A DNA stretch of 64,000 nucleotides from Candidatus Sumerlaeia bacterium. Lineage in GTDB: Bacteria > Sumerlaeota > Sumerlaeia > SLMS01 > JAHLLQ01. Where the stretch lies: contig JAHCAW010000001.1 in the NCBI GenBank assembly GCA_019634695.1, positions 115,921 to 179,920 on the forward strand, written 5' to 3'. The number at the start of each line of letters is the position of its first letter. Positions within the stretch are counted from its first letter, which is position 1. The notes under the pieces are model-generated. The model searched no databases. It was given only the letters and a program-made list of their open reading frames with translations, and had not been told where the DNA came from. The translations under genes and the position numbers were made by a program. Shown here one piece after another: positions 1-64,000 of the stretch.

Positions 1-2
1 GC

Positions 3-407
3 GAGCAGGCACGCCTTGCCGCCGACGCCGGCATCCGCATCTTCGCGCTCGGTATCGGCTCGCCCGACGGCGCCCCCATCATTCTGCAGGACGGGTCGTT
101 CGCCGAAGACCGACAAGGCAGCAAGATTCTCACGCGCCTCGACGCCGAACTGCTGCGCGACATCGCCAGCATCACCGGCGGCCATGCCTACATCGCACGC
201 CCCGGCGAGAACATCGACATCCGCCCGCTCGCCGAGAAGATTCGCAGTTTCGAAGCCTCCGACTTCGGACCCGACAACCGACGCCGCGTCCTCGTCGAGG
301 AGCGTTACCAGATACCCCTCGCGCTGGCCCTTGGATTGCTCTTCATCGAGGCGTTGCTGGGCGACCGACGCCGCCTGGTGCCGCGCACCGCCGGAGGCGC
401 GCCATGA
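3..407 (+). CDS. batB: BatB-like VWA-domain protein, C-terminal part (runs off window)
   Basis: Own translation of frame 3: EQARLAADAGIRIFALGIGSPDGAPI...TRLDAELLRDIASITGG...EERYQIPLALAL; stop overlaps next ATG (ATGA 404-407). Confidence 0.8.
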   Translation, partial: EQARLAADAGIRIFALGIGSPDGAPIILQDGSFAEDRQGSKILTRLDAELLRDIASITGGHAYIARPGENIDIRPLAEKIRSFEASDFGPDNRRRVLVEERYQIPLALALGLLFIEALLGDRRRLVPRTAGGAP

Positions 408-1348
408 AGTTCCCGATCCGCGCCGCGCTTGCACTCATCTTGATGCTTGCCGCATCGGCGCCTGCTGCCGTCGATCTTCGCGATCCCTTTACCCGGCTCA
501 TCGACGAGGGCATCGCCGCCTATCGCGAGGGCGACAATGCCCGCGCGCTCGCGGCGTTCCGCGATGCGGCCCACCTGCGGCCCGAATCCTTCGAGGCGAC
601 AATCAATCGCGGGCTGGCCCATGCGCGCCTCGGAGAGCACGACGCCGCGATCCAGCAGTTCCAGAAGGCCACCGATCTTGCCGGCGACGACGCGCGGCGA
701 CGCGGCTGGGCCCACTACAATCGCGGACGCGCGCACTTCGAGCGTGTGGAGCAGGGGGCAGAGGCGCTGTTCACCGGCATGCCCGACGCGCCTTCGCCCG
801 ACAAGTTGCTCGCCGAAGCGCTCGAAAGTCTCGACGCTTTCGACCAGGCCGTTGCCGCCGATCCCGACAACGACGCCGCCCAGCACAATCGCATCCAGGC
901 GCAGCACGTTGTCCGGGAGCTTGCGCAGCTCCAGCAGCCACCCTCCGAACAGCAAGGCGAGCCCGACCAGAGCGACGAGCAGTCCGAACAGGAACAGTCC
1001 GAGAGTCCGCCCGAAGGCAACGAGCAGCAGGCCGGCGAAGACGAGCAGGAGCAGTCCGATTCCCGGGACGCCCCCGGCGAGTCCGAACAACCCGAGTCGT
1101 CCGGTCAATCCGACTCGCGCGACGACTCCGGCCAGAATCAGCCCCAGGACGAATCCGGCCAATCCGATACGCCGGAATCGCCCGAGCAACAACAGGAGCA
1201 GGAGTCGCCCGCGTCCCAGAGCGACGCGCAGCCATCCGACCAAATGAGCGAGCGCGAGGCACGCGCCCTGCTGAATCTGCTGGGCAACGAGCAGCTTCTG
1301 CAACTCCGGTTGCCCGGCATGCACCTCGATCCGGAGAAGGACTGGTGA
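404..1348 (+). CDS. batC: BatC-like TPR protein with Q/E/S-rich tail
   Basis: Signal peptide, TPRs (AHYNRGRAHF), low-complexity linker, C-terminal MSEREARALL...EKDW. Confidence 0.8.
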   Translation: MKFPIRAALALILMLAASAPAAVDLRDPFTRLIDEGIAAYREGDNARALAAFRDAAHLRPESFEATINRGLAHARLGEHDAAIQQFQKATDLAGDDARRRGWAHYNRGRAHFERVEQGAEALFTGMPDAPSPDKLLAEALESLDAFDQAVAADPDNDAAQHNRIQAQHVVRELAQLQQPPSEQQGEPDQSDEQSEQEQSESPPEGNEQQAGEDEQEQSDSRDAPGESEQPESSGQSDSRDDSGQNQPQDESGQSDTPESPEQQQEQESPASQSDAQPSDQMSEREARALLNLLGNEQLLQLRLPGMHLDPEKDW

Positions 1349-3189
1349 TGCGGCGCCGTGCCCTTTCAGTCTGCGTGCTTCTTCTCCTGCTGGTCGCTTC
1401 CGCGGCGTGGGCCCAGGATGAGGACGTGCGCGTGCGGATCGAACCCGCGCGCATCCTTCCCGGCGAGTTGTTCCAGTACATCATCGAGGCGCCCGGCACG
1501 TTCGCGATGCAGTCTTCTCCTCGCGCCACCGGCGACGCCGTTTCGCCCACGCACGTGAGTGCCCAGTCGCAGGGCACGACCACCTTCGTCAACGGTGTCG
1601 CCTCGAACAGCTTCCAGCGCGTGTTCGTCTTTCGTGCGCTGCGGGAGGGGCCGTTCCAGATCGGCCCCGTCACGGTGATTCTCGGCACGCGCCAGATCGA
1701 GGTGCCCGTGGTCTACGGCAAGGTCGAGACGATGCCGAACGTGACGCGCACCGGCCTGCCGGGCACGACGGGGCGGCCGCTCTTGCAGGACCGCGCGCGG
1801 GCCGACGCCCTGGCCCAGTACATGTTCACCGCGCTCGAGGTCTCCAACGAGTCGCCCTTCGTCGGCGAGCCGATCGCGATCACCACCTACCTCTACATCG
1901 AGAGTTCCCAGGAGGCGCTGCGCAGCGAAGTCACGCGCGAGCCGGCCAATCCCAGGTTCCTGACGCTGCCGAATGCGCCGGACATGTCCCGAAACCAGCC
2001 GGTCGAGCGTCTCGTGCTCGACGGGCGCACCTTCCAGCGGCGCCAGATGAACCGCGTGATCCTGATCCCAACGCAGTCGGGCACGCTGACGGTGGCCGGG
2101 GCGGAGATCGGCATCGGGCGCGATCGCGGGATGTGGGTCATCACGTCGCCCGTCGGCATCTCGCCTCCCCTGCGCGAGATCGCCGTGCGCCCGTTGCCCG
2201 ATCCGCCCGACGGCGTCGTGGCACAACTTGTCGGCACCTACACGATCGGCGCGACGTTGGACCGCCCCGAGGCCGAGGAGGGCGAACTCGTCTCGCTGAA
2301 CGTGCGAATCTCCGGCGAGGGGTATCTCGAGAGTGTCGGCCTCACGAATCTGCCCGACATCCCGGGGCTCGCGCTGGTGTCCACCGAGGTTTCGCATCGT
2401 CCGAATCTCTCGTCGGGGAGGCTCGTTTCGACGAAGATCTTCAAGCTTGTCTACCAGGCGATGGACGACGGCCCGACGACGATCCCGGCGCTGGCGTTCG
2501 CGCTCGTCGATCCGGCCACGGGTCGCCAGCGCATCGAGCGCACCGAGGCGTTGTCGCTCGTCGTGCGGCCGTCGACCCGGTCGTCCCTGCAACTGACGCA
2601 GGCTTCCGAGGCACCGCTCGCTCGCGGGCACGCACGCGAGTTGTCGCGGCAGGGCATCCTCTACATCGACGAGGGGCCGATGACGAGTCGCACCCTCGAG
2701 CACGCGCGCGAGCCGCTCGCGCACCGGCCCCTCTACTGGCTCGCGCACGCGCTCGTGTTGCTGGCCGTGGCGCTGTTCGGTTCGTGGACCACCTGGCGGC
2801 GTCACCTCGAGCGCGACCCGGAGCGACTCGCCGCGCGTCTGGCGCGACGGCGCGGTTCCAGCGCGTTGCGCGCCGCACAGGGCAAGCTCGCTTCGGCCTC
2901 CGCCGCGGACTTCTACGCCGCGCTCGCCGACGGCGTGCTCGGCCATCTCTCGTCGGTGCTCGGTCGCCCGGCCGCGGGCCTGACCGCCGAAGAGGCCGCC
3001 CGCGAGTTGCGCGCGCGTGGTCTCGACGAACAGGCGCAGCGGCTCACCGGAATGCTCGAGCATTTCGACGCGATGCGCTACGCACCCTCGGCCGCAGACA
3101 CCGACCGCGCCGGCGACCTGCGCCGCGCCCAGCAGTTCGTTGCAGACCTTTCGCGCGAGCAATCCGCGCCCCGCGGAGGCGCGCGATGA
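1348..3189 (+). CDS. batD: BatD family protein
   Basis: Start overlaps batC stop (TGATG); signal peptide, repeated beta domains, late TM helix, RYAP motif. Confidence 0.8.
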   Translation: MRRRALSVCVLLLLLVASAAWAQDEDVRVRIEPARILPGELFQYIIEAPGTFAMQSSPRATGDAVSPTHVSAQSQGTTTFVNGVASNSFQRVFVFRALREGPFQIGPVTVILGTRQIEVPVVYGKVETMPNVTRTGLPGTTGRPLLQDRARADALAQYMFTALEVSNESPFVGEPIAITTYLYIESSQEALRSEVTREPANPRFLTLPNAPDMSRNQPVERLVLDGRTFQRRQMNRVILIPTQSGTLTVAGAEIGIGRDRGMWVITSPVGISPPLREIAVRPLPDPPDGVVAQLVGTYTIGATLDRPEAEEGELVSLNVRISGEGYLESVGLTNLPDIPGLALVSTEVSHRPNLSSGRLVSTKIFKLVYQAMDDGPTTIPALAFALVDPATGRQRIERTEALSLVVRPSTRSSLQLTQASEAPLARGHARELSRQGILYIDEGPMTSRTLEHAREPLAHRPLYWLAHALVLLAVALFGSWTTWRRHLERDPERLAARLARRRGSSALRAAQGKLASASAADFYAALADGVLGHLSSVLGRPAAGLTAEEAARELRARGLDEQAQRLTGMLEHFDAMRYAPSAADTDRAGDLRRAQQFVADLSREQSAPRGGAR

Positions 3190-3953
3190 ATCGCCTCCTC
3201 CTCTTCCTGCTGTTCGCGTTGCTTCCGGTTCGGCTCGTGCCGGCACAGGCCGACGACGCGCAGGCGGCCACGCGCCTGTTCGAGCAGGCCAACGCTCACT
3301 ATGCGGCCGAGGAGTTCGCGCAGGCCTTCGAGCTCTACGAGCGCCTCTATCGCTCGGGCCATGCAACGCGCGAGGTGTTGTTCAACGCGGGCAACGCCTC
3401 GCACCGCCTGGGCGACGTCGGTCGTGCCGTGCTCTACTACCAGCGCGCGCTGCGCGTCGATCCGGGCTATGCGCCGGCGCGCGAGAACCTGGACCGCGTG
3501 CAGCCGGTGACCAACGCCACCGGCGCGGAGGGGCCGACCGAGTGGTTCGCGCGCGGCTATCGCGCCACGCCCGCGCTCGTGTGGTTGATCGTCGCCGAGG
3601 TCGCCTTCGTCTGGTTGCTCGTGGCGTTGGTGCTGTTCATTCGGGCGACGCCGGCGACGGATGCGCGCAGCGCGTGGGGCAGTCGCAGCGCCGCCGCCGC
3701 GGTGCTTGCCGTCCTCGCGTTCGGGCTCGTGCTGCTCCATCAGCAGGTTCAGCACGAGGCCGGCAACGCGGTCGTCGTGCGCAACAAGGCCGTCACGCGG
3801 CTGGGCCCCGGCGAGCAGTTCTACCAGCAACTCGAGCTGCCGGCCGGGACGGTGCTGACCACGCGCGGCACACCGCGCGCCGGCTGGGTCTCGTTTGTCC
3901 TGCGCGACGGCAGCAGCGGCTACATCGAGACCGACGACGTCGAACCGATCTGA
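3186..3953 (+). CDS. batE: BatE-like TPR + TM + SH3-like protein
   Basis: LFNAGNA...GRAVLYYQRALRVDP TPR, two TMs, C-terminal GWV..DGSSGYI SH3-like; ATGA coupling. Confidence 0.8.
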   Translation: MNRLLLFLLFALLPVRLVPAQADDAQAATRLFEQANAHYAAEEFAQAFELYERLYRSGHATREVLFNAGNASHRLGDVGRAVLYYQRALRVDPGYAPARENLDRVQPVTNATGAEGPTEWFARGYRATPALVWLIVAEVAFVWLLVALVLFIRATPATDARSAWGSRSAAAAVLAVLAFGLVLLHQQVQHEAGNAVVVRNKAVTRLGPGEQFYQQLELPAGTVLTTRGTPRAGWVSFVLRDGSSGYIETDDVEPI

Positions 3954-4029
3954 CCGCCCCGCGGAAAACGCGTGACGCCCCGCCAGGCCCCGTGCACACA
4001 GGCCGAAATCGCCCGGGGAGGGCCCGAGC

Positions 4030-4830
4030 ATGCTCGCCAAGCGCATCATCCCGTGTCTGGACGTCCACGGCGGCCGCGTCGTCAAGGGCGTCAACTTCGT
4101 CTCGCTGCGCGACGCCGGCGATCCGGTCGAATGCGCCCGCGCCTACGATGCCGCCGGCGCCGACGAACTCGTCTTCCTCGACATCACCGCCAGCCACGAG
4201 CGCCGCGGCATCATGCGCGACGTCGTGCACCGCACCGCCGCGCAGTGCTTCATGCCGCTGACCGTTGGCGGCGGCCTGCGCACGGCCGACGACATTCGCG
4301 CGATGCTCAACGCCGGCGCCGACAAGGTCTCGCTCAACACGCCCGCCGTGCAGAATCCCGACTTCGTGCGCGAGGCCGCGCGCCGCTTCGGCACGCAGTG
4401 CATCGTCGTGGCGATCGACGCCCGCCGGCGCACGCGCCCCGCCGAGGGCGCCGCCGTGGATCTGCGCGCGCCGGACCCGGCCGGCTGGGAGGTCTTCACC
4501 CACGGCGGCCGCACGGCCACCGGTCTCGACGTCCTCGAGTGGGCCCGCCGCGTCGAACAGCTCGGCGCCGGCGAGATCCTGCTCACGTCGATGGATGCCG
4601 ACGGCACGAAGAACGGCTACGATCTGGCGCTGACGCGCGCGGTTGCCGAGGCCGTCGGCGTCCCGGTCATCGCCTCGGGCGGCGCCGGGACGCTCGACCA
4701 CCTGGCCGAGGCGCTGGACTTCGGCAAGGCCGACGCCGCCCTGGCCGCCAGCATCTTCCACTTCGGCGAGTTCACCATCGCCCAAGCCCGCGCCCACCTG
4801 CGCGCGCGCGGGATCGCCGTGCGGGAGTAG
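4030..4830 (+). CDS. hisF: Imidazole glycerol phosphate synthase cyclase subunit
   Basis: [46 protein letters not shown]. Confidence 0.98.
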
Positions 4831-5008
4831 ACGGCGGCCCGCCGGCAACGTCGAACCCTTCGAGAGTATCGACCTTCATCCGCAATTCCGCGGCTGCTCC
4901 ACCGCGATCCTCCGGGTGGCGGCGACGGGGGGCTCTCGCCCCGACGTTCGTTCATGCGCGCACGATTCTTGTATGTCCGGTGTCACATCACGTCAGGAGG
5001 TAGGTGCG

Positions 5009-5452
5009 ATGAAGCGCCTGGACTTTCGTTCGTTGGCCGTGGGCTGCCTGGTGGGCGGCGCGGCGATGTTGTTGCTGGGCCAGACGGCGGACACGCCGAC
5101 GCGGCCGTTTGCGAGCCTGTCGGTCGAGAAGGTTCTGTTCCCGCGGCGGCAGGAGGGGGTGCGGATCGTCGGGTCCGGGACGACGCTGGCCCCGCGGCGG
5201 ACGGACGCCGAGGACCTGCTGCCGCTGGTGGATGTGGCGGAGACGCAGGAGAACCGCTATCAAGCCCTCATGCTTGGCAGTGACGGCGACTTCATGGTGC
5301 TCGATTCGCGCACCGGAGTGGCCCGGGCCTTCCGGACCGTCGAACTCGAGAACGGCCAGCGGCAGGTCCAGCGCGTCGAACTCTACAACGCCAAGGTGCC
5401 GAACCACATCATCGAGGCACCCGTGCGACGCCACACGGATCTGGTGGACTGA
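5009..5452 (+). CDS. Hypothetical exported protein
   Basis: AGGAGG RBS; MKRLDFRSLAVGCLVGGAAMLLLG signal-like N-terminus. Confidence 0.7.
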   Translation: MKRLDFRSLAVGCLVGGAAMLLLGQTADTPTRPFASLSVEKVLFPRRQEGVRIVGSGTTLAPRRTDAEDLLPLVDVAETQENRYQALMLGSDGDFMVLDSRTGVARAFRTVELENGQRQVQRVELYNAKVPNHIIEAPVRRHTDLVD

Positions 5453-5509
5453 GGCCACACGGCCGTGCAATCCTGCACCCTGCTTCCGGGCGCTTGCGCG
5501 TCCGATCCC

Positions 5510-5566
5510 GCCCGTCGCGCCACGCGAAGAGAGCGCAGGCAATATGAAGAAGAAATCCAAAGCTGA
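5510..5566 (+). pseudogene. BrnT-type toxin C-terminal remnant
   Basis: Reads ARRATRRERRQYEEEIQS*, the typical BrnT C-terminus; overlaps the next start; no upstream body. Confidence 0.65.
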
Positions 5567-5786
5567 AGTGGCATCCGCCGACGACAAGGATACGATGCGT
5601 CCGGAGTACGATTCCTCGGGCGGCGCTCGGGGCGTCACGGTCGCGCGCTATCGCGAAGGGGCGAATATCGTCGTGGTGGACCCTGATGTGCTCGACGTGT
5701 TTCCCGACAGCGCATCGGTCAACGAGGCCTTGCGGACCTTGGCGCCCTTTCTGCGCCAGCGGCGGAAGGCAACGAAGCGCTCTTGA
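5544..5786 (+). CDS. BrnA-like antitoxin
   Basis: MRPEYD...RG...RY...DPDVLDVFPDSASVNEALR pattern, following the BrnT stub. Confidence 0.7.
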   Translation: MKKKSKAEVASADDKDTMRPEYDSSGGARGVTVARYREGANIVVVDPDVLDVFPDSASVNEALRTLAPFLRQRRKATKRS

Positions 5787-7446
5787 ACGCCCGCCCCGCC
5801 GCCAGCACGCCCACGCAGGCGGCGTAGGCCAACGCCCCCGGCACCAGCAGCAGCAGGCACAGGGCGCTGACCTGACCGGTCGGCGCGAAGTGCATCAGCG
5901 TCAGCAGCCGCACGCCCAGCGTCGTCGTCCCCGGCGGCAGCAGCAGCACCGCGGCGCCGACTTCGCCGAGCGTGAACGCGAAGGTCGCCAGCGCGCCGCC
6001 CGCCAGCGCCGGCCAGCACGCCGGCAGCAGCAACCACCGGGCCGTCGCGCACGTGCCCGCCCCGTCGAGCGCCGCGGCAGCCAGTGTCTCCGGCCCTACG
6101 CGCCGTAAGGCGCGCTCCACCAGCAGGGCCACCACCGGCGCGAACCGCAGCAGCCAGACCGCCAGCAGCGGCGCGTGCGTCTGGGACAGGGCCGCCAGCC
6201 CATCATCCAGTCCCAACGGCAGCGATCCCGGCGGGCGCCGCAGCAACACCTGCATTCCGACCGCCAGCACCGGCGCCGGCAGCACCAGCGGCACCAGCAC
6301 CACCACCCGCCAGGCGGCCGGCCGCCGCGCAGCAGCCAGCGCCCAGCCCACCAGCCCGCCGACCCCGGCCGCCAGCACCGCCAGCAGCCCGCCCAGCGCC
6401 AGCGTGAAGAAGAACTCGTCGCGCGCCGTGCTCCAGACGATTCGCCAGACGGCCGCGGGGCCCTCCGGTCCGGTCGCCGTCCAGACCAGAACAAACACCG
6501 CGGCCGCCACCGGCACCACCCCGAGCACCCAGCCCGACCCCTTCACCATGCGCGTCCCGGCCGTCGTCGGCAGGCGCACCGGGGTCGGGTCCTCCGTCTC
6601 CGTGTCCGCTCCCCCCAATCCCGTGCGCGTCGCCAGCCACCCGGCCAGCCCGGCGGCCCCGCCGGCCAGCACCGCCAGCACCCCGCAGGCCATCAGCGCC
6701 GCCCGCGTGTCGAAGTAGACGCCGAACTGGACGTAGACCTCGGCCACGAGCACGGGCAGGCTGCGCAGCGCCTCGGGCACCGCCAGGTCCGTCAGCGCGA
6801 ACAGAAAGACAAGCGCCCCGCCCGCCAGCGCCCCGCCCGCCGCCATCGGCAGGGTCACCCGCGCCAGCACCCCTAGTGGGCCGGTGTGCAGCAGGGCGTG
6901 CTCCTCGGCGTCCACGCCGGCGCGCCGCAGCACCGCGACCAGCGCCAGCACCGCCAGCGGCGCGTATCCCCACGCCAGCACCAATGCTCCGCCCCACAAG
7001 GTGTAGATCGGCGCCCCCGGCAGGGCCGACGGCGGGCCGAGAAGCTGCTCGGTGACGGGGAAGACGTATTCCTGCCCGGCGATCAGGCGCGTCAGCATCC
7101 CGGCCGGTCCGAGCAGGCGGACCGCCGCCACGGCCAGCACCGTGGGCGGGATGAACAGTGGCAGGCAGGCCAGCGCAAGCAGCAGCCGGCCGCGGCCCAG
7201 CCGCGTGGCCGTCACGGCGACGGGCACCGCGAGCAGCATCGCCAGCACCACCGCGCCGCCGGCCAGACGCAGGCTGTTCCAGCCGAGCCGCGCCAGCCGT
7301 TGAGGCGAGGCCAGCGACGGGCCGTCCACCTCGGCGCCGCCGCCCAGTCCCAGCGCCAGCGGCGCCAGCAGGACCAGCACGGCCGCGAGCCAGAGCCACG
7401 GCAGCGCCCGCACCCAGCAGGGCGTCAGCTTCCCGAGCCGATCCAC
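5719..7446 (-). CDS. ABC transporter permease, Fe3+/thiamine (FbpB-like, two-domain)
   Basis: Two EAA-like loops (EEHALLHTG; LAAAALDGAG), many TMs, LLLPPGTTTL. Confidence 0.8.
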   Translation of the reverse strand: MDRLGKLTPCWVRALPWLWLAAVLVLLAPLALGLGGGAEVDGPSLASPQRLARLGWNSLRLAGGAVVLAMLLAVPVAVTATRLGRGRLLLALACLPLFIPPTVLAVAAVRLLGPAGMLTRLIAGQEYVFPVTEQLLGPPSALPGAPIYTLWGGALVLAWGYAPLAVLALVAVLRRAGVDAEEHALLHTGPLGVLARVTLPMAAGGALAGGALVFLFALTDLAVPEALRSLPVLVAEVYVQFGVYFDTRAALMACGVLAVLAGGAAGLAGWLATRTGLGGADTETEDPTPVRLPTTAGTRMVKGSGWVLGVVPVAAAVFVLVWTATGPEGPAAVWRIVWSTARDEFFFTLALGGLLAVLAAGVGGLVGWALAAARRPAAWRVVVLVPLVLPAPVLAVGMQVLLRRPPGSLPLGLDDGLAALSQTHAPLLAVWLLRFAPVVALLVERALRRVGPETLAAAALDGAGTCATARWLLLPACWPALAGGALATFAFTLGEVGAAVLLLPPGTTTLGVRLLTLMHFAPTGQVSALCLLLLVPGALAYAACVGVLAAGRAFKSASLPSAAGAERAPRSARPR

Positions 7447-7829
7447 GTGACCTCAAATTCCCGGCGCAGGCGCTGGGCCTCGCGCCGCGCCAGCTCGCGC
7501 GTGGCCACCCGGACCGTCGGCTGCGCCGGATATTCGAGCGGCAACCAGCTCACCCGGCCGACCCGGCCCACCTCGGCCCAGACGACGAGGAACTCCCCCG
7601 AGTCGCGCTCGACCACCGCGCCGATCAGGCGGTAGCGACGCTCGCCCGTGTCGAAGTCCCGCTCGAGCACCTCGTAGACCTCGACGCGGTCGGTGCGGTG
7701 GACGCCGGCGAAGTGGGCGATGAAGGCCTCGCGCGAGCGCTCGCGCGGCGCAAAGCACCCCGTCGCCCACACCAGCAGGCAGAGTCCCATGATCGCTCGA
7801 CCGATCGAGGCTCTGGAAGTTGTCGTCAT
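7425..7829 (-). CDS. Hypothetical lipoprotein
   Basis: GGAGG RBS, lipobox-like WATGC; overlaps the permease start. Confidence 0.6.
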   Translation of the reverse strand: MTTTSRASIGRAIMGLCLLVWATGCFAPRERSREAFIAHFAGVHRTDRVEVYEVLERDFDTGERRYRLIGAVVERDSGEFLVVWAEVGRVGRVSWLPLEYPAQPTVRVATRELARREAQRLRREFEVTWIGSGS

Positions 7830-7945
7830 GCTGTCGGTTCCTCCCGGCGGGTGCCCCGGCAGCATCCTGCCGAGGCCCCCCGCGGGGGACGCAAGGGGGA
7901 CGGGCCGGCGCCGCTTTAGCGGGATGTGTACCCCTGACTCCAAAG

Positions 7946-7982
7946 ATTAGCTTGACCTAGAGTAATTAGCCTAGGGTACAAA
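7946..7982 (+). promoter_or_regulatory. Tandem DtxR/MntR-family operator-like boxes in the troA promoter
   Basis: ATTAGCTTGACCTAG and ATTAGCCTAGGGTAC, imperfect versions of the TTAGCCTAGGCTAA palindrome, in an AT-rich patch containing TTGACC. Confidence 0.55.
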
Positions 7983-8037
7983 TTGCCTCGCTGCGGCGGG
8001 CAAGCCCGTCGACCGAAGGAAAGGACTAAGCAACCTC

Positions 8038-9021
8038 ATGCTGCGCCCCCTGTTCACCCTACTGGCTCTCTTCGCCTGGACGGTCGGTTGCCAGGCGCCC
8101 GCGGCCGAGCCCCGCGCCGATTCCGCCCCCTATCGCGTCGTTGCCACCACGGGCATGGTGGCCGACCTCGTGCGCCATGTCGCCGGCGACAAGGCAGACG
8201 TCGTCCAACTGGTCGGCGACGGCGTGGACCCGCATCTCTACACCCCGACGCGCAACGACGTGGCGCACCTGCATCGCGCGCAGGTCGTCTTCTATTCCGG
8301 GCTGCTGCTCGAGGGGCGGATGACCGACATGCTGGTGCGGCTGGCGCGCACGCGGCCGGTCTTCGCCGTCACCGAGGCCATCGACGAGAGCGCGCTGCTG
8401 GGCGCCGAGGGCGGCCATCCCGATCCGCACGTCTGGATGGAAGTGCGGCTCTGGTCGCAAGGCCTCGATGCCGTGGCGGAAAGTCTGGCCGCCTTCGATC
8501 CGAACAACGCGGACCTCTATCGTGCGAACGCGGCGGCATACCGCACTCGGCTCGCGGAACTCGACGACTATGCGCGCCGCGTGCTCGACTCCATTCCCGC
8601 CGACCGCCGCGTGATGATCACCGCGCACGATGCCTTCGGTTACATGGGACGCGCCTACGGGCTCGAGGTGCTCGGCATCCAGGGCATCTCGACCGAATCC
8701 GAGGCGGGCTTGCAGGACATCAATCGGTTGGTGGATCTGCTGGTGGCGCGGCGTGTGCCGGCAATCTTCGTGGAGTCGTCGGTGTCGGACAAGAACGTGC
8801 GGGCGCTGATCGAGGGTGCCGCGGCGCGCGGGCACAAGGTGCGCATCGGCGGCGAGCTGTTCTCCGATGCGATGGGGCCGTCGGGCATGTACGAGGGCAC
8901 CTACATGGGGATGATCGATCACAACGTGACGACGATCGCGCGGGCGCTGGGAGGCGAAGCGCCCGAGCGCGGCATGCAGGGTCGTCTGGCAGCGCCGGCC
9001 GCGGTGGGAGCGGACCGATGA
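8038..9021 (+). CDS. troA: Mn/Zn/Fe ABC transporter substrate-binding lipoprotein
   Basis: Lipobox TVGC, VDPHLY, DPHVWM, TAHDAFGY, FSDAMG. Confidence 0.92.
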   Translation: MLRPLFTLLALFAWTVGCQAPAAEPRADSAPYRVVATTGMVADLVRHVAGDKADVVQLVGDGVDPHLYTPTRNDVAHLHRAQVVFYSGLLLEGRMTDMLVRLARTRPVFAVTEAIDESALLGAEGGHPDPHVWMEVRLWSQGLDAVAESLAAFDPNNADLYRANAAAYRTRLAELDDYARRVLDSIPADRRVMITAHDAFGYMGRAYGLEVLGIQGISTESEAGLQDINRLVDLLVARRVPAIFVESSVSDKNVRALIEGAAARGHKVRIGGELFSDAMGPSGMYEGTYMGMIDHNVTTIARALGGEAPERGMQGRLAAPAAVGADR

Positions 9022-9842
9022 GCGTGCTGCCGGCCTTCCGTCGTCCGGGCCCCGTCAGCGAGGAGGCCTTCGCGCGCGGCGACCATTGCGCATCGTCGCC
9101 GCTGTCCGTTCACGACCTGACGGTCGCCTATCGTCGTCGGCCCGTGCTGTGGGATGTGGACCTTGACGTGCCGGCGGGCCAGCTCGTCGCGATCGTCGGG
9201 CCGAACGGCGCGGGCAAGAGTACGCTGCTGAAGGCGGCGCAGGGTCTGGTGCCGGTGGCATCGGGTCGCGTGTCGGTCTTCGGCAAGCCCTACGCGCGCC
9301 AGCGGCACATGGTGGCCTATGTGCCGCAGCGCGAGAGTGTGGACTGGGACTTTCCGATCACGGCGCTCGAGGTGGTGTTGATGGGGCGCTATCGGCGGGT
9401 GGGCTGGTGCCTGCCGGTCGGGCGCTCGCATCGTCGGCTGGCGCGCGAGGCGCTCGAGAAGGTCGGCATGGCCGACTATGCGCACCGTCAGATCAGCCAC
9501 CTGTCCGGCGGCCAGCAGCAGCGCGTCTTCCTGGCGCGCGCGCTCGTGCAGGACGCGATGCTCTATCTGATGGACGAGCCGTTCGCGGGCGTCGATGCGG
9601 CGACCGAGCGGGCGATCGTCGCGCTGCTCAAGGACCTGAAGGACGCCGGGCGCACTGTGGTCGCCGTGCATCACGACTTGCAGACCGTGCCGCACTACTT
9701 CGACCATGCGATCCTGCTGAACATGCGCGTGGTGGCGCAGGGCCCCGTGCGCGAGGTCTTCACCGAGGAGAACCTGCGCAAGACCTATGGCGGCAAGCTG
9801 ACGCTGCTGTCCGACGCCGCGGAGGCGTTCGCGCGGCGATGA
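9018..9842 (+). CDS. troB: Metal ABC transporter ATPase
   Basis: GPNGAGKST, YVPQRESVDWDFP, LSGGQQQR, DEPFAGVD. Confidence 0.93.
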   Translation: MSVLPAFRRPGPVSEEAFARGDHCASSPLSVHDLTVAYRRRPVLWDVDLDVPAGQLVAIVGPNGAGKSTLLKAAQGLVPVASGRVSVFGKPYARQRHMVAYVPQRESVDWDFPITALEVVLMGRYRRVGWCLPVGRSHRRLAREALEKVGMADYAHRQISHLSGGQQQRVFLARALVQDAMLYLMDEPFAGVDAATERAIVALLKDLKDAGRTVVAVHHDLQTVPHYFDHAILLNMRVVAQGPVREVFTEENLRKTYGGKLTLLSDAAEAFARR

Positions 9843-11200
9843 TGCTCCCGGTTGCCATCGTCGGTGGTGCCACGGGGCACGCCAACTTCTGGGCCGACCT
9901 GTGGCGGGTGCTCTCGTTGCAGGATCACAACACGCGCGTGGTCGTGATCGGCACGACGTTGCTGGGCGTGGCGGCGGGCCTGGTCGGCACGTTCCTGCTC
10001 CTGCGGCGCCGCTCGCTCCTGGCTGATGCCGTGAGTCACGCAACACTGCCGGGCATCTGCCTCGCGTTCCTGGTGATGGTGTTGGCGGGAGGGACGGGCA
10101 AGCATCTGCCGCTGCTACTCCTGGGGGCCGGAGTGACCGGCGCCCTCGGGATGCTGACCGTCGTGGCGATTCGTCGCTTCACGCGCCTGAAGGACGACGC
10201 AGCGCTTGGCATCGTGCTGAGTGTCTTCTTCGGCATCGGAATCGCGCTGCTCGGCGTCGTGACGCGCATGCAGCAGGGCAGCGCGGCGGGGCTCCAGTCC
10301 TTCATCTACGGGAAGACAGCTTCGATGCTCTGGCGCGACGCGTTGCTGATCGGCGGCGCGGCGTTCGGCACCATCGTGCTCTGCGTCGCCTTCTTCAAGG
10401 AGTTCTCGCTCGTCTGTTTCGACCCGGGCTTTGCCGAAACGCAGGGCTGGCCGGTGTTTCGGATCGACATCGCGTTGATGACGCTCGTCGTGGTGGTGAC
10501 GGTGATTGGGTTGCAGGCGGTGGGGCTGATCCTGGTGGTGGCGCTGCTGATCATTCCACCGGCCGCGGCGCGATTCTGGACGGACCGACTCGGGCCTATG
10601 ATGACCGGTTCGGCCCTGCTGGGCGGCGCGAGCGGGCTTGTTGGCTCGGGAGCCAGCGCGCTGCTGCCGGACATGCCGGCCGGCGCGGTGATCGTGCTCG
10701 TGGCGACCGGGTTCTTCGCGGCGAGCTTCCTGCTGGGCCGCGCGCGCGGCGTGTTGCCGCGTGCCGTGCGTCACGCGCGCCTGACCGCGCGCATTGGCCG
10801 GCAGAATCTGCTGCGGGCGCTGTACGAGTCCGGCGAGGAGCGCGACGATCACGCCGCGCCGGTGGGGCTGGAGGCGTTGCTCGCGCGCCGGTCGTGGTCG
10901 CGACGTGCGCTGCGTCGGTTGTTGGCCGGCGCGGAGCGCGATCGCCTCGTCGAGCGCGTCAGCGGCGCATGGCGCCTGACGGCCGACGGCATTGCGCAGG
11001 CGCGTCAGGTGTTGCGCAACCATCGCCTGTGGGAGATGTACCTCATCACGCACGCCGACATCGCCCCGAGTCACGTGGACCGCGATGCCGACGCGATCGA
11101 GCATATCCTCGACGCCGGGATGATCCTGCGCCTCGAGGAGCTGATGGCCGGCGAAGCGTTGCGCACCGTGCCGGCCAGTCCGCACGCGGAGGGAACTTGA
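9839..11200 (+). CDS. troC: Metal ABC permease fused to C-terminal DtxR-like domain
   Basis: DAVSHATLPG permease motif; C-terminal LTADG...RNHRLWEMYL...ADAIEH. Confidence 0.88.
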   Translation: MMLPVAIVGGATGHANFWADLWRVLSLQDHNTRVVVIGTTLLGVAAGLVGTFLLLRRRSLLADAVSHATLPGICLAFLVMVLAGGTGKHLPLLLLGAGVTGALGMLTVVAIRRFTRLKDDAALGIVLSVFFGIGIALLGVVTRMQQGSAAGLQSFIYGKTASMLWRDALLIGGAAFGTIVLCVAFFKEFSLVCFDPGFAETQGWPVFRIDIALMTLVVVVTVIGLQAVGLILVVALLIIPPAAARFWTDRLGPMMTGSALLGGASGLVGSGASALLPDMPAGAVIVLVATGFFAASFLLGRARGVLPRAVRHARLTARIGRQNLLRALYESGEERDDHAAPVGLEALLARRSWSRRALRRLLAGAERDRLVERVSGAWRLTADGIAQARQVLRNHRLWEMYLITHADIAPSHVDRDADAIEHILDAGMILRLEELMAGEALRTVPASPHAEGT

Positions 11201-11203
11201 GTC

Positions 11204-12535
11204 ATGCCCTCGTGGTGGATTCCGGAGATCGACGGATGGATCGTCGCGGCGGCGGCGCTGAGCGCGATGTCGTGCGCGCTGCTCGGTAACTTCCTGGTGC
11301 TGCGACGCCTGAGCATGATGGGCGACGCGCTCAGCCATGCCGCGCTTCCGGGACTCGTTGTCGCGTTCCTGCTGGTGGGCAGCCGCGATTCGCTGCCGAT
11401 GTTTCTCGGCGCGCTGGCGATCGGCATCGTCACGGCGATGCTGGTGCAGGCGGTCACGCGCTTCGGCCAGCTCGACGAAGGCGCCTCGATGGGCGTGGTC
11501 TTCACGGCGCTCTTCGCGATCGGGTTGGTGTTGATCGAACGGGTCGCGCACGCCGGCGGGGTGGACTTGGACCCGTCGTGCGTGCTGTATGGTGCGGTGG
11601 AGAACGCGCCGCTCGACACGGTGCTCGTGCTCGGGCGCGAGCTGCCGCGCAGCGTCCTCGCCAACGGTGGGATGCTCGCCCTCAACGGCCTGTTCGTCGC
11701 GTTGTTCTACAAGGAGCTGAAGATCGCCTCCTTCGATCCGGCGTTGGCGACGACGCAGGGGATCAACGCGCAGGCGATGCACTACGCGCTGATGAGCCTC
11801 GTGGCCGCCACCGTCGTCACCGCCTTCTGGACGGTCGGCAGCATCCTGGTGATCGCGATGCTGATCGTGCCGGGCGCGACGGCGTTCCTGCTGACCGGGC
11901 GGCTGCTGCCGATGATCCTGCTCAGTCTCGTGGCAGCCGGGCTCGCCGCGTTCCTTGGCCACCTCGGGGCCGTCGAGATTCCCGCGCGCTTTGGATTCGA
12001 GCCGACCTCGACCTCGGGCATGATGGCCGCCGTGTCGGGCGCGGTGTTCGCCGCGGCGGTGATCTTCTCGCCGCGCGAGGGTGTCGTCGTGCGCACGGCG
12101 CGTCGCCTGCGCCTCGGGCTCGAGCTCACGCGCGACGATCTGCTCGGGCAACTGTACCGCACGCACGAGGCGGCGGCCGGCGCGGGGCTGCCTCCAGCCG
12201 CGGCGCCGCCCAGAGTGGCGCGCGGCGGCCTCGGCGTGGCGCTGGCCACGCGATGGTTGCTCTGGCGCCGCGAGGCACGGCGCCAGCGCGACGGCCTGCA
12301 TCTGACCGAGCGCGGCCTGCGTCACGCCCGACGCCTTGTCCGCACCCATCGTCTCTGGGAAGGCTATCTCGTCGAACGCGCCGGTCTGAAAACCGACCAC
12401 GTGCACGACGCGGCGCACCTGCTCGAGCACGTCACCGACGACGCCATGCGCCACCGGCTCGCCCAGCTCACCGGCACTCCCGAACAGGATCCGCACCGTC
12501 GCCCGATTCCGCCCGAGTTGGACGATGAAACGTGA
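11204..12535 (+). CDS. troD: Metal ABC permease fused to C-terminal DtxR-like domain
   Basis: DALSHAALPG; C-terminal RTHRLWEGYL...AHLLEH...DPHRRPIP. Confidence 0.88.
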   Translation: MPSWWIPEIDGWIVAAAALSAMSCALLGNFLVLRRLSMMGDALSHAALPGLVVAFLLVGSRDSLPMFLGALAIGIVTAMLVQAVTRFGQLDEGASMGVVFTALFAIGLVLIERVAHAGGVDLDPSCVLYGAVENAPLDTVLVLGRELPRSVLANGGMLALNGLFVALFYKELKIASFDPALATTQGINAQAMHYALMSLVAATVVTAFWTVGSILVIAMLIVPGATAFLLTGRLLPMILLSLVAAGLAAFLGHLGAVEIPARFGFEPTSTSGMMAAVSGAVFAAAVIFSPREGVVVRTARRLRLGLELTRDDLLGQLYRTHEAAAGAGLPPAAAPPRVARGGLGVALATRWLLWRREARRQRDGLHLTERGLRHARRLVRTHRLWEGYLVERAGLKTDHVHDAAHLLEHVTDDAMRHRLAQLTGTPEQDPHRRPIPPELDDET

Positions 12536-12646
12536 CGCCTGCGATGGGCACGTTCGATTAGCCACGCCCAACGAATTAAGAGATCGCCTTAACCGGCGGG
12601 GTGGCGCACCCTGCGTATGCAGGTGCACGGAAGGAGCGTTGTCGCC

Positions 12647-14551
12647 ATGAGTCCCAGCCCGCGAGTCGCCCCGACGGGATGGCCGTTGTGGAAGTGGCAG
12701 TTCGCGCACGCCGCGGTCTGTTTGCTGGCGCTTGCGGCCGGCTGGGCGTTGGAAGGTGTCGCGCCGGTGGCGGCGTGGGTGTTGCTCGGAATCAGCTTCC
12801 TTGCGGGCGCGCGCTATCCGATGGTGGAGGCGCTCGAGAGTCTGCGCGAGCTGACGCTCGACGTGGACACGCTGATGCTGTTGGTGGCGGGCGGCGCGGT
12901 CGCGCTCGGGCATCCGGAGGAGGGCGCCTTCCTGCTCGTGCTGTTCACGGCGAGTCGCGCGATGGAGTCCTACGCCGAGGCGCGCACGAAGTCGGCGCTC
13001 GAGGAGTTGACGACCGAGTTCCCGCAGCGTGCATGGCGCGTGGTGGGCGACGGCGAGGAGGAGATTGCCGTCGATTCGCTGGTGGCGGGCGACCGCATTC
13101 GCGTGCGGCCCGGCGAGTACGTGCCCGTGGACTGCATCGTCGTGCAGGGGCAGAGCACCGCCGACGTCGCGGCGCTGACCGGCGAGGAGGAGCCGCTGGC
13201 GCTCGACGCGGGCGTCGAGGTGCCGTCGGGTGCGGTCAATGGCATGGGCCTGATCGTCGCGGAGGTGCTGCGCCCCGCCGCCGAGAGCGCGTATCAGAAG
13301 ATTCTGAACCTGATTCGTCACGCGCCGGAGCGCCGCTCGCCCGCGCAGGACCTGAGCGACCGCGCCGGCCGCTTCTTCACGTGGGGGATTCTGGCGGCTG
13401 CTGTCGGCGGATTCTTGTGGTGGTGGCGCGTGACCGGTCTGGCGGCCGACGTGGCGATGTATCGCGCGATGGCGTTGCTCGTGGCGGGTTCTCCCTGCGC
13501 GCTCGTGCTGTCGGTGCCCAGTGGTGTGCTCGCGGCGATCACGGCGGGCGCGCGTCGCGGCATCCTGTTCCATGGCGGGCGCGGCCTGATGGGCGCGGCG
13601 ACGGTTCGCACGATCGCGTTCGACAAGACGGGCACGCTGACGACCGGCGAGCCGACCGTGCGCGAGGTCACCGGCGGCCCGGACGCCGCCGCGTTGCGCG
13701 TGGCGCTCGCGCTGGCGTCGTCCTCGACGCATCCCGCTTCGCGTGCAGTGCGCACCTGGCTCGAAGGACAGGGCATCGAGGCCGAGCCTGGGATCGTGAG
13801 AGACATCACCGAGGTGCCCGGCGAGGGCATGCGCGGTACGTTTGCAGATGTTGAGGTGCGGTTGGGTCGCCATGCCGCGGGCACCGATGCCGATGATGGG
13901 CATCCGTCCGTCGTGCTGTCGCACGCGGGGCGGGCGCTTGCGCGCTTCGTCCTGCAGGAGACGTTGCGCCCGTCGGCGTCTTGTCTGGCGGCGTTGCTGC
14001 GGGCGCGCGGCTTGCGAATCGTGTTGCTGAGTGGCGACCGGCCCGCCACGGCCGAGCGTCTGGCCGCATCCGTCGGAATCACGGAGGCGCGTGGCGGGCT
14101 GGCACCCGAGGACAAGTATCGTCTGATCGACGAGGCGCGTGGCGCGGGTGCCGTGATGATGGTGGGCGACGGGGTCAACGACGCGCCGGCGCTGGCACGC
14201 GCCGACGTGGGCGTCGCGATGGGAATGCGCGGCAGCGCGGCGGCGCTGGCGCAGGCCGACATCGTGCTCGTCAAGGATCGCCTCGGCGACCTGCCGGCCG
14301 CCCTGGCGCTCAGCCGTCACGCGCGGCGGATCATTCACCAGAACATCGCCATCGCGGTCGGTGCGGCGGCGATCCTGGTCGCCTTCGCGCTGGCCGGCAG
14401 GCTGCCGCTCGCGCTCGGCGTGCTCGGCCACGAGGGGGGCACGGTGCTGGTTGTGCTCAACAGTCTGCGGCTGCTCGCGTTTCGCGCGGACGACCACCGG
14501 ATCGAACCGGTGGCGGCAACGGCGGTGCCGACGCGCCTGCCCGAGTCCTGA
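12647..14551 (+). CDS. Heavy-metal P1B-type ATPase (P1B-4 signature)
   Basis: TGE, SPC, DKTGT, GDGVNDAP, HEGGT; AAGGAG RBS. Confidence 0.92.
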   Translation: MSPSPRVAPTGWPLWKWQFAHAAVCLLALAAGWALEGVAPVAAWVLLGISFLAGARYPMVEALESLRELTLDVDTLMLLVAGGAVALGHPEEGAFLLVLFTASRAMESYAEARTKSALEELTTEFPQRAWRVVGDGEEEIAVDSLVAGDRIRVRPGEYVPVDCIVVQGQSTADVAALTGEEEPLALDAGVEVPSGAVNGMGLIVAEVLRPAAESAYQKILNLIRHAPERRSPAQDLSDRAGRFFTWGILAAAVGGFLWWWRVTGLAADVAMYRAMALLVAGSPCALVLSVPSGVLAAITAGARRGILFHGGRGLMGAATVRTIAFDKTGTLTTGEPTVREVTGGPDAAALRVALALASSSTHPASRAVRTWLEGQGIEAEPGIVRDITEVPGEGMRGTFADVEVRLGRHAAGTDADDGHPSVVLSHAGRALARFVLQETLRPSASCLAALLRARGLRIVLLSGDRPATAERLAASVGITEARGGLAPEDKYRLIDEARGAGAVMMVGDGVNDAPALARADVGVAMGMRGSAAALAQADIVLVKDRLGDLPAALALSRHARRIIHQNIAIAVGAAAILVAFALAGRLPLALGVLGHEGGTVLVVLNSLRLLAFRADDHRIEPVAATAVPTRLPES

Positions 14552-14716
14552 CGCGGCCGGGCCGGCAAGTGGTCGGATGCCGGCGGAAGGCCCACCGCCG
14601 GAGCCCGCGCACGCATCCGGTTCCGAAATGGCCTTGTTTCTCGCCCGCAGACTGGCCTAGCGTGCGCGGGCGGTTGGTTCGATTCGCCTCTGCCGGCTCC
14701 GGACAGTCTTCGCCCC

Positions 14717-15460
14717 GTGACGACCCTGCCCATCCACATCCTGCCGCAACCCAACGACACGACGTGCGGCCCGACGTGTCTGCATGCGGTCTATCGCTAC
14801 TTCGGCGACGAGGTGGACCTGGACGAGATCATCCACGGGACCGAACGCATCGAGGGCGGGGGGACGTTGTCGCCGTTTCTGGGGATTCACGCCCTGCGGC
14901 GCGGCTATGACGCCACCCTCTTCTCATACAACCTTAATGTCTTCGACCCGACGTGGTTCAGCCCGGACGTGCCGGACCTTGCCGAGCGCCTGGAGGCGCG
15001 GGCGCGCCACAAGCAGAGCACAAAGATGCGGGCGGCGATTCGCGCCTATCGCGAGTTCCTTGCGCTGGGCGGCAAGATTCGCATGGAGGACCTCAGCCCG
15101 GGACTGCTGCGCCGCTACCTGCGCAAGAACGTCCCGATCCTGACCGGTCTGAGTGCCACGTACCTCTACCGCATCCCGCGCGAGTTCGGGCCCAAGGACG
15201 ACTACGACGACATCAAGGGCGACCCGTCGGGGCACTTCGTCGTGCTGGCCGGCATCGACACCGAGTCGGGCGAGGTCGCCATCGCCGATCCCCTGTTCCC
15301 GAATCCCACATTCGAGAAGCAACAGCGCTACCGCATCCCGCTGGCCCGCGTGGTCACGGCGATCCTGCTTGGTGTAATGACCTACGACGCCAACCTGCTG
15401 ATCCTGACGAACAAGGCGCAGGCGTCCGCCTCCCGGATTCTCGGAGACACCCTGTCATGA
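14717..15460 (+). CDS. Peptidase C39-like protein
   Basis: QPNDTTCGPTCL, GHFVV, IADP (Cys-His-Asp). Confidence 0.8.
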   Translation: MTTLPIHILPQPNDTTCGPTCLHAVYRYFGDEVDLDEIIHGTERIEGGGTLSPFLGIHALRRGYDATLFSYNLNVFDPTWFSPDVPDLAERLEARARHKQSTKMRAAIRAYREFLALGGKIRMEDLSPGLLRRYLRKNVPILTGLSATYLYRIPREFGPKDDYDDIKGDPSGHFVVLAGIDTESGEVAIADPLFPNPTFEKQQRYRIPLARVVTAILLGVMTYDANLLILTNKAQASASRILGDTLS

Positions 15461-16941
15461 AGAACATCGTGGTGGTCGAAGACCCACGCGACTGGTCCTT
15501 GCCATCTTCCGACGTCGAAACCGTCTCCGCTCAGGAGTACCTGACCCGTCCCGATTTCGCCCAGACGAAGGGCACGCGCGTCTTCAACCTCTGCCGGTCG
15601 TATCGCTATCAGACGATGGGCTACTATGTGTCGCTGCTGGCGGCGGCGCGCGGGCACAAGCCGCTCCCGTCGGTCTCGACGATCGTGGACTTCTCGCTCG
15701 TGGCGCTGCACCGCCTGGCCGGCGAGGAAGTCCAGGAGCTGATCGACAAGGCGATGGCGCCGTTGCAGTCGGACCGCTTCACGCTGTCGATCTACTTCGG
15801 GCGCAACGTGGCGAAGCGCTACGACAGGCTGTCGACGCGCATCTTTCGGCTGTTCCCGGCGCCGCTGATCCGCTGCACGCTGGCACGCGAGGAAGGGCGC
15901 TGGCGACTCAAGAGCATCAAGCCGATCCCGTTGAGCGACATCCCCGACGACCACCTCGACACGCTGCGCGGCTTCGCCGCCGAGTTCTTCGCCGGAAAGA
16001 GCATGCCGGCCGCACAGGCCGACCTCGGTTCCTCCTCGCGGTTCCACATGGCGATCCTCGTCAATCCCGACGAGCCGGAGGCACCCTCCGATCCAAAGGC
16101 CATCGCACGATTCCGGCGCGCGGCCGAGAAAGCCGGCATCTCCAGCGAAGTCATCACCAAGGACGACTACGGCCGCATCGCCGAGTTCGACGCCCTGTTC
16201 ATCCGCGAGACCACCAACGTCAATCACCACACGTTCCGCTTCGCCCGCCGGTCCCAGGCGGAAGGGCTCGTCGTCATCGACGACCCGGACTCGATCCTGC
16301 GTTGCTCGAACAAGGTCTTCCTTGCCGAGCTGCTGACGCGCGCGCGCATTCCGACGCCGCGCACGGTGATCGGCCATCGCGGCAATCTGGACTCGCTGCC
16401 GGACCTGATCGGCCTGCCGTGCATCCTCAAGCAACCCGACAGCGCCTTCTCTCGCGGCGTCGTCAAGGTGGACAGCCGCGAACAACTCGTCGAGCGCGCC
16501 CGCGCGCTGCTGAAGGAATCCGATCTGTTCATTGCGCAGGAGTTCATGCCGACCGAATACGACTGGCGCGTCGGCGTCATCGACGGCGAGCCGCTCTTCG
16601 CCTGCCGCTATCACATGGCGCGCAAGCACTGGCAGGTCGTCCATCGCGACGAGGGCAACGGCAAGGCCTCGTGGGGCAAGACGGAGACCGTGCCGCTGTG
16701 GAACGTGCCGCCGCACGTCGTGCAGACCGCCCTGCAGGCCTGCGCGCAGGTGGGCACGGGACTCTATGGCGTGGACCTGAAGGAAGTGAACGGCAAGTGC
16801 TACGTCATGGAAGTGAACGACAATCCCGACATCAACGCCGGCGACGAGGACGCCTTCGCCAAGGACGACCTGTACACCCGCATCATCGCCGCCTTCCTGC
16901 GGCGGCTCGAGAAGAGCAAGGAGGGCAAGGCCGCCAAATGA
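15457..16941 (+). CDS. RimK-like ATP-grasp ligase with N-terminal RLAN-type domain
   Basis: NLCRSYRYQTMGYYVSLLAAARGH; LKQPDSAFSRGV; YGVDLK; EVNDNP. Confidence 0.88.
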   Translation: MKNIVVVEDPRDWSLPSSDVETVSAQEYLTRPDFAQTKGTRVFNLCRSYRYQTMGYYVSLLAAARGHKPLPSVSTIVDFSLVALHRLAGEEVQELIDKAMAPLQSDRFTLSIYFGRNVAKRYDRLSTRIFRLFPAPLIRCTLAREEGRWRLKSIKPIPLSDIPDDHLDTLRGFAAEFFAGKSMPAAQADLGSSSRFHMAILVNPDEPEAPSDPKAIARFRRAAEKAGISSEVITKDDYGRIAEFDALFIRETTNVNHHTFRFARRSQAEGLVVIDDPDSILRCSNKVFLAELLTRARIPTPRTVIGHRGNLDSLPDLIGLPCILKQPDSAFSRGVVKVDSREQLVERARALLKESDLFIAQEFMPTEYDWRVGVIDGEPLFACRYHMARKHWQVVHRDEGNGKASWGKTETVPLWNVPPHVVQTALQACAQVGTGLYGVDLKEVNGKCYVMEVNDNPDINAGDEDAFAKDDLYTRIIAAFLRRLEKSKEGKAAK

Positions 16942-18170
16942 CCGCACCGCTCCACCTGTTCGAGGCCACCGGCGTCGAGCTCGAGTACATGATCGTCGAC
17001 CGGACCTCGCTCGAGGTGAAGCCGGTCTGCGATGCCCTGATGGAAGCCGCCGCGGGCGAGCCCGTGTCCGACGTGGACCGCGGCCCGCTGTCCTGGTCCA
17101 ACGAGCTGGCGCTCCACGTCGTCGAGCTGAAGACCAACGGCCCGGCCGCCACGCTCGACGGGCTCGCCGCGCACTTCCATGCGCAGACGCGCGAGATCGA
17201 TGGCCTCCTCGAGCCGCTCGCCGCGCGCCTCATGCCCGGCGCCATGCACCCGTGGATGGATCCCCACACGCAGACGCGCCTGTGGCCGCACGAGAACGGC
17301 CCGATCTACCAGGCCTACGACCGCATCTTCGACTGCCGCGGGCATGGGTGGTCCAACGTCCAGAGCACGCACATCAACCTGCCCTTCGCCGGCGACGACG
17401 AGTTCGGCCGCCTGCACGCCGCGATTCGCCTGGTGCTGCCGATCCTGCCCGCCCTCGCGGCGAGTTCGCCCTTCGTCGACGGCCGCCCCACGGGCCTGCT
17501 CGACAATCGCCTCGACTTCTATCGCAACAACGAACGCCGACTGCCTGCCGTGCCCGGCCGCATTATCCCCGAGCAGGTCTTCACCGAAGCGGACTACTTC
17601 GAGCAGATTTACCGCCGCATCGACGCGGAGATCGCGCGAAACGATCCCGACAGCGTCCTCAACCACAACTTCCTGAACAGCCGCGGCGCGATCGCACGCT
17701 TCGATCGCGGGGCGATCGAGATTCGCCTGCTCGACATCCAGGAGTGTCCGCACGCGGACCTCGCAATCGTCGGCCTCGTCGTCGCCCTGGTGCGATCCCT
17801 TGTCGAGGAGCGCACGAGCTCGACCGCCGACCAGCGTCGCGCGTCCATCGACGCGCTCGCGCCGATTCTCGACGCCTGCATTCGCGAGGCGGACGGCGCG
17901 GTCGTCGCCGCTACGGACTACCTGCGCCTGCTGGGTCTGCCGCCCGCGCCCATCGCGGCGGGGCAGGTGTGGCGGCTGGTGGCCGAGCGACTCGACGGCG
18001 TGCCGGCCGAATGCGGCGCGGCGCTCGAGACCATCCTCGCGCATGGGACGCTCGCGCGCCGGATGCTGCACGCCGTGCCCGCACAGCCCACGCGCGCGGA
18101 CCTCGCCGCCCTGCAAGCCCGGCTGTGCGCCTGTCTCGTGGCCGGCACCGCCTTCGTTCCCGACGCGTGA
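16938..18170 (+). CDS. Glutamate-cysteine ligase (GCS2) family carboxylate-amine ligase
   Basis: GVELEYMIVD, GAMHPWM, STHIN, ASSPF, RGAIARFDRGAIEIR. Confidence 0.85.
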   Translation: MTAPLHLFEATGVELEYMIVDRTSLEVKPVCDALMEAAAGEPVSDVDRGPLSWSNELALHVVELKTNGPAATLDGLAAHFHAQTREIDGLLEPLAARLMPGAMHPWMDPHTQTRLWPHENGPIYQAYDRIFDCRGHGWSNVQSTHINLPFAGDDEFGRLHAAIRLVLPILPALAASSPFVDGRPTGLLDNRLDFYRNNERRLPAVPGRIIPEQVFTEADYFEQIYRRIDAEIARNDPDSVLNHNFLNSRGAIARFDRGAIEIRLLDIQECPHADLAIVGLVVALVRSLVEERTSSTADQRRASIDALAPILDACIREADGAVVAATDYLRLLGLPPAPIAAGQVWRLVAERLDGVPAECGAALETILAHGTLARRMLHAVPAQPTRADLAALQARLCACLVAGTAFVPDA

Positions 18171-18440
18171 TGAAGATCCGTTCTTCGTGGTTCGTTGTTC
18201 GTGGTTCGAGCTGCGCCGGAATCAACCCCACTCGGAACAGCCCAACGCATGGCGTCAGGCCAATCGCCGCACCACACGAACAGGGCTGCCGTGGTTTCAG
18301 GCGTCGAGAACAAAATCGATCCGCATGACAAGTCCGTCTCCGCAATCGAGTTGACAACCCACCGAGGCATGACCACAATGTCGAGTGGAAGGGGCACCGG
18401 GGTTTTCGACAGTGCCGCGGATGCCGATTGGGGAATACCG

Positions 18441-20045
18441 ATGCGGATCGGGCTGCCGCCCGACTCGGGGCTGCTTGAGCACATTCAGGCGGCGTGCTGC
18501 CTCCTGCTGCTCGCGGTGCTCGCTGTCTTCCTGCTCTGTTTCCCGTACGGAGCAGACCAGGCGATCTTCGCGCTGGCGGCCCGCGCCGTCCTCGATGGAC
18601 GCGTGCCCTACCTCGAAGTCTGGGACCTCAAGCCCCCCGGCGTCTTCCTCTTCTACATGCTGGCGGACGTCTGCTTCGGCGGCGCACAGGTCGGCATTCG
18701 CGTCATCGAGCTGGCCTGCCATGCGGCGTTCGGCATCGCGGCGGTGCGACTGACGCGGGGCCACTCGAATGGTTTGCCGGGCTTGATCGCCGTCACGCTG
18801 GGGCTGCACACGGCCGTGCTGATGGGATACTGGCACACGGCCCAGTCGGAGACCTTCGCCGGATTCCTTGTCTTCGCGGCAGTGGGCGTGCTCTTTCCGG
18901 AATTGTGCAATCGGCCGTCGGCGGGCGCCTTTAGGCGTCGCCTCGTTGTGGCGGGACTGGCCACCGGGTTGTGCGGACTGATCAAGCCGTTCCATGTCCT
19001 GCCCGGTTTCGTCTGCATGGCGTGGGCCATCGGCATCCGCGCGCGGCATGCGGGGCGCGCGGCATGGCATCGCGAGTGGCCGCACGCGGCGATTGCCGTG
19101 CTTGTACCGCCGGTGCTCGTGCTGGGTTTCGTCGCGGCGCGGGGCGGATGGGGCTCGTTTCTCGAGACGCTGTTCACGATCGCGCCGGCCGTTCACGCCG
19201 AGGGCCTGCATGCGCACGGCTTCGGCGAGGTCTTGGTGCACACCGCCCGGCAGGCGGTGCTGTTCTTCCCGGTGCCGTTGTTGGCGGGGGGCGTGGCGTA
19301 TGCCGTGCTTGCGCGGCGCGCCGGCGGCCCCGATGCGCGGCTGCTGCTGGCGCTGTTCGGCGCGCTGCTCTTCGACGTCGCCATTCAGGGAAAGCTGTAC
19401 CCCTACCACTTTCAGATCGTCGTGCCGGCGTTGGCGCTCGTTGCAGGGCTGGGGTGGTGGCTCTGGTTTCATCGCCTGCAATCCCTGCGCATGCAGGCGG
19501 TGCTTGTGTGTGTCTTCTTCGCCAGCTTCTTCGTCGGCACGGCGCAGCACGATCATCTCGACGACTCGTGGCTTCAGTCCGGCGTGGCCACGGTCTCGGC
19601 GCGGCTGGTGCGGCGGGCCGGGTCCGACGCCGTTCCCGCGCTCGAGACATGGCCCAGCGCACGCGAGGACCTGCGCCGCGTCGGACACTTCCTGCGCCGG
19701 CACACCGAACCCGTCGACGCGATTCAGGTCATCGGTTTCGATCCCTTGGTCTACGTGCACGCGGACCGCCCCTGCGCGACGCGCTTCATCACGACGGTGC
19801 CCGTTCGCCTGACCGCCACGCAGGCCGACTGGACGCCGCGCCTGCTGGCCGAGTTGCACGCCCGGCCACCCGCCGCCATCGTCACCGTGCGCCACGATCG
19901 CATGCCGCACATGCTCGACAACGACCTGACGGGCGCGGAGACCCTGCGTCAGCGTCCCGCTCTGATGCGCTTCCTCGCCGAGCACTACTATCTCGCGCGC
20001 GTCCTGCCCGCGCACGAGGTCTTTCTCCGCAACACGAGCGACTGA
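18441..20045 (+). CDS. GT-C-like membrane glycosyltransferase
   Basis: DQAIF...PYLEVWDLKPPG, many TMs, YPYHF; start uncertain. Confidence 0.7.
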   Translation: MRIGLPPDSGLLEHIQAACCLLLLAVLAVFLLCFPYGADQAIFALAARAVLDGRVPYLEVWDLKPPGVFLFYMLADVCFGGAQVGIRVIELACHAAFGIAAVRLTRGHSNGLPGLIAVTLGLHTAVLMGYWHTAQSETFAGFLVFAAVGVLFPELCNRPSAGAFRRRLVVAGLATGLCGLIKPFHVLPGFVCMAWAIGIRARHAGRAAWHREWPHAAIAVLVPPVLVLGFVAARGGWGSFLETLFTIAPAVHAEGLHAHGFGEVLVHTARQAVLFFPVPLLAGGVAYAVLARRAGGPDARLLLALFGALLFDVAIQGKLYPYHFQIVVPALALVAGLGWWLWFHRLQSLRMQAVLVCVFFASFFVGTAQHDHLDDSWLQSGVATVSARLVRRAGSDAVPALETWPSAREDLRRVGHFLRRHTEPVDAIQVIGFDPLVYVHADRPCATRFITTVPVRLTATQADWTPRLLAELHARPPAAIVTVRHDRMPHMLDNDLTGAETLRQRPALMRFLAEHYYLARVLPAHEVFLRNTSD

Positions 20046-20052
20046 AAACGAA

Positions 20053-20079
20053 ACCGGACTCCCGCGCGGGGAGTCCGGT
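20053..20079. terminator. Hairpin between convergent genes
   Basis: accggactccc-gcgcg-gggagtccggt, 11-bp stem, A-run on the left. Confidence 0.7.
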
Positions 20080-20103
20080 CGCATCGCCTTTCGCTCGGCT
20101 GCA

Positions 20104-20763
20104 TCACGGCCAGTTGAACGTCCCGGTCACCGGGTGCGGCGGGATGCCGTCCTGGTTCTTCTGGCACCGCACGATGTTGCCGTTGCTCACCGTGCCGTTG
20201 GTTGGGTCGTACGGCAGGAACGTCGCGCCGGCGCCGTGGAACGCCGTCTTGTCCGGGCCGTAGCCGTAGATCAGCCACGCGCCGGTCCACTCCTTCGGCC
20301 GCGTCCAGAAGTCGTCGAGTCCCGCGGGTTCCGGCTGCTTGCCGCCGGCCGATTGCTTCAAGTACCAGTCCCAGTTGAAGTAGGCGTAGCGCTTGCCGAC
20401 CTGGCTCTCGACGGGATAGCAGGCGTTGCTGAACGTCGAGTCCTGCGACACGAACGGATCGAGGAAGATCGACGTCGTGTACGCGATCGGCGTCGTCAGG
20501 TAGGTGGGCAGGCGCGCGTGAAAACAGGCGCCGACCGGCGTGACCGGCGTGCGCCCATAGTCCACCGCCGGCGGGTACACGTTGTAGTCCACGCCGTACG
20601 CCTCCATCGCCGTGACGACGGTGCGCATGTCGGCCTTGCAGCGGCTCACCTTCGAGCGCACCTGCGCCTCGAGGAAGTTCGGTACGGCGATCGCCGCCAG
20701 GATGGCGATAATCGCGACGACGATCAGCAACTCGATCAGAGTGAAACCAGCCTGTCTCTTCAT
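20104..20763 (-). CDS. Prepilin-type N-terminal cleavage/methylation protein
   Basis: G|FTLIELLIVVAIIAILAAIAVPNF. Confidence 0.9.
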   Translation of the reverse strand: MKRQAGFTLIELLIVVAIIAILAAIAVPNFLEAQVRSKVSRCKADMRTVVTAMEAYGVDYNVYPPAVDYGRTPVTPVGACFHARLPTYLTTPIAYTTSIFLDPFVSQDSTFSNACYPVESQVGKRYAYFNWDWYLKQSAGGKQPEPAGLDDFWTRPKEWTGAWLIYGYGPDKTAFHGAGATFLPYDPTNGTVSNGNIVRCQKNQDGIPPHPVTGTFNWP

Positions 20764-20852
20764 GGCAGGATAATCCTTTCCGACTCGGGAGTTCGCGCCC
20801 CTCCGGCGATCACCCGATCTCCTGTCGCAAGATGCGATGGAATGCCAGCGGA

Positions 20853-21539
20853 TTATTGCGTGGGCGCGGCCCCCTGCCCCTTGCTGCGCTTTCCCTTCGC
20901 CTCGTCCCGCGCCCGCTGTTCGCGCCGGACCTCCGAGAGAATCCACGACAGCCCCTGCACCTCGCGCGCCCGCGCCCGCGCGAACACCTTGCGCACCAGC
21001 GCCAGGTCGAACTGACGCGCGATCAGCGCCAGCTCGTCCAGGATGAACGCGTTCATCTTCATCGACACCGTGTTGAAGTACAGGTCGATCACCTCGCGCA
21101 GCTTCGGGTCGGCCATCTCGCGGTCCGGGGCCACGGGCTCGTCGGCCGCGGCGCGTGCGTAGCGAAACGCATGGTCCGGCGCCTCGCGCAGGAAGCCGTG
21201 CGCGCGCCGCACCTCCTCCCATCCGATCGGCGTCGGCAACGGCGCGACGACTTGCAGCAGCGCCTCCTCCTCCTCGTTGTCCGGCAGGAAGCACCGCAGC
21301 ACGCCCGCCTTGCGCGCCTTGCGCAGCGCCTTGCCGACCTGTTCGGCCGGCAGCCCGCACAGCCCCCCCAGCTCGGCCAGCGAAACCTCAACGACGCCCG
21401 GCAGGCGGTTGCGCGCACAATCCAGATCCACCACCGCGCGGAACACCGGCCACGCCAGCGGGCTCTTGCACGCCTCGGCCAACTGCTGCGGCAGGCCGCT
21501 GAAGGCGATCCAGTCGGGCGACGGGCGGTGCGGGTCCAT
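20853..21539 (-). CDS. Hypothetical protein: wHTH-like N-terminus, DnaD-like C-terminus
   Basis: SLAELGGLCGLPAEQVGKALRKARKAGVL; VIDLYFNTV...LVRKVFARA...LSWILSE. Confidence 0.55.
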   Translation of the reverse strand: MDPHRPSPDWIAFSGLPQQLAEACKSPLAWPVFRAVVDLDCARNRLPGVVEVSLAELGGLCGLPAEQVGKALRKARKAGVLRCFLPDNEEEEALLQVVAPLPTPIGWEEVRRAHGFLREAPDHAFRYARAAADEPVAPDREMADPKLREVIDLYFNTVSMKMNAFILDELALIARQFDLALVRKVFARARAREVQGLSWILSEVRREQRARDEAKGKRSKGQGAAPTQ

Positions 21540-21542
21540 CGT

Positions 21543-21896
21543 TCAGTCCTTGCCGGGCGGCGGGGGCTCGGGCGCGCGCGGCGCCAGACGATACCACGCG
21601 TCCTCGGGCTCCTCCTTCACAAGGTCGAAGCCACCCTTGCACAGCGGCTGGCAGCGGGCAATGCGCCAGACGATGAGCCCGAGCGCTTTCCACAGCGGCT
21701 TGGTGTGCAGCGCGTCGATGGCGTACTGGCTGCACGACGGGAAGAAGCGACAATTGGCGCCCAGGTACGGGCTCAGGGCGAGTTGGTATCCGCGGACGAG
21801 GGCGATGGCGCCGCGTCGCAGGAGCTTGCTGGCGGCAAGGACGGGGGCGGGCGGTCGCCGTCGGCGGGGCGCAGCAGCTCCAGAGCGATCAGGCAC
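21543..21896 (-). CDS. yidD: Membrane protein insertion efficiency factor (start uncertain)
   Basis: YQLALSP...CRFFPSCSQYA...RIARCQPLCKGGFD. Confidence 0.9.
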   Translation of the reverse strand: MPDRSGAAAPRRRRPPAPVLAASKLLRRGAIALVRGYQLALSPYLGANCRFFPSCSQYAIDALHTKPLWKALGLIVWRIARCQPLCKGGFDLVKEEPEDAWYRLAPRAPEPPPPGKD

Positions 21897-22252
21897 GAGC
21901 GGAAGTCCTTCTCCAGGGCGGCGCCGGTGGCCTCGACGGCCGCGCCGCGCGCGTTCACCACGATGTCCCAGCCCGGCGCAAGGTCGCCATGCAGGCGGCG
22001 AAAGAGATCGCGCACGCGCCGGCGGAAGCGATTCCGCGTCACGGCCTTGCCCGCCGCCCGGCGCGAGGCCGTGATGCCCAGCCGCGTCGGGGCAGGCCCG
22101 TCCGACCCGTCGCACACGCGCGCGGCGGCGTAAACGACAAGAAGGCGGCGGACGCATTTGCGACCGCCGCGGTAGACGTGCTCGAATTCGGATCGTCGCC
22201 GCAGACGAACCCACTGGGGAAACTGCTGGCCCCGGGGCGTCGTCGGGCGCAT
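21773..22252 (-). CDS. rnpA: Ribonuclease P protein component
   Basis: RLRRRSEF, RLGITASRR, KAVTRNRFRR; lies between rpmH and yidD. Confidence 0.92.
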   Translation of the reverse strand: MRPTTPRGQQFPQWVRLRRRSEFEHVYRGGRKCVRRLLVVYAAARVCDGSDGPAPTRLGITASRRAAGKAVTRNRFRRRVRDLFRRLHGDLAPGWDIVVNARGAAVEATGAALEKDFRSCLIALELLRPADGDRPPPSLPPASSCDAAPSPSSADTNSP

Positions 22253-22263
22253 GGGCCGTTCCG

Positions 22264-22404
22264 TCAGCCGGAGACCGTCAGGCGATGGCGGCCCTTGGCC
22301 CGCCGGCGCGACAGCACCTTGCGGCCGTTGGCGGTCTTCATGCGGGACCGAAAGCCGTGCTTGTTGGCCCGGCGGCGCTTGGAAGGTTGGTAGGTTCTTT
22401 TCAT
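22264..22404 (-). CDS. rpmH: 50S ribosomal protein L34 (absent from ORF track)
   Basis: Own translation: [46 protein letters not shown]. Confidence 0.97.
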
Positions 22405-22437
22405 GGCTCGTTTCCGCTCCGTCGTTCAGGGGCGCGG

Positions 22438-22466
22438 AGTGTCCGGACCACCGCCCGCCAAGTCAA
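22438..22466 (-). promoter_or_regulatory. Candidate sigma70 promoter for rpmH
   Basis: TTGACT-N17-GACACT on the minus strand. Confidence 0.4.
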
Positions 22467-22494
22467 GCACGAACGCCGCGGTGTTGGGGTGTAT

Positions 22495-22511
22495 CATATT
22501 GGCCCAATATG
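22495..22511. promoter_or_regulatory. Perfect palindrome, candidate operator
   Basis: CATATTGG-C-CCAATATG between divergent rpmH and the two-gene module. Confidence 0.5.
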
Positions 22512-22594
22512 GTCGCGGTTGACGGGAGGGCCGAACCGGCGGCACGATGTCCCCGACGGATCCGTCGCGCCAGTCCGAGCAGGAGCAAATCGAG

Positions 22595-22915
22595 ATGACC
22601 AGGCCGGAGATCGAATCGGCAGCCCGGCGCCTTGCGCAAGCCAATGGCCGGGCCGAGACCAGCATCTCAAAGATCTACTGGTTCCCCGACGACACGGAAA
22701 TTCGGCTCGTCGAAGTGGATGAGGAGAGCATCAAATCGGAAGACGAGGCGCTGCATCCCTTCTACTTCAGTCCCGTCGAGGGAGTCCCCTATCCGTCGGG
22801 CATCGTGCTCATCCATCCCGACGAGGAGGGCGTCAAACCGCTGCCCGTGGAGTGGCGCGTCGACTGGAAGCAGGCGCGTGTGCTGTTTGACCGCAAGTCG
22901 GGCGAGGTCGCCTGA
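22595..22915 (+). CDS. Small acidic protein, putative antitoxin (divergent MNT-like?)
   Basis: AGGAG RBS; ISKIYWFPDDTEIRLVEV; TGATG-coupled to the HEPN-like gene. Confidence 0.55.
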   Translation: MTRPEIESAARRLAQANGRAETSISKIYWFPDDTEIRLVEVDEESIKSEDEALHPFYFSPVEGVPYPSGIVLIHPDEEGVKPLPVEWRVDWKQARVLFDRKSGEVA

Positions 22916-23418
22916 TGGATTGGCGGACCGCGTTCCTCGTGCAGGCGCGGTCGGACTACGAGGTGGCCGTGCGGCTTCTGCGCACGCCCGACGTTCCGCT
23001 CTGTCATTCGTTGCACTACCTTCAGATGACGCTCGAGAAGCTGGCCAAAGGCATGCGGGCACAGCCAGGGTCGCTGGCCGAGCCACCGCACACGCATGCC
23101 GGGGCAACGAAACTCGTGCAAATGCTGAAACATACCAGCCCAATCTCCGCGGAGTTCCACCGCGTGCTTGGGATGGGGGCGTTCGCGCGGCGGATGTATC
23201 TGGATGGTCTGCTGCCCACGATTCGGGCCGTTGAGCAGATGGCTCCGGCGATCGCCAAGCAGGGCAGCGGAGTGAACTCGGAGTACCCTTGGATACAGTC
23301 ATCGGTGCCGGCGCAGATCGAAGCGCCTTGCCTCTATGGCTACTCCGAGATTCCGCAGCCGAAGATTGCCAAGCTGCTCCAACTCGTCGAAGCACTTCTG
23401 AGAAGTTGCAAGGCCTAG
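22915..23418 (+). CDS. HEPN-like protein, putative toxin
   Basis: FLVQARSDYEVA...LQMTLEKLAK...HTH...EYPW mirrors the HEPN QQAxEKxxK...H...RYP layout. Confidence 0.6.
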   Translation: MDWRTAFLVQARSDYEVAVRLLRTPDVPLCHSLHYLQMTLEKLAKGMRAQPGSLAEPPHTHAGATKLVQMLKHTSPISAEFHRVLGMGAFARRMYLDGLLPTIRAVEQMAPAIAKQGSGVNSEYPWIQSSVPAQIEAPCLYGYSEIPQPKIAKLLQLVEALLRSCKA

Positions 23419-23447
23419 ACGCGGGCCTGCGAGTCGCCATTCTGCCA

Positions 23448-23549
23448 CCGACAATCGCCGCGTGCGGCGGACGGTCTCCAACGGCGGGCTGCCGGCCGAT
23501 TCGGGCTTGAACGGCTCGTGGGACTATGCGTATCTGGGCTGGCGCGTGG
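23448..23549 (+). pseudogene. RHS core remnant 1
   Basis: About 100 bp near-identical to 24584-24685. Confidence 0.85.
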
Positions 23550-23562
23550 GAGCTTCGCGCAT

Positions 23563-23584
23563 CCACAGTAATCCCAGAAGAGGC
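23563..23584 (+). mobile_element. ISL3-like terminal motif, copy 1
   Basis: ccacagtaatcccagaagaggc, similar to 53061-53082(-). Confidence 0.6.
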
Positions 23585-23590
23585 AATGCG

Positions 23591-24295
23591 ATGAGTCCTC
23601 TCCGTGCTCGGGCATATTCCGGACTTGCAGTATTCCTCGTTTTCTGGCCATTCTCAATCCTTGCTCAAAGTGCCTTCGATACGGCAAGAAGCTATTTCGT
23701 CTTCTCGGTTCTTGGTCTTCCCACCATGAACAACACTGCCTACTTGTATAATAGAGAAATAATTGAGTACACTTGGATGCCGGGTCAGCTTGGCTTGACT
23801 CTGCTTGCTATTGTGCTTCTCTCGAAGTTCGATGGTCTTGGGTCCGGGGTGGATGGTATTCCGGAACGGTTGGCCTGTCTAGGCAGGGGCTATGGGGCTG
23901 CTGTCACGGGTTGCGTGTTGCTGATCTTGGGTTCGCAACTTATGCAGATGCTTGTGCACAGCGTGGCTGGTTGGAGCCTCGATCTTCACCCTTTTCAAGT
24001 GCCATTCCTGATTGCCGAAGCGGTCTGTGTCGCAACCATCGCGGCCCTATGCTTTCGACTTATCCGGCGGTTTGCGGTCGTTGGCACCTTCTTTGTTGTT
24101 CAGGGACTCTTGGCAGCTGGGGCCGCGTCCATTCATTTGACGGACTTGGGCAGGGAGGAGCGCCAAGGGCTGGAGTCGATGCATGTGACCGCGTATGCGA
24201 CATTCTTGTCAGCTGTTGCCGCGGTGCTCTGCTTTCTCGCGCTCCTTACGATTGGGAAGAGGATTTGCCGACCCGGTGGCCACAGCTTGGACTGA
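23591..24295 (+). CDS. Low-GC multi-pass membrane protein, possibly immunity-type or 5'-truncated
   Basis: Abrupt GC drop, several TMs, lies between RHS remnants. Confidence 0.55.
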   Translation: MSPLRARAYSGLAVFLVFWPFSILAQSAFDTARSYFVFSVLGLPTMNNTAYLYNREIIEYTWMPGQLGLTLLAIVLLSKFDGLGSGVDGIPERLACLGRGYGAAVTGCVLLILGSQLMQMLVHSVAGWSLDLHPFQVPFLIAEAVCVATIAALCFRLIRRFAVVGTFFVVQGLLAAGAASIHLTDLGREERQGLESMHVTAYATFLSAVAAVLCFLALLTIGKRICRPGGHSLD

Positions 24296-24349
24296 GTGAC
24301 GCTTGCTGGATTTCGCATCCCGATGCATCGACGGAACGGCGGGGGCGCA

Positions 24350-25002
24350 TATGGGCGACGTGGATCGACAGCGCCATCGGCACGACGACGCACGCGCGCA
24401 CGGAGTTCAACGAAATCTACTCGATCACGGTCGGCGGCGGCAGCCCCATCGTCCCTGTCTACGACAAGAACGGCAACCTGCGCCAGGGCGAGGGGATGAA
24501 GCTCGAGTGGGACGCCTTCGGCCGCCTGCACACCGTGCGCCGGGCGAGCAACGACGACCTGCTGGCGCGGTATCTCTACGACGCCGACAACCGCCGCGTG
24601 CGGCGGACGGTGACGAATGGCGGCCTGCCCGCCGATTCGGGCTTGAACGGCTCGTGGGACTATGCGTATCTGGGCTGGCGGGTGGTCGAGGAGCGCGACG
24701 TGGCGGTCAGCGAGGAGCCGTTGCGGCAGTACGTGTGGGGCGAATACCTGGACGAGCTCTGGACCGTGGACCGCGGGTTTGTGGCAACGGTGGCGTACTT
24801 CAACGACGGCTCGGGCGCCGAGCGGCTCTTCGCGCTCGGGACGGTGATGCACCACGTCGCGGGGCTGACCGACGAAGAGGCGCGCCTGATCGAGGCCTTC
24901 GAGTACACGCCCTACGGCCGCCCGACCCGCATCGCGCCCAACCCCGAAAGCGACGAGGTGGCGTTCCACCCCTCCGACATCCGCACCCCCGGCGCCCCGC
25001 CT
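24350..25002 (+). pseudogene. RHS/YD-repeat core remnant 2
   Basis: YDKNGNL, WDAFGRL, YDADNRRV, FEYTPYG; no N-terminus and no DPxG core end. Confidence 0.85.
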
Positions 25003-25024
25003 CCACAGTCTTCCCGGAAGAACC
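25003..25024 (+). mobile_element. ISL3-like terminal motif, copy 2
   Basis: ccacagtcttcccggaagaacc at the RHS/low-GC junction. Confidence 0.55.
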
Positions 25025-25251
25025 TATCTGCTGTGACAGGAGGAACAGGGGGGTGCCTCGGAGTGCCAAAAGGAGTGAAGAAAGGAGATCCCATAGTAAC
25101 TGAAGCTTCTCCAAATGGTGTGTGTCGCATGACTTGTGTAGATCCGAAGCAGAAGGAGAAGTGTTGCCAAGCTCCGAAGATTCCGCATGACTACGCTTGG
25201 TATGGATACAACTGCCATGATTGGGCACAAGACTGTACGAGGGAGATGTGA
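25025..25251 (+). pseudogene. Cys-rich polymorphic toxin C-terminal fragment
   Basis: Low GC, in frame with RHS; ends YAWYGYNCHDWAQDC. Confidence 0.55.
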
Positions 25252-25271
25252 GGTCAATCAGGGGGCAGCTC

Positions 25272-25655
25272 ATGGGTACTCGAACCCGAACCATGTTCAA
25301 GTTGGCACGCGACTATAGGACGCTCTGGCTGTTCCTGGCCTTTGTTCTTTGTCTTCTCCTGACACCCTTCTTGATTGTGGGGATACTCTACGGGCCTGAA
25401 TACCAGGTGCCCATTCAAGAGGCTCGGTGGCCGATGAATGAGTCCGAGGTGCGGCAGTTGCTTGACACCCGTCTCCATGAGGCCCACCGAGATTTGCGAG
25501 AGCACCGGATTGAATCAATCATATTGGACCAGAACGTGGACCAGAACGATCAGTGGCATGTGTATGTCGCCGGGATCCGTAGCCGTTGGAACGCGGTGGT
25601 TTTGTTGGATGAGTCTCGACGGACAGTCGTGCTGAGGGTGAACAGAGCTCATTGA
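25272..25655 (+). CDS. Putative immunity protein (N-terminal TM)
   Basis: Immediately after the toxin tip, lower GC, LWLFLAFVLCLLLTPFLIVG; start uncertain. Confidence 0.5.
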   Translation: MGTRTRTMFKLARDYRTLWLFLAFVLCLLLTPFLIVGILYGPEYQVPIQEARWPMNESEVRQLLDTRLHEAHRDLREHRIESIILDQNVDQNDQWHVYVAGIRSRWNAVVLLDESRRTVVLRVNRAH

Positions 25656-25661
25656 GCAAGC

Positions 25662-25880
25662 CGGCAGCCCCGTCGTGCCCGTCACCGACAAGAACGGCAA
25701 CCTGCGCGAGGGCGAGGGGATGAAGCTCGAGTGGGACGCCTTCGGCCGCCTGCACACCGTGCGCCGGGCGAGCAACGACGACCTGCTGGCGCGGTATCTC
25801 TACGACGCCGACAATCGGCTCTTCGTGCTCGGTACGGTGATGCACCACGTCGCGGGGCTGACCGACGAGGAGGCGCGGCT
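25662..25880 (+). pseudogene. RHS core remnant 3 with internal deletion
   Basis: Matches ~24438-24590 joined directly to ~24823-24888. Confidence 0.85.
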
Positions 25881-25911
25881 GGCCGGTTAGCGGCCGGCCG
25901 TCACTTGACCC

Positions 25912-25962
25912 GAGCGCGAGCGTCCCGCTCGCAGGCTCTGGCAGGCAGGATGCCTGCCCTCC
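25912..25962. repeat. Pair of REP-like short hairpins
   Basis: gcgagcg-tcc-cgctcgc and gcaggca-gga-tgcctgc. Confidence 0.5.
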
Positions 25963-26053
25963 CTTCTGGATGACGGTCGCTCGATGCGGCCGCCGGTTTG
26001 CCGGCCCGCACTTTCCTGCTGCTCCCGGCCGGCGGGACGGGCACGGTGGGGGC

Positions 26054-27214
26054 ATGCCGTCGCCTCGACCGTCCATTCTGTTCGTCGCCCATGATACGGA
26101 GAAATCCGGCGCTCCGCGCGTGACGGTGGAGCTTGCGCGCGGGCTGGCGGCGCGTGGTTGGCCGGTGCGCGTTTGCTTTCCGGCGCGGGGCGGGCTGGAG
26201 GAGGAGGCGCGGGCGGCCGGGCTCGAGACGCGCGTGGTGGCCAATCCGGCGGTTGCGATGGCGGGGGAGGGTTGGCCGCGGCGGGTGGGCTTGGCGGGTC
26301 GGCGGGCGCTGGCGGTGGTCGGATTCGCGCGGCTGGCCCGTCGGGCGGACATCGTGTGGGTCGGCAGTTCGGTGGCCGTCGTCGCGGTGCTGGGGGCCTG
26401 GCTGGCGCGTCGGCCGGTGGTTGTGCATGTGCATGAGGATCTGACGGCGACGCGGGGCAACCGGGTGCGGGCGTCGCTGGTGCGGCGACTGGCGCGGGCG
26501 GTGGTGTTCGTGGCGCCGGCGACGCGGCCGTTCTTCGGGCGTCGGCCCGCCGGCCGGCAGTGGGCGTTGCTGCCGAACTTCGTGGACCGCGCGCGCCTGG
26601 AGGCCGTGACGATCGCCGAGGCGACCCGTGCCCGGACGGCGTTGGGCGCGGACCGCGAGGCGTTCGTCTTCCTGACGGCCGCGACGCTTACGCCGCGCAA
26701 GGGGATCGACGTGCTGCTGGAGGGCTTCGCGCGCGTGGCGGCGGACCTTCCCGCCGCGCGCCTGTGGATCGCCGGCGGCGAGGTGGCGGCGCACGCCGAG
26801 CACGCCACGGCGCTGCGCGAGACGGTGCGCGCGCGCGGCCTGGGCGATCGTGTGCGCTTTCTGGGACATCGCGAGGACCTGCCGGTGCTGCTGGCGGCGG
26901 CCGATGCGTTCGTGCTGGCGTCGCGCAACGAGGCGTTGCCGCTGACGATTGCGGAGGCGATGCTGGCCCGCCGCCCCGTCGTCGCCACCGACGTGGGGTC
27001 GGTGCGCGGGATGCTGGCCGGCGGGCGATGCGGGTGGCTGGTTGCGCCGGAGGATGCCGGGGCGCTGGCGGACGCGATGCGCGCCTGCGCAACCGATTCG
27101 GTCGCGCGCCAGACGCGCGCGCACCGGGCGTGTCGCCGCGCGCAACGGCTCTACGACCGCGAGGCGATCCTCGACCGCGTCGAGGCGGTGGCGATCCGGG
27201 CAATGGGCCGGTGA
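26054..27214 (+). CDS. Glycosyltransferase family 4
   Basis: RKGIDVLL, FLGHRED, ASRNEALPLTIAEAM, VATDVG. Confidence 0.93.
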   Translation: MPSPRPSILFVAHDTEKSGAPRVTVELARGLAARGWPVRVCFPARGGLEEEARAAGLETRVVANPAVAMAGEGWPRRVGLAGRRALAVVGFARLARRADIVWVGSSVAVVAVLGAWLARRPVVVHVHEDLTATRGNRVRASLVRRLARAVVFVAPATRPFFGRRPAGRQWALLPNFVDRARLEAVTIAEATRARTALGADREAFVFLTAATLTPRKGIDVLLEGFARVAADLPAARLWIAGGEVAAHAEHATALRETVRARGLGDRVRFLGHREDLPVLLAAADAFVLASRNEALPLTIAEAMLARRPVVATDVGSVRGMLAGGRCGWLVAPEDAGALADAMRACATDSVARQTRAHRACRRAQRLYDREAILDRVEAVAIRAMGR

Positions 27215-27322
27215 CGGCGCTTGGGCGGCTGGCGGCCGTGCATGGGTTTCTCTGGGGGTGCAGGCCCGGGGCCATGCGGAAGTGCTCTCCGGCTTGCAGC
27301 GGGCTGTGCCATGCCGATGCAC

Positions 27323-27575
27323 TCAGCGTGCTTTGAGCACGCTCTTCCTTGCCCCCGGGTTCACCCGGTGGGTGATGTTTAAGGCATTAACTATTGTAGC
27401 GCGCTTCAGCGCGACTTCCAATGCGTGATCTCGTCCTGATCGAGCGAAACCTTTTGACCAAACAAGGTCGCACCCACCGGAAAGCACGCTGAAGCGCGCT
27501 GCGGAAAGCCGAGCCAGGCAAGCCCCACCTGCTGAAGCAGGGGGCAAGGCAGAGCATGCTGAAGCATGCTGAGCG
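27323..27575. repeat. Nested REP-like inverted-repeat cluster
   Basis: tcagcgtgcttt/aaagcacgctga; ccggtgggtg/cacccaccgg; gtagcgcgcttcagcg/cgctgaagcgcgctgc; repeated gctgaagca. Confidence 0.6.
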
Positions 27576-27695
27576 CGCCCGCAAGTGAGGCGCCCGACGG
27601 CCGCATGCGCCGATCGCCGGGACGGGCACTTGGGCCGCTCATCAGGCACTTGATCAGTCAAAATACAAAAGTCTGTAATATAAATTATTGAAAAC

Positions 27696-27955
27696 GACAG
27701 CAGCGCCGGATTCTTTAATTGTGGCTTGGGCGTCTCGCCCAAGTCCGGGGGTCTTGCCAAGAGGAGGGTGCTTCAAGCCCGAAGGTCTGCTCCGAGGTGC
27801 CTTCGAGCGGCTCGATCCAAGCGCAAGGATCGAAACCGGGCGCGTGGTGTGGCTGAACTTGGGCGAGACCCACCTTCGATGTTCAGCTCCGGCGCACCAA
27901 GCGCCCAAGCCACAGTCAACGGCCTCGGCATGCGTCATGTTCCTGGACAACTGTC
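27696..27955. mobile_element. REPIN/MITE-like element, copy A (33-bp insertion in right arm)
   Basis: Homologous to 62969-63197; gtggcttgggcgtctcgcccaag hairpin arms; gacag...ctgtc ends. Confidence 0.75.
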
Positions 27956-28023
27956 TTGGACTTCCGCTGCCGCATCGCCGTGAACTTGGCCGCGGCATCG
28001 GGGCACCAACGGCCAAGCGATGG

Positions 28024-28878
28024 TCAGTTCGTTCGCGCGGTCAGCTTGGCGCGCAGGCGCTGCTGGACGGTGCGGAACTCGGGCGAGTTGACGGTGAGCG
28101 GCACGGTCAGGTCCAGCTCGGCCACGAGCCCCTCGAGCCGGTCGACGCGTTCCTGGGTGGCCGGGTGGGTGGCCATCATGCGCTCGAGGAACGAGGGCGT
28201 GTTGCCGCCCTGAAGGCCGTGCAGCTTCTCGAAAAAGCGCACCGCCTCGCGCGGGTCGTAGCCCGCGCCGTACATCGCGCGCACGCCGTAGTAGTCCGCC
28301 TCGTGTTCGTCCTCGCGACCGAACTTGCGCATGGCCAGATAGCCGCCCGCGTTGGCCGTCGCGCGTGCGGCCTGCTGCGCCGCGCCGGAAGTCACCTGCG
28401 TGGCGAACAGGTCGCCCGCCGTCTGGATGCCGCGCGCGCGTTGCAGGCTGAGGATGCCGTGCCGGCGCGTGACGTGGTTGATCTCATGGCCAACCACCGC
28501 GGCCACCTGCGCCTCGTTCTCCGCGAACAGCACCAGCCCGATGTTGACGTAGCAGTATCCGCCCGGGATCGCGAAGGCGTTGACGTCCGGCGAATCGACG
28601 AACTGGAAGCGGAACTGCTGCGACGTCGAGGGCGAGTAGTCGACCAGCCGCTCGCCCATGCGCGTCAGCCACGCGTCGGCCACGTCGTCGTGCACCACCG
28701 GGTACTCCTGCTCGATCTCCTCGGCGAACTGCTCTCCCATCAGGCTCTCGACCCGCGGCGGGTAGGTCATCGAGCTCAAGGTGCGCTCCGACGACCGCAG
28801 CACCGAGCACCCCGCCAGCGTCATCACCAGCACCGCCAGCATCGCCAGCCGCCCCCCGCGCGCGCAGACTCCCGACAT
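28024..28878 (-). CDS. M48 family metallopeptidase lipoprotein
   Basis: Lipobox LAGC, VNAFAIPGG, HEINH, EHEAD, THP. Confidence 0.92.
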   Translation of the reverse strand: MSGVCARGGRLAMLAVLVMTLAGCSVLRSSERTLSSMTYPPRVESLMGEQFAEEIEQEYPVVHDDVADAWLTRMGERLVDYSPSTSQQFRFQFVDSPDVNAFAIPGGYCYVNIGLVLFAENEAQVAAVVGHEINHVTRRHGILSLQRARGIQTAGDLFATQVTSGAAQQAARATANAGGYLAMRKFGREDEHEADYYGVRAMYGAGYDPREAVRFFEKLHGLQGGNTPSFLERMMATHPATQERVDRLEGLVAELDLTVPLTVNSPEFRTVQQRLRAKLTARTN

Positions 28879-29051
28879 GACAGGACCCTCCTTGGGTTCG
28901 TCGGCCCGCGGACGGGCCTGATCGTTGGACAAGACCAAAGGCCTCAGGGGTTCCCCGGTCAAGTCCCACGCGCCGGCGGGATTGCGGGACCCTTGCCCGC
29001 CGGACCCGGGCGCCGGCGTCGATTTCCTCCCCGTCCCCTGTCGGTTTGGCG

Positions 29052-29089
29052 TTGACACCCCCGGCCCTATTCAGGATATAAGCATCTTG
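29052..29089 (+). promoter_or_regulatory. hcp promoter with imperfect palindrome
   Basis: TTGACA at 29052; caggatataagcatcttg over the -10 region. Confidence 0.4.
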
Positions 29090-29159
29090 TATGTCGTCAA
29101 TAACGCCCGCCCAGTCCCCCCACCACTCCGGGACGGCGAGCCAAGGGAGACCCCCCATC

Positions 29160-30485
29160 ATGCAACAGCCCATGCATTGCGACCAATGCGAGCAAACCTT
29201 CCGTGGCGTCGCCTGCACCAGCGTCGGCGTCTGCGGCAAGGACCCCGACATGGAGTCCCTCCAGAAGATCCTCCTCTACGGCCTCAAGGGCATGGCCTCC
29301 TACAAGCACCATGCCCGCCGCCTCGGCAAGACCGACCCGGAGGTCGAGTCCTTCATCGAGGAGGCGCTCTTCGCCACCGTCACCAACGTGAACTTCGACC
29401 TGACGAGCCTGCTGGAGCTGGTGCTCGAGTGCGGGCGCATGAACCTGCGCACGATGGAGCTCCTCAACGACGGCCATGTGGAGGTGCTGGGCGCACCGTC
29501 CCCGGCCGAAGTCGTCGAGGGCATCCAGCCCGGCCCCGGCATTCTGGTAACCGGCCACGACATGGTGGACCTGAAGGACCTGCTCGAGCAGACGCGCGGC
29601 ACGGGCGTGAACGTCTACACCCACGGCGAGATGCTGCCGGCGCACATGTACCCCGGGCTGCGCGCCTACACGAACCTGGTGGGCCACTACGGCGGCGCGT
29701 GGCAGAAGCAGCGCGATGAGTTCCAGCGCTTCGGCGGCCCGATTCTGGGGACGACGAACTGTGTGCTGATTCCGCGGCCGGAGAACACGTACCTGGACCG
29801 CTTCTACACGACGCGCGTGACGGCGGTGCCGGGCGCCACGCGCCTGACGACCAGCGACTTCTCGCCCGTGATTCGCCGCGCGCTCGAGATCGGCGACTTG
29901 CAGCCGACCGCGACGAAGACCTCGACCGTGGGCTTCCACCACTCGGTCGTGCTCGGGATCGCCTCGACGGTGGTCGAGGCGGTGCGCTCGGGTCTGGTGC
30001 GGCACTTCTTCCTGATCGGCGGCTGCGACGGCGCCGAGCCGGGTCGCAACTACTTCGCCGACTTCGCGCGCTCGGCGCCCGACGACTCGATCATCCTGAC
30101 GCTGGGCTGCGGCAAGTATCGCATTCGCGAGCACGACTACGGGACGATCGACCTGGGCGGCGGCGTGCGCGTGCCGCGGCTGCTGGACATGGGCCAGTGC
30201 AACGACGCCTACGGGGCGGTGATGGTGGCGCTGGCGCTGGCCAAGGCGTTCGATTGCAGCGTCAACGACCTGCCGCTGACGCTGTGCCTGTCGTGGTTCG
30301 AGCAGAAGGCGGTCGCCGTGCTGCTGACGCTGCTGCACCTTGGCGTGAAGGGCATCCGCCTGGGTCCGGCGCTGCCGGCCTTCGTGACGCCCAACGTGCT
30401 GGCGTTGCTGCAGGAGAAGTACGACCTGAAGGGCATCGGTCGCGATGCTCATGCCGATGTGCAGGCGGCGCTCGGAGTGGTCTGA
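29160..30485 (+). CDS. hcp: Hybrid cluster protein (hydroxylamine reductase), short form
   Basis: CDQCEQT...C..VGVCGK, VYTHGEMLPAH, GGCDG, GQCNDAY, SWFEQKA. Confidence 0.96.
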   Translation: MQQPMHCDQCEQTFRGVACTSVGVCGKDPDMESLQKILLYGLKGMASYKHHARRLGKTDPEVESFIEEALFATVTNVNFDLTSLLELVLECGRMNLRTMELLNDGHVEVLGAPSPAEVVEGIQPGPGILVTGHDMVDLKDLLEQTRGTGVNVYTHGEMLPAHMYPGLRAYTNLVGHYGGAWQKQRDEFQRFGGPILGTTNCVLIPRPENTYLDRFYTTRVTAVPGATRLTTSDFSPVIRRALEIGDLQPTATKTSTVGFHHSVVLGIASTVVEAVRSGLVRHFFLIGGCDGAEPGRNYFADFARSAPDDSIILTLGCGKYRIREHDYGTIDLGGGVRVPRLLDMGQCNDAYGAVMVALALAKAFDCSVNDLPLTLCLSWFEQKAVAVLLTLLHLGVKGIRLGPALPAFVTPNVLALLQEKYDLKGIGRDAHADVQAALGVV

Positions 30486-30510
30486 GCAGTTGGTCGCGCC
30501 GCCCGCGCTC

Positions 30511-30548
30511 CGCGCCCCCGGAAGGCCGCTCGCCCTTCCGGGGGCGCG
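30511..30548 (+). terminator. hcp terminator hairpin
   Basis: cgcgcccccggaagg...ccttccgggggcgcg followed by tgttt. Confidence 0.7.
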
Positions 30549-30595
30549 CGTGTTTGGGGGATGGTGTGTCACATGATCTCGGAAGACAAACTTCA

Positions 30596-30623
30596 GTACC
30601 CCGAGCGTCAGCGAGGCGGCATG
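30596..30623. repeat. 28-bp dispersed repeat, copy 1
   Basis: gtaccccgagcgtcagcgaggcggcatg; one mismatch to 52219-52246. Confidence 0.75.
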
Positions 30624-30964
30624 ACCCCGTTCTCCCGATGATCCTCGCCACCACACATCAACGTCTGCCATACCTGTCGGCTGTTTCCGGTTTCCCGAAC
30701 TCGTCTGAAACAGCGGTGTCGCTTGATGGTGCAAGCCGCTCAACCACGGAATGCACGGAACCAACGGAACTCCGTGACCGTGGCGGACAAGTTGGGAGCT
30801 ACGGGCCGGGGAGGCGGACAATTCGGGAGTGGAAAGCCTTTTTTCCGGACAATTTGGGTCTTAAGCCGTCCGGTCGGCGGGGGTGGTTGGAATGAGAATG
30901 CCCCGGGAGCGGCGCGGTGGCGGGCTCCCGGGGCGGGTGGGTCGGACGGTGGAGCGGGTGGCGG

Positions 30965-32890
30965 TCAGCCCGTCGTCAGGGTCTCGATCTCGCGCTGGAG
31001 CTTCTTGACGAAGGAGTTGCCGGCGAAAGTGCCGCGGACGGCTTCGAAGTCGGCCGCGACGGCGTCGTCGCTGCCGTCGGCGCCGAAGCCGAGGCGGGCG
31101 ATATCGTCGAACTCCTTCTCGCCGTCGGCGAGGATCTTCTTGTTGAAGCTGGCGCGCGCCTTCTTCCACGACGCCTCGAGGGCCTTGAGGTCCTCGGCGT
31201 TGAGGTCGTCGACGCTGGTGCCGGTGCGCTCCTGGAAGACGTCGCGCACGTAGGCCCATTCGTCCTTGGCGTAGGAGTCGTGGGCGTTGCGCATGGCGGC
31301 GGCGAAGTCGGCCACGGTGGCGATCTGGCCGCTTTCGATGGCGTCCTCGATCTGGGACAGGCGCTTGCGGGCGACGAGCAGGCCGGAGACGTCGGCCCAT
31401 TCGCGCGAGAGCACGGCGCCGTCGTCGACCGCGAGCTTGCCGGCCTTGGCGCGTTCCAGAATCTTGCCCTGCAGGTACATGTCGACGGCGGTGCGGTAGT
31501 TCTTGGCCGCCCCGCGCATGAGCAGGCGCTTGATGAGCACGCCCTTGTAGCGGATCTGCGACGTCTCCTTCGGGGTCTCCTCGGACAGGCGGGTCATGGT
31601 GGCCTCGCCGCGCAGCATGCGCTCGACCGTGTAGGGGCTGAAGATGTCGAAGACGATGAGGTCGCGCTTGTTGCTGGCCTTGCGGCGGTCGCGTGCCGGC
31701 CACTTCTCGCCGTCGCGCGTGGTGCCGACGGTGAACATGTTCATGGCCGGGGTCAGCAGGCTGCCGTCGTCCTCGGCCGTGACGTAGGAGAAGGGGAACT
31801 CGCTGATGTCGAAGTTGGTCATGTTCTTGCCGATGACGACGGAGAAGGGGCTGACGACGCAGGGCCACATCATGTAGGAGAAGGAGCCTGTCTTGGCGCC
31901 GCGCTCGAGGATGCCCTGGTGGGCGGGCCCCAGCTTGTACATGTGGTTCGACTGGTTGGTGCCGCTGCCGGCGTTGTAGAAGGAGAAGACGCCGGCGATG
32001 AGGAGCGTGCTGCGGTGGTGCGTCACGGTGTAGGGGCCGGCGAAGATGGCGACGGCCTCGGAGTGGAAGCCCTCGCAGTTGGCGAAGAACAGGCAGTTTT
32101 CGGCCGAGAACGTGCGGCCGATCTTGGAGCCCTGGCCCACGAAGACCTTCGAGAGCACCGCGCCGCCGTCCACGTTGGCGCCCTCGGCGAAGATGAAGTC
32201 GTCGGCGATGACGTTGGAGCCGACGAAGGTCGGCGCGGACTTTTCGCTCAGGACGGTGCCGTTGGTCAGCCGGCGGGCGCCGCTCAGGTTCGCCCCCGGG
32301 CCGATGCGCACGTCGCGGATTTCGTCGCAGTGGGCCACCGTGGCGCCCGCGCCGATCGACCCGCGGTCCGCCTTTGCCGACGCGACCACCGCATCGACCA
32401 TCGCGTTGAGGCGCTCGACCATCTTGGGCCGATAGCGGTGCATCGCCGTCAGGTAGGCGTACTGGCTCGACAGCTCGTCGAAGAGTTTGACCTCGCGGCC
32501 GCCGGCCTCGTTGACCGCCTCGACCGTGACGCCGTTGCCGAACGAGGCGCCCTTGCCCGTGGCGATCACGCCCACGTCCACGATCACGGCGCCGTCGCCG
32601 ATGTCGTAGTTCGCCAGGTGGCCGCGCACGTTGCTGATGCGCACGTTGTCGCCGATCGTGCAGTTGTCGATCGTCGAGTCGACGATGCCCGAGCGCAGCG
32701 TCACGCCGCCCTCCATCGTCACGTTTCCCTGCAATGTGCCGATGCGGATCGCGCCCGAGAAGCGCACGTCGCGCACGCGCCGCGCATCGAAGCCGTCCTT
32801 GACCTTGATTGCCGACCAATCCGGCGCCACGCAGCCCTGCGTCACCATCTGCTGGATTTCATCGCTCGTCAGTGGACGATATTCGGACAT
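30965..32890 (-). CDS. DUF4954 family protein (beta-helix-like repeats)
   Basis: YRPLTSDEI, VNEAGGREV, FAGPYTVTHHRSTLLIAG, GSGTNQSNHMYKLGP. Confidence 0.85.
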   Translation of the reverse strand: MSEYRPLTSDEIQQMVTQGCVAPDWSAIKVKDGFDARRVRDVRFSGAIRIGTLQGNVTMEGGVTLRSGIVDSTIDNCTIGDNVRISNVRGHLANYDIGDGAVIVDVGVIATGKGASFGNGVTVEAVNEAGGREVKLFDELSSQYAYLTAMHRYRPKMVERLNAMVDAVVASAKADRGSIGAGATVAHCDEIRDVRIGPGANLSGARRLTNGTVLSEKSAPTFVGSNVIADDFIFAEGANVDGGAVLSKVFVGQGSKIGRTFSAENCLFFANCEGFHSEAVAIFAGPYTVTHHRSTLLIAGVFSFYNAGSGTNQSNHMYKLGPAHQGILERGAKTGSFSYMMWPCVVSPFSVVIGKNMTNFDISEFPFSYVTAEDDGSLLTPAMNMFTVGTTRDGEKWPARDRRKASNKRDLIVFDIFSPYTVERMLRGEATMTRLSEETPKETSQIRYKGVLIKRLLMRGAAKNYRTAVDMYLQGKILERAKAGKLAVDDGAVLSREWADVSGLLVARKRLSQIEDAIESGQIATVADFAAAMRNAHDSYAKDEWAYVRDVFQERTGTSVDDLNAEDLKALEASWKKARASFNKKILADGEKEFDDIARLGFGADGSDDAVAADFEAVRGTFAGNSFVKKLQREIETLTTG

Positions 32891-33208
32891 GGGAATCCCT
32901 CCTTGGTGCCGGCCCGTGGGGCCGGGCGGCGGGCGCTCGCGCCCCCCGACAGCCCGGTTGCCCTAGGGGCCCGGGGCCGAAAGTGTCGAGGGGATTCTCC
33001 GAACCCTAACAGAAGGCTCACGAAGGAGCGCCGATCTACACACAGTTTTGTCCGAATCGAAAAGAAGAGGCCGGCTCCCACGAAATGGCTTTACCCGCCC
33101 CAAACCCCTTCCCTAGCGTCCCCTCGCCCCGCGGACGTGGGGCATCCTCGCAGCGGCCTTTTCCGACGATCCTGAGAAAGCCGACTGCATTCCCAGGAGG
33201 GAACACAC

Positions 33209-33958
33209 ATGGCAGCAGGGAATCTCAAGATTCAGGTCCTCGAGTCCGCCGACGCCGTCGCGGCCGCCGCTTCCAAGGTCATCGTCGAAGCCATCAAGGC
33301 CAAGCCCCGCTTCGTTCTCGGGCTCGCCACCGGCTCCACCCCCGAGAAGACCTACGCCAAGATGGCCGAAGCCAACAAAGCCAAGCAGGTCTCCTTCGCC
33401 AAGGTGACCACGTTCAATCTCGACGAGTACTGGGGTCTCGACGGCGATCACGACCAGAGCTATCGCTACTTCATGAACGACCGCCTGTTCAACCACATCG
33501 ACATCCGCCCGTGGAACACCAACGTGCTCAACGGCATGGCGACCAGCCCGCTGATCGAGTGCGCCGCCTACGAGCAGAAGATCTTCGCCTGCGGCGGCGT
33601 CGACCTGTGGCTGCTCGGCATCGGCAACAACGGCCACGTCGCGTTCAACGAGCCCGGCAGCGCCGTCGACAGCCGTACCCGCCTCGTCAGCCTGACCCAA
33701 AGCACCATCAACGCCAACAGCGACGGGCGCTTCTTCAGCGATCCGAAGGATGTCCCACGGTGCGCCCTGTCGGCCGGCATCGGCACCATCCGCGAGGCCC
33801 GCAAGATCATCCTGCTCGCCACCGGTGCCGGCAAGGCCGACGCCGTCAAGGCCGCCGTCGAAGGGCCCTTCAGCCCCGACTGCCCCGCCAGCCTGCTGCA
33901 GGACCACCTCGACTGCACCTTCTACCTCGACAAGGCCGCCGCGGCCAAGCTGAGCTGA
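33209..33958 (+). CDS. nagB: Glucosamine-6-phosphate deaminase
   Basis: LGLATGSTP, FNLDEY, LLGIGNNGHVAFNEP. Confidence 0.96.
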   Translation: MAAGNLKIQVLESADAVAAAASKVIVEAIKAKPRFVLGLATGSTPEKTYAKMAEANKAKQVSFAKVTTFNLDEYWGLDGDHDQSYRYFMNDRLFNHIDIRPWNTNVLNGMATSPLIECAAYEQKIFACGGVDLWLLGIGNNGHVAFNEPGSAVDSRTRLVSLTQSTINANSDGRFFSDPKDVPRCALSAGIGTIREARKIILLATGAGKADAVKAAVEGPFSPDCPASLLQDHLDCTFYLDKAAAAKLS

Positions 33959-33993
33959 CAGAACCACTCCAACCCACCGGAAGGGTATCCACC

Positions 33994-34233
33994 ATGGACC
34001 GGGCAGAAGTCGAAAAGCGCGTCAAGAAAGTCGTCTCCCAGGTGCTCAACGTTCCCGAGGCCGACATCCGGCCCGAGCACAAGTTCACCGCCGACCTGGG
34101 CGCCGAGTCCGTGCAGTCCCTCGAGCTCGTTGCGGGCTTTGAGGAGGAGTTCGATCTCGAAGTCGATGAGGACGAGGCGCTGTCGGTCCAGTCCGTCGGC
34201 GACGCCATCGAGTTCTTCGTCGAACGCCTGTGA
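33994..34233 (+). CDS. Acyl carrier protein, atypical motif
   Basis: 79 aa, acidic; DLGAESVQSLELV...FEEEF. Confidence 0.88.
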   Translation: MDRAEVEKRVKKVVSQVLNVPEADIRPEHKFTADLGAESVQSLELVAGFEEEFDLEVDEDEALSVQSVGDAIEFFVERL

Positions 34234-34267
34234 GCCGCGCGCTCTCCCAGTACCAGCCGTCTGTCGC

Positions 34268-34302
34268 CGGGGGGAGCGCGTTGCGCTCCCCCCGCGTGTT
34301 TT
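34268..34302 (+). terminator. Hairpin after ACP
   Basis: cggggggagcgc-gtt-gcgctccccccg then tgtttt. Confidence 0.7.
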
Positions 34303-34397
34303 CGGCCACTTGACGCAAGCCGACCGGCCGTGGGCCGAACAAGCCGCCGGCCGCTTCACCTGAAGGACGAACCACGAATCCCGGGAGGAACAACCCC

Positions 34398-35363
34398 ATG
34401 TCCCTGATCGAGCAATTCATCCAGCGTGCCAAGCAGGCACCCAAGCGCGTCGTGCTGCCCGAGGGCGACGACGAGCGCATGATCCAGGCCGCCGTGCGCC
34501 TGGTGGCCGAAGGCATCGCCAAGCCCATCGTGCTCGGCGCCGAGGAGGAGGTGCGCGCGCTGGCCGGTGGCGCCTCGCTCGCAGGCGTCACGATCGTCGA
34601 TCCCGCCAAGGATTCCCGCATCGGTGCCTACTCGGCCGCCTACGCGAAGAACCGTGGCGTCGCCGAAGGACTGGCCGGTCGCATGGTCAAGCGCCCGCTG
34701 TACTTCGGCGGCATGATGGTCGCCGAGGGCGATGCCGACGCGATGGTCGCCGGTGTGGCCAAGGCCACCGCCCAGGTCATCTCCGCCGCCGCGCTCACGG
34801 TCGGATTCTCCGAGGGCGTCAGCCAGGCCTCCAGTTACTTCGTCATGGTGCTGCCCGACGGCAAGGTGCTCGTCTTCGCCGACTGCGCCGTCGTCGTCGA
34901 TCCCAATGCCCGCGAGCTGGCCGAGATCGCCGTCACCACCGCCCGCAACGCCAAGAAGCTGCTCGACGTCGAGCCGCGTGTCGCCATGCTCTCCTTCTCC
35001 ACCAAGGGCAGCGCGCAGCACGCCCACGTCGACAAGGTGCGCGAGGCGACTGCCATCGCGAAGGAGATGGCACCCGAGATCCTGCTCGACGGCGAATTCC
35101 AGGTCGACTCCGCCATCGTCGAGCGCGTCGCCAAGAAGAAGTGCCCGGACTCCACCGTCGGCGGCACCGCCAACGTGCTCGTCTTCCCGGACCTCGACTC
35201 CGGCAACATGGGCTACAAGCTGACCCAGTATCTGGGCAACGCCAAGGCCATCGGGCCGATCATGCAGGGCTTTGCCAAGCCGGTCAACGACCTGTCCCGC
35301 GGCGCCTCCGTCGACGACATCATCGCCGTCACCGCCATCGCCTCGCTCCAGTGCGGAGGCTAG
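34398..35363 (+). CDS. pta: Phosphate acetyltransferase
   Basis: VVLPEG, FADCAV, MLSFSTKGSA, GFAKPVNDLSRG. Confidence 0.95.
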   Translation: MSLIEQFIQRAKQAPKRVVLPEGDDERMIQAAVRLVAEGIAKPIVLGAEEEVRALAGGASLAGVTIVDPAKDSRIGAYSAAYAKNRGVAEGLAGRMVKRPLYFGGMMVAEGDADAMVAGVAKATAQVISAAALTVGFSEGVSQASSYFVMVLPDGKVLVFADCAVVVDPNARELAEIAVTTARNAKKLLDVEPRVAMLSFSTKGSAQHAHVDKVREATAIAKEMAPEILLDGEFQVDSAIVERVAKKKCPDSTVGGTANVLVFPDLDSGNMGYKLTQYLGNAKAIGPIMQGFAKPVNDLSRGASVDDIIAVTAIASLQCGG

Positions 35364-35513
35364 CACCGAGAGGGACGAAGGCAGAATGCGGCAGGATAGC
35401 AGGTGGAGCAGGATTTGGTACGCACTCCCGCTCCACCTGCTCAGCCACCAGTAACCAGCAACCAACCATCAGGAACTCACACCCCTCAACTCACGAAGAA
35501 CGGAACCCTCCCC

Positions 35514-36737
35514 ATGAAAGTCCTCGTTCTCAACTGCGGCAGTTCCTCGGCCAAGTACCAGCTCTTCGACATGGCCAACGATGAAGTCGTGCTCAAGGGC
35601 ATCGTCGAGAAGATCGGCGAAGCCAAGCCCGTGATGGTCCACGAGTGGAGCGGCGGCAAGCAGGAGGGCGAGGTCGTCGCCAAGGATCACGTCGAGGCGC
35701 TACACCTGATCCGCGACGCCGTGCACGATCCGGCGCGGGGTGGCTCGGCCGATCCGGCCGACATCGCCGCCGTCGGCCATCGCGTCGTCCATGGGGGCGA
35801 GAAGTTCGTCCACTCCTCGCTGATCGACGACGAGATCGAGGGCATCATCGAGGACTACTTCTCCCTCGCGCCGCTGCACAATCCGCCGAACCTGCTCGGC
35901 ATCCGCGCCGCCCGCAAGAACCTGCCCGACGTCCCGCATGTCGCCGTCTTCGACACCTCCTTCCACCAGACCATGCCGCCCAAGGCGTACCTCTACGCCA
36001 TGCGGCACGACATGTACGACAAGCACCGCATCCGTCGCTACGGCTTCCACGGCACCTCGCATCGTTACGTCGCCGAGCGCGCCGCCGAGATGCTCGGCGT
36101 TCCGCACGATGGCTTCACCGGCATCACGTGCCACCTGGGCAACGGCTGCTCGCTGGCCGCTGTGCAGAACGGCAAGTCCGTCGACACCACGATGGGCCTG
36201 ACGCCCCTCGAAGGCGTCCCGATGGGCACGCGCTCGGGCGACATCGACCCCGCGATCATCTTCCACCTCGCCGAGAGCCTCGGCATGGACCTGACCTCGA
36301 TCAACAAGCTCCTCCAGAAGGAGAGCGGCCTGAAGGGCCTTTCCGGCCTGTCGAACGATCTGCGCGACATCGAGAAGGCCGCTGCCGAAGGCAACGAGCG
36401 CGCCCGCCTCGCCGCCGAGGTCTACGGCTATCGCGTCCGCAAGTACGTCGGGGCCTACCTTGCCGTGCTCCACCAGCCCCGCGCCATCGTCTTCACCGGC
36501 GGCGTTGGGCAGAACGGCACGCTCATGCGCGAGCGCATCGTCGGCGGCCTCGAGCACCTCGGCATCAAGCTCGACCGCGCCCGCAACCAGTCCCCCGTCC
36601 GCAACGGCCACGGCGAATTCGATATTGCCGCTTCCGATTCGCCCATCCGCCTGCTGGTCATCCCGACCAACGAGGAACTGATGATCGCCCGCGACACCGT
36701 CGAAGTCGCCGGCCTCGAACCGGCCGCAAGGGCCTGA
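35514..36737 (+). CDS. ackA: Acetate kinase
   Basis: LVLNCGSSS, GHRVVHGGE, YGFHGTSH, CHLGNG, PTNEE. Confidence 0.97.
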   Translation: MKVLVLNCGSSSAKYQLFDMANDEVVLKGIVEKIGEAKPVMVHEWSGGKQEGEVVAKDHVEALHLIRDAVHDPARGGSADPADIAAVGHRVVHGGEKFVHSSLIDDEIEGIIEDYFSLAPLHNPPNLLGIRAARKNLPDVPHVAVFDTSFHQTMPPKAYLYAMRHDMYDKHRIRRYGFHGTSHRYVAERAAEMLGVPHDGFTGITCHLGNGCSLAAVQNGKSVDTTMGLTPLEGVPMGTRSGDIDPAIIFHLAESLGMDLTSINKLLQKESGLKGLSGLSNDLRDIEKAAAEGNERARLAAEVYGYRVRKYVGAYLAVLHQPRAIVFTGGVGQNGTLMRERIVGGLEHLGIKLDRARNQSPVRNGHGEFDIAASDSPIRLLVIPTNEELMIARDTVEVAGLEPAARA

Positions 36738-36740
36738 GAG
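36688..36740 (+). repeat. 53-bp direct repeat (ackA 3' end), left copy
   Basis: Matches 37377-37429 with 2 mismatches. Confidence 0.9.
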
Positions 36741-36933
36741 AACCCTACGCTTGCCCGGCGGCATCAATCCGCCGCCGGGTGACCCCGCATGCAAAGCAGC
36801 GTAGTCGGGCTTCGTGCCACGTTGCCCCCGAGGGGCCTGCCCTCATGCCCGCCCTGGTGTCGCTGGAGGCTTTCCATTGACGGGGCCCCGTCATCTCTCC
36901 CATACAGCCAGCCAGTGACGGGAGTCCGCACCC

Positions 36934-37125
36934 ATGCCGATGACCGGGAAGGAAATGCTCCAGCACCTCGAGCTGCACGGTTGGCGGCTCGACCGGATCC
37001 AAGGCAGTCACCATATCATGGAGAAGGATGGCGAGCCGAGGAAGATATCCGTGCCGGTCCATGGAAACAGGACGCTTGGCAAGGGACTCGAGAGTGACAT
37101 CCTGAAGAAGGCAGGGCTGAAGTGA
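36934..37125 (+). CDS. hicA: HicA family toxin
   Basis: GW..DRIQGSHHI...VPVHG...GL..ILKKAGL. Confidence 0.9.
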   Translation: MPMTGKEMLQHLELHGWRLDRIQGSHHIMEKDGEPRKISVPVHGNRTLGKGLESDILKKAGLK

Positions 37126-37145
37126 CCCCGGAAGGAGCGAGTTCC

Positions 37146-37370
37146 ATGAAGTATGTCATCGACATCAAGGAGAACGAGGAACCCAACGCCATCCGCTACT
37201 GGGCCACCGTTCAGGGGCTCGACGGGTGTTTTGTTGCCGAGGACTCCCTTGAAGACCTCTTCGCCAACGCTCCGGACGTTATCAAGGTCTTCATCGAAAC
37301 CTCCAATGAAGACGGTGCTCAACTTCCCCTGCCCACCGAGTTCGAGTTCCGCCGGCTGGTCCATGCGTGA
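37146..37370 (+). CDS. hicB: HicB family antitoxin (short)
   Basis: YWATVQGLDGCFVAEDSLEDL...A..VI. Confidence 0.85.
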   Translation: MKYVIDIKENEEPNAIRYWATVQGLDGCFVAEDSLEDLFANAPDVIKVFIETSNEDGAQLPLPTEFEFRRLVHA

Positions 37371-37376
37371 GCACGT

Positions 37377-37429
37377 CCCGCGACACCGTCGAATTCGCCG
37401 GCCTTGAACCGGCCGCAAGGGCCTGAGAG
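37377..37429 (+). repeat. 53-bp direct repeat, right copy
   Basis: Duplicate of the ackA 3' end. Confidence 0.9.
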
Positions 37430-37453
37430 CATCGCCTGCATGAGCAGACTCGC

Positions 37454-38638
37454 ATGACGGAGGCGCTCGAGCCGATGGAGAGCAGTGAGCTGACCTTCTA
37501 TCTCGATCTGCTCGGCGACATCAAGTCGCGGGTGCGGACCGCGCAGGCGCGCGCGGCCCGCGCTGCGAACGCCGAGATGCTCCGATTGTACTGGGACATC
37601 GGCCGCCTGATCGCCGAGCGCCAGCGACAGGAGGGCTGGGGCGCGGCCGTCATCCCGCGACTGGCCGTCGATCTCAGGAACGAGTTGCCCGAGGAGAAGG
37701 GGTTCTCGACCTCCAACCTCAAACGAATGGTCCAGTTCTCGGAAGCATACCCGGGGCTCTTCTCAATTGGAGCACGGGTAGTGCCCCAATTGCAACTCGA
37801 AGAATTGCAATCGTCTGTGTCCGATCCGCAGCATTGCTCACCACTGGGGGCACTGTCCGTGCCCCAATCCGAAGAGGCCGCAGGGAAAGCCCGAAAGAGA
37901 CAGGTGGCCGTCACTCTGCTGCCTTGGGCACACAACATCCTGCTCATGCAGAAACTCAAGGATCTCCCTACCCGCCTGTGGTACGCCGAACGTGCCGTCG
38001 CCCAGGGGTGGTCTCGCGACATGCTGGCCGCCCAGATTCGGTCTCGCCTGCACGAACGCCAAGGGACGACCGTGGCGAACTTCTCCGCGACCCTCCCCGA
38101 GGCACATGCCCAAATCGCGCTGGGATTGCTCAAGGACCCTTACCTCTTCGACTTCCTCACGCTCGACGAACCCTTTCACGAGCGCGAACTGGAAGCCGCC
38201 CTTGTCGCACACATCCAGCAGTTCCTTCTCGAACTGGGCCAGGGCTTCGCCTTCGTCGGTCGCCAGTACCGCCTCACCGTTTCCGACCGCGACTTCCATC
38301 TCGACCTGCTCTTCTACCATCTTCGCCTGCGCTGCTTCGTCGTCGTGGACCTCAAGAAGGGCGAGTTTCAACCCGAGCATGCCGGCAAGATGAACTTCTA
38401 CTGCAGTGCCGTGGACGATCAGCTTCGCCATCCGAACGACAATCCGACCATCGGCCTCATCCTGTGTCAGGACAAGGACCGCATCTTCGCCGAGTACGCA
38501 CTGCGCGACGTTCACAAACCCATCGGCGTTGCCGACTACGAACTGACCCGTTCCCTCCCGGGGGAACTGGCCAGCGCCTTGCCCTCCATCGAGCAGATCG
38601 AGCAGGAACTTGCAGGCCAGCCAGTGGATGAAGAGTGA
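37454..38638 (+). CDS. YhcG/DUF1016 PD-(D/E)XK nuclease family protein
   Basis: LYWDIG, KDPYLFDFL, FLLELGQGFAFVGRQ, DLLFYH, GKMNFY. Confidence 0.93.
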   Translation: MTEALEPMESSELTFYLDLLGDIKSRVRTAQARAARAANAEMLRLYWDIGRLIAERQRQEGWGAAVIPRLAVDLRNELPEEKGFSTSNLKRMVQFSEAYPGLFSIGARVVPQLQLEELQSSVSDPQHCSPLGALSVPQSEEAAGKARKRQVAVTLLPWAHNILLMQKLKDLPTRLWYAERAVAQGWSRDMLAAQIRSRLHERQGTTVANFSATLPEAHAQIALGLLKDPYLFDFLTLDEPFHERELEAALVAHIQQFLLELGQGFAFVGRQYRLTVSDRDFHLDLLFYHLRLRCFVVVDLKKGEFQPEHAGKMNFYCSAVDDQLRHPNDNPTIGLILCQDKDRIFAEYALRDVHKPIGVADYELTRSLPGELASALPSIEQIEQELAGQPVDEE

Positions 38639-38643
38639 GCGCC

Positions 38644-40728
38644 TCACTCCTCCGCGTCCTTCTCAAGCCACGCCTCGTTGAGCAGGATTGTCAGGTCTCG
38701 CGGGTCGAGTGCACCGGCGACGTGGTCGCGGGGCTTCCATGTGGGGTGCGCGAGCAGCAAGACCGGCGGGTCGTGGCGATGGGCGAAGTCGAACGGCAGG
38801 CGCAGGTGGAAGCCGCCCTCCGGTTGCTCGAAGGCGTGCACGGTGCCCTCGCGCTGGAACTGCAATCGCATCGGCGCCACGTCGGTGGGGTAGGGGCCGC
38901 GATAGCCGCGCACGTGCAGGATGTAGCGTCCCGGCTCGACAGGCGCGTCGAATCGCAGCCGCACCTCGCGCGCGCCGCCCCAGCGGTGCAGCGACATGCG
39001 CGCACCGAACTCGATCATGCTCCAGCCGTCGAGCATCAACTGCTGCTCGGGCACGGCGGCCGCCACGGCCTCAGCCGGAATGTCGTGCGTCATGCGTGAC
39101 CAGTCCTCGGCGGCAAGGCGCGCGAGCATTGTGCGGTCGGGTTGCTCGAGCCGGAAGACCGTCAGCACCGGATAGCCGGCGGGATAGCCGGCCGCCAGCG
39201 TGCGCGCGGCGAGTCGATGGCCGTCGAGTAGCGAGTAGAACGCGAGGTCGCGCCCGGCCATCGACGGCAGCAGGGGGCTGGCGTTGAAGACCCACGCGGT
39301 GCGTTCGTCCGCGGGCAGGCGGGCGAGATCGTCAATCGGACGCAGATCGTACTCGGGAAAGACCGGTTGCACGTAGGGAAGGAACTCGGCCGGCATTGTG
39401 TAGACCGTCGCACCGACGGGGGGCGGTCGCCACACGCCCACGCGGCGCGCGAGCGCGTGGTTGGGTTGCTGGACGATGAGGTAGACGACAAGCTGGCCCG
39501 CGACGGCACATGCCAGCCACGGCGCCATCGTCCACCACACGCGTGCCGGTTGCCAATCAAGCCGCCGCACCGACCATGCGCACCACGCGACGAGTCCGAT
39601 CACCCACGGCCCCAACGCCACCATCGGATAGCGCGTGCCATGGAATGTGCGCGCGATACCCCATCGGTCGAACCACCAGATCAGGAAGACGAAGCCGATT
39701 GCCGTGCCGAGTCCGCACGCGGCGACAGTTGCCAGGCGCGCATCGCTCGGCCCGCGCCCGCGGCGGATTGCCCGCAACCACACGAGCAGCGGAACCAGCA
39801 ACGACGCGGCCGCTGGATACGCGAGCACGTTCCACTCGTACCACACCGGATGCCGCGGCCAGGGCTGCGGAGCCGGGAATCCGAACTGGAAATGCCCCAG
39901 CGGCATCCAGTAGAAGAACACTGTCAGCAGGTTCAGCGGCGTCGCCGGCGTTTGCCAGGGTCGCGGCATGAAGTCCAGGTGCCCGATGTTGTGCCGCAGA
40001 CTGTCGAGCCACGGCAGGATCAGCAGCCCCATCGCAAGATGCGCCCACAGGCCGTGACGAAAGAACGTCGTGCGCCACCAGGCGCGCCGCGCGCACAGCC
40101 ACACCCACAGCACCGCCAGCACGGCCATCATTGGGCCCATGAGGAGCTGCATCCACAAGCCCATCGCGCCCAGCAGTGCGAAGCCCCCCCATGCGAGCCG
40201 CGAGCACTTCGCGCTGGCCCGCCCTTCGGCGTGGTCCAGCGCCTGTCCCAACAGCAGCATCCAGCACACTGCCGTCATCGGCACGATCAACGCATACTGC
40301 CGCGCCTCGGTGGTCATGTGCACGACGTTGCCGCACAGGCAGAGCGCCAGCACGGTGAGTAGTCCCCATGCCGGCCCGAGCAATCGCCGCGCGCCGCACC
40401 ATGTTGCGGCCACCAGCAGCGCCCACGCCACCACGCCCGGTGCCCGCGTCAGCACGAACCCGGGCTCGATCCCCAGCAGGCGCACGCCGTTCAGCCACGC
40501 CTTGAGCAGGAAGTAGTACCCTGGCGGATGCGCGTCGAACGTCGTCAGCTCGAGCGCCTTGCTCCACGTGTGGTTCGCCAGCGTGATGCTGTACATCTCG
40601 TCGATCCAGAACAGGCTGACGAGCGAACATCGCCAGAGCAGATAGGGCACGCCGACCAGCAGGACGACGAGCACGCCGAGGTCCTGGCGGTCGAAACGCG
40701 ACGGGCGTGGATCAAGGCGAGGGGTCAC
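38644..40728 (-). CDS. GT-C-like membrane glycosyltransferase
   Basis: FWIDEMYS, DAHPPGYY, EARQYAL, many TMs. Confidence 0.75.
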   Translation of the reverse strand: MTPRLDPRPSRFDRQDLGVLVVLLVGVPYLLWRCSLVSLFWIDEMYSITLANHTWSKALELTTFDAHPPGYYFLLKAWLNGVRLLGIEPGFVLTRAPGVVAWALLVAATWCGARRLLGPAWGLLTVLALCLCGNVVHMTTEARQYALIVPMTAVCWMLLLGQALDHAEGRASAKCSRLAWGGFALLGAMGLWMQLLMGPMMAVLAVLWVWLCARRAWWRTTFFRHGLWAHLAMGLLILPWLDSLRHNIGHLDFMPRPWQTPATPLNLLTVFFYWMPLGHFQFGFPAPQPWPRHPVWYEWNVLAYPAAASLLVPLLVWLRAIRRGRGPSDARLATVAACGLGTAIGFVFLIWWFDRWGIARTFHGTRYPMVALGPWVIGLVAWCAWSVRRLDWQPARVWWTMAPWLACAVAGQLVVYLIVQQPNHALARRVGVWRPPPVGATVYTMPAEFLPYVQPVFPEYDLRPIDDLARLPADERTAWVFNASPLLPSMAGRDLAFYSLLDGHRLAARTLAAGYPAGYPVLTVFRLEQPDRTMLARLAAEDWSRMTHDIPAEAVAAAVPEQQLMLDGWSMIEFGARMSLHRWGGAREVRLRFDAPVEPGRYILHVRGYRGPYPTDVAPMRLQFQREGTVHAFEQPEGGFHLRLPFDFAHRHDPPVLLLAHPTWKPRDHVAGALDPRDLTILLNEAWLEKDAEE

Positions 40729-40928
40729 CGGGACGACGCGCTCCTCCGGGCGGAGCAAGTGGCGAGGCCATCCATGAGGACGCGCCGCCCCGGAGCGCGA
40801 CAAGGACATTCCGAGAGGCAAGGCCGAAGGAAGAACGCGAAGGGCGGCCGCAAGGCGTGGGCGGCTTCGTCGGACCTGTCGGACGTGTCGGACCGGTCCG
40901 ACCGATCCGAGACGGGAGCGTGCGGTAT

Positions 40929-42281
40929 CTACGGCATGCTCTCGCCAGCAGGGGGCACGGCTCTGGACTCATCGCCCACCGACCACTGGATGCCGCGGGC
41001 GACCATGGGGAAGAGCCGCTCGTGCGTTTCCGGGTGCGGGCTGATCAGCAACACGCGCCCCTCGCCGTACTCGCTGGCGACGACGGCAGCCTGATCGATC
41101 ATCTCGACGCTCTCGGTGCCGTCCGGACGCGATGTCGCCGAGCGGAAGTGCGCCAACACGTTGATCGCCGGGAAGTCTCCCTCGGGCGCCAGTCCCTCCT
41201 CGTGCACCAGGACCGGCCCGTTGTTGTAGCGCGTTTCGAAGGCCGCGAACTCCTCGCCGAAGATCGCACGCCCTTCCGGCGTCAGCTCCACCTGCACCAT
41301 CCCGCCACCCTTGCGCCAAGGCTGGCCATGGAACGCGCCGACCATCTTCAGGTACTCATCGATTCGGCATGTCGCCAGATAGGCGCCCGCGCAGATGCCG
41401 ACGTAGCCCCCGCCCGCATCGACGAAACGGCGCACCTCCTCCTGGCCCTCGGGCCCCAGCGCCAGCGCGATGCTGCGACCGCCACCGCCGGGAAACAGCA
41501 CCCCGCGGAACAGCGGCAACACACCCTCGCGAATGTCCTCCGGCGAGACCGGCGTCACCGTCATGCCGAACGGCACTTCGTTGACGATGCGCTCGAGCTG
41601 GCGTGGCCCCGCGCCGCCCACACCTTCGCAGTCGTACAGCGCCAGCGCGTCGCTGCTGCCCGGCATCGCCGCGGCCAGCGCTTCGCGCGGTGGCGCGGAC
41701 TCGAGCGCGCTCAGCAGCTCGAACGTCATCAGCCGCGCCCAGCGAAACCGCCGCGACTGGGGCACCTGCGCCGCGAACGTCACGTGCAACTCGCCCACCG
41801 TGGCCCCGAAGAGTCGGTCGTCTCCCACCGGCTCCACCTCGAGCGACAGCTCCCCGTCGGGGAACGTCGCCAACAACGCGGACGCCGTCACGGCGCGCGC
41901 CAGCACCTCGTGCGTCGTCGCCAGCATGGGCGGCGTGCGCTTGTCCGTTCCATCCTGATCGATCGCCACCGGATGGAACACCACGGCCCAGTCGGTCGGC
42001 TCGATCTCGAGCGCCGTCCAGTCCAGCGGCGTGCGGTGGAACGCGCCGTCGGCGGGGGAGAGCTCAATCACCACCACCTCGCCACGGGCCGGCGCCAGGC
42101 GCAGGATCTGATCCGCCGCACTGCTGGTGGCGGCCTGCGCATGATGCGGCAGCACCACGGCCACGCGCGGCGCGCCGCCCGGTCCGGCGCTGCGCACGCG
42201 CACGACCTGGTGTTGGGCGAACGCGGGCGCGGTCAGCGCCAGCAGCAGCAACGACAGCACGGCAGACAGCGATCGCATCAT
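40929..42281 (-). CDS. Exported protein with BPL_N (class I glutamine amidotransferase-like) domain
   Basis: Signal peptide; FPGGGG...FVDAGGGYVGICAGAYLA...SPHPE. Confidence 0.8.
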   Translation of the reverse strand: MMRSLSAVLSLLLLALTAPAFAQHQVVRVRSAGPGGAPRVAVVLPHHAQAATSSAADQILRLAPARGEVVVIELSPADGAFHRTPLDWTALEIEPTDWAVVFHPVAIDQDGTDKRTPPMLATTHEVLARAVTASALLATFPDGELSLEVEPVGDDRLFGATVGELHVTFAAQVPQSRRFRWARLMTFELLSALESAPPREALAAAMPGSSDALALYDCEGVGGAGPRQLERIVNEVPFGMTVTPVSPEDIREGVLPLFRGVLFPGGGGRSIALALGPEGQEEVRRFVDAGGGYVGICAGAYLATCRIDEYLKMVGAFHGQPWRKGGGMVQVELTPEGRAIFGEEFAAFETRYNNGPVLVHEEGLAPEGDFPAINVLAHFRSATSRPDGTESVEMIDQAAVVASEYGEGRVLLISPHPETHERLFPMVARGIQWSVGDESRAVPPAGESMP

Positions 42282-42376
42282 GACAACAGGCCTCACCGGG
42301 AGTGTCCCAACGTCCACCGCAGCAGGCCCGCCATGCTGCTGCGTTGTCAATGCCGCAGACGAAGCGGACTGCGTGC

Positions 42377-43414
42377 TCATCCCCCAAGCACCTGCTTCAG
42401 ATCCTGGACGAACGCGTCGATGGTCTCGGATCGCGTGTCCCACGAGCACATCAGGCGCACGGCGCCCGGACCGAACGTCGTGCTGAACCGCCATCCCCGT
42501 TGCTGCATGCGGACGATTGCCTCGGCGGGCAGGTGCGCAAAGACGGCATTGGCCTGACGGGGATAGAGAATCCGCACGCCGGGCAGGGGACGCAGGCGGC
42601 CTTCGAGTTCCGCTGCGCACGCGTTCGCATGGCGCGCATGCCGCAGCCACGCGCCGTCGCGCAACACGCCCACCCACTGGGCCGCGACGAAACGCATCTT
42701 CGACAGCAATTGACCGGCCTGCTTGCACCGGTAGTCGAACTCCTCGGCCACCGAGGCGTTGAAGAAGACGACGGCTTCGCCAATGGCCAGCCCGTTCTTG
42801 GAGCCTCCGAAGACGAGGACGTCCACCCCGCAATCGGTCGTCAGCGCCCGTGGCGCGCACCCCAGGGAGGCGACCGCGTTGGCGAAGCGGGCTCCATCCA
42901 TGTGCAGCGCCAGTCCGTGCTCCCGGCAGGCGCGCTGGATGGCCTGCAAGTCGGCCGGTTGGTACACCGTGCCCAGCTCGGTGGATTGGGTGATCGAGAC
43001 GGTGCGGGCCTTCGGATAGTGGATGTCGTCGCGTCGGGTGGCGATTTCGCCGATGGCGTCGGGGGCGATGCGTCCGTCCACGCCATCGGCCAGCAGAATC
43101 TTCGCGCCATGGCTGAAGAACTCCGGCGCGCCGCATTCGTCCACTTCGACGTGGGCCACGCGGTGGCAGATGATGCTGTGGTGCGAGCGGGCCGTGGAGG
43201 CCAGCGCGAGCGCATTGCCCGCCGTGCCGGTCAGTACGAAGTACACCTGACAGTCGGCCTCGAACAACTCGCGGAAACGCTCGCAGGCTTCCGCCGTCCA
43301 GCCATCGTCGCCATACGAGCGCTCGTGTCCGTGGTTGGCCTCGACAAGGGCGGCCATCGCCTCCGGGCAGATGCCCGAGCAATTGTCGCTCGTGAACTGC
43401 TGGGGAGGGGTCAT
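42377..43414 (-). CDS. ltaE: Low-specificity L-threonine aldolase
   Basis: FTSDN, SYGDD, HMDGARFANA, GGSKNG, SKMRF. Confidence 0.9.
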   Translation of the reverse strand: MTPPQQFTSDNCSGICPEAMAALVEANHGHERSYGDDGWTAEACERFRELFEADCQVYFVLTGTAGNALALASTARSHHSIICHRVAHVEVDECGAPEFFSHGAKILLADGVDGRIAPDAIGEIATRRDDIHYPKARTVSITQSTELGTVYQPADLQAIQRACREHGLALHMDGARFANAVASLGCAPRALTTDCGVDVLVFGGSKNGLAIGEAVVFFNASVAEEFDYRCKQAGQLLSKMRFVAAQWVGVLRDGAWLRHARHANACAAELEGRLRPLPGVRILYPRQANAVFAHLPAEAIVRMQQRGWRFSTTFGPGAVRLMCSWDTRSETIDAFVQDLKQVLGG

Positions 43415-43549
43415 GGCCCGGACCTCGCAGGGGGATTGCGGCGAGCCTGCGCCTCCCCGCCCGGGTCAGGGCAAGCGGAGCGGATGTCATAGCGGGCCGG
43501 CGGCGCGCGAATCGCCGTCGGCCCGTCGCGCCGCTGCCCGTCGTGTGCC

Positions 43550-44437
43550 TCAGTCGCCGGCGGCAAGCGGCCAAGGCTCATGCCCCTCGTCGGGGGCGGG
43601 TTCCTCGTCAAGCCGCAGGCTCAGGCACTTGGCCGAACCGCCCGACAGATGGAACTCGCCGAGCGGCGTACGCACCACGTCGAAGCCCCAGTCGTGCAGC
43701 ACCCGCTCGAGTTCCGCCGAGCAGTCGTGCAGCACCACGGCGTGGCCGGTGTCCACCGCGTTGCATGCAAAGGCGAAGGCATCCTCGCGTGAGACCGCAT
43801 GACGGCGCTCGGCCGGCACCAGGCGCTCGATCGTGTCGAGCGCCGCGGCATGGAACGCCTCGGGATAGTAAAGCACAAACCCGCCGTCGAGCGGGCAGAA
43901 GCAGGTGTCGAGATGATAGAATCGCGGATCCACCAGACGCAGCGGCACGACCTCGACGCCGAGGCGCTCGGCGACGAACTGCCCGGCCTCGAGCGTCGAG
44001 CGGAGCCCGTAGCCCAGCCACAGGCGCTGTCCGCCGCGATCCCACAGCCCGTCGCCGGCCCCCTCGAAGTACAGCCCCGCCGGCATCTCGATCACGTCGA
44101 AGCCGTTCGCCGCGAACCACGTGCGATTGATCGGCTCCTCGGCGCGGCGCTCCGGATGGCGGAAGTGCGACAGCACCACTTGCCGGCCGCACACCAGCCC
44201 CGAGTTGGCGGTGAACACAAGATCCGGCACGCCCGGCGCGGCGGGCATTTCGACAACGTCGGCCGTGCGCGCGAGAGCGTCGCGCAGCGCGCGCCACTGA
44301 CGGCCGGCCTCTTCACGATCGGGGCGACGCCCGTGGCCTTCCATCCACGGGTTGATCGCGTACTCGACCGTGAAGTGCTCCGGAGGACAGACAAGGATAC
44401 GATGGCGCCGGACAACCGGCGGAATGCGGGAGGTCAT
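43550..44437 (-). CDS. Amidinotransferase / dimethylarginase family protein
   Basis: YAINPWM, DLVFTAN, FEGAGD, YHLDT, GGSAKC. Confidence 0.88.
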   Translation of the reverse strand: MTSRIPPVVRRHRILVCPPEHFTVEYAINPWMEGHGRRPDREEAGRQWRALRDALARTADVVEMPAAPGVPDLVFTANSGLVCGRQVVLSHFRHPERRAEEPINRTWFAANGFDVIEMPAGLYFEGAGDGLWDRGGQRLWLGYGLRSTLEAGQFVAERLGVEVVPLRLVDPRFYHLDTCFCPLDGGFVLYYPEAFHAAALDTIERLVPAERRHAVSREDAFAFACNAVDTGHAVVLHDCSAELERVLHDWGFDVVRTPLGEFHLSGGSAKCLSLRLDEEPAPDEGHEPWPLAAGD

Positions 44438-44943
44438 GGGAGTCGTCTCCTTCGAGGACGAACGCATCGGACAGGTGGCCCGACTGGGCGGTGCATGGGA
44501 TAACCAGCCTCCCGCAAGGGAGGGAGGTGCCGGCGGCCGTCGTTGCGTGTTCGACTCGTTAGAGGTCGGGCGGTCGTCCCCGCCGAAAGCGGAAGCGCAG
44601 GACCAGCGTGGCTTTGGGTATACCGTGTCGCATCAGGACCCGTGCCTTGCGGGGTGGACGGCCGCCGCGGGCGGAATCCGTCTCCGGGCCCTGTGTCGCA
44701 CACCCCGCCCCCAACAATCAAGAAGGGCCGGCGGGAAAGATCAAAAATCGGCTTGGAGGCGGGGGGCTGTCATGTACGAAATCGCCGCGCCAGTCTTGAA
44801 CGGGATGGTTGTGGCGTTGACATCGCCTCGGGCTTCGGCAACGAAGGGAAATCGAAACAGGGGCGGGGAGCTGGGTGTTCGTCCCAGCTGCACCGAGCCG
44901 GCTCACCCGCTGCCCCTGTTGTCGTATCTCGGGATTGCGAACC

Positions 44944-45906
44944 ATGACTCGAACCGGACCGATCAACGCAAACAAGCCTCAGCGTTGGAAGGCCGATATC
45001 GCGGCCTCCGTGGACCGGTTCAACACGTGGTTTCTTGACTTCGCACCAGAGACTTTCCGCACCAGTCGATTGGCAACCACTCAGGATGTCGCCGCGGCAC
45101 TCATTGCGACCGACGATCTGCGGTCCTTGACGGTTGCCACCGTGAAGGCGCATCCGGCGGCTCTCGCCACGCTGCGCATGTGCACAGCCCCTCCTCTTGC
45201 GGTCGACCGACTGATCGGCCTGACCGACTCGAGCAGGAGCCTGATCGGTTCGCTGGAAAGCGGGCGCCTTCCAAAGCGGCTCGCAGCCCACGAACTCGAC
45301 GAGCAATTGTCCCGGATTTGTCGGGTGCTGATCCGACTGTTGGACCGCGACATCTTCCCGTGGCTGGCCCAAGGCAACAGACCGACTGCCACGGAAAGGG
45401 ACCGCGCTGCGTCGATCGTGGCGGATCGCTTGTGCAGCGCCGTGGCAAATCCATTGATCCGAAACGCCCAGGAGCAGCGACAACTCGAACTCATCGAAGC
45501 ATGGTTGAACGCGCGAGGGTATCGCCGGCAGGCGCACCCGACCGACACCCCGTTGAGCCAGATGGTGCCGGGGACGTTCGCCTTTCGGATGGCGCTGACC
45601 GTCGGCAAGTCGCGTCAGACACGCGTTCCCGTGGATGTGGTCGTTCAACCCTTGAAGCCTCGGCGCGACGGCATCCCGATCCTGATCGAAGCCAAATCCG
45701 CCGGCGACTTCGCCAACACGAACAAGCGGCGCAAGGAAGAGGCTATCAAGATTCAGCAGCTTCGGCGAACCTACGGTCCGACCGCCGTCTACGTCCTGTT
45801 CTTGTGCGGGTACTTCGGCACGGACTACCTTGGCTACGAAGCGGCCGAAGGCATTGACTGGATTTGGGAGCACCGCATCGCGGACATGGAAAAGTTGGGA
45901 CTATGA
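44944..45906 (+). CDS. Type II restriction endonuclease, XamI-like
   Basis: INANKPQRWKADI, VDVVV...LIEAKSAGDFANTNKRRKEE; coupled to an MTase. Confidence 0.8.
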   Translation: MTRTGPINANKPQRWKADIAASVDRFNTWFLDFAPETFRTSRLATTQDVAAALIATDDLRSLTVATVKAHPAALATLRMCTAPPLAVDRLIGLTDSSRSLIGSLESGRLPKRLAAHELDEQLSRICRVLIRLLDRDIFPWLAQGNRPTATERDRAASIVADRLCSAVANPLIRNAQEQRQLELIEAWLNARGYRRQAHPTDTPLSQMVPGTFAFRMALTVGKSRQTRVPVDVVVQPLKPRRDGIPILIEAKSAGDFANTNKRRKEEAIKIQQLRRTYGPTAVYVLFLCGYFGTDYLGYEAAEGIDWIWEHRIADMEKLGL

Positions 45907-47522
45907 TCGCGCCGCCAATCGAGATTGTTTCGTCGCTGGAACTGCGCCGACAGGACATGCAGCTCCGATTCGACGTCGCACGCGAGGCTACCGACCGAAA
46001 TCGACTCGGCCAGTTCGCCACCCCGAATCCCTTGGCGATCGAGATCGCTCGACTGGCACTCGAGACGATGGGCGAGGCCTCCCAAGGACTGCGCTTCGCC
46101 GACCCCTCCATCGGCACCGGCAGCTTCTATTCGGCTCTCCTTCAAGTTGCCGGTCTGGCACATGTGCGGAGCGCGGTCGGCGTGGAACTTGACCCGGAAC
46201 TCTGCGCGCTGGCCAACGAGTTGTGGAGTCCTTTGGGCCTCCGAGTGATCCGGTCCGACTTCACCCGGCTACTCGAAAGTGCCGGGAGTGGTGAACGTCC
46301 GAACCTGATTCTCGCAAATCCCCCTTATGTGCGACACCATCATCTCGGGCGCGAGGAGAAGGCCCGCCTGCGTTCCCTCGTTCGCCGCGAACTGGGCGTG
46401 GAGGTCAGTGGCCTGTCGGGTTTGTACGTCTACTTTCTGCTGCTCGCGACGGCGTGGATGGAGGAGCAGGGAGTCGCGGCGTGGTTGATTCCCTCGGAGT
46501 TCATGGACGTGAACTATGGGGCACCTCTGAAGGAGTTCCTCCTGAGTCGAACGACGCTTCTGCGGGTCCATCGTTTCGATCCGCGGGAGGTTCAGTTCGG
46601 GGATGCGCTGGTCTCGTCGGTCGTCATTCTGTTCCGCAAGGAGCCGCCGCCAACCGCGCACGAGGTGCATTTCACGTTTGGGGGATCACTCCGTTCTCCG
46701 GGCATGCGAGAGCAAGTGGGCCTCACTTGCCTCCGCTCGTCGCGCAAGTGGACCGAGTTCCCTCGCGCCATAGGGCGCGCCACTCCGGCTGCCAGCGGGG
46801 CCGTGCTCGGAGACTTCTTCCAGGTCCAGCGCGGCATTGCGACGGGCGCGAACAAGTTCTTCATACTGACCCGCGAGCGGGCCGCTCAACTCGCGCTGCC
46901 GTCGCAACATCTCAAGCCGATTCTTCCCAGCCCGAGGAATCTCAAGGTGGATGTCGTCGAGGCGGATACTGACGGCAATCCATTGCTCGATCCGCAACTT
47001 CTGCTTGTCGATTGCGATCTGCCGGAGGATACAGTACGTGCAAAGTGGCCGGCGATGTGGGAGTACTTCCAAACTCCCGGCGCGCTTGACGCCAAGGCAC
47101 GTTACCTTTCGGCGAACAGGTCTCCGTGGTATCGGCAGGAGCGCAGGGCCCCGGCACCCTACCTGTGCACTTACATGGGCCGCGGCTCGGATCAGAAGCG
47201 TCCGCTTCGGTTCATCTGGAACCGCTCGCGGGCCATCGGCACAAATCTCTATTTGATGCTGTATCCCAAACCGGTACTGGCGTCCTTGATGGGGCGCGAT
47301 CCCGGGTGTGAGGCGGAGGCCTTTCGGTTGCTTCTGGAGGTCACGGGTCACGAGCTTCGAAGTGAAGGCCGTGTTTACGGCGGAGGACTTCACAAGATCG
47401 AGCCCAGCGAGCTTGCTCGTATCTCGGCGGACGCATTCCTGAGTCGCTGGCCCGAACTGGGCGCGGCCTGTGCCCGACAAGGGGAGTTGTTTGCCGATCC
47501 CGAGTCCCTCACGGGAACGTAG
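45903..47522 (+). CDS. N6-adenine DNA methyltransferase (gamma class)
   Basis: GQFATP, DPSIGTG, NPPY, GRVYGGGLHKIEP. Confidence 0.92.
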   Translation: MIAPPIEIVSSLELRRQDMQLRFDVAREATDRNRLGQFATPNPLAIEIARLALETMGEASQGLRFADPSIGTGSFYSALLQVAGLAHVRSAVGVELDPELCALANELWSPLGLRVIRSDFTRLLESAGSGERPNLILANPPYVRHHHLGREEKARLRSLVRRELGVEVSGLSGLYVYFLLLATAWMEEQGVAAWLIPSEFMDVNYGAPLKEFLLSRTTLLRVHRFDPREVQFGDALVSSVVILFRKEPPPTAHEVHFTFGGSLRSPGMREQVGLTCLRSSRKWTEFPRAIGRATPAASGAVLGDFFQVQRGIATGANKFFILTRERAAQLALPSQHLKPILPSPRNLKVDVVEADTDGNPLLDPQLLLVDCDLPEDTVRAKWPAMWEYFQTPGALDAKARYLSANRSPWYRQERRAPAPYLCTYMGRGSDQKRPLRFIWNRSRAIGTNLYLMLYPKPVLASLMGRDPGCEAEAFRLLLEVTGHELRSEGRVYGGGLHKIEPSELARISADAFLSRWPELGAACARQGELFADPESLTGT

Positions 47523-47529
47523 TAGCCGC

Positions 47530-49440
47530 CTACTCGAACTCCAGCACTCCATAGCGGCTCTGGTTGTAGGACTCGGCGGCCCAGTGGAAGCGTGCCGGTT
47601 CGCTTTGCGGGCGGTGGCGCCAGACGTTGAAGCCCCATGTCGTGCCCGGCGTCGGCGCGGAGGCGTCGGCGATGTCGCTCCAGGGGATGCGCATCTCCAT
47701 CGTCCAGTGGTCCGGGCCGACGACGATGGCACTGTCGTAGGCGCTCTGGAAGTAGCGGTCCGGCCGGCCGACCGGTTTGGCGTTGAAGCGCGTGCCGGCC
47801 GCGTTCTGGAACAGGCGCGTGTGGTCGCGCGCCGTCATTGTCGGGTCGAAGAACAACTCCACGTCGTCGTCGTTCCACGTCAGCGGAATGTCGCCCTCGG
47901 CGGCGGCCTTCAGGCCGGCCGGATTCGGTTCCGCCATCCAGACACCGACGTAGAGATAGTCCGCATCGTAGAGCAGGCGCACGGAGGTGGCGTGCGGCGC
48001 GGGCCCGGTGCCGACCTGACGGAAGTCGGTGATCGGCGTGGCGCGCTGCCAGGCGGGCTCGTCGAGGCGCCCGTCGATCGTGGCGGCGCCGGTCCAGCGT
48101 GCGGCCGTCGTGCGCGGCGGCACGAAGAGCGCGAACGTCGTGTCGAAGGTGAAAGTCTTGTCGAGCGGGATTGCGGTGGTCAGCAGTTTCTCGCCGGCCG
48201 CGGCGCGGGCCAGCTCGTCGCGATAGCGCGCCTCCCAGTCGCGGCTGACCACGCCGGTGCGCAGCTCGTTGCGCGCCTCGAGGCGCAGCCGCGGCATCTG
48301 CGCGCGCGAAGGCGCCGACGCCGTGCGGATGCGAAACTCCGGCGTGGCCGTCTCGCCCGCCGGCACGTCGAGCCACAGCTCGCGCGGCTCGACCTCGACA
48401 CCCGAGTCCCGCGCGATGTCCCACCGCAGATGGAACGTGCGCTCCTCGCGCAGGCTGTTCGGCACGGGCAACGACACCGTCGTGTCCACCGGCTCGCCAG
48501 GTTCCCACTTCGGAATCCGGATCGTGCCCCCGCGCAATCCATAGCGCGGGATGCGGTTGCGCTCCTCGGAGTTCACCGTGTCCACCGGCAGCACCGAGTC
48601 GGCCTTCACCACGGCCGTCCGCACGTCCGTTCCCACCACGCTGACGTGCAGGAAGACGTGCATGAAACCGCCGCGCTCGTTGAGCTGCGGCATGCCGCCC
48701 GTGCTGTTCAGCACCACGTACTCGATGCCGTCGCGATTCTCCCAGACGTACTCGTGCGTGTGGCCGCCGAAGACGCCGCGCACGGGATAGCGCCGCAGCA
48801 GTTCGTGAATCGTCTCCCAGTCCTTCCGCCCCTCGCTGTCCGCCGCATAGCGCCACATCGGGCTGTGCAGGAACACGAAGATCGAACGCGACGCCAGTTC
48901 GGCCGAACCCTCGCCGCCGTTGCGCTCGGCGTACTCGGCCAGGTCGTTCGCCAGCCATTCGATCTGCCAGTGCATGATGCGGTCGTTCTCGCCGTTGTGG
49001 AACGAGTCGAGCACGATGCAGTGCACCGGGCCGTAGTCGTACGAGTAGTAGTAGCGATCCTGTCCCCACACGTCGCCGTAGATGCGATAGGTGGCCGGCG
49101 TGACGACGTCGTGATTGCCGGGCACGGGATGGAAGGGCATCGTCAGCGGCTCGAGCTGCTTCTTGTAGCGCTCCCACTCGCGCCGGATCGTCGGCACGTC
49201 GTCGGTGTAGCCGTTGATCATGTCGCCCACGCCGGTGGCGAAGTGGGGGCGCAGCGTATTGGCCTCGTGAACGAGGCGCTCGAAGATGTCCGGGCTGCCG
49301 AACTGGCTGTCGCCGAAGACGACGAAGCGCACCTCCTGGTCCGTGGGCACGGGGTGCCGGGTGATGGTCGTGCAGCCGGCCAGCACCAACATCCATGCTG
49401 CCAGCAGCGCGCTCGCCGTCAGGGTCCAGATCCGTCGCAT
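47530..49440 (-). CDS. Lipoprotein: metallophosphoesterase + CBM9/DOMON-like domain
   Basis: LAGC; GDSQ, GDMI, PGNHD, GHTH; IDGRLDEPAW...YLYVG...WTMEMRIPW. Confidence 0.82.
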   Translation of the reverse strand: MRRIWTLTASALLAAWMLVLAGCTTITRHPVPTDQEVRFVVFGDSQFGSPDIFERLVHEANTLRPHFATGVGDMINGYTDDVPTIRREWERYKKQLEPLTMPFHPVPGNHDVVTPATYRIYGDVWGQDRYYYSYDYGPVHCIVLDSFHNGENDRIMHWQIEWLANDLAEYAERNGGEGSAELASRSIFVFLHSPMWRYAADSEGRKDWETIHELLRRYPVRGVFGGHTHEYVWENRDGIEYVVLNSTGGMPQLNERGGFMHVFLHVSVVGTDVRTAVVKADSVLPVDTVNSEERNRIPRYGLRGGTIRIPKWEPGEPVDTTVSLPVPNSLREERTFHLRWDIARDSGVEVEPRELWLDVPAGETATPEFRIRTASAPSRAQMPRLRLEARNELRTGVVSRDWEARYRDELARAAAGEKLLTTAIPLDKTFTFDTTFALFVPPRTTAARWTGAATIDGRLDEPAWQRATPITDFRQVGTGPAPHATSVRLLYDADYLYVGVWMAEPNPAGLKAAAEGDIPLTWNDDDVELFFDPTMTARDHTRLFQNAAGTRFNAKPVGRPDRYFQSAYDSAIVVGPDHWTMEMRIPWSDIADASAPTPGTTWGFNVWRHRPQSEPARFHWAAESYNQSRYGVLEFE

Positions 49441-49654
49441 GATGATTCTCTCGGCTTGTCGGAAATCGGGGGCCGCGGGCCCCCGGCGGCGTTCACCCTG
49501 CCCCGCCGCCGGGGCGGTGGCAAGACGGATGGACGCCCGGCGGACCGGCCGGAAGCCCCGGAATCCTCCGCATTGACGCGGGCGGGGGCGTTTGGTCCAA
49601 GGGCCGCACCGGCGCGCGGCGAGCGCCGCGATTCTCGTCTCCCCGGGCCCGTCC

Positions 49655-50701
49655 ATGACGCGCGGCAAGCTGATCTCCACCCTCGTCGCGATCGTCCTCA
49701 GCGTCGTCTTCCTCGTCATCGCCTTCCGCCGCATCGAGTTCGGCCAGCTCGTCGAGACCTTCCGCACCATCCAGTGGCTCTATGCCGTCCCCTTCGTCGC
49801 CGTCACCTGGGTGACTTTCTGGTGGCGCGGCTGGCGCTGGATGAAGCTGCTGCGCGCCACGCATCGCCTGCGCCTGCGCGACGTCTTCGGCCCCATGATG
49901 GTCGGCTTCGGGTTCAACTCGATCTTTCCGGCCCGCGCCGGCGAGTTCGCCCGCCCGCTCGCCCTCGTCAAGCAGGCCAACGTCCCCTACACCACCGGCT
50001 TCTCCTCTGTCGTCGTCGAGCGCATCTGGGACATCCTCGCCCTGCTGTTCTTCTTCATCCTCTGCTCGTTCTTCATCACGTTCGACGATTCGATCTCGTA
50101 CGCCTACGGCGACCTGACGATCACGCCCGCCACGCTGGAAGGCATCGTCCGCAAGGTCTCGATCCTTGCCGGCGTGCTGCTCGTCGGCTCGCTGACCATG
50201 CTGTCGGCGCGTTGCCGCAACCTCATGCGCTGGATTCTCCACCGCCTGCCGCTGCTGCCGGAGAAGGTCCGCGCGACGCTCGTCGCGCTCTTCGACTCCT
50301 TCGCGCTCGGTTTCGAGGCGCTGCGTCGCCCGGCTCTCGTCGCGCAGGTTGCCTTCGACAGCCTCGGCATCTGGTTCCTCACCGGCCTCACCTTCTGGAT
50401 CATGGCACTCGGCTTTCCCGGCTTCGAGATGACCGTCGGCCATGCCATGGTCTTCCTCGTCGTCACCTGCCTGATGGTGTCGCTGCCGTCGGCTCCCGGG
50501 TACTGGGGCCTGTACGAGGTCGGCGGGCTCATCGCGCTCAAGCTGGTGAACCCCCAGATCGACGAAAGTCTGGCGATGGGCTACACGCTTGTCGTCCATT
50601 TCCTGCAGTGGGCGCTTGTCACGGTCGTGGGGCTCTATTACGCTGGGCGCATCCATGTGTCGGTGAAGGAAGTCCCCTCGGATGTGGAGCTGAAGACGTG
50701 A
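49655..50701 (+). CDS. UPF0104 / LPG-synthase TM (flippase-like) protein
   Basis: RGWRW, NSIFPARAGEFAR, ERIWD, PSAPGYWG. Confidence 0.88.
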   Translation: MTRGKLISTLVAIVLSVVFLVIAFRRIEFGQLVETFRTIQWLYAVPFVAVTWVTFWWRGWRWMKLLRATHRLRLRDVFGPMMVGFGFNSIFPARAGEFARPLALVKQANVPYTTGFSSVVVERIWDILALLFFFILCSFFITFDDSISYAYGDLTITPATLEGIVRKVSILAGVLLVGSLTMLSARCRNLMRWILHRLPLLPEKVRATLVALFDSFALGFEALRRPALVAQVAFDSLGIWFLTGLTFWIMALGFPGFEMTVGHAMVFLVVTCLMVSLPSAPGYWGLYEVGGLIALKLVNPQIDESLAMGYTLVVHFLQWALVTVVGLYYAGRIHVSVKEVPSDVELKT

Positions 50702-52194
50702 GCGTCGGCCTGGCCAGACGAGCGGTGCGACGCGGCGGCCTGGCCGCGGCGCTGCTCGGTGCGCTCGCGACGCTGACCGTGGCCGACCCCGCGGCGCCCT
50801 CCGAGTCCCCGGCCAACGATGTTGTGTGCTTCGTCTCCACCCGCGCGCCGGAGTACCCGGCGCGGCTCGATCATGGCCCATGGCCGGATCCGGCCCGCCT
50901 GGCCGAGCACCCTTGGATCGGCGGCCTCTGGATCGACGGCGTCTGGCAGCCGCTCGACGTGCAACTGGCCTGCACCGCGGTGCCGGTCGGCGGCATCCCG
51001 TTCCGCATCGAGGGCCAGCGCATCTCCTTCTCGCTCGCGCCGGCCGGGCACGACGAGGCGCTCGCCTTCGAGGGCGAGCTCTCCGCGCGCGGCGAGCTGC
51101 GCGGCATCGCCCGCGGCGCCGACGTGACCGGCGGCTTCGTGCTCGCCCGCCAAGGGCCCGCCTCGCCGGCCAACCTCGCCGAGGCGCTCGGCATTTACGA
51201 AACCGCGCTGCGCGACTTCACGCTGGTGCTCGCGGACGAGACCCGGCCCGACGCGGCATGGCTGGTCGAGCAGGGGCGGTTCGAGCCCCTGCGCCCCGTC
51301 GGCCGCGACACCTGCCTGACGGCCGACGGCCGGCGGCTCTTGCGTGTGCGGGACCACGCCGGCGCTGTCGCCCAGATGCGGCTCGGCCCGTGGGACGACG
51401 AATCGCTCGTCGGCGTGCGCCGCACCGGCTATCGCATCGAGCAGGTCATGCTCGACGCGGAGGGAATCGCGACGACGGCACGCTACGTGGCGCGCGACCA
51501 GACACGCCGGCTGCATCCGGGCCTTGTGCTGCTCGAACCCGCCGACGCCGACGCGCGCGAACGCCTCGTCGCGGATCACTACGCGATGCGCTTCGCCGCC
51601 TTGGGGTACTTGGTGATTCAGGTGACAGTGCCTGCCGAGGGTGGCGACGCCGTCGCCCGCGCGGCGCGCGCTCATCTGGCCGCGGACCGCGATCTCGATC
51701 CTGCCCGCGTGGCGCTGCTTGCCCATCGCGCGGCCGTCACACCGGCGCTCGGGCTGCTCGGCAATGCGGAGACGCCCATCCACGTTGCGGTGCTCGTGTC
51801 GCCGCCGGCCGACGTTGCGCTGCCCGCTGCGGACGCCGGCACGGCCGCGCTGCCGCTGCTGCTGATGCTCGGCGGGGACGAACCCGACGCCGCCCCGCGC
51901 GCAGAGTCGCTGCATGCCGCGGCGCTCGCCGACGGCTGGGCCGCCGCCGAAGTGCTCGCCATCGCCGGCGCGGGCGTGGGCTTGCGCCTGCAGGACGATC
52001 CCGCCCACTCCTCCTTCGCCCTGCATCCCGAAGCGCTTCGCGAGCTGATGAGCTGGTTCGCCGAGAACATGCCCGAGGGCACCGAACGCGCCGAGCCCGT
52101 CTTCGACCGCAACGTGCTTCACCGCCTCGACGTCGAGGACCGCCAACACGTGCGCACCTTCTGGGAAGCGCGCCGCGCGGCGGACAGCGAGTGA
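50698..52194 (+). CDS. Exported hypothetical protein with degenerate alpha/beta-hydrolase-like C-terminus
   Basis: GTGA coupling, signal peptide, FAALGYLVI...LDPARVALLAH...LPLLLMLGGDE. Confidence 0.55.
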   Translation: MSVGLARRAVRRGGLAAALLGALATLTVADPAAPSESPANDVVCFVSTRAPEYPARLDHGPWPDPARLAEHPWIGGLWIDGVWQPLDVQLACTAVPVGGIPFRIEGQRISFSLAPAGHDEALAFEGELSARGELRGIARGADVTGGFVLARQGPASPANLAEALGIYETALRDFTLVLADETRPDAAWLVEQGRFEPLRPVGRDTCLTADGRRLLRVRDHAGAVAQMRLGPWDDESLVGVRRTGYRIEQVMLDAEGIATTARYVARDQTRRLHPGLVLLEPADADARERLVADHYAMRFAALGYLVIQVTVPAEGGDAVARAARAHLAADRDLDPARVALLAHRAAVTPALGLLGNAETPIHVAVLVSPPADVALPAADAGTAALPLLLMLGGDEPDAAPRAESLHAAALADGWAAAEVLAIAGAGVGLRLQDDPAHSSFALHPEALRELMSWFAENMPEGTERAEPVFDRNVLHRLDVEDRQHVRTFWEARRAADSE

Positions 52195-52218
52195 TGCGGT
52201 TTCGAATCACCGCAATCG

Positions 52219-52246
52219 GTACCCCGAGCGTTAGCGAGGCGGCATG
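52219..52246. repeat. 28-bp dispersed repeat, copy 2
   Basis: gtaccccgagcgttagcgaggcggcatg. Confidence 0.75.
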
Positions 52247-52386
52247 TCCACGCCCTCCCACGCTCTCCAATCGCGGCGAGCGGAGGGGGCCTCTGTCGCG
52301 ATCTGTATACGGCCAAATATTCACTTCCTATCCACCAAATGGATGGGAAGCGAAGCGCCTTCGCATGGCACGAGGTCCCCTACAGA

Positions 52387-52932
52387 TCAAGGGAAGAGCT
52401 TCTTCTTGATTCGTTCGACCTCCCTCGAAAAGCCAGCAAGCTGGCTGATAATGGTCGGCCCTCCGACAGGGCCGAACAGAACTGCTTGCTTGGACTTGCC
52501 GCCGGGCCATGTGACGACCTGCGTTGCCCCTTTGTAGTTCGCGAAGAAGTCCGGCGATTTTACTTTCGATCTGCCCACTGTAAACTCGCCGCAATGCGCC
52601 AAGTAGAGTCTCGCATTGGAGTCGCGCAGGAAGCACCCCTTCGTCTGGCTGGTTCCTGTGTCCTTCTTCGGGTTTATTTGAAACATCGGTACTTGCTTGC
52701 CTTGGACAGTGGGGTCTTCATGACCGTACACGATCCAATATCGAGCCCCACCGGGCCACTCGTCGATATGGTTCCAAACCCCCTCATTCGCAAACCAATA
52801 GCAACCACTTCCGCCACCCCCGGCGGTTTCGACTCGGAAGTTTGCAACATAATGGCCGACACTTTGTATGAAAGCCTGATACTCTTGGAACGCCTTCTGG
52901 ATCTCTGGCGAGGTGTTCAAGGTTTTTAGCAT
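52387..52932 (-). CDS. Low-GC hypothetical protein
   Basis: 181 aa ORF with GGGGG RBS-like run in an AT-richer islet. Confidence 0.65.
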   Translation of the reverse strand: MLKTLNTSPEIQKAFQEYQAFIQSVGHYVANFRVETAGGGGSGCYWFANEGVWNHIDEWPGGARYWIVYGHEDPTVQGKQVPMFQINPKKDTGTSQTKGCFLRDSNARLYLAHCGEFTVGRSKVKSPDFFANYKGATQVVTWPGGKSKQAVLFGPVGGPTIISQLAGFSREVERIKKKLFP

Positions 52933-53060
52933 CGCACATACCCCCCGTTACCGAACTGACGCTAACCATACTGAGTATACAGGAAACAAGGGTTGAAACC
53001 TGTCAGGATGTCAACAGGAAATTCCCGAAGGGCGCCTCGCGGTCATCAGCATCCCAAGGA

Positions 53061-53145
53061 GCCTCTTCCGGCTTCACTGTGGATGGAGTCGGAGACCCGC
53101 GCAGTGGAAGTAGATGGCGTTGATGAAGCGTCCGATGTTCGCAAG
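53061..53145 (-). mobile_element. ISL3-family remnant: transposase C-terminus and right end
   Basis: RFINAIYFHCAGLRLHP matches the ISL3 C-terminal NAIYFHxGGLxLxP; ends ccacagtgaagccggaagaggc. Confidence 0.75.
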
Positions 53146-53204
53146 CGAGGCCGTTGGGTGCAAATGAGCACATTGCTCGACCTTCGCTTCTCGCCTCCTT
53201 TGAA

Positions 53205-54656
53205 CTAAGCCGACCTCGCCTGGCCCATCCGTTCCAGCGCCCCCAGCGCGCGCGCGCGGGCGGTGGCGTGGTCGACGATCGGCAATGGGTAGTCCACGCC
53301 CAGGCGCACGCCGGCCGACGCGAGCGTGGAGGGCGGAGCCTCCCACGGCCGGAACAGCACGGCGTCGGGCAGGCCCGACAGCTCCGGCACCCAGCGCCGC
53401 ACGTAGGCGCCCGACGGGTCGAACTTCGCTCCCTGAAGGATCGGGTTGAAGATCCGGAAGTAGGGCGAGGCGTCGGCGCCGCAGCCCGCCGTCCACTGCC
53501 AGCCTAGCGTGTTGTTCGCCAGGTCCGCGTCCACCAACGTGTCCCAGAACCAGCGCGCCCCCTCCTGCCAGGGCAGCAGCAGGTGCTTGACCAGAAACGA
53601 CGCCACGATCATCCGTACGCGGTTGTGCATCCACCCGGTCGTCCACAGCTCGCGCATGCCGGCATCGACGATTGGGTAGCCCGTGCGGCCGCGATGCCAC
53701 GCCTCGAGGTCCGTCGCCGAGCGTCGCCATGGGAAGCGCGCGAACTCGGGACGCAGCGGCGCCTCCGGGGTGGTTGGAAAGTGGAACAGCAGATGGTGGG
53801 CGAACTCGCGCCAGCCGACCTCGGCGAGGAACCGCTGCGCGTCCTTCGACCGCGGATCGGTCTTCTGTCGGACGGCGTGCCAGACCTGCCGCGGGCCGAT
53901 CTCGCCGAAGTGCAGGTGCGGCGACAGGCGCGACGTGCCCACGATGCCGGGCCGGTCGCGGTCGGTATCGTACGTCCCGACCGGTCCGTCGAGGAACTGC
54001 CGGAGCGCTCCGTGCGCGCCCTTCTCGCCGGGCGCCCATGCCTGCGCCAGCCCGCCGTCCCAGCGAATCGTCGGCAGCAACCCCAGCGCGCCGACCGACA
54101 GCGACTCCGGCCAGCGCGTCGGCGGCGCCAGCTTGCGCGGCGCGGCCAGCGGCTCCGGCGGCGTGCCCTCCGCCAGGCATCGCTTCCAGAACGGCGTGAA
54201 GACCTTGTAGGGTCCACCCTGTCCAGTCGCGATGGTCCAGGGCTCGTGCAGCAGCGCGGCGTTGAACGACACCGCCTCGACGCCTGACTCGCGCTCGCGC
54301 AGCGCCGTCTTCACCGCCGTGTCCCGCGCCACGGTGGCGGGGTCGTAGAGGCGGTTCCATGTCACGAGGCTGGCGCCGGTTTCGGCGCAGAGGGCCCGAA
54401 TCGCGTCAAGTGTATCGCCTTGTCTGATGACGAGCCGAGAGCCCCGCTTCGCCAAGTCCTCGGCCAGCCGCTCGAGCGCATGGTGCAGCCACCAGCGCGA
54501 CGCCCCGCCGGGGGCCCATGGGGCTTCCTCGCCGGGGGCATGGATGAAGACCGGGATAACCGGGCGGCCCTGCTCGACGGCATGGCACAGTGCCGGATTG
54601 TCGGCCAGCCGCAGGTCGCGTCGAAACCAGTGGAGAACGGGGGCGGGTGTGGGCAT
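53205..54656 (-). CDS. phrB: Deoxyribodipyrimidine photolyase
   Basis: WFRRDLRLADN, TSRLSPHLHFG, GWMHNRVRMI, YFRIFNP. Confidence 0.96.
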   Translation of the reverse strand: MPTPAPVLHWFRRDLRLADNPALCHAVEQGRPVIPVFIHAPGEEAPWAPGGASRWWLHHALERLAEDLAKRGSRLVIRQGDTLDAIRALCAETGASLVTWNRLYDPATVARDTAVKTALRERESGVEAVSFNAALLHEPWTIATGQGGPYKVFTPFWKRCLAEGTPPEPLAAPRKLAPPTRWPESLSVGALGLLPTIRWDGGLAQAWAPGEKGAHGALRQFLDGPVGTYDTDRDRPGIVGTSRLSPHLHFGEIGPRQVWHAVRQKTDPRSKDAQRFLAEVGWREFAHHLLFHFPTTPEAPLRPEFARFPWRRSATDLEAWHRGRTGYPIVDAGMRELWTTGWMHNRVRMIVASFLVKHLLLPWQEGARWFWDTLVDADLANNTLGWQWTAGCGADASPYFRIFNPILQGAKFDPSGAYVRRWVPELSGLPDAVLFRPWEAPPSTLASAGVRLGVDYPLPIVDHATARARALGALERMGQARSA

Positions 54657-54695
54657 AAGGCGAATTCCGACAGGGGTTTGCCCGCCCTGCGGAGG

Positions 54696-56237
54696 TCATC
54701 CGGGCGGGGTGAGGGGCCAGGCCTCGGCTCCCACCTCAGCGGCCAGCATGCCGCCCAGCACCAGCATCGGCAGCGTCGAGCCGGGGTGCGTCTCCGCCCC
54801 GGCGACCAGCAGCCCGCGAAACTCCGGAATCACCGCGCCGGGGCGTTGGAGCCATCCGCGGCGGCGGTGACAGGTCGTCCCGTGCAGGCTGCCGGCCGGC
54901 CAGCCCATCCGCTCGGCGAGGTCGCCGGGAGTGACGATCTGCTCGGCCGTGATCGCACCGCCGAGCCCCGTGCCACCTGCCTCCTCGAGGCGGCGCACCA
55001 GCCGGTCGCGCTCCTGCCGGGTCGTTTGCTCGCTCCATCGGAAGCGTGGGCTGACCGGCGGCATCGGCGCCTCGACGCGCAGCAGCGTTTCCGGGCCGGC
55101 CGGATCGCCGCCGCCGGCGACGGTCAGGTTGGTGACAATCAGCGGCGGCCGGGCGGCCGGCACGCTCCAGTCGTCGAGCTGGCGCAGCATCTCCTCGGTG
55201 TCGGGGGGGACGATCACGGTCATCGGCGCGTCGAAGGTTTCCCAGGAGGCGCTGCACCGCAGGCCCATCAGGAAGGTCGATCGCGCCGGCCGGGGCCGCC
55301 CGAGGCGCCGCAGCGCCCGGGCGCGCGTCTCCGACGGGGTCAGCAACTCCTCCAACGTCGGCCGCAGGCCGATTGTGCTGACGACCAGATCCGCCCGCAG
55401 CGTCTTGAAGCCCTGCCCCGCAACATGCCGGACGACGTCGTTCTCGAGCTGGATGCGCTCGACCGAGGCGTTGGTGACGACGCGGATGTCGAGCAGCTCG
55501 CAGACGCGCAGCAGCGCCTCGCGCACGCCGGCCACACCGCCCGTCGGCACCCAGCAGCCGTGAAGCAGCTCGCCGAACAGGATCGGCAGGAAGCCGGCGG
55601 CGAGCCGGCGCGTGGAGGCGCCGTGGCGCGCGGCGAGCACCTCGAATGCCTCGGCCAGCGGGGCGCCGGGGAGACGATGTCGCAGCCGCGTGGCCAGCCG
55701 TCCGGGTCGCAGCGTCCCGGCCAGAAAGGGCCATGCCGGCGGGAAGCCGGCCAGCGCCCGCAGACGCGCGGTGCCCCGGCCGGGCTGCGCCAGAAAGTGG
55801 TCCTCGGCGATGCGGGCCTGGCGCTCCCAGCGCGGCAGGTCCCGCAGGAAGCGTTCGGCGGCCGCCGGGGCCAGACGGCCCATCTCGTCGGCCAGCCGTG
55901 CCGGGTCCGCGTGCAGGTGGAAGGTCTCGCCGGAGGGCAGCAGCAGGCGGGCGACCGGCTCGACGGGGCGGAACTCGACGAAGTCGCTCAGGCGCAGGTC
56001 GGCCAGGGCGAAGAGCTGGCCGAGCACATGGGGCTGGAAGACGAAGGGATCGATGGCGGCAAGCGGGACGCCTTCGCCGCGCGGGGCGAGGCGGCCACCG
56101 GCGACGCTGTCGCGCTCGAGCACGCGCACCCGGGCGCCGCGAGCGGCAAGCGCCACGGCCGCGCCGAGGCCCGCCGGGCCCGAGCCGATCACCACCGCGC
56201 GCACGCCGGCCAGCGACTTGTCCAGGACGATCTTCAC
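54696..56237 (-). CDS. Phytoene desaturase (CrtI)-like FAD oxidoreductase, divergent
   Basis: VIGSGPAGL, PTGGVAG, TPGDL, GAETHPGSTLPMLVLGG. Confidence 0.75.
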   Translation of the reverse strand: MKIVLDKSLAGVRAVVIGSGPAGLGAAVALAARGARVRVLERDSVAGGRLAPRGEGVPLAAIDPFVFQPHVLGQLFALADLRLSDFVEFRPVEPVARLLLPSGETFHLHADPARLADEMGRLAPAAAERFLRDLPRWERQARIAEDHFLAQPGRGTARLRALAGFPPAWPFLAGTLRPGRLATRLRHRLPGAPLAEAFEVLAARHGASTRRLAAGFLPILFGELLHGCWVPTGGVAGVREALLRVCELLDIRVVTNASVERIQLENDVVRHVAGQGFKTLRADLVVSTIGLRPTLEELLTPSETRARALRRLGRPRPARSTFLMGLRCSASWETFDAPMTVIVPPDTEEMLRQLDDWSVPAARPPLIVTNLTVAGGGDPAGPETLLRVEAPMPPVSPRFRWSEQTTRQERDRLVRRLEEAGGTGLGGAITAEQIVTPGDLAERMGWPAGSLHGTTCHRRRGWLQRPGAVIPEFRGLLVAGAETHPGSTLPMLVLGGMLAAEVGAEAWPLTPPG

Positions 56238-57298
56238 GCCTCCTCGCCCTCCTCGTCGGCCGCGCCGGCGGCGGTGTGCTCGTCCACCTCGCGTGCCAGC
56301 AGCTCCTCCAGATCGATCGCCGGGAAGAGCGCCGCCAGGGGGGCGAGCAGTTCGGGCGGCAGCGGCGCCAGGAAGCGCTGCCACTGGTTGTCGGCCGGAT
56401 GGCGCAGGCGCAGCACCCGGGCGTGCAGGAAAGGTCGGTCCAGCCGGGCGAAGGACTTGCGCAGCGACGACGGGGCATTGCGCAGGCGCTCGAGCAGGCG
56501 CTCGTTCGCCCCGCCGTACAGCCAGTCGCCGGCGATCGGATGGCCGACGTGCGCGCAGTGCACGCGAATCTGGTGCGTGCGCCCGGTCTCGAGGCGGCAC
56601 CGCACCAGCGCGAAGCCGTGCGCGCGGGCCAGCACCTTCAGGTGTGTGACGGCCGGCCGGGCGCCGGAGCCGTTGACTGCCCGCCGGATGCGCTGCGTCT
56701 CGTGGCGGCCGATGGGAGCGTCGACGCGTTGCTCGACCCAGTCGGGCTCACCGGTCACCAGTGCCACGTAGAGGCGCGCCATCGTGCGCGCGCGCAACTG
56801 ATTGGCCAGCAGGCGCATGGCGCGGTCGGTCTTGGCGACGACGAGGGCGCCGCTGGTTTCGCGGTCGAGCCGGTGGACGATGCCCGGGCGCTTGACGCCG
56901 TTGATGCCCGGCAGGTCCGGGAAGCGATGGAGCAGGGCGTTGACGAGGGTGCCGTCGGGATTGCCGGCGGCCGGGTGGACGATCATGCCGGCGGCCTTGT
57001 TGACCACCACGATGTCGGGGTCGTCGTGCAGGAGGTCGAGCGGCAGGTCCTGCGGCTGGGGCCAGGGGTCCTCGGCGGGGGGGAGGTCGAGCCGGATGGT
57101 CTCGCCGCCGGCCAGGACATGGCTGCGCTTGGGCACCTCGCCATCGACGAGCACGCGGCCGTCCTTGACGAGTTGCTGGAAGAAGGTGCGGCTGCGCTCG
57201 GTTTGGCGGCGGCCGAGGAAGGTGTCCAGGCGCATGCCGGCCGCCTCGTCGGGCACGCGGAACTCCTCGAGGCGCGAGGGATTGGTGGGCAGGGTCAT
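56234..57298 (-). CDS. rluD: RluA/RluD family pseudouridine synthase
   Basis: S4-like RLDTFL, VNKAAG, HRLDRETSG, GRTHQIRVH. Confidence 0.92.
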   Translation of the reverse strand: MTLPTNPSRLEEFRVPDEAAGMRLDTFLGRRQTERSRTFFQQLVKDGRVLVDGEVPKRSHVLAGGETIRLDLPPAEDPWPQPQDLPLDLLHDDPDIVVVNKAAGMIVHPAAGNPDGTLVNALLHRFPDLPGINGVKRPGIVHRLDRETSGALVVAKTDRAMRLLANQLRARTMARLYVALVTGEPDWVEQRVDAPIGRHETQRIRRAVNGSGARPAVTHLKVLARAHGFALVRCRLETGRTHQIRVHCAHVGHPIAGDWLYGGANERLLERLRNAPSSLRKSFARLDRPFLHARVLRLRHPADNQWQRFLAPLPPELLAPLAALFPAIDLEELLAREVDEHTAAGAADEEGEEA

Positions 57299-57435
57299 GC
57301 GGGGTGGTGCTCCGGGCGCATTCGTCCCGGCCAGCAGGGGGCCGACAGCTTGCCGGGGGGAACTTTTTTCTGGCGCGCCCCGGCCCACCGTGTCGAGAGT
57401 GACTCGCGGGCCCACTCTCCCCGACCGTCGGATTC

Positions 57436-58767
57436 ATGCCGCCTCCCTCCTCACGACGCGAACGCACCGGCGCGCTGGTCGAGCAAAGCGGCGCCCTCGT
57501 CACCATCATCGAGGACGACCCCGACTTCGGCGGCTACCTCGAGGAACTGCTGCAAGACAGCGGCCTGGCCAACGTGCGGCTCTACGACGACGGGCTCGAA
57601 GGGCTGCGCGCCTGCCTGCGCGACGTTCCCAATGTCCTCGTCCTGGACCTGAACCTGCCCTCGATGCGCGGCGAGGAAATCTGCCGCCTGCTGCGCTCGT
57701 CGCCCATGCACCGCGCCATCCGCATCCTCGTGTGCTCCGACATGCCCGAGGCCCAGAAGCGCGAGATGGAGCTGCTCAACATCGGCGCCGACGTCTACTT
57801 CGAGAAGCCCTTCATCGAGGAGCGCTTCATCGAGGACCTCGAGCACCTGCTGCGCAAGTCGCGCGGCATCGCCACTGAGACCCCCGAGGAGGAGACCCAG
57901 AACCGGGCGCCGGGCGCCGAGGAGGTGGCGTGGCGCGAGTCGCAGGAGACCTTCGCGCGCGAGTACTCCGGCCCGCGCGGCACGCCGCCGCCGAACTTCT
58001 CCGGCTACTCGATCCTCGAGGTCATCGGCGGCGGCGCCATGGGCACCGTCTACAAGGCCCGCGACGAGGCCCACGATCGCCTCGTCGCCCTCAAGGTCTT
58101 CCTGCGCAACCCGCACGACAAGGGCGACAGCTTCGAGCGCTTCCAGCGCGAGGCCGTCATCATGGGCGAGCTGCGCCATCCCAACGTCTTGGCCGTCTAC
58201 GAGACCGGCCACACCGGCTTCACCTACTACATCTCGATGGAGTACATGGACCGCGGCAGCCTGATCGACCTGCCCGACAGCCAGATCACCATCGACCTGT
58301 GCCGGCGCGTCGTCCAGCAGGCAGGCGAGGCCCTCATCCACATTCACGAACGCGGCATCATCCACCGCGACATCAAGCCCGGCAACATCCTGCTCTCCTC
58401 CGACGGTGCCATCAAGATCGGCGACTTCGGCATCAGTCGCGTCCGGCTCGGCATCGACCAGCGCGAGTTCACCAGTCAGGAGATGCTGATGGGCACACGC
58501 ATCTACATGGCGCCGGAGCTCTTCATCGGCGGCAAGGCCGACGAGACCACCGACATCTACGCGTTCGGGCGCACGATGCTGCGCCTGTTCGAGGGAGCGA
58601 CGCCCGAGCTGCCGACGCGGCCGCTCAAGGTCCTGCGCCCGGACATGCCGCCGGCCTTCTCGGACGCGCTGGAGAAGTGCATGGCGATCGATCCGCGCAA
58701 TCGCTTCGCCACGATGCGCGAGACCCGCGCCGCACTGCTCGCCGCACTCGGCGACGCGGAGTCCTGA
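57436..58767 (+). CDS. Receiver domain fused to Ser/Thr protein kinase
   Basis: IEDD, LDLNLP, EKPF; GGGAMGTVYKA, HRDIKPGN, DFG, YMAPE. Confidence 0.92.
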   Translation: MPPPSSRRERTGALVEQSGALVTIIEDDPDFGGYLEELLQDSGLANVRLYDDGLEGLRACLRDVPNVLVLDLNLPSMRGEEICRLLRSSPMHRAIRILVCSDMPEAQKREMELLNIGADVYFEKPFIEERFIEDLEHLLRKSRGIATETPEEETQNRAPGAEEVAWRESQETFAREYSGPRGTPPPNFSGYSILEVIGGGAMGTVYKARDEAHDRLVALKVFLRNPHDKGDSFERFQREAVIMGELRHPNVLAVYETGHTGFTYYISMEYMDRGSLIDLPDSQITIDLCRRVVQQAGEALIHIHERGIIHRDIKPGNILLSSDGAIKIGDFGISRVRLGIDQREFTSQEMLMGTRIYMAPELFIGGKADETTDIYAFGRTMLRLFEGATPELPTRPLKVLRPDMPPAFSDALEKCMAIDPRNRFATMRETRAALLAALGDAES

Positions 58768-58771
58768 ACCT

Positions 58772-60082
58772 TCAGTCGATCCGGCTCATGCGGTCCCACA
58801 GGGCCGTGGCGGCCGGGCGCGCTGCGTGACGGCTTGCCGCTTCGTCGCATCGCACCGCCCTCCTGTCCCGCAACGCCCACTCGCCGCCGACGAGCACGTC
58901 GCGCACCTGGCGGCTGCCCATCGCGAACAGCAGATGGCCGCCGACACTGCGCGATACCAGCGGCGTCGCGGGCACATAGTCGGTGACGACAACGTCGGCC
59001 GCGGCACCGGCCTCGAGCACGCCCAGCCGCACGCCGAGCGACTCCGACGCGCGCCGCGCTCCGTTGCCCAGCATCCGCAGCACATCGTCGGGTCCGATGC
59101 CCGCGCCGCCGTCGCGCGACTTGAACCACGCCGTCTGCGCCTCGGCGAACATGTCCGCGCCAATCCCATCGGTGCCCAACTGCACGCACGCACGCAACGC
59201 ACCCACCGGCGCATAACCGACCGCGTTGTTCATGTTGGATCGCGTGTTGTGCCCCACGGCCACCTGCGCGGCGCTCACGCGGGCCACCGCCGACGCATCC
59301 AGATGCGTGCAGTGCCCGAACACGTTGCGCGCGTCGAGCATCCCGAAACGCTCGAGACGATCCACCAGCGCGACGCCATGGTCCGCGCGGCACAGGCGCT
59401 CGTCGACGGGGTCCTCCGCGACGTGGATGTGCATGCCGACGGCGAACTCGGCGGCCATGGCGGCCATGGCCGCCATCGTGTCGTCGCCACAGGTGAACGA
59501 GGCGTGCGCGCCCACGAGGCCGGCGAAGCGTCCGTCGGCGCGGTCGCGACAGCGCGTCAGATAGCGCCGATTCTCGGCAAGTCCCGCGTCGCGCCCTGCC
59601 GCCCCGTTGCGGTCCGTTGTCTCGTAACACAGCACCCCGCGCAGTCCCACGCGCGCGATGCCCTGCTCGATCATGTCGAGCGAGCCGCCGATGCACTCGG
59701 GCGATGCGTGGTGATCGATCAGCGTCGTCGTGCCGCAGTGCAGGGCATCGAACGCGCCGATGCGGGCGGAGAGTTCGACCGACTCGGCATCGAGTGCGCG
59801 GTCCAGCCGCCACCACACGAACTTGAGGATCTCGTGAAAGTTGCCGGGCGTCTGGCGCGGGGCGGGCATGCCGGCCGCCAGCGCCGAATACAGGTGCGTG
59901 TGGCCGTTGACGAGGCCTGGCAACACAACGGCGCCGCCGCAGTCGATCCGCTCGTCGCCGGGCTGCACCGCCACCGCGTCACCGACGGCAGCGATGCGGT
60001 CGCCGTCGATTCGCAGGGCGCCGTGCACCACACGCGGCGGCCAGTAGTCCGTCAGCAGGGCGTTCTCCAGTACAATTCCCAT
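58772..60082 (-). CDS. ssnA: SsnA-like metal-dependent amidohydrolase
   Basis: GHTHLYS, WWRLDRALD, IDHHASP, HIHVAE, SNMNNAVG. Confidence 0.85.
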   Translation of the reverse strand: MGIVLENALLTDYWPPRVVHGALRIDGDRIAAVGDAVAVQPGDERIDCGGAVVLPGLVNGHTHLYSALAAGMPAPRQTPGNFHEILKFVWWRLDRALDAESVELSARIGAFDALHCGTTTLIDHHASPECIGGSLDMIEQGIARVGLRGVLCYETTDRNGAAGRDAGLAENRRYLTRCRDRADGRFAGLVGAHASFTCGDDTMAAMAAMAAEFAVGMHIHVAEDPVDERLCRADHGVALVDRLERFGMLDARNVFGHCTHLDASAVARVSAAQVAVGHNTRSNMNNAVGYAPVGALRACVQLGTDGIGADMFAEAQTAWFKSRDGGAGIGPDDVLRMLGNGARRASESLGVRLGVLEAGAAADVVVTDYVPATPLVSRSVGGHLLFAMGSRQVRDVLVGGEWALRDRRAVRCDEAASRHAARPAATALWDRMSRID

Positions 60083-60120
60083 TATCCGGTTCTCCGTTGC
60101 TGGCGTATGAGCGTCAGGCC

Positions 60121-61353
60121 TCAGCCCTTTTCGACAATGCGACGAACGGCGTCGAGGTCCGGTGTGATCGAGTGCGGCTCGCCGACGGCGGACCGTGCAC
60201 CGGCGATGTCCTTCAATCCGTTGCCCGAGATTACTGCCACCACCGAGGCGTTCGCGCCGAGGATACCGTCGCGCCGCGCCGTGGCAATGGCCGCCACGGC
60301 TGCTGCTGCGGCGGGCTCGGCGAACACGCCGGTCAGGCGCCCGGTCTCGCGGACCGCCCGCCGAATTTCGTCGTCCGTCACCGTGACGCACGCGCCGTCG
60401 CTCTCGCGGATGGCGTTCATCGCCTTGCGCCAGTTGCGCGGCACGGGGCAGTCGATGCTGTCGGCGTACGTGGCACCGTCGGCCCCGGGCGCGTAGTTGC
60501 CGCCGCGCAAAGCCTTCGCGATCGGCGCGACCCCTTCCGCCTGCACGCCCAGCATCCGCGGCCGCCCGTCCGTCACGCCGGCCTCGTGTATCTGGCGCAG
60601 GCCCTTCCACACGCCGGCGATCGAGCAGCCGTCGCCGATGCTGGCGGCCACCCACTCCGTCGGGTCGTCCGCGCACTGCTCGGCAATCTCCAGTCCGCCG
60701 GTCTTCTTGCCCTCCACCAGATACGGGTTCACCGCGCAATTGCGATTGTACCATCCGAAGGTCTCGCAGGCCCGCATGCACAGCCGCCAGGCCTCGTCGT
60801 ACGTGCCACGGACGCGGAAGACGCGCGCGCCGTAGGCGAGGAGCTGCGCCAGCTTGCCGTCGGGAATGCGTTCGGAGACGAAGATGTTGGCGCGGATGCC
60901 GGCGGCGGCGGCGCAGTGCGCCAGGCTCGATGCCGCATTGCCCGTCGAGGCGCACGCAATGTCGGAAGCGCCCGCCGCCACCGCCAGCGTCACGCCGACC
61001 GAACTCGCCCGGTCCTTGAAGGAAGCCGACGCCGATCGCGAATCATCCTTCAGGCGCAGGCGCCCGATGCCCAGCGCCGCGGCCAGCCGGGGCGCCTCGA
61101 TCATCGGCGTCCAGCCGATCTCGCGCGGCACGGGCTCGACGTCGGCTCCGAAGGGAAGCAACTCGCGATAGCGCCAGTGGTTCGCCGGCCGCGTGGCCAG
61201 CGCCGCCCGCGTCAGCGAACGACGCACCGCCGGCAGGTCGAACTCCACGTCCAGAATGCCCTCGTCCAGCCCGCAGGTCGGACACCACATCGCCTGTCCC
61301 GGCGCATACCGCGCGCCGCACGCCACGCACACCAGACCCGACATGTACGACAC
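60121..61353 (-). CDS. thrC: Threonine synthase-like PLP enzyme
   Basis: N-terminal CxxC pair, SFKDRAS, ASTGNAASS, NPYLVEGKKT. Confidence 0.85.
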   Translation of the reverse strand: MSYMSGLVCVACGARYAPGQAMWCPTCGLDEGILDVEFDLPAVRRSLTRAALATRPANHWRYRELLPFGADVEPVPREIGWTPMIEAPRLAAALGIGRLRLKDDSRSASASFKDRASSVGVTLAVAAGASDIACASTGNAASSLAHCAAAAGIRANIFVSERIPDGKLAQLLAYGARVFRVRGTYDEAWRLCMRACETFGWYNRNCAVNPYLVEGKKTGGLEIAEQCADDPTEWVAASIGDGCSIAGVWKGLRQIHEAGVTDGRPRMLGVQAEGVAPIAKALRGGNYAPGADGATYADSIDCPVPRNWRKAMNAIRESDGACVTVTDDEIRRAVRETGRLTGVFAEPAAAAAVAAIATARRDGILGANASVVAVISGNGLKDIAGARSAVGEPHSITPDLDAVRRIVEKG

Positions 61354-61490
61354 GTGAACACTCCCGACACCAGGATCGTCGAAGCACCAACCACGAACAA
61401 CCCTTGCGGCGTTTCCCCCCGTCTGCAACAGAGTTTCTTTCCCGCTCGGCAGCGCTTGCCGACCGGCCCGTTCCCCAAGGAGACTGCACC

Positions 61491-62951
61491 GTGACGGCCC
61501 CCATTGCCCTCGACGAAAAGGTGCTCGACCGCACCGCAACTCTCTGCCGCGACCGCGGCATCGTCATCCCCACCTTCGCCCAGATGAAGGACCCCTCGAC
61601 GGCCCCCGCGTTCATCCGCGAGCGCCTCGCCAAGGTCGGCCTCTGGGACATCGACCCGGCCAACCTCTTCCGCATCACATGGAAGAACGAGCCGGTCGCC
61701 ACGGGTGGCGGCTTTGGCGCGGGCAACTGGATCGAGTTTCCATCCGAGTTGACCGGTGTGTCCGCCCGCATTGTCGGCATCTCGGGCAAGTGGTTCCCCA
61801 CCGGCGCGCACAAGGTGGGCGCGGCGTTCGGCTGTCTCGTGCCGCGACTGGTCACCGGCGCGTTCGACCCGACGACGCAGAAGGCCGTCTGGCCCAGCAC
61901 GGGCAACTACTGCCGCGGCGGCGCGTTCGACTGCGCGCTGCTCGCCTGCCAGGCCGTCGGCATCCTGCCCGAGGAGATGTCGGCCGAGCGCTTCGAGTGG
62001 TTGCACGAAATCGGCGCCGAGGTCATCGCCACGCCGGGCTGCGAATCCAACGTGAAGGAAATCTACGACAAGTGCTGGGAGATTCGCCGCACGCGCCCGG
62101 ACTGCGTGATCTTCAACCAGTTCGAGGAGTTCGGCAACGCGATCTGGCACTACCACGTCACCGGCTCGTTCATCGAGGAGACCTTCCGTCGCATCGCGCG
62201 ACCGGGCGATCGGCTGGCGGCTTATGTCTCGGCCACCGGCAGCGCCGGTACCATCGCCGCCGGCGACTTCCTGCGCACCGTGCACCCGCACGTGCGCATC
62301 GTCGCGGCCGAGGCCCAGCAGTGCCCGACGCTCTATCGCTTCGGCTTCGGCGGCCATCGCATCGAGGGCATCGGCGACAAGCACGTCCCCTGGATCCACA
62401 ACGTCCGCAACACGGACATGGTCGCCGCCATCGACGACGAGCAGTGTATGGCGCTCATGCGCCTGTTCAACGAGCCCGAGGGCCTGCGCCTGCTCGAGCA
62501 GCGCGGCGTCCCCGCCGACGTGCGCGGCCGCCTCGACTGGATCGGCATCTCGTGCATCTGCAACATGGTCGCCGCCATCAAGGCCGCGAAGTACTACGAC
62601 CTCGACGGCCGCGACGTGCTCTTCATCCCGCTCACCGACTCGATGGAACTCTACGGCTCGCGCCTGCGCGAGCAGGCCGAGCAACACGGGCCCTTCACCC
62701 GCGAGGCCGCCGTCGCCACCGCCGCCCGGCATCTGGACGCCATCGCAGACGACCACGTCCGCGAACTGTCCTACCAGGACCGCAAGGCGCTGCACAACTT
62801 CAAGTACTTCACCTGGGTCGAGCAGCAGCAGCGTGACATCGAGGACCTGCGCCGCCTGTGGGATCCGGACTTCTGGACCGAGACCTTCGCGCAGGTCGAC
62901 GAGTGGGACCGCCTGATCGCGGCCTTCAACGCGCGCGTCGGGATCGTCTGA
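61491..62951 (+). CDS. Fold-type II PLP-dependent enzyme
   Basis: AGGAG RBS; FPTGAHKVGA, WPSTGNY, GSAGT, HRIEGIGDKH. Confidence 0.85.
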   Translation: MTAPIALDEKVLDRTATLCRDRGIVIPTFAQMKDPSTAPAFIRERLAKVGLWDIDPANLFRITWKNEPVATGGGFGAGNWIEFPSELTGVSARIVGISGKWFPTGAHKVGAAFGCLVPRLVTGAFDPTTQKAVWPSTGNYCRGGAFDCALLACQAVGILPEEMSAERFEWLHEIGAEVIATPGCESNVKEIYDKCWEIRRTRPDCVIFNQFEEFGNAIWHYHVTGSFIEETFRRIARPGDRLAAYVSATGSAGTIAAGDFLRTVHPHVRIVAAEAQQCPTLYRFGFGGHRIEGIGDKHVPWIHNVRNTDMVAAIDDEQCMALMRLFNEPEGLRLLEQRGVPADVRGRLDWIGISCICNMVAAIKAAKYYDLDGRDVLFIPLTDSMELYGSRLREQAEQHGPFTREAAVATAARHLDAIADDHVRELSYQDRKALHNFKYFTWVEQQQRDIEDLRRLWDPDFWTETFAQVDEWDRLIAAFNARVGIV

Positions 62952-62968
62952 TACGACTTGGGGTAATT

Positions 62969-63197
62969 GACAGCAGTGGCCGATCCATTAACTGTGGCTT
63001 GGGCGTCTCGCCCAAGTTCGGGGGATCTCGCCAAGAGAGGGGGGCTCCAAGCCCAAGGCGGCGGCTGAGAAGTGCATTCGAGCAGACCAGTCCGAGCTCA
63101 AGAATCCCAACCATGCGCGTGGCGTGGCTGAACTTGGGCGAGACGCCCAAGCCACAGTTAACAGCCTCGCCACACGACATGTCGCAGGACAACTGTC
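62969..63197. mobile_element. REPIN/MITE-like element, copy B
   Basis: Perfect 32-bp inverted repeats ttaactgtggcttgggcgtctcgcccaagttc at 62988-63019 and 63130-63161. Confidence 0.8.
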
Positions 63198-63308
63198 ATC
63201 AGTCTACCGAAACGGTATGACCGAACCGGTCACGACGAAGCATTGAGCGTGATCGGTCCGATCCGTCGGATCGGTCCGCTCATCGTGTCGTGGAGGCGGA
63301 AGGTACGC

Positions 63309-64000
63309 TCAGGCGTCGAAGTCGTCGCCCAGTTCGCTGCCGGGGGTGGAGGAGAGGCGCGGGGCGCGTTCGGTCGAGGCGCCGAGGTCGAAGCCGTCGA
63401 GAATGTCGCCGAGGGCGGCGTTCATGTCGTCGCCGTCGGGCATGCCGTTGGCCGCGTCGTCGCGGTCGTCCTCGTCGGTGACGCGGGCGCCTTCGAGCAG
63501 GGCGCTCATCGCCGGCATGTTGAGGCTGCTCTTGTCGGTCAGGCAGCCGTTGTGGACGCGGATTTCGGGTGACTTGACGCGGAAGATGCGGGTGAAGGCG
63601 CTCATGCCCTCGTCCTCGTCCATCGTGTCGACGTGGACGATGTTGCCGTCGCGCAGGTAGAGCGAGCCGATGACGCCGTTGCCGCAGACGCGGATCGTCT
63701 TGGGGACGCGCTTCTCGGCGTAGAGCTGGATGAGGTCGCTGAGTTCGAGGCCGAGCAGGTCGGTGGCGCTGACAGTGAGGACACGCAGCAGGTCGCGCAG
63801 CTCGTCGCGGGCGCTCGTCAGGTCGTCCTCGGGATGCGGCAGCACCTTGAGGGCGCCCTGCGCCAGCAGCGCCGGCTGGTAGGCTTGGATGCTCTCCGAC
63901 AGGCAGACGGCCACCTCCCACCAGGTGGTGCGGTCCTGGATCAGCATCGAGACCTTGGCCAGGTCCGTCGATGGGTCCATGCCGATCACCAGCAGACCCG
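63309..64000 (-). CDS. DUF4388/PATAN-like domain protein (5' end probably off window)
   Basis: LELSDLIQL...IGSLYLRDGNIVH...GMSAF...ALLEGARVTDE. Confidence 0.7.
   Translation of the reverse strand, partial: GLLVIGMDPSTDLAKVSMLIQDRTTWWEVAVCLSESIQAYQPALLAQGALKVLPHPEDDLTSARDELRDLLRVLTVSATDLLGLELSDLIQLYAEKRVPKTIRVCGNGVIGSLYLRDGNIVHVDTMDEDEGMSAFTRIFRVKSPEIRVHNGCLTDKSSLNMPAMSALLEGARVTDEDDRDDAANGMPDGDDMNAALGDILDGFDLGASTERAPRLSSTPGSELGDDFDA

Follow-up and report, generated by a model that had tools for sequence, protein, structure and literature searches.

ISL3-type inverted-repeat relics beside low-GC genes in a Sumerlaeia genome, most likely ordinary mobile-element debris

Why does one 22-base motif stand at three borders of unrelated low-GC genes, two of them at the broken ends of RHS core fragments? 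The window (the whole stretch of 64,000 nt that was analysed) belongs to a draft MAG of Candidatus Sumerlaeia (4.35 Mb in 127 contigs, 85.9% complete, GC 67%). The way in which conserved RHS cores acquire new low-GC tips and immunity genes is poorly understood, so that an IS end lying exactly at an RHS core/tip joint would be a lead. A sequence-only reading of the window offered two answers: IS insertion followed by deletions that leave one end, or IS ends reused as recombination sites. The evidence points away from the latter: it consists of truncated, non-canonical joints, cassettes that move by recombination between core repeats, and IS ends with the look of debris. The motif itself is real; most likely it is ordinary mobile-element debris.

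The pattern CCACAGTNNNSCCRGAAGA matches the window at 23563-23581(+), 25003-25021(+), and 53064-53082(-), the same three places that had been pointed out before; no further match was found there, even with up to two mismatches. Shuffled sequence gave a mean of 0.10 matches, and three or more matches were reached in 0 of 100 shuffles, which speaks against a chance frequency of the motif. The features discussed below are collected in Table 1.

Table 1. Inverted-repeat copies, RHS fragments, and low-GC genes in the window (positions count from its first nucleotide).
Feature	Coordinates	Strand	Description
Copy 1	23563..23584	+	ISL3 right-end inverted repeat, tip after GAAGAGGC
Copy 2	24995..25024	+	ISL3 left-end relic; inverted repeat 25003-25024, tip after GAAGAACC
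Copy 3	53061..53140	-	Right-end inverted repeat 53061-53082 plus C-terminal transposase stub of ~19 codons
RHS core fragment 1	23441..23549	+	Counterpart of 24584-24685 in fragment 2 (102 nt, 92% identity)
RHS core fragment 2	24292..24999 (start ~24292/24349)	+	YD repeats; no terminal Rhs-associated core domain
RHS core fragment 3	25662..25881	+	Internal deletion between its two parts
Cassette B	23591..24295	+	Low-GC ORF, 234 aa, predicted membrane protein, no family
Cassette D	25025..25655	+	Low-GC; Cys-rich 75-aa tail and 127-aa ORF
ORFan, 181 aa	52387..52932	-	Low-GC; downstream of copy 3
Whole island	22474..26075		Two small unknown genes and the RHS fragment array

The motif is the terminal inverted repeat of ISL3-family insertion sequences, as the sequence-only reading had suspected from its appearance. 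A genome of the same class (G068) carries four identical intact ISL3 copies of 1558 bp each, with left start GGTTCTTTGAAAGAATTTGTGG and right end CCACAGATTCCTTTGAAGAGGC, and with 8-bp AT-rich target duplications (ATTTTTTT, AAAAACAA, GAAAAATT, and CTTTTTCT); such duplications were observed only at these intact copies, each relic site in the MAG keeping one end. Intact elements of 1337-1354 bp in metagenome contigs end in CCACAGTAAACCCGGAAGAACC. In ISL3 elements of the known type the transposase gene has its stop codon within the right repeat, and in one intact element (L141) the right end CCACAGTAATCCCGGAAGAACC comes directly after a transposase ending in ..GKLDLYPQ*. The window copies have CCACAG, the central C, and GAAGAGGC in common with the G068 right end (15 of 22 positions), and they match the ends in contigs L141 and L181 at 19-21 of 22 positions. 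The rest of the element is lacking: DDE_Tnp_ISL3 (PF01610) had no match at E<=0.01 anywhere in the MAG (3 candidates scored; MAG 85.9% complete), no transposase gene lies between two ends, the only coding remnant is the C-terminal stub at copy 3, and no relic has a second inverted end, neither in the window and genome with up to two mismatches nor in a scan with a looser pattern. Multicopy IS often remain unassembled in MAGs.

As judged from their sequence, copies 1 and 3 are right ends and copy 2 is a left end. Copy 1 reads RGSFAHPQ* in the frame CCA CAG TAA (compare AGLRLHPQ* at copy 3 and the L141 transposase, whose right end matches copy 1 at 19 of 22 positions), and the 13-18 nt preceding it (~23545-23562) are probably the last transposase codons. 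Copy 2 retains about 8 nt of IS interior, CCCCGCCT, and agrees with the left end of a multicopy ISL3 from a Nitrospirae MAG at 21 of 22 positions and at 7 more interior bases; that end lies at four contig ends (L181, L205, L233, and L235), has the transposase start MQDKELYRQLMGLG on its opposite strand, and has a GC of ~0.47 beside it. Typing left and right ends by their last three bases was dropped, since some intact ISL3 elements have GAAGAACC at the right end. The stub of copy 3 ends in ..RFINAIYFHCAGLRLHPQ* and matches two PF01610-bearing proteins ending in ..RFINAIYFHCAGLRLHPL; 18 of its last 19 residues are identical to those of the PF01610 proteins (..RFINAIYFHCAGLRLHP), which bears out the earlier suggestion of an ISL3 transposase C-terminus. 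Both proteins are short (106 and 163 aa) and consist of N- and C-terminal transposase segments with little between. The link came only from a large protein search: the stub had no ISL3 match in Pfam and none in a plasmid database, as DNA or as protein, and comparing the stubs with the G068 transposase by BLASTP returned nothing. The GC of the stub is island-like (0.57-0.63), which is explained no less well by joint arrival with the foreign gene than by later insertion beside it.

Scanned without mismatches, the whole MAG yields the same three window copies and nothing else, and one mismatch adds two more, C1:2966-2984(-) and C51:3821-3839(+). The looser pattern CCAC-N10-GAAGA[GA][GC]C gives 13 matches, versus 4 for a reversed control, and a GC drop accompanies only 5 of the 13, namely the three window copies and those in C1 and C51. 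The sequence-only reading had noted the drop beside each window copy and proposed tabulating flanking GC genome-wide; in the five relics, GC in the 300 nt before and after the motif is 0.63/0.50, 0.71/0.52, 0.68/0.52, 0.68/0.58, and 0.69/0.53, falling on the same side of the motif in every case. Low-GC foreign DNA begins at the tip or at most ~130 nt from it (5/5), and the retained IS length is ~22-80 nt. All five are internal to contigs and differ from each other in sequence, and thus represent neither one recent burst of an IS family nor a collapsed repeat; an exact scan of the genome_contigs collection for the sequences of copies 1 and 2 gave no match. The C1 relic lies between two IS66-family end fragments and adjoins a broken tnpA-like ORF, and the C51 relic sits in another RHS locus (its RHS end has TIGR03696, 43.6 bits), so that RHS loci account for three of the five (copies 1 and 2 and C51). 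Several other candidates were set aside: weak matches in contigs C106, C108, and C79, with neither a sharp GC change nor an IS-like flank; motif matches in 3 of 24 other genomes of the order, within coding DNA with no GC change and judged to be chance; and, as evidence of a long target duplication, the repeats around the C51 island (partly a dispersed repeat) and those around C1:2963 (the IS66 ends). No direct repeat brackets the 53-kb island. A scan with the sigma-70 consensus, which may not suit this phylum, showed no promoter-like site overlapping any relic, and the inverted repeat as a promoter source has no support from it.

The RHS part of the island consists of fragments. Fragment 2 contains recognizable YD repeats (TIGR01643, 21.3 bits, cut-off 15.8), with PF05593 on the window RHS at 18.4 bits (below the cut-off of 22; elsewhere in the genome PF05593 matches only in contig C73), and tblastn to RHS proteins of relatives gives 35-51% identity. 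Its homology to relatives ends ~30 aa before the conserved FTGQ..RDPIG; the Rhs-associated core domain TIGR03696 (..RYYD..GRF..DPxG before the toxin tip) was not found in it, and no long RHS frame that could supply a full-length core (>1000 aa) with an N-terminal region lies upstream. The claim that RHS cores break off at the motif therefore stands as to the break, but not as to an RHS gene, because three short fragments are all there is. Likewise, copy 2 does lie within a single open frame (23767-25248) that keeps RHS and tip together, but the core in it is cut about 30 aa early. The two parts of fragment 3 correspond to different stretches of fragment 2 (25662-25817 to 24438-24593, 96% identical; 25809-25881 to 24816-24888, 90%). 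CCGACAATCG opens fragment 1 and closes the first part of fragment 3 (3a), which is then joined to GCTCTTCG.., a sequence resembling an ISL3 left tip; tip-like sequences also occur within the RHS core, GGCTCTTCG at 24824-24832 and CGAAGAGGC at 24870-24878.

The low-GC genes beyond the tips are foreign and without relatives in our searches. Cassette B is a single ORF with its ATG 6 nt past the IS tip, and its one weak Pfam match, PMP22_Claudin, is below threshold (17.9 bits); apart from this, Pfam and NCBIfam assigned no family to any cassette protein. In cassette D the tail continues in frame with fragment 2 to 25251 and the 127-aa ORF occupies 25272-25655; neither has a family or a homologue that we could find. 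A homologue search for the tail (longer proteins only) returned only the window's own proteins, the 181-aa ORFan found only itself among 5.8 billion proteins (similar length only), and 74 other genomes of the phylum contained no homologue of any cassette gene, the ORFan included. In a same-genus genome the island site measures only ~300 bp and is flanked by the rnpA/rpmH side and by a glycosyltransferase gene.

Public metagenomes show how the island varies. At copy 1, an independent 676-nt contig from run X2 (23503-24178) spans fragment 1, the inverted repeat, and the membrane gene with 0 differences, which contradicts an assembly chimera at that junction, and contigs of runs from other studies also cover the left boundary of fragment 1; the copy-2 junction is bridged by no contig among the matches listed. 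A contig from run X4 is homologous to the RHS up to 24999 and then unlike the window. Since the IS-like sequence starts at 24995, both sides share CCCCG (5 nt), and at copy 1 the RHS end ..GCGTGG similarly meets an IS-frame reading from ..GTGGG, so that the two RHS/IS junctions have the appearance of deletion joints formed at short homologies. Window parts without contig cover in a run were counted absent only if a contig joins across. By this rule cassette B is present or absent depending on the population, and cassette D is missing from runs X2 and X5. Cassette-present and cassette-absent forms differ by the joins 23494->24631 and 24833->25827; comparison of the RHS locus across strains thus has the cassettes gained or lost inside the RHS repeats, away from the motif. 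Searching 160 motif-bearing public loci for RHS homology gave none (0/80 metagenome, 0/80 genome), and the 17 RHS loci examined in relatives lack the motif. At each of the five relic sites, an allele with an intact IS was looked for in vain among the sequences seen.

The reading that we consider probable, and the better supported of the two on offer from the start, is that ISL3 elements inserted beside AT-rich foreign genes and were later deleted down to the tip. The targets would have been the only AT-rich DNA available in a 67% GC genome, namely low-GC genes gained by horizontal transfer, of which several lie in decayed RHS toxin/immunity arrays, and the elements would have entered these genes or the DNA just upstream. 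Subsequent deletions would have taken out the transposase along with anything else on that side. They would have had one end some tens of nucleotides inward of the IS tip and the other in the high-GC DNA next to it (RHS core or intergenic spacer), so that the surviving tip still abuts the foreign gene. We infer the former intact copies and the deletion origin of the joints, to which the few overlapping bases at the RHS/IS joints lend support. Independently of the relics, homologous recombination between RHS core repeats adds and removes whole cassettes among strains.

Could the IS end and its neighbouring gene instead have arrived together, the transposase part being lost afterwards? An ISL3 in a low-GC donor might have mobilised or accompanied the DNA just outside one of its ends, in the manner of ISEcp1, or a single fragment might have been imported. 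The closeness of low-GC DNA to all five tips is consistent with this, as are the stub GC, the near-identical repeats in low-GC organisms such as the Nitrospirae MAG, cassette B as a single ORF close to a tip, and the differences among the five repeats, as expected of separate imports. Against this, the far side of no cassette has a surrogate second end (up to two mismatches, or the looser scan), the lack of homologues of the cassette genes leaves no donor context to look at, and the IS body must have been deleted in 5/5 anyway. We regard either route as unlikely. Mere similarity by chance or an assembly chimera, for which one could cite a pattern defined after the copies were seen and a draft assembly in many contigs, is exceedingly remote: apart from the shuffles, the mutually different relics, and the independent contigs around copy 1, the match to independently found ISL3 ends reaches into transposase codons.

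That true or pseudo ISL3 ends act as recombination joints, fusing or swapping toxin/immunity cassettes on RHS core fragments, would account for two relics lying exactly at RHS-fragment/foreign-ORF joints and a third in the C51 RHS locus, as well as for the repeated CCGACAATCG and the left-tip-like sequence beside it. A 31-nt unitig that covers 24995-25024 and ends at the copy-2 tip has a depth of 22.5 in run X2 despite the absent cassette D, but this is explained more simply by an intact multicopy IS. The population variants join inside the RHS repeats, the fusions, in which the core stops short of the Rhs-associated core domain, are no functional designs, the public loci and the relatives show no association of the motif with RHS, and the MAG has no transposase, all of which makes the idea highly improbable. 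Very doubtful, too, is a composite version in which the joints attaching foreign ORFs to RHS core fragments were made by an ISL3 transposase that used true ends as well as the tip-like GGCTCTTCG and CGAAGAGGC, and RHS fragment-repeat-ORF units spread between strains as circles of 1136 and 993 bp that integrate by homology with resident RHS fragments, with CCGACAATCG as the 8-10-bp duplication from one such event. If true, transposase-made joints would be an IS-driven route for RHS loci to capture new cargo.

The relics resemble several known systems in part. They have the ISL3 (PF01610) repeat blocks CCACAG...GAAGA(G/A)(G/C)C and the stop codon inside the right repeat, but with no transposase, one end per site, and at most 80 nt of element they are relics and not elements. 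Like MITEs or solo ends they are short, transposase-less remains with a terminal repeat (a solo IS66 end occurs in the same genome), and ISL3-derived miniatures of 60-342 bp with both repeats are present in public contigs (L091, L096, L159, L160, L163, L193, L209, and L224); the five MAG copies, however, have no inverted partner and thus are not MITEs. ISEcp1 mobilises DNA adjacent to one end by read-through or one-ended transposition, and in the MAG, too, a foreign gene starts just outside one IS end, but its sites have no transposase, surrogate second end, or visible target duplication. According to PMC3032704, Rhs orphan arrays in E. coli consist of tandem partial cores and tips, with IS-like sequence (H-rpt) among the tips. 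The window similarly has tandem partial cores followed by low-GC tip/immunity-like genes with IS-like sequence among them, and its cassettes are gained and lost by recombination between core repeats; it differs in having no adjacent main rhs gene, fragments without the conserved core end, and an IS of ISL3 and not H-rpt type, reduced to its tip.

The locus provides, for a little-studied phylum, an annotated example of ISL3 relics bordering imported genes, and a short motif able to flag foreign-gene boundaries. A small puzzle is the survival of only the last 80 nt or less in all five relics. With random deletion ends in an element of 1.35-1.56 kb, our own rough arithmetic puts this at ~(80/1400)^5, which is very unlikely by chance and suggests something non-random behind the short tips; selection acting on the 5′ part of the downstream gene could be responsible, as could long erosion or a mechanism tied to the end itself.

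Even with two mismatches allowed, the window holds the pattern CCACAGTNNNSCCRGAAGA at three places only: 23563(+), 25003(+), and 53064(-). In 100 dinucleotide-preserving shuffles of the window, matches averaged 0.10 and never reached three; the motif that the sequence-only reading had singled out at three sites is thus a real feature, and was rightly noticed. The window spans C1:115921-179920 of the MAG, a 4.35-Mb draft of 127 contigs (GC 0.674, completeness 85.9%). In the whole MAG, the only exact matches are the three window copies, and allowing one mismatch adds two more, at C1:2966-2984(-) and C51:3821-3839(+). A looser pattern, CCAC-N10-GAAGA[GA][GC]C, has 13 matches in the genome vs 4 for the reversed control, and the CCACA.T core is combined with a fall in GC in five of the 13 only, which are these same five sites (the relics; Table). 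The drop in GC claimed for each window copy therefore extends to all five relics: GC is 0.63-0.71 in the 300 nt before and 0.50-0.58 in the 300 nt after, and the low-GC DNA sits outside the tip in every case. Three motif matches in the order's 24 other genomes are judged to be chance.

Table. Motif copies, RHS core fragments, cassette ORFs, and relics outside the window (positions without a contig name are window positions)
Feature	Location	Strand	Remarks
Copy 1	23563-23584	+	
Copy 2	25003-25024	+	
Copy 3	53061-53082	-	
RHS core fragment 1	about 23441-23549		
RHS core fragment 2	about 24292/24349-24999		YD repeats, without Rhs-associated core domain
RHS core fragment 3	25662-25817 + 25809-25881		internal deletion between the two parts
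Membrane ORF	cassette B (23591-24295)		234 aa; starts 6 nt after tip 1
Cys-rich tail	cassette D (25025-25655)		75 aa
Second ORF of cassette D	cassette D (25025-25655)		127 aa
ORF at 53 kb (52387-52932)			181 aa
C1:2963 relic	contig C1 of this MAG	-	an IS66-family end fragment on either side; next to a broken tnpA-like ORF
C51 relic	C51:3821-3839, within C51:1-5200 (L156), of this MAG	+	in an RHS locus; third relic in such a setting

PF01610 (DDE_Tnp_ISL3) has no match anywhere in the 85.9%-complete MAG; within the class, 11 of 73 genomes have one. One of the class, the complete genome G068, has four identical 1558-bp ISL3 copies. Their comparison shows where the element stops on each side: it begins GGTTCTTTGAAAGAATTTGTGG.. 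on the left and finishes ..CCACAGATTCCTTTGAAGAGGC on the right, the right repeat containing the stop codon of the transposase gene. The copies are flanked by 8-bp target duplications, namely ATTTTTTT, AAAAACAA, GAAAAATT, and CTTTTTCT. These ends place the tip directly after GAAGAGGC or GAAGAACC, with the CCACAG side interior. A motif scan of metagenome contigs matched 88 stretches, of which 80 were examined; six of them have a transposase match, among them L090, L105, and L112 with intact 1337-1354-bp elements that keep both repeats. At L141, another motif-bearing locus, the transposase frame runs straight into CCACAGTAATCCCGGAAGAACC, where it stops as ..GKLDLYPQ*; 19 of the 22 positions of CCACAGTAATCCCGGAAGAACC agree with copy 1. 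The ends in G068, in L141, and in a Nitrospirae MAG (see below) confirm the motif as an ISL3 end.

For copy 3, the 42-aa reading upstream found two PF01610-bearing proteins ending ..RFINAIYFHCAGLRLHPL, where the window ends ..RFINAIYFHCAGLRLHPQ*, so the proposal that the 53-kb stub encodes an ISL3 transposase C-terminus holds; recognisable similarity is confined to roughly the last 19 codons, which gives a stub of about 75-80 nt and not one that fills the 122-nt spacer. Copy 1, with RGSFAHPQ* in the corresponding frame, is likewise a right end. Copy 2 agrees at 21 of 22 positions, and at 7 further interior bases, with the end of a multicopy ISL3 that lies at four contig ends of the Nitrospirae MAG, where the opposite strand begins a transposase (MQDKELYRQLMGLG; compare MKDTELYRVLLGL, the N-terminus of the short JGI metagenome protein P0004). 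This makes copy 2 a left end, contrary to the suggestion that deletions left only the right end. P0004 and P0003, both from JGI metagenomes (PF01610-bearing, 163 and 106 aa, respectively), have a transposase-like N-terminus and an ISL3 C-terminus with little between, which we interpret as the result of an internal deletion in an ISL3 transposase. ISL3 remains that lack a transposase are common outside this genome: diverse metagenomes and MAGs contain miniatures of 60-342 bp that keep both terminal repeats (L091, L096, L159, L160, L163, L193, L209, and L224). The feature is a fresh example of something already known, solo IS ends.

The RHS region of the window contains no RHS gene: stop-to-stop frames and Pfam reveal just three core fragments. 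As had been noted, fragments do end at the motif. The frame through copy 2 is open, but relatives' cores run about 30 residues past the end of fragment 2 (..FTGQ..ETGL.YY..RYYD..GRF..RDPIG) before their tips; since fragment 2 ends that much early and lacks the core domain, the supposed fusion of RHS and toxin tip is not a canonical core/tip junction. The proteins of the cassettes and the 53-kb ORF (234, 75, 127, and 181 aa) have no family match at curated threshold in Pfam or NCBIfam, and no homologues were found for those searched. In a same-genus genome, window 20920-22473 and 26075-27191 lie only about 300 bp apart, so the whole 3.6-kb block, made up of two small unknown genes and the RHS fragment array, is extra here. 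The two small genes, adjacent ORFs on the left of the island (22547-23418; 122 and 167 aa, no Pfam or NCBIfam family), are missing from the same-genus genome. About 180 bp at 20570-20749 have dozens of matches in each of four related genomes (71-86% identity), either as a dispersed repeat, perhaps, or as a protein tag that these genomes share. Immediately beyond fragment 3, the short dispersed repeat at 25912-25966 has copies on six other contigs (76-89% identity).

We compared 22400-26200 with Logan contigs from four runs (X1, X2, X4, and X5) of four studies. One X2 contig equals 23503-24178 with 0 differences, running from fragment 1 through the repeat into the membrane gene, so the copy-1 junction is no assembly chimera; a second X2 contig (22400-23475) takes in the left boundary of fragment 1. 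Among the contigs listed, none bridges 25002/25003. Both cassettes are variable: cassette B is absent from an X1 contig that joins 23494 to 24631, and cassette D from X2 and X5 contigs that join 24833 to 25827, both joints lying inside RHS repeats. An X4 contig tracks fragment 2 to 24999 and then runs on as a normal core (..NPF..), thus RHS homology stops at 24999; the IS-like sequence starts at 24995, and CCCCG is common to both sides. At copy 1, the RHS part ends ..GCGTGG and the IS-frame reading starts within GTGGG. From these overlaps, both RHS/IS joints look like short-homology deletion joints.

The best reading is the first of the two explanations originally offered, in which ISL3 elements would have inserted into or beside AT-rich foreign genes, and later deletions would have stripped away the IS body along with the flanking DNA of that side, so that a tip stayed against the foreign gene; the form of the RHS/IS joints is consistent with it. 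RHS arrays would be prominent because they contain much of the genome's low-GC DNA and are recombination-prone. The cassettes themselves are gained and lost via recombination between RHS core repeats. Against insertion and deletion, all five relics are at most 80 nt long with no longer remnant present, and random deletion ends would rarely leave so little five times; no IS-occupied allele was seen at relic sites; and the GC of the 53-kb stub is island-like. The main rival, that each IS end came in together with its neighbouring gene, is possible but rather unlikely.

Far less probable is the second original explanation, that ISL3 ends serve as recombination sites at RHS/cassette joints. It is kept alive by several details: the same CCGACAATCG at the start of fragment 1 (23441-23450) and the end of the first part of fragment 3 (3a), so that 23441-25817 resembles a single unit in circularly permuted form; the joining of 3a to GCTCTTCG.. 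(25808-25825 region), similar to an ISL3 left tip; and, in RHS coding sequence, an ISL3-tip-like inverted pair, GGCTCTTCG and CGAAGAGGC, spanning 55 bp (24824-24878). In run X2, where the downstream cassette D is without cover, a 31-nt unitig over 24995-25024 that stops precisely at the tip of copy 2 reaches a depth of 22.5; it fits the idea too, and its depth likely comes from an intact multicopy ISL3 with the copy-2 end in that community. The variant joints inside RHS repeats speak against such shuffling, as do the motif-bearing loci, where tblastn with six RHS queries found RHS homology at 0 of 80 from metagenomes and 0 of 80 from genome contigs (0 of 160); of 17 RHS loci from relatives, with a total length of 47 kb, none carries the motif. 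ISL3 ends and RHS are not linked in general. For IS-like sequence among Rhs tips, E. coli offers a precedent in its H-rpt (PMC3032704), and ISPpu12 is an ISL3 member with passenger genes (PMC4133298); no title or abstract opening found describes ISL3 ends at RHS joints, which is weak evidence of absence from print.

The IS66-family end fragments around the C1:2963 relic (2997-3061 and 2891-2955, in C1:2891-3266) are 78% alike, and a third copy at C2:~22500-22995 (L155) closes a putative intact IS66 tnpA/tnpB unit, read by eye. Contig C51 starts with an RHS core end carrying TIGR03696, followed by its tip and further ORFs without family match. On this contig, repeats of 59-61 nt (3628-3686 and 5130-5188, 90%) enclose the ISL3 stub together with two low-GC membrane ORFs; the core sequence of these repeats is dispersed in the genome.
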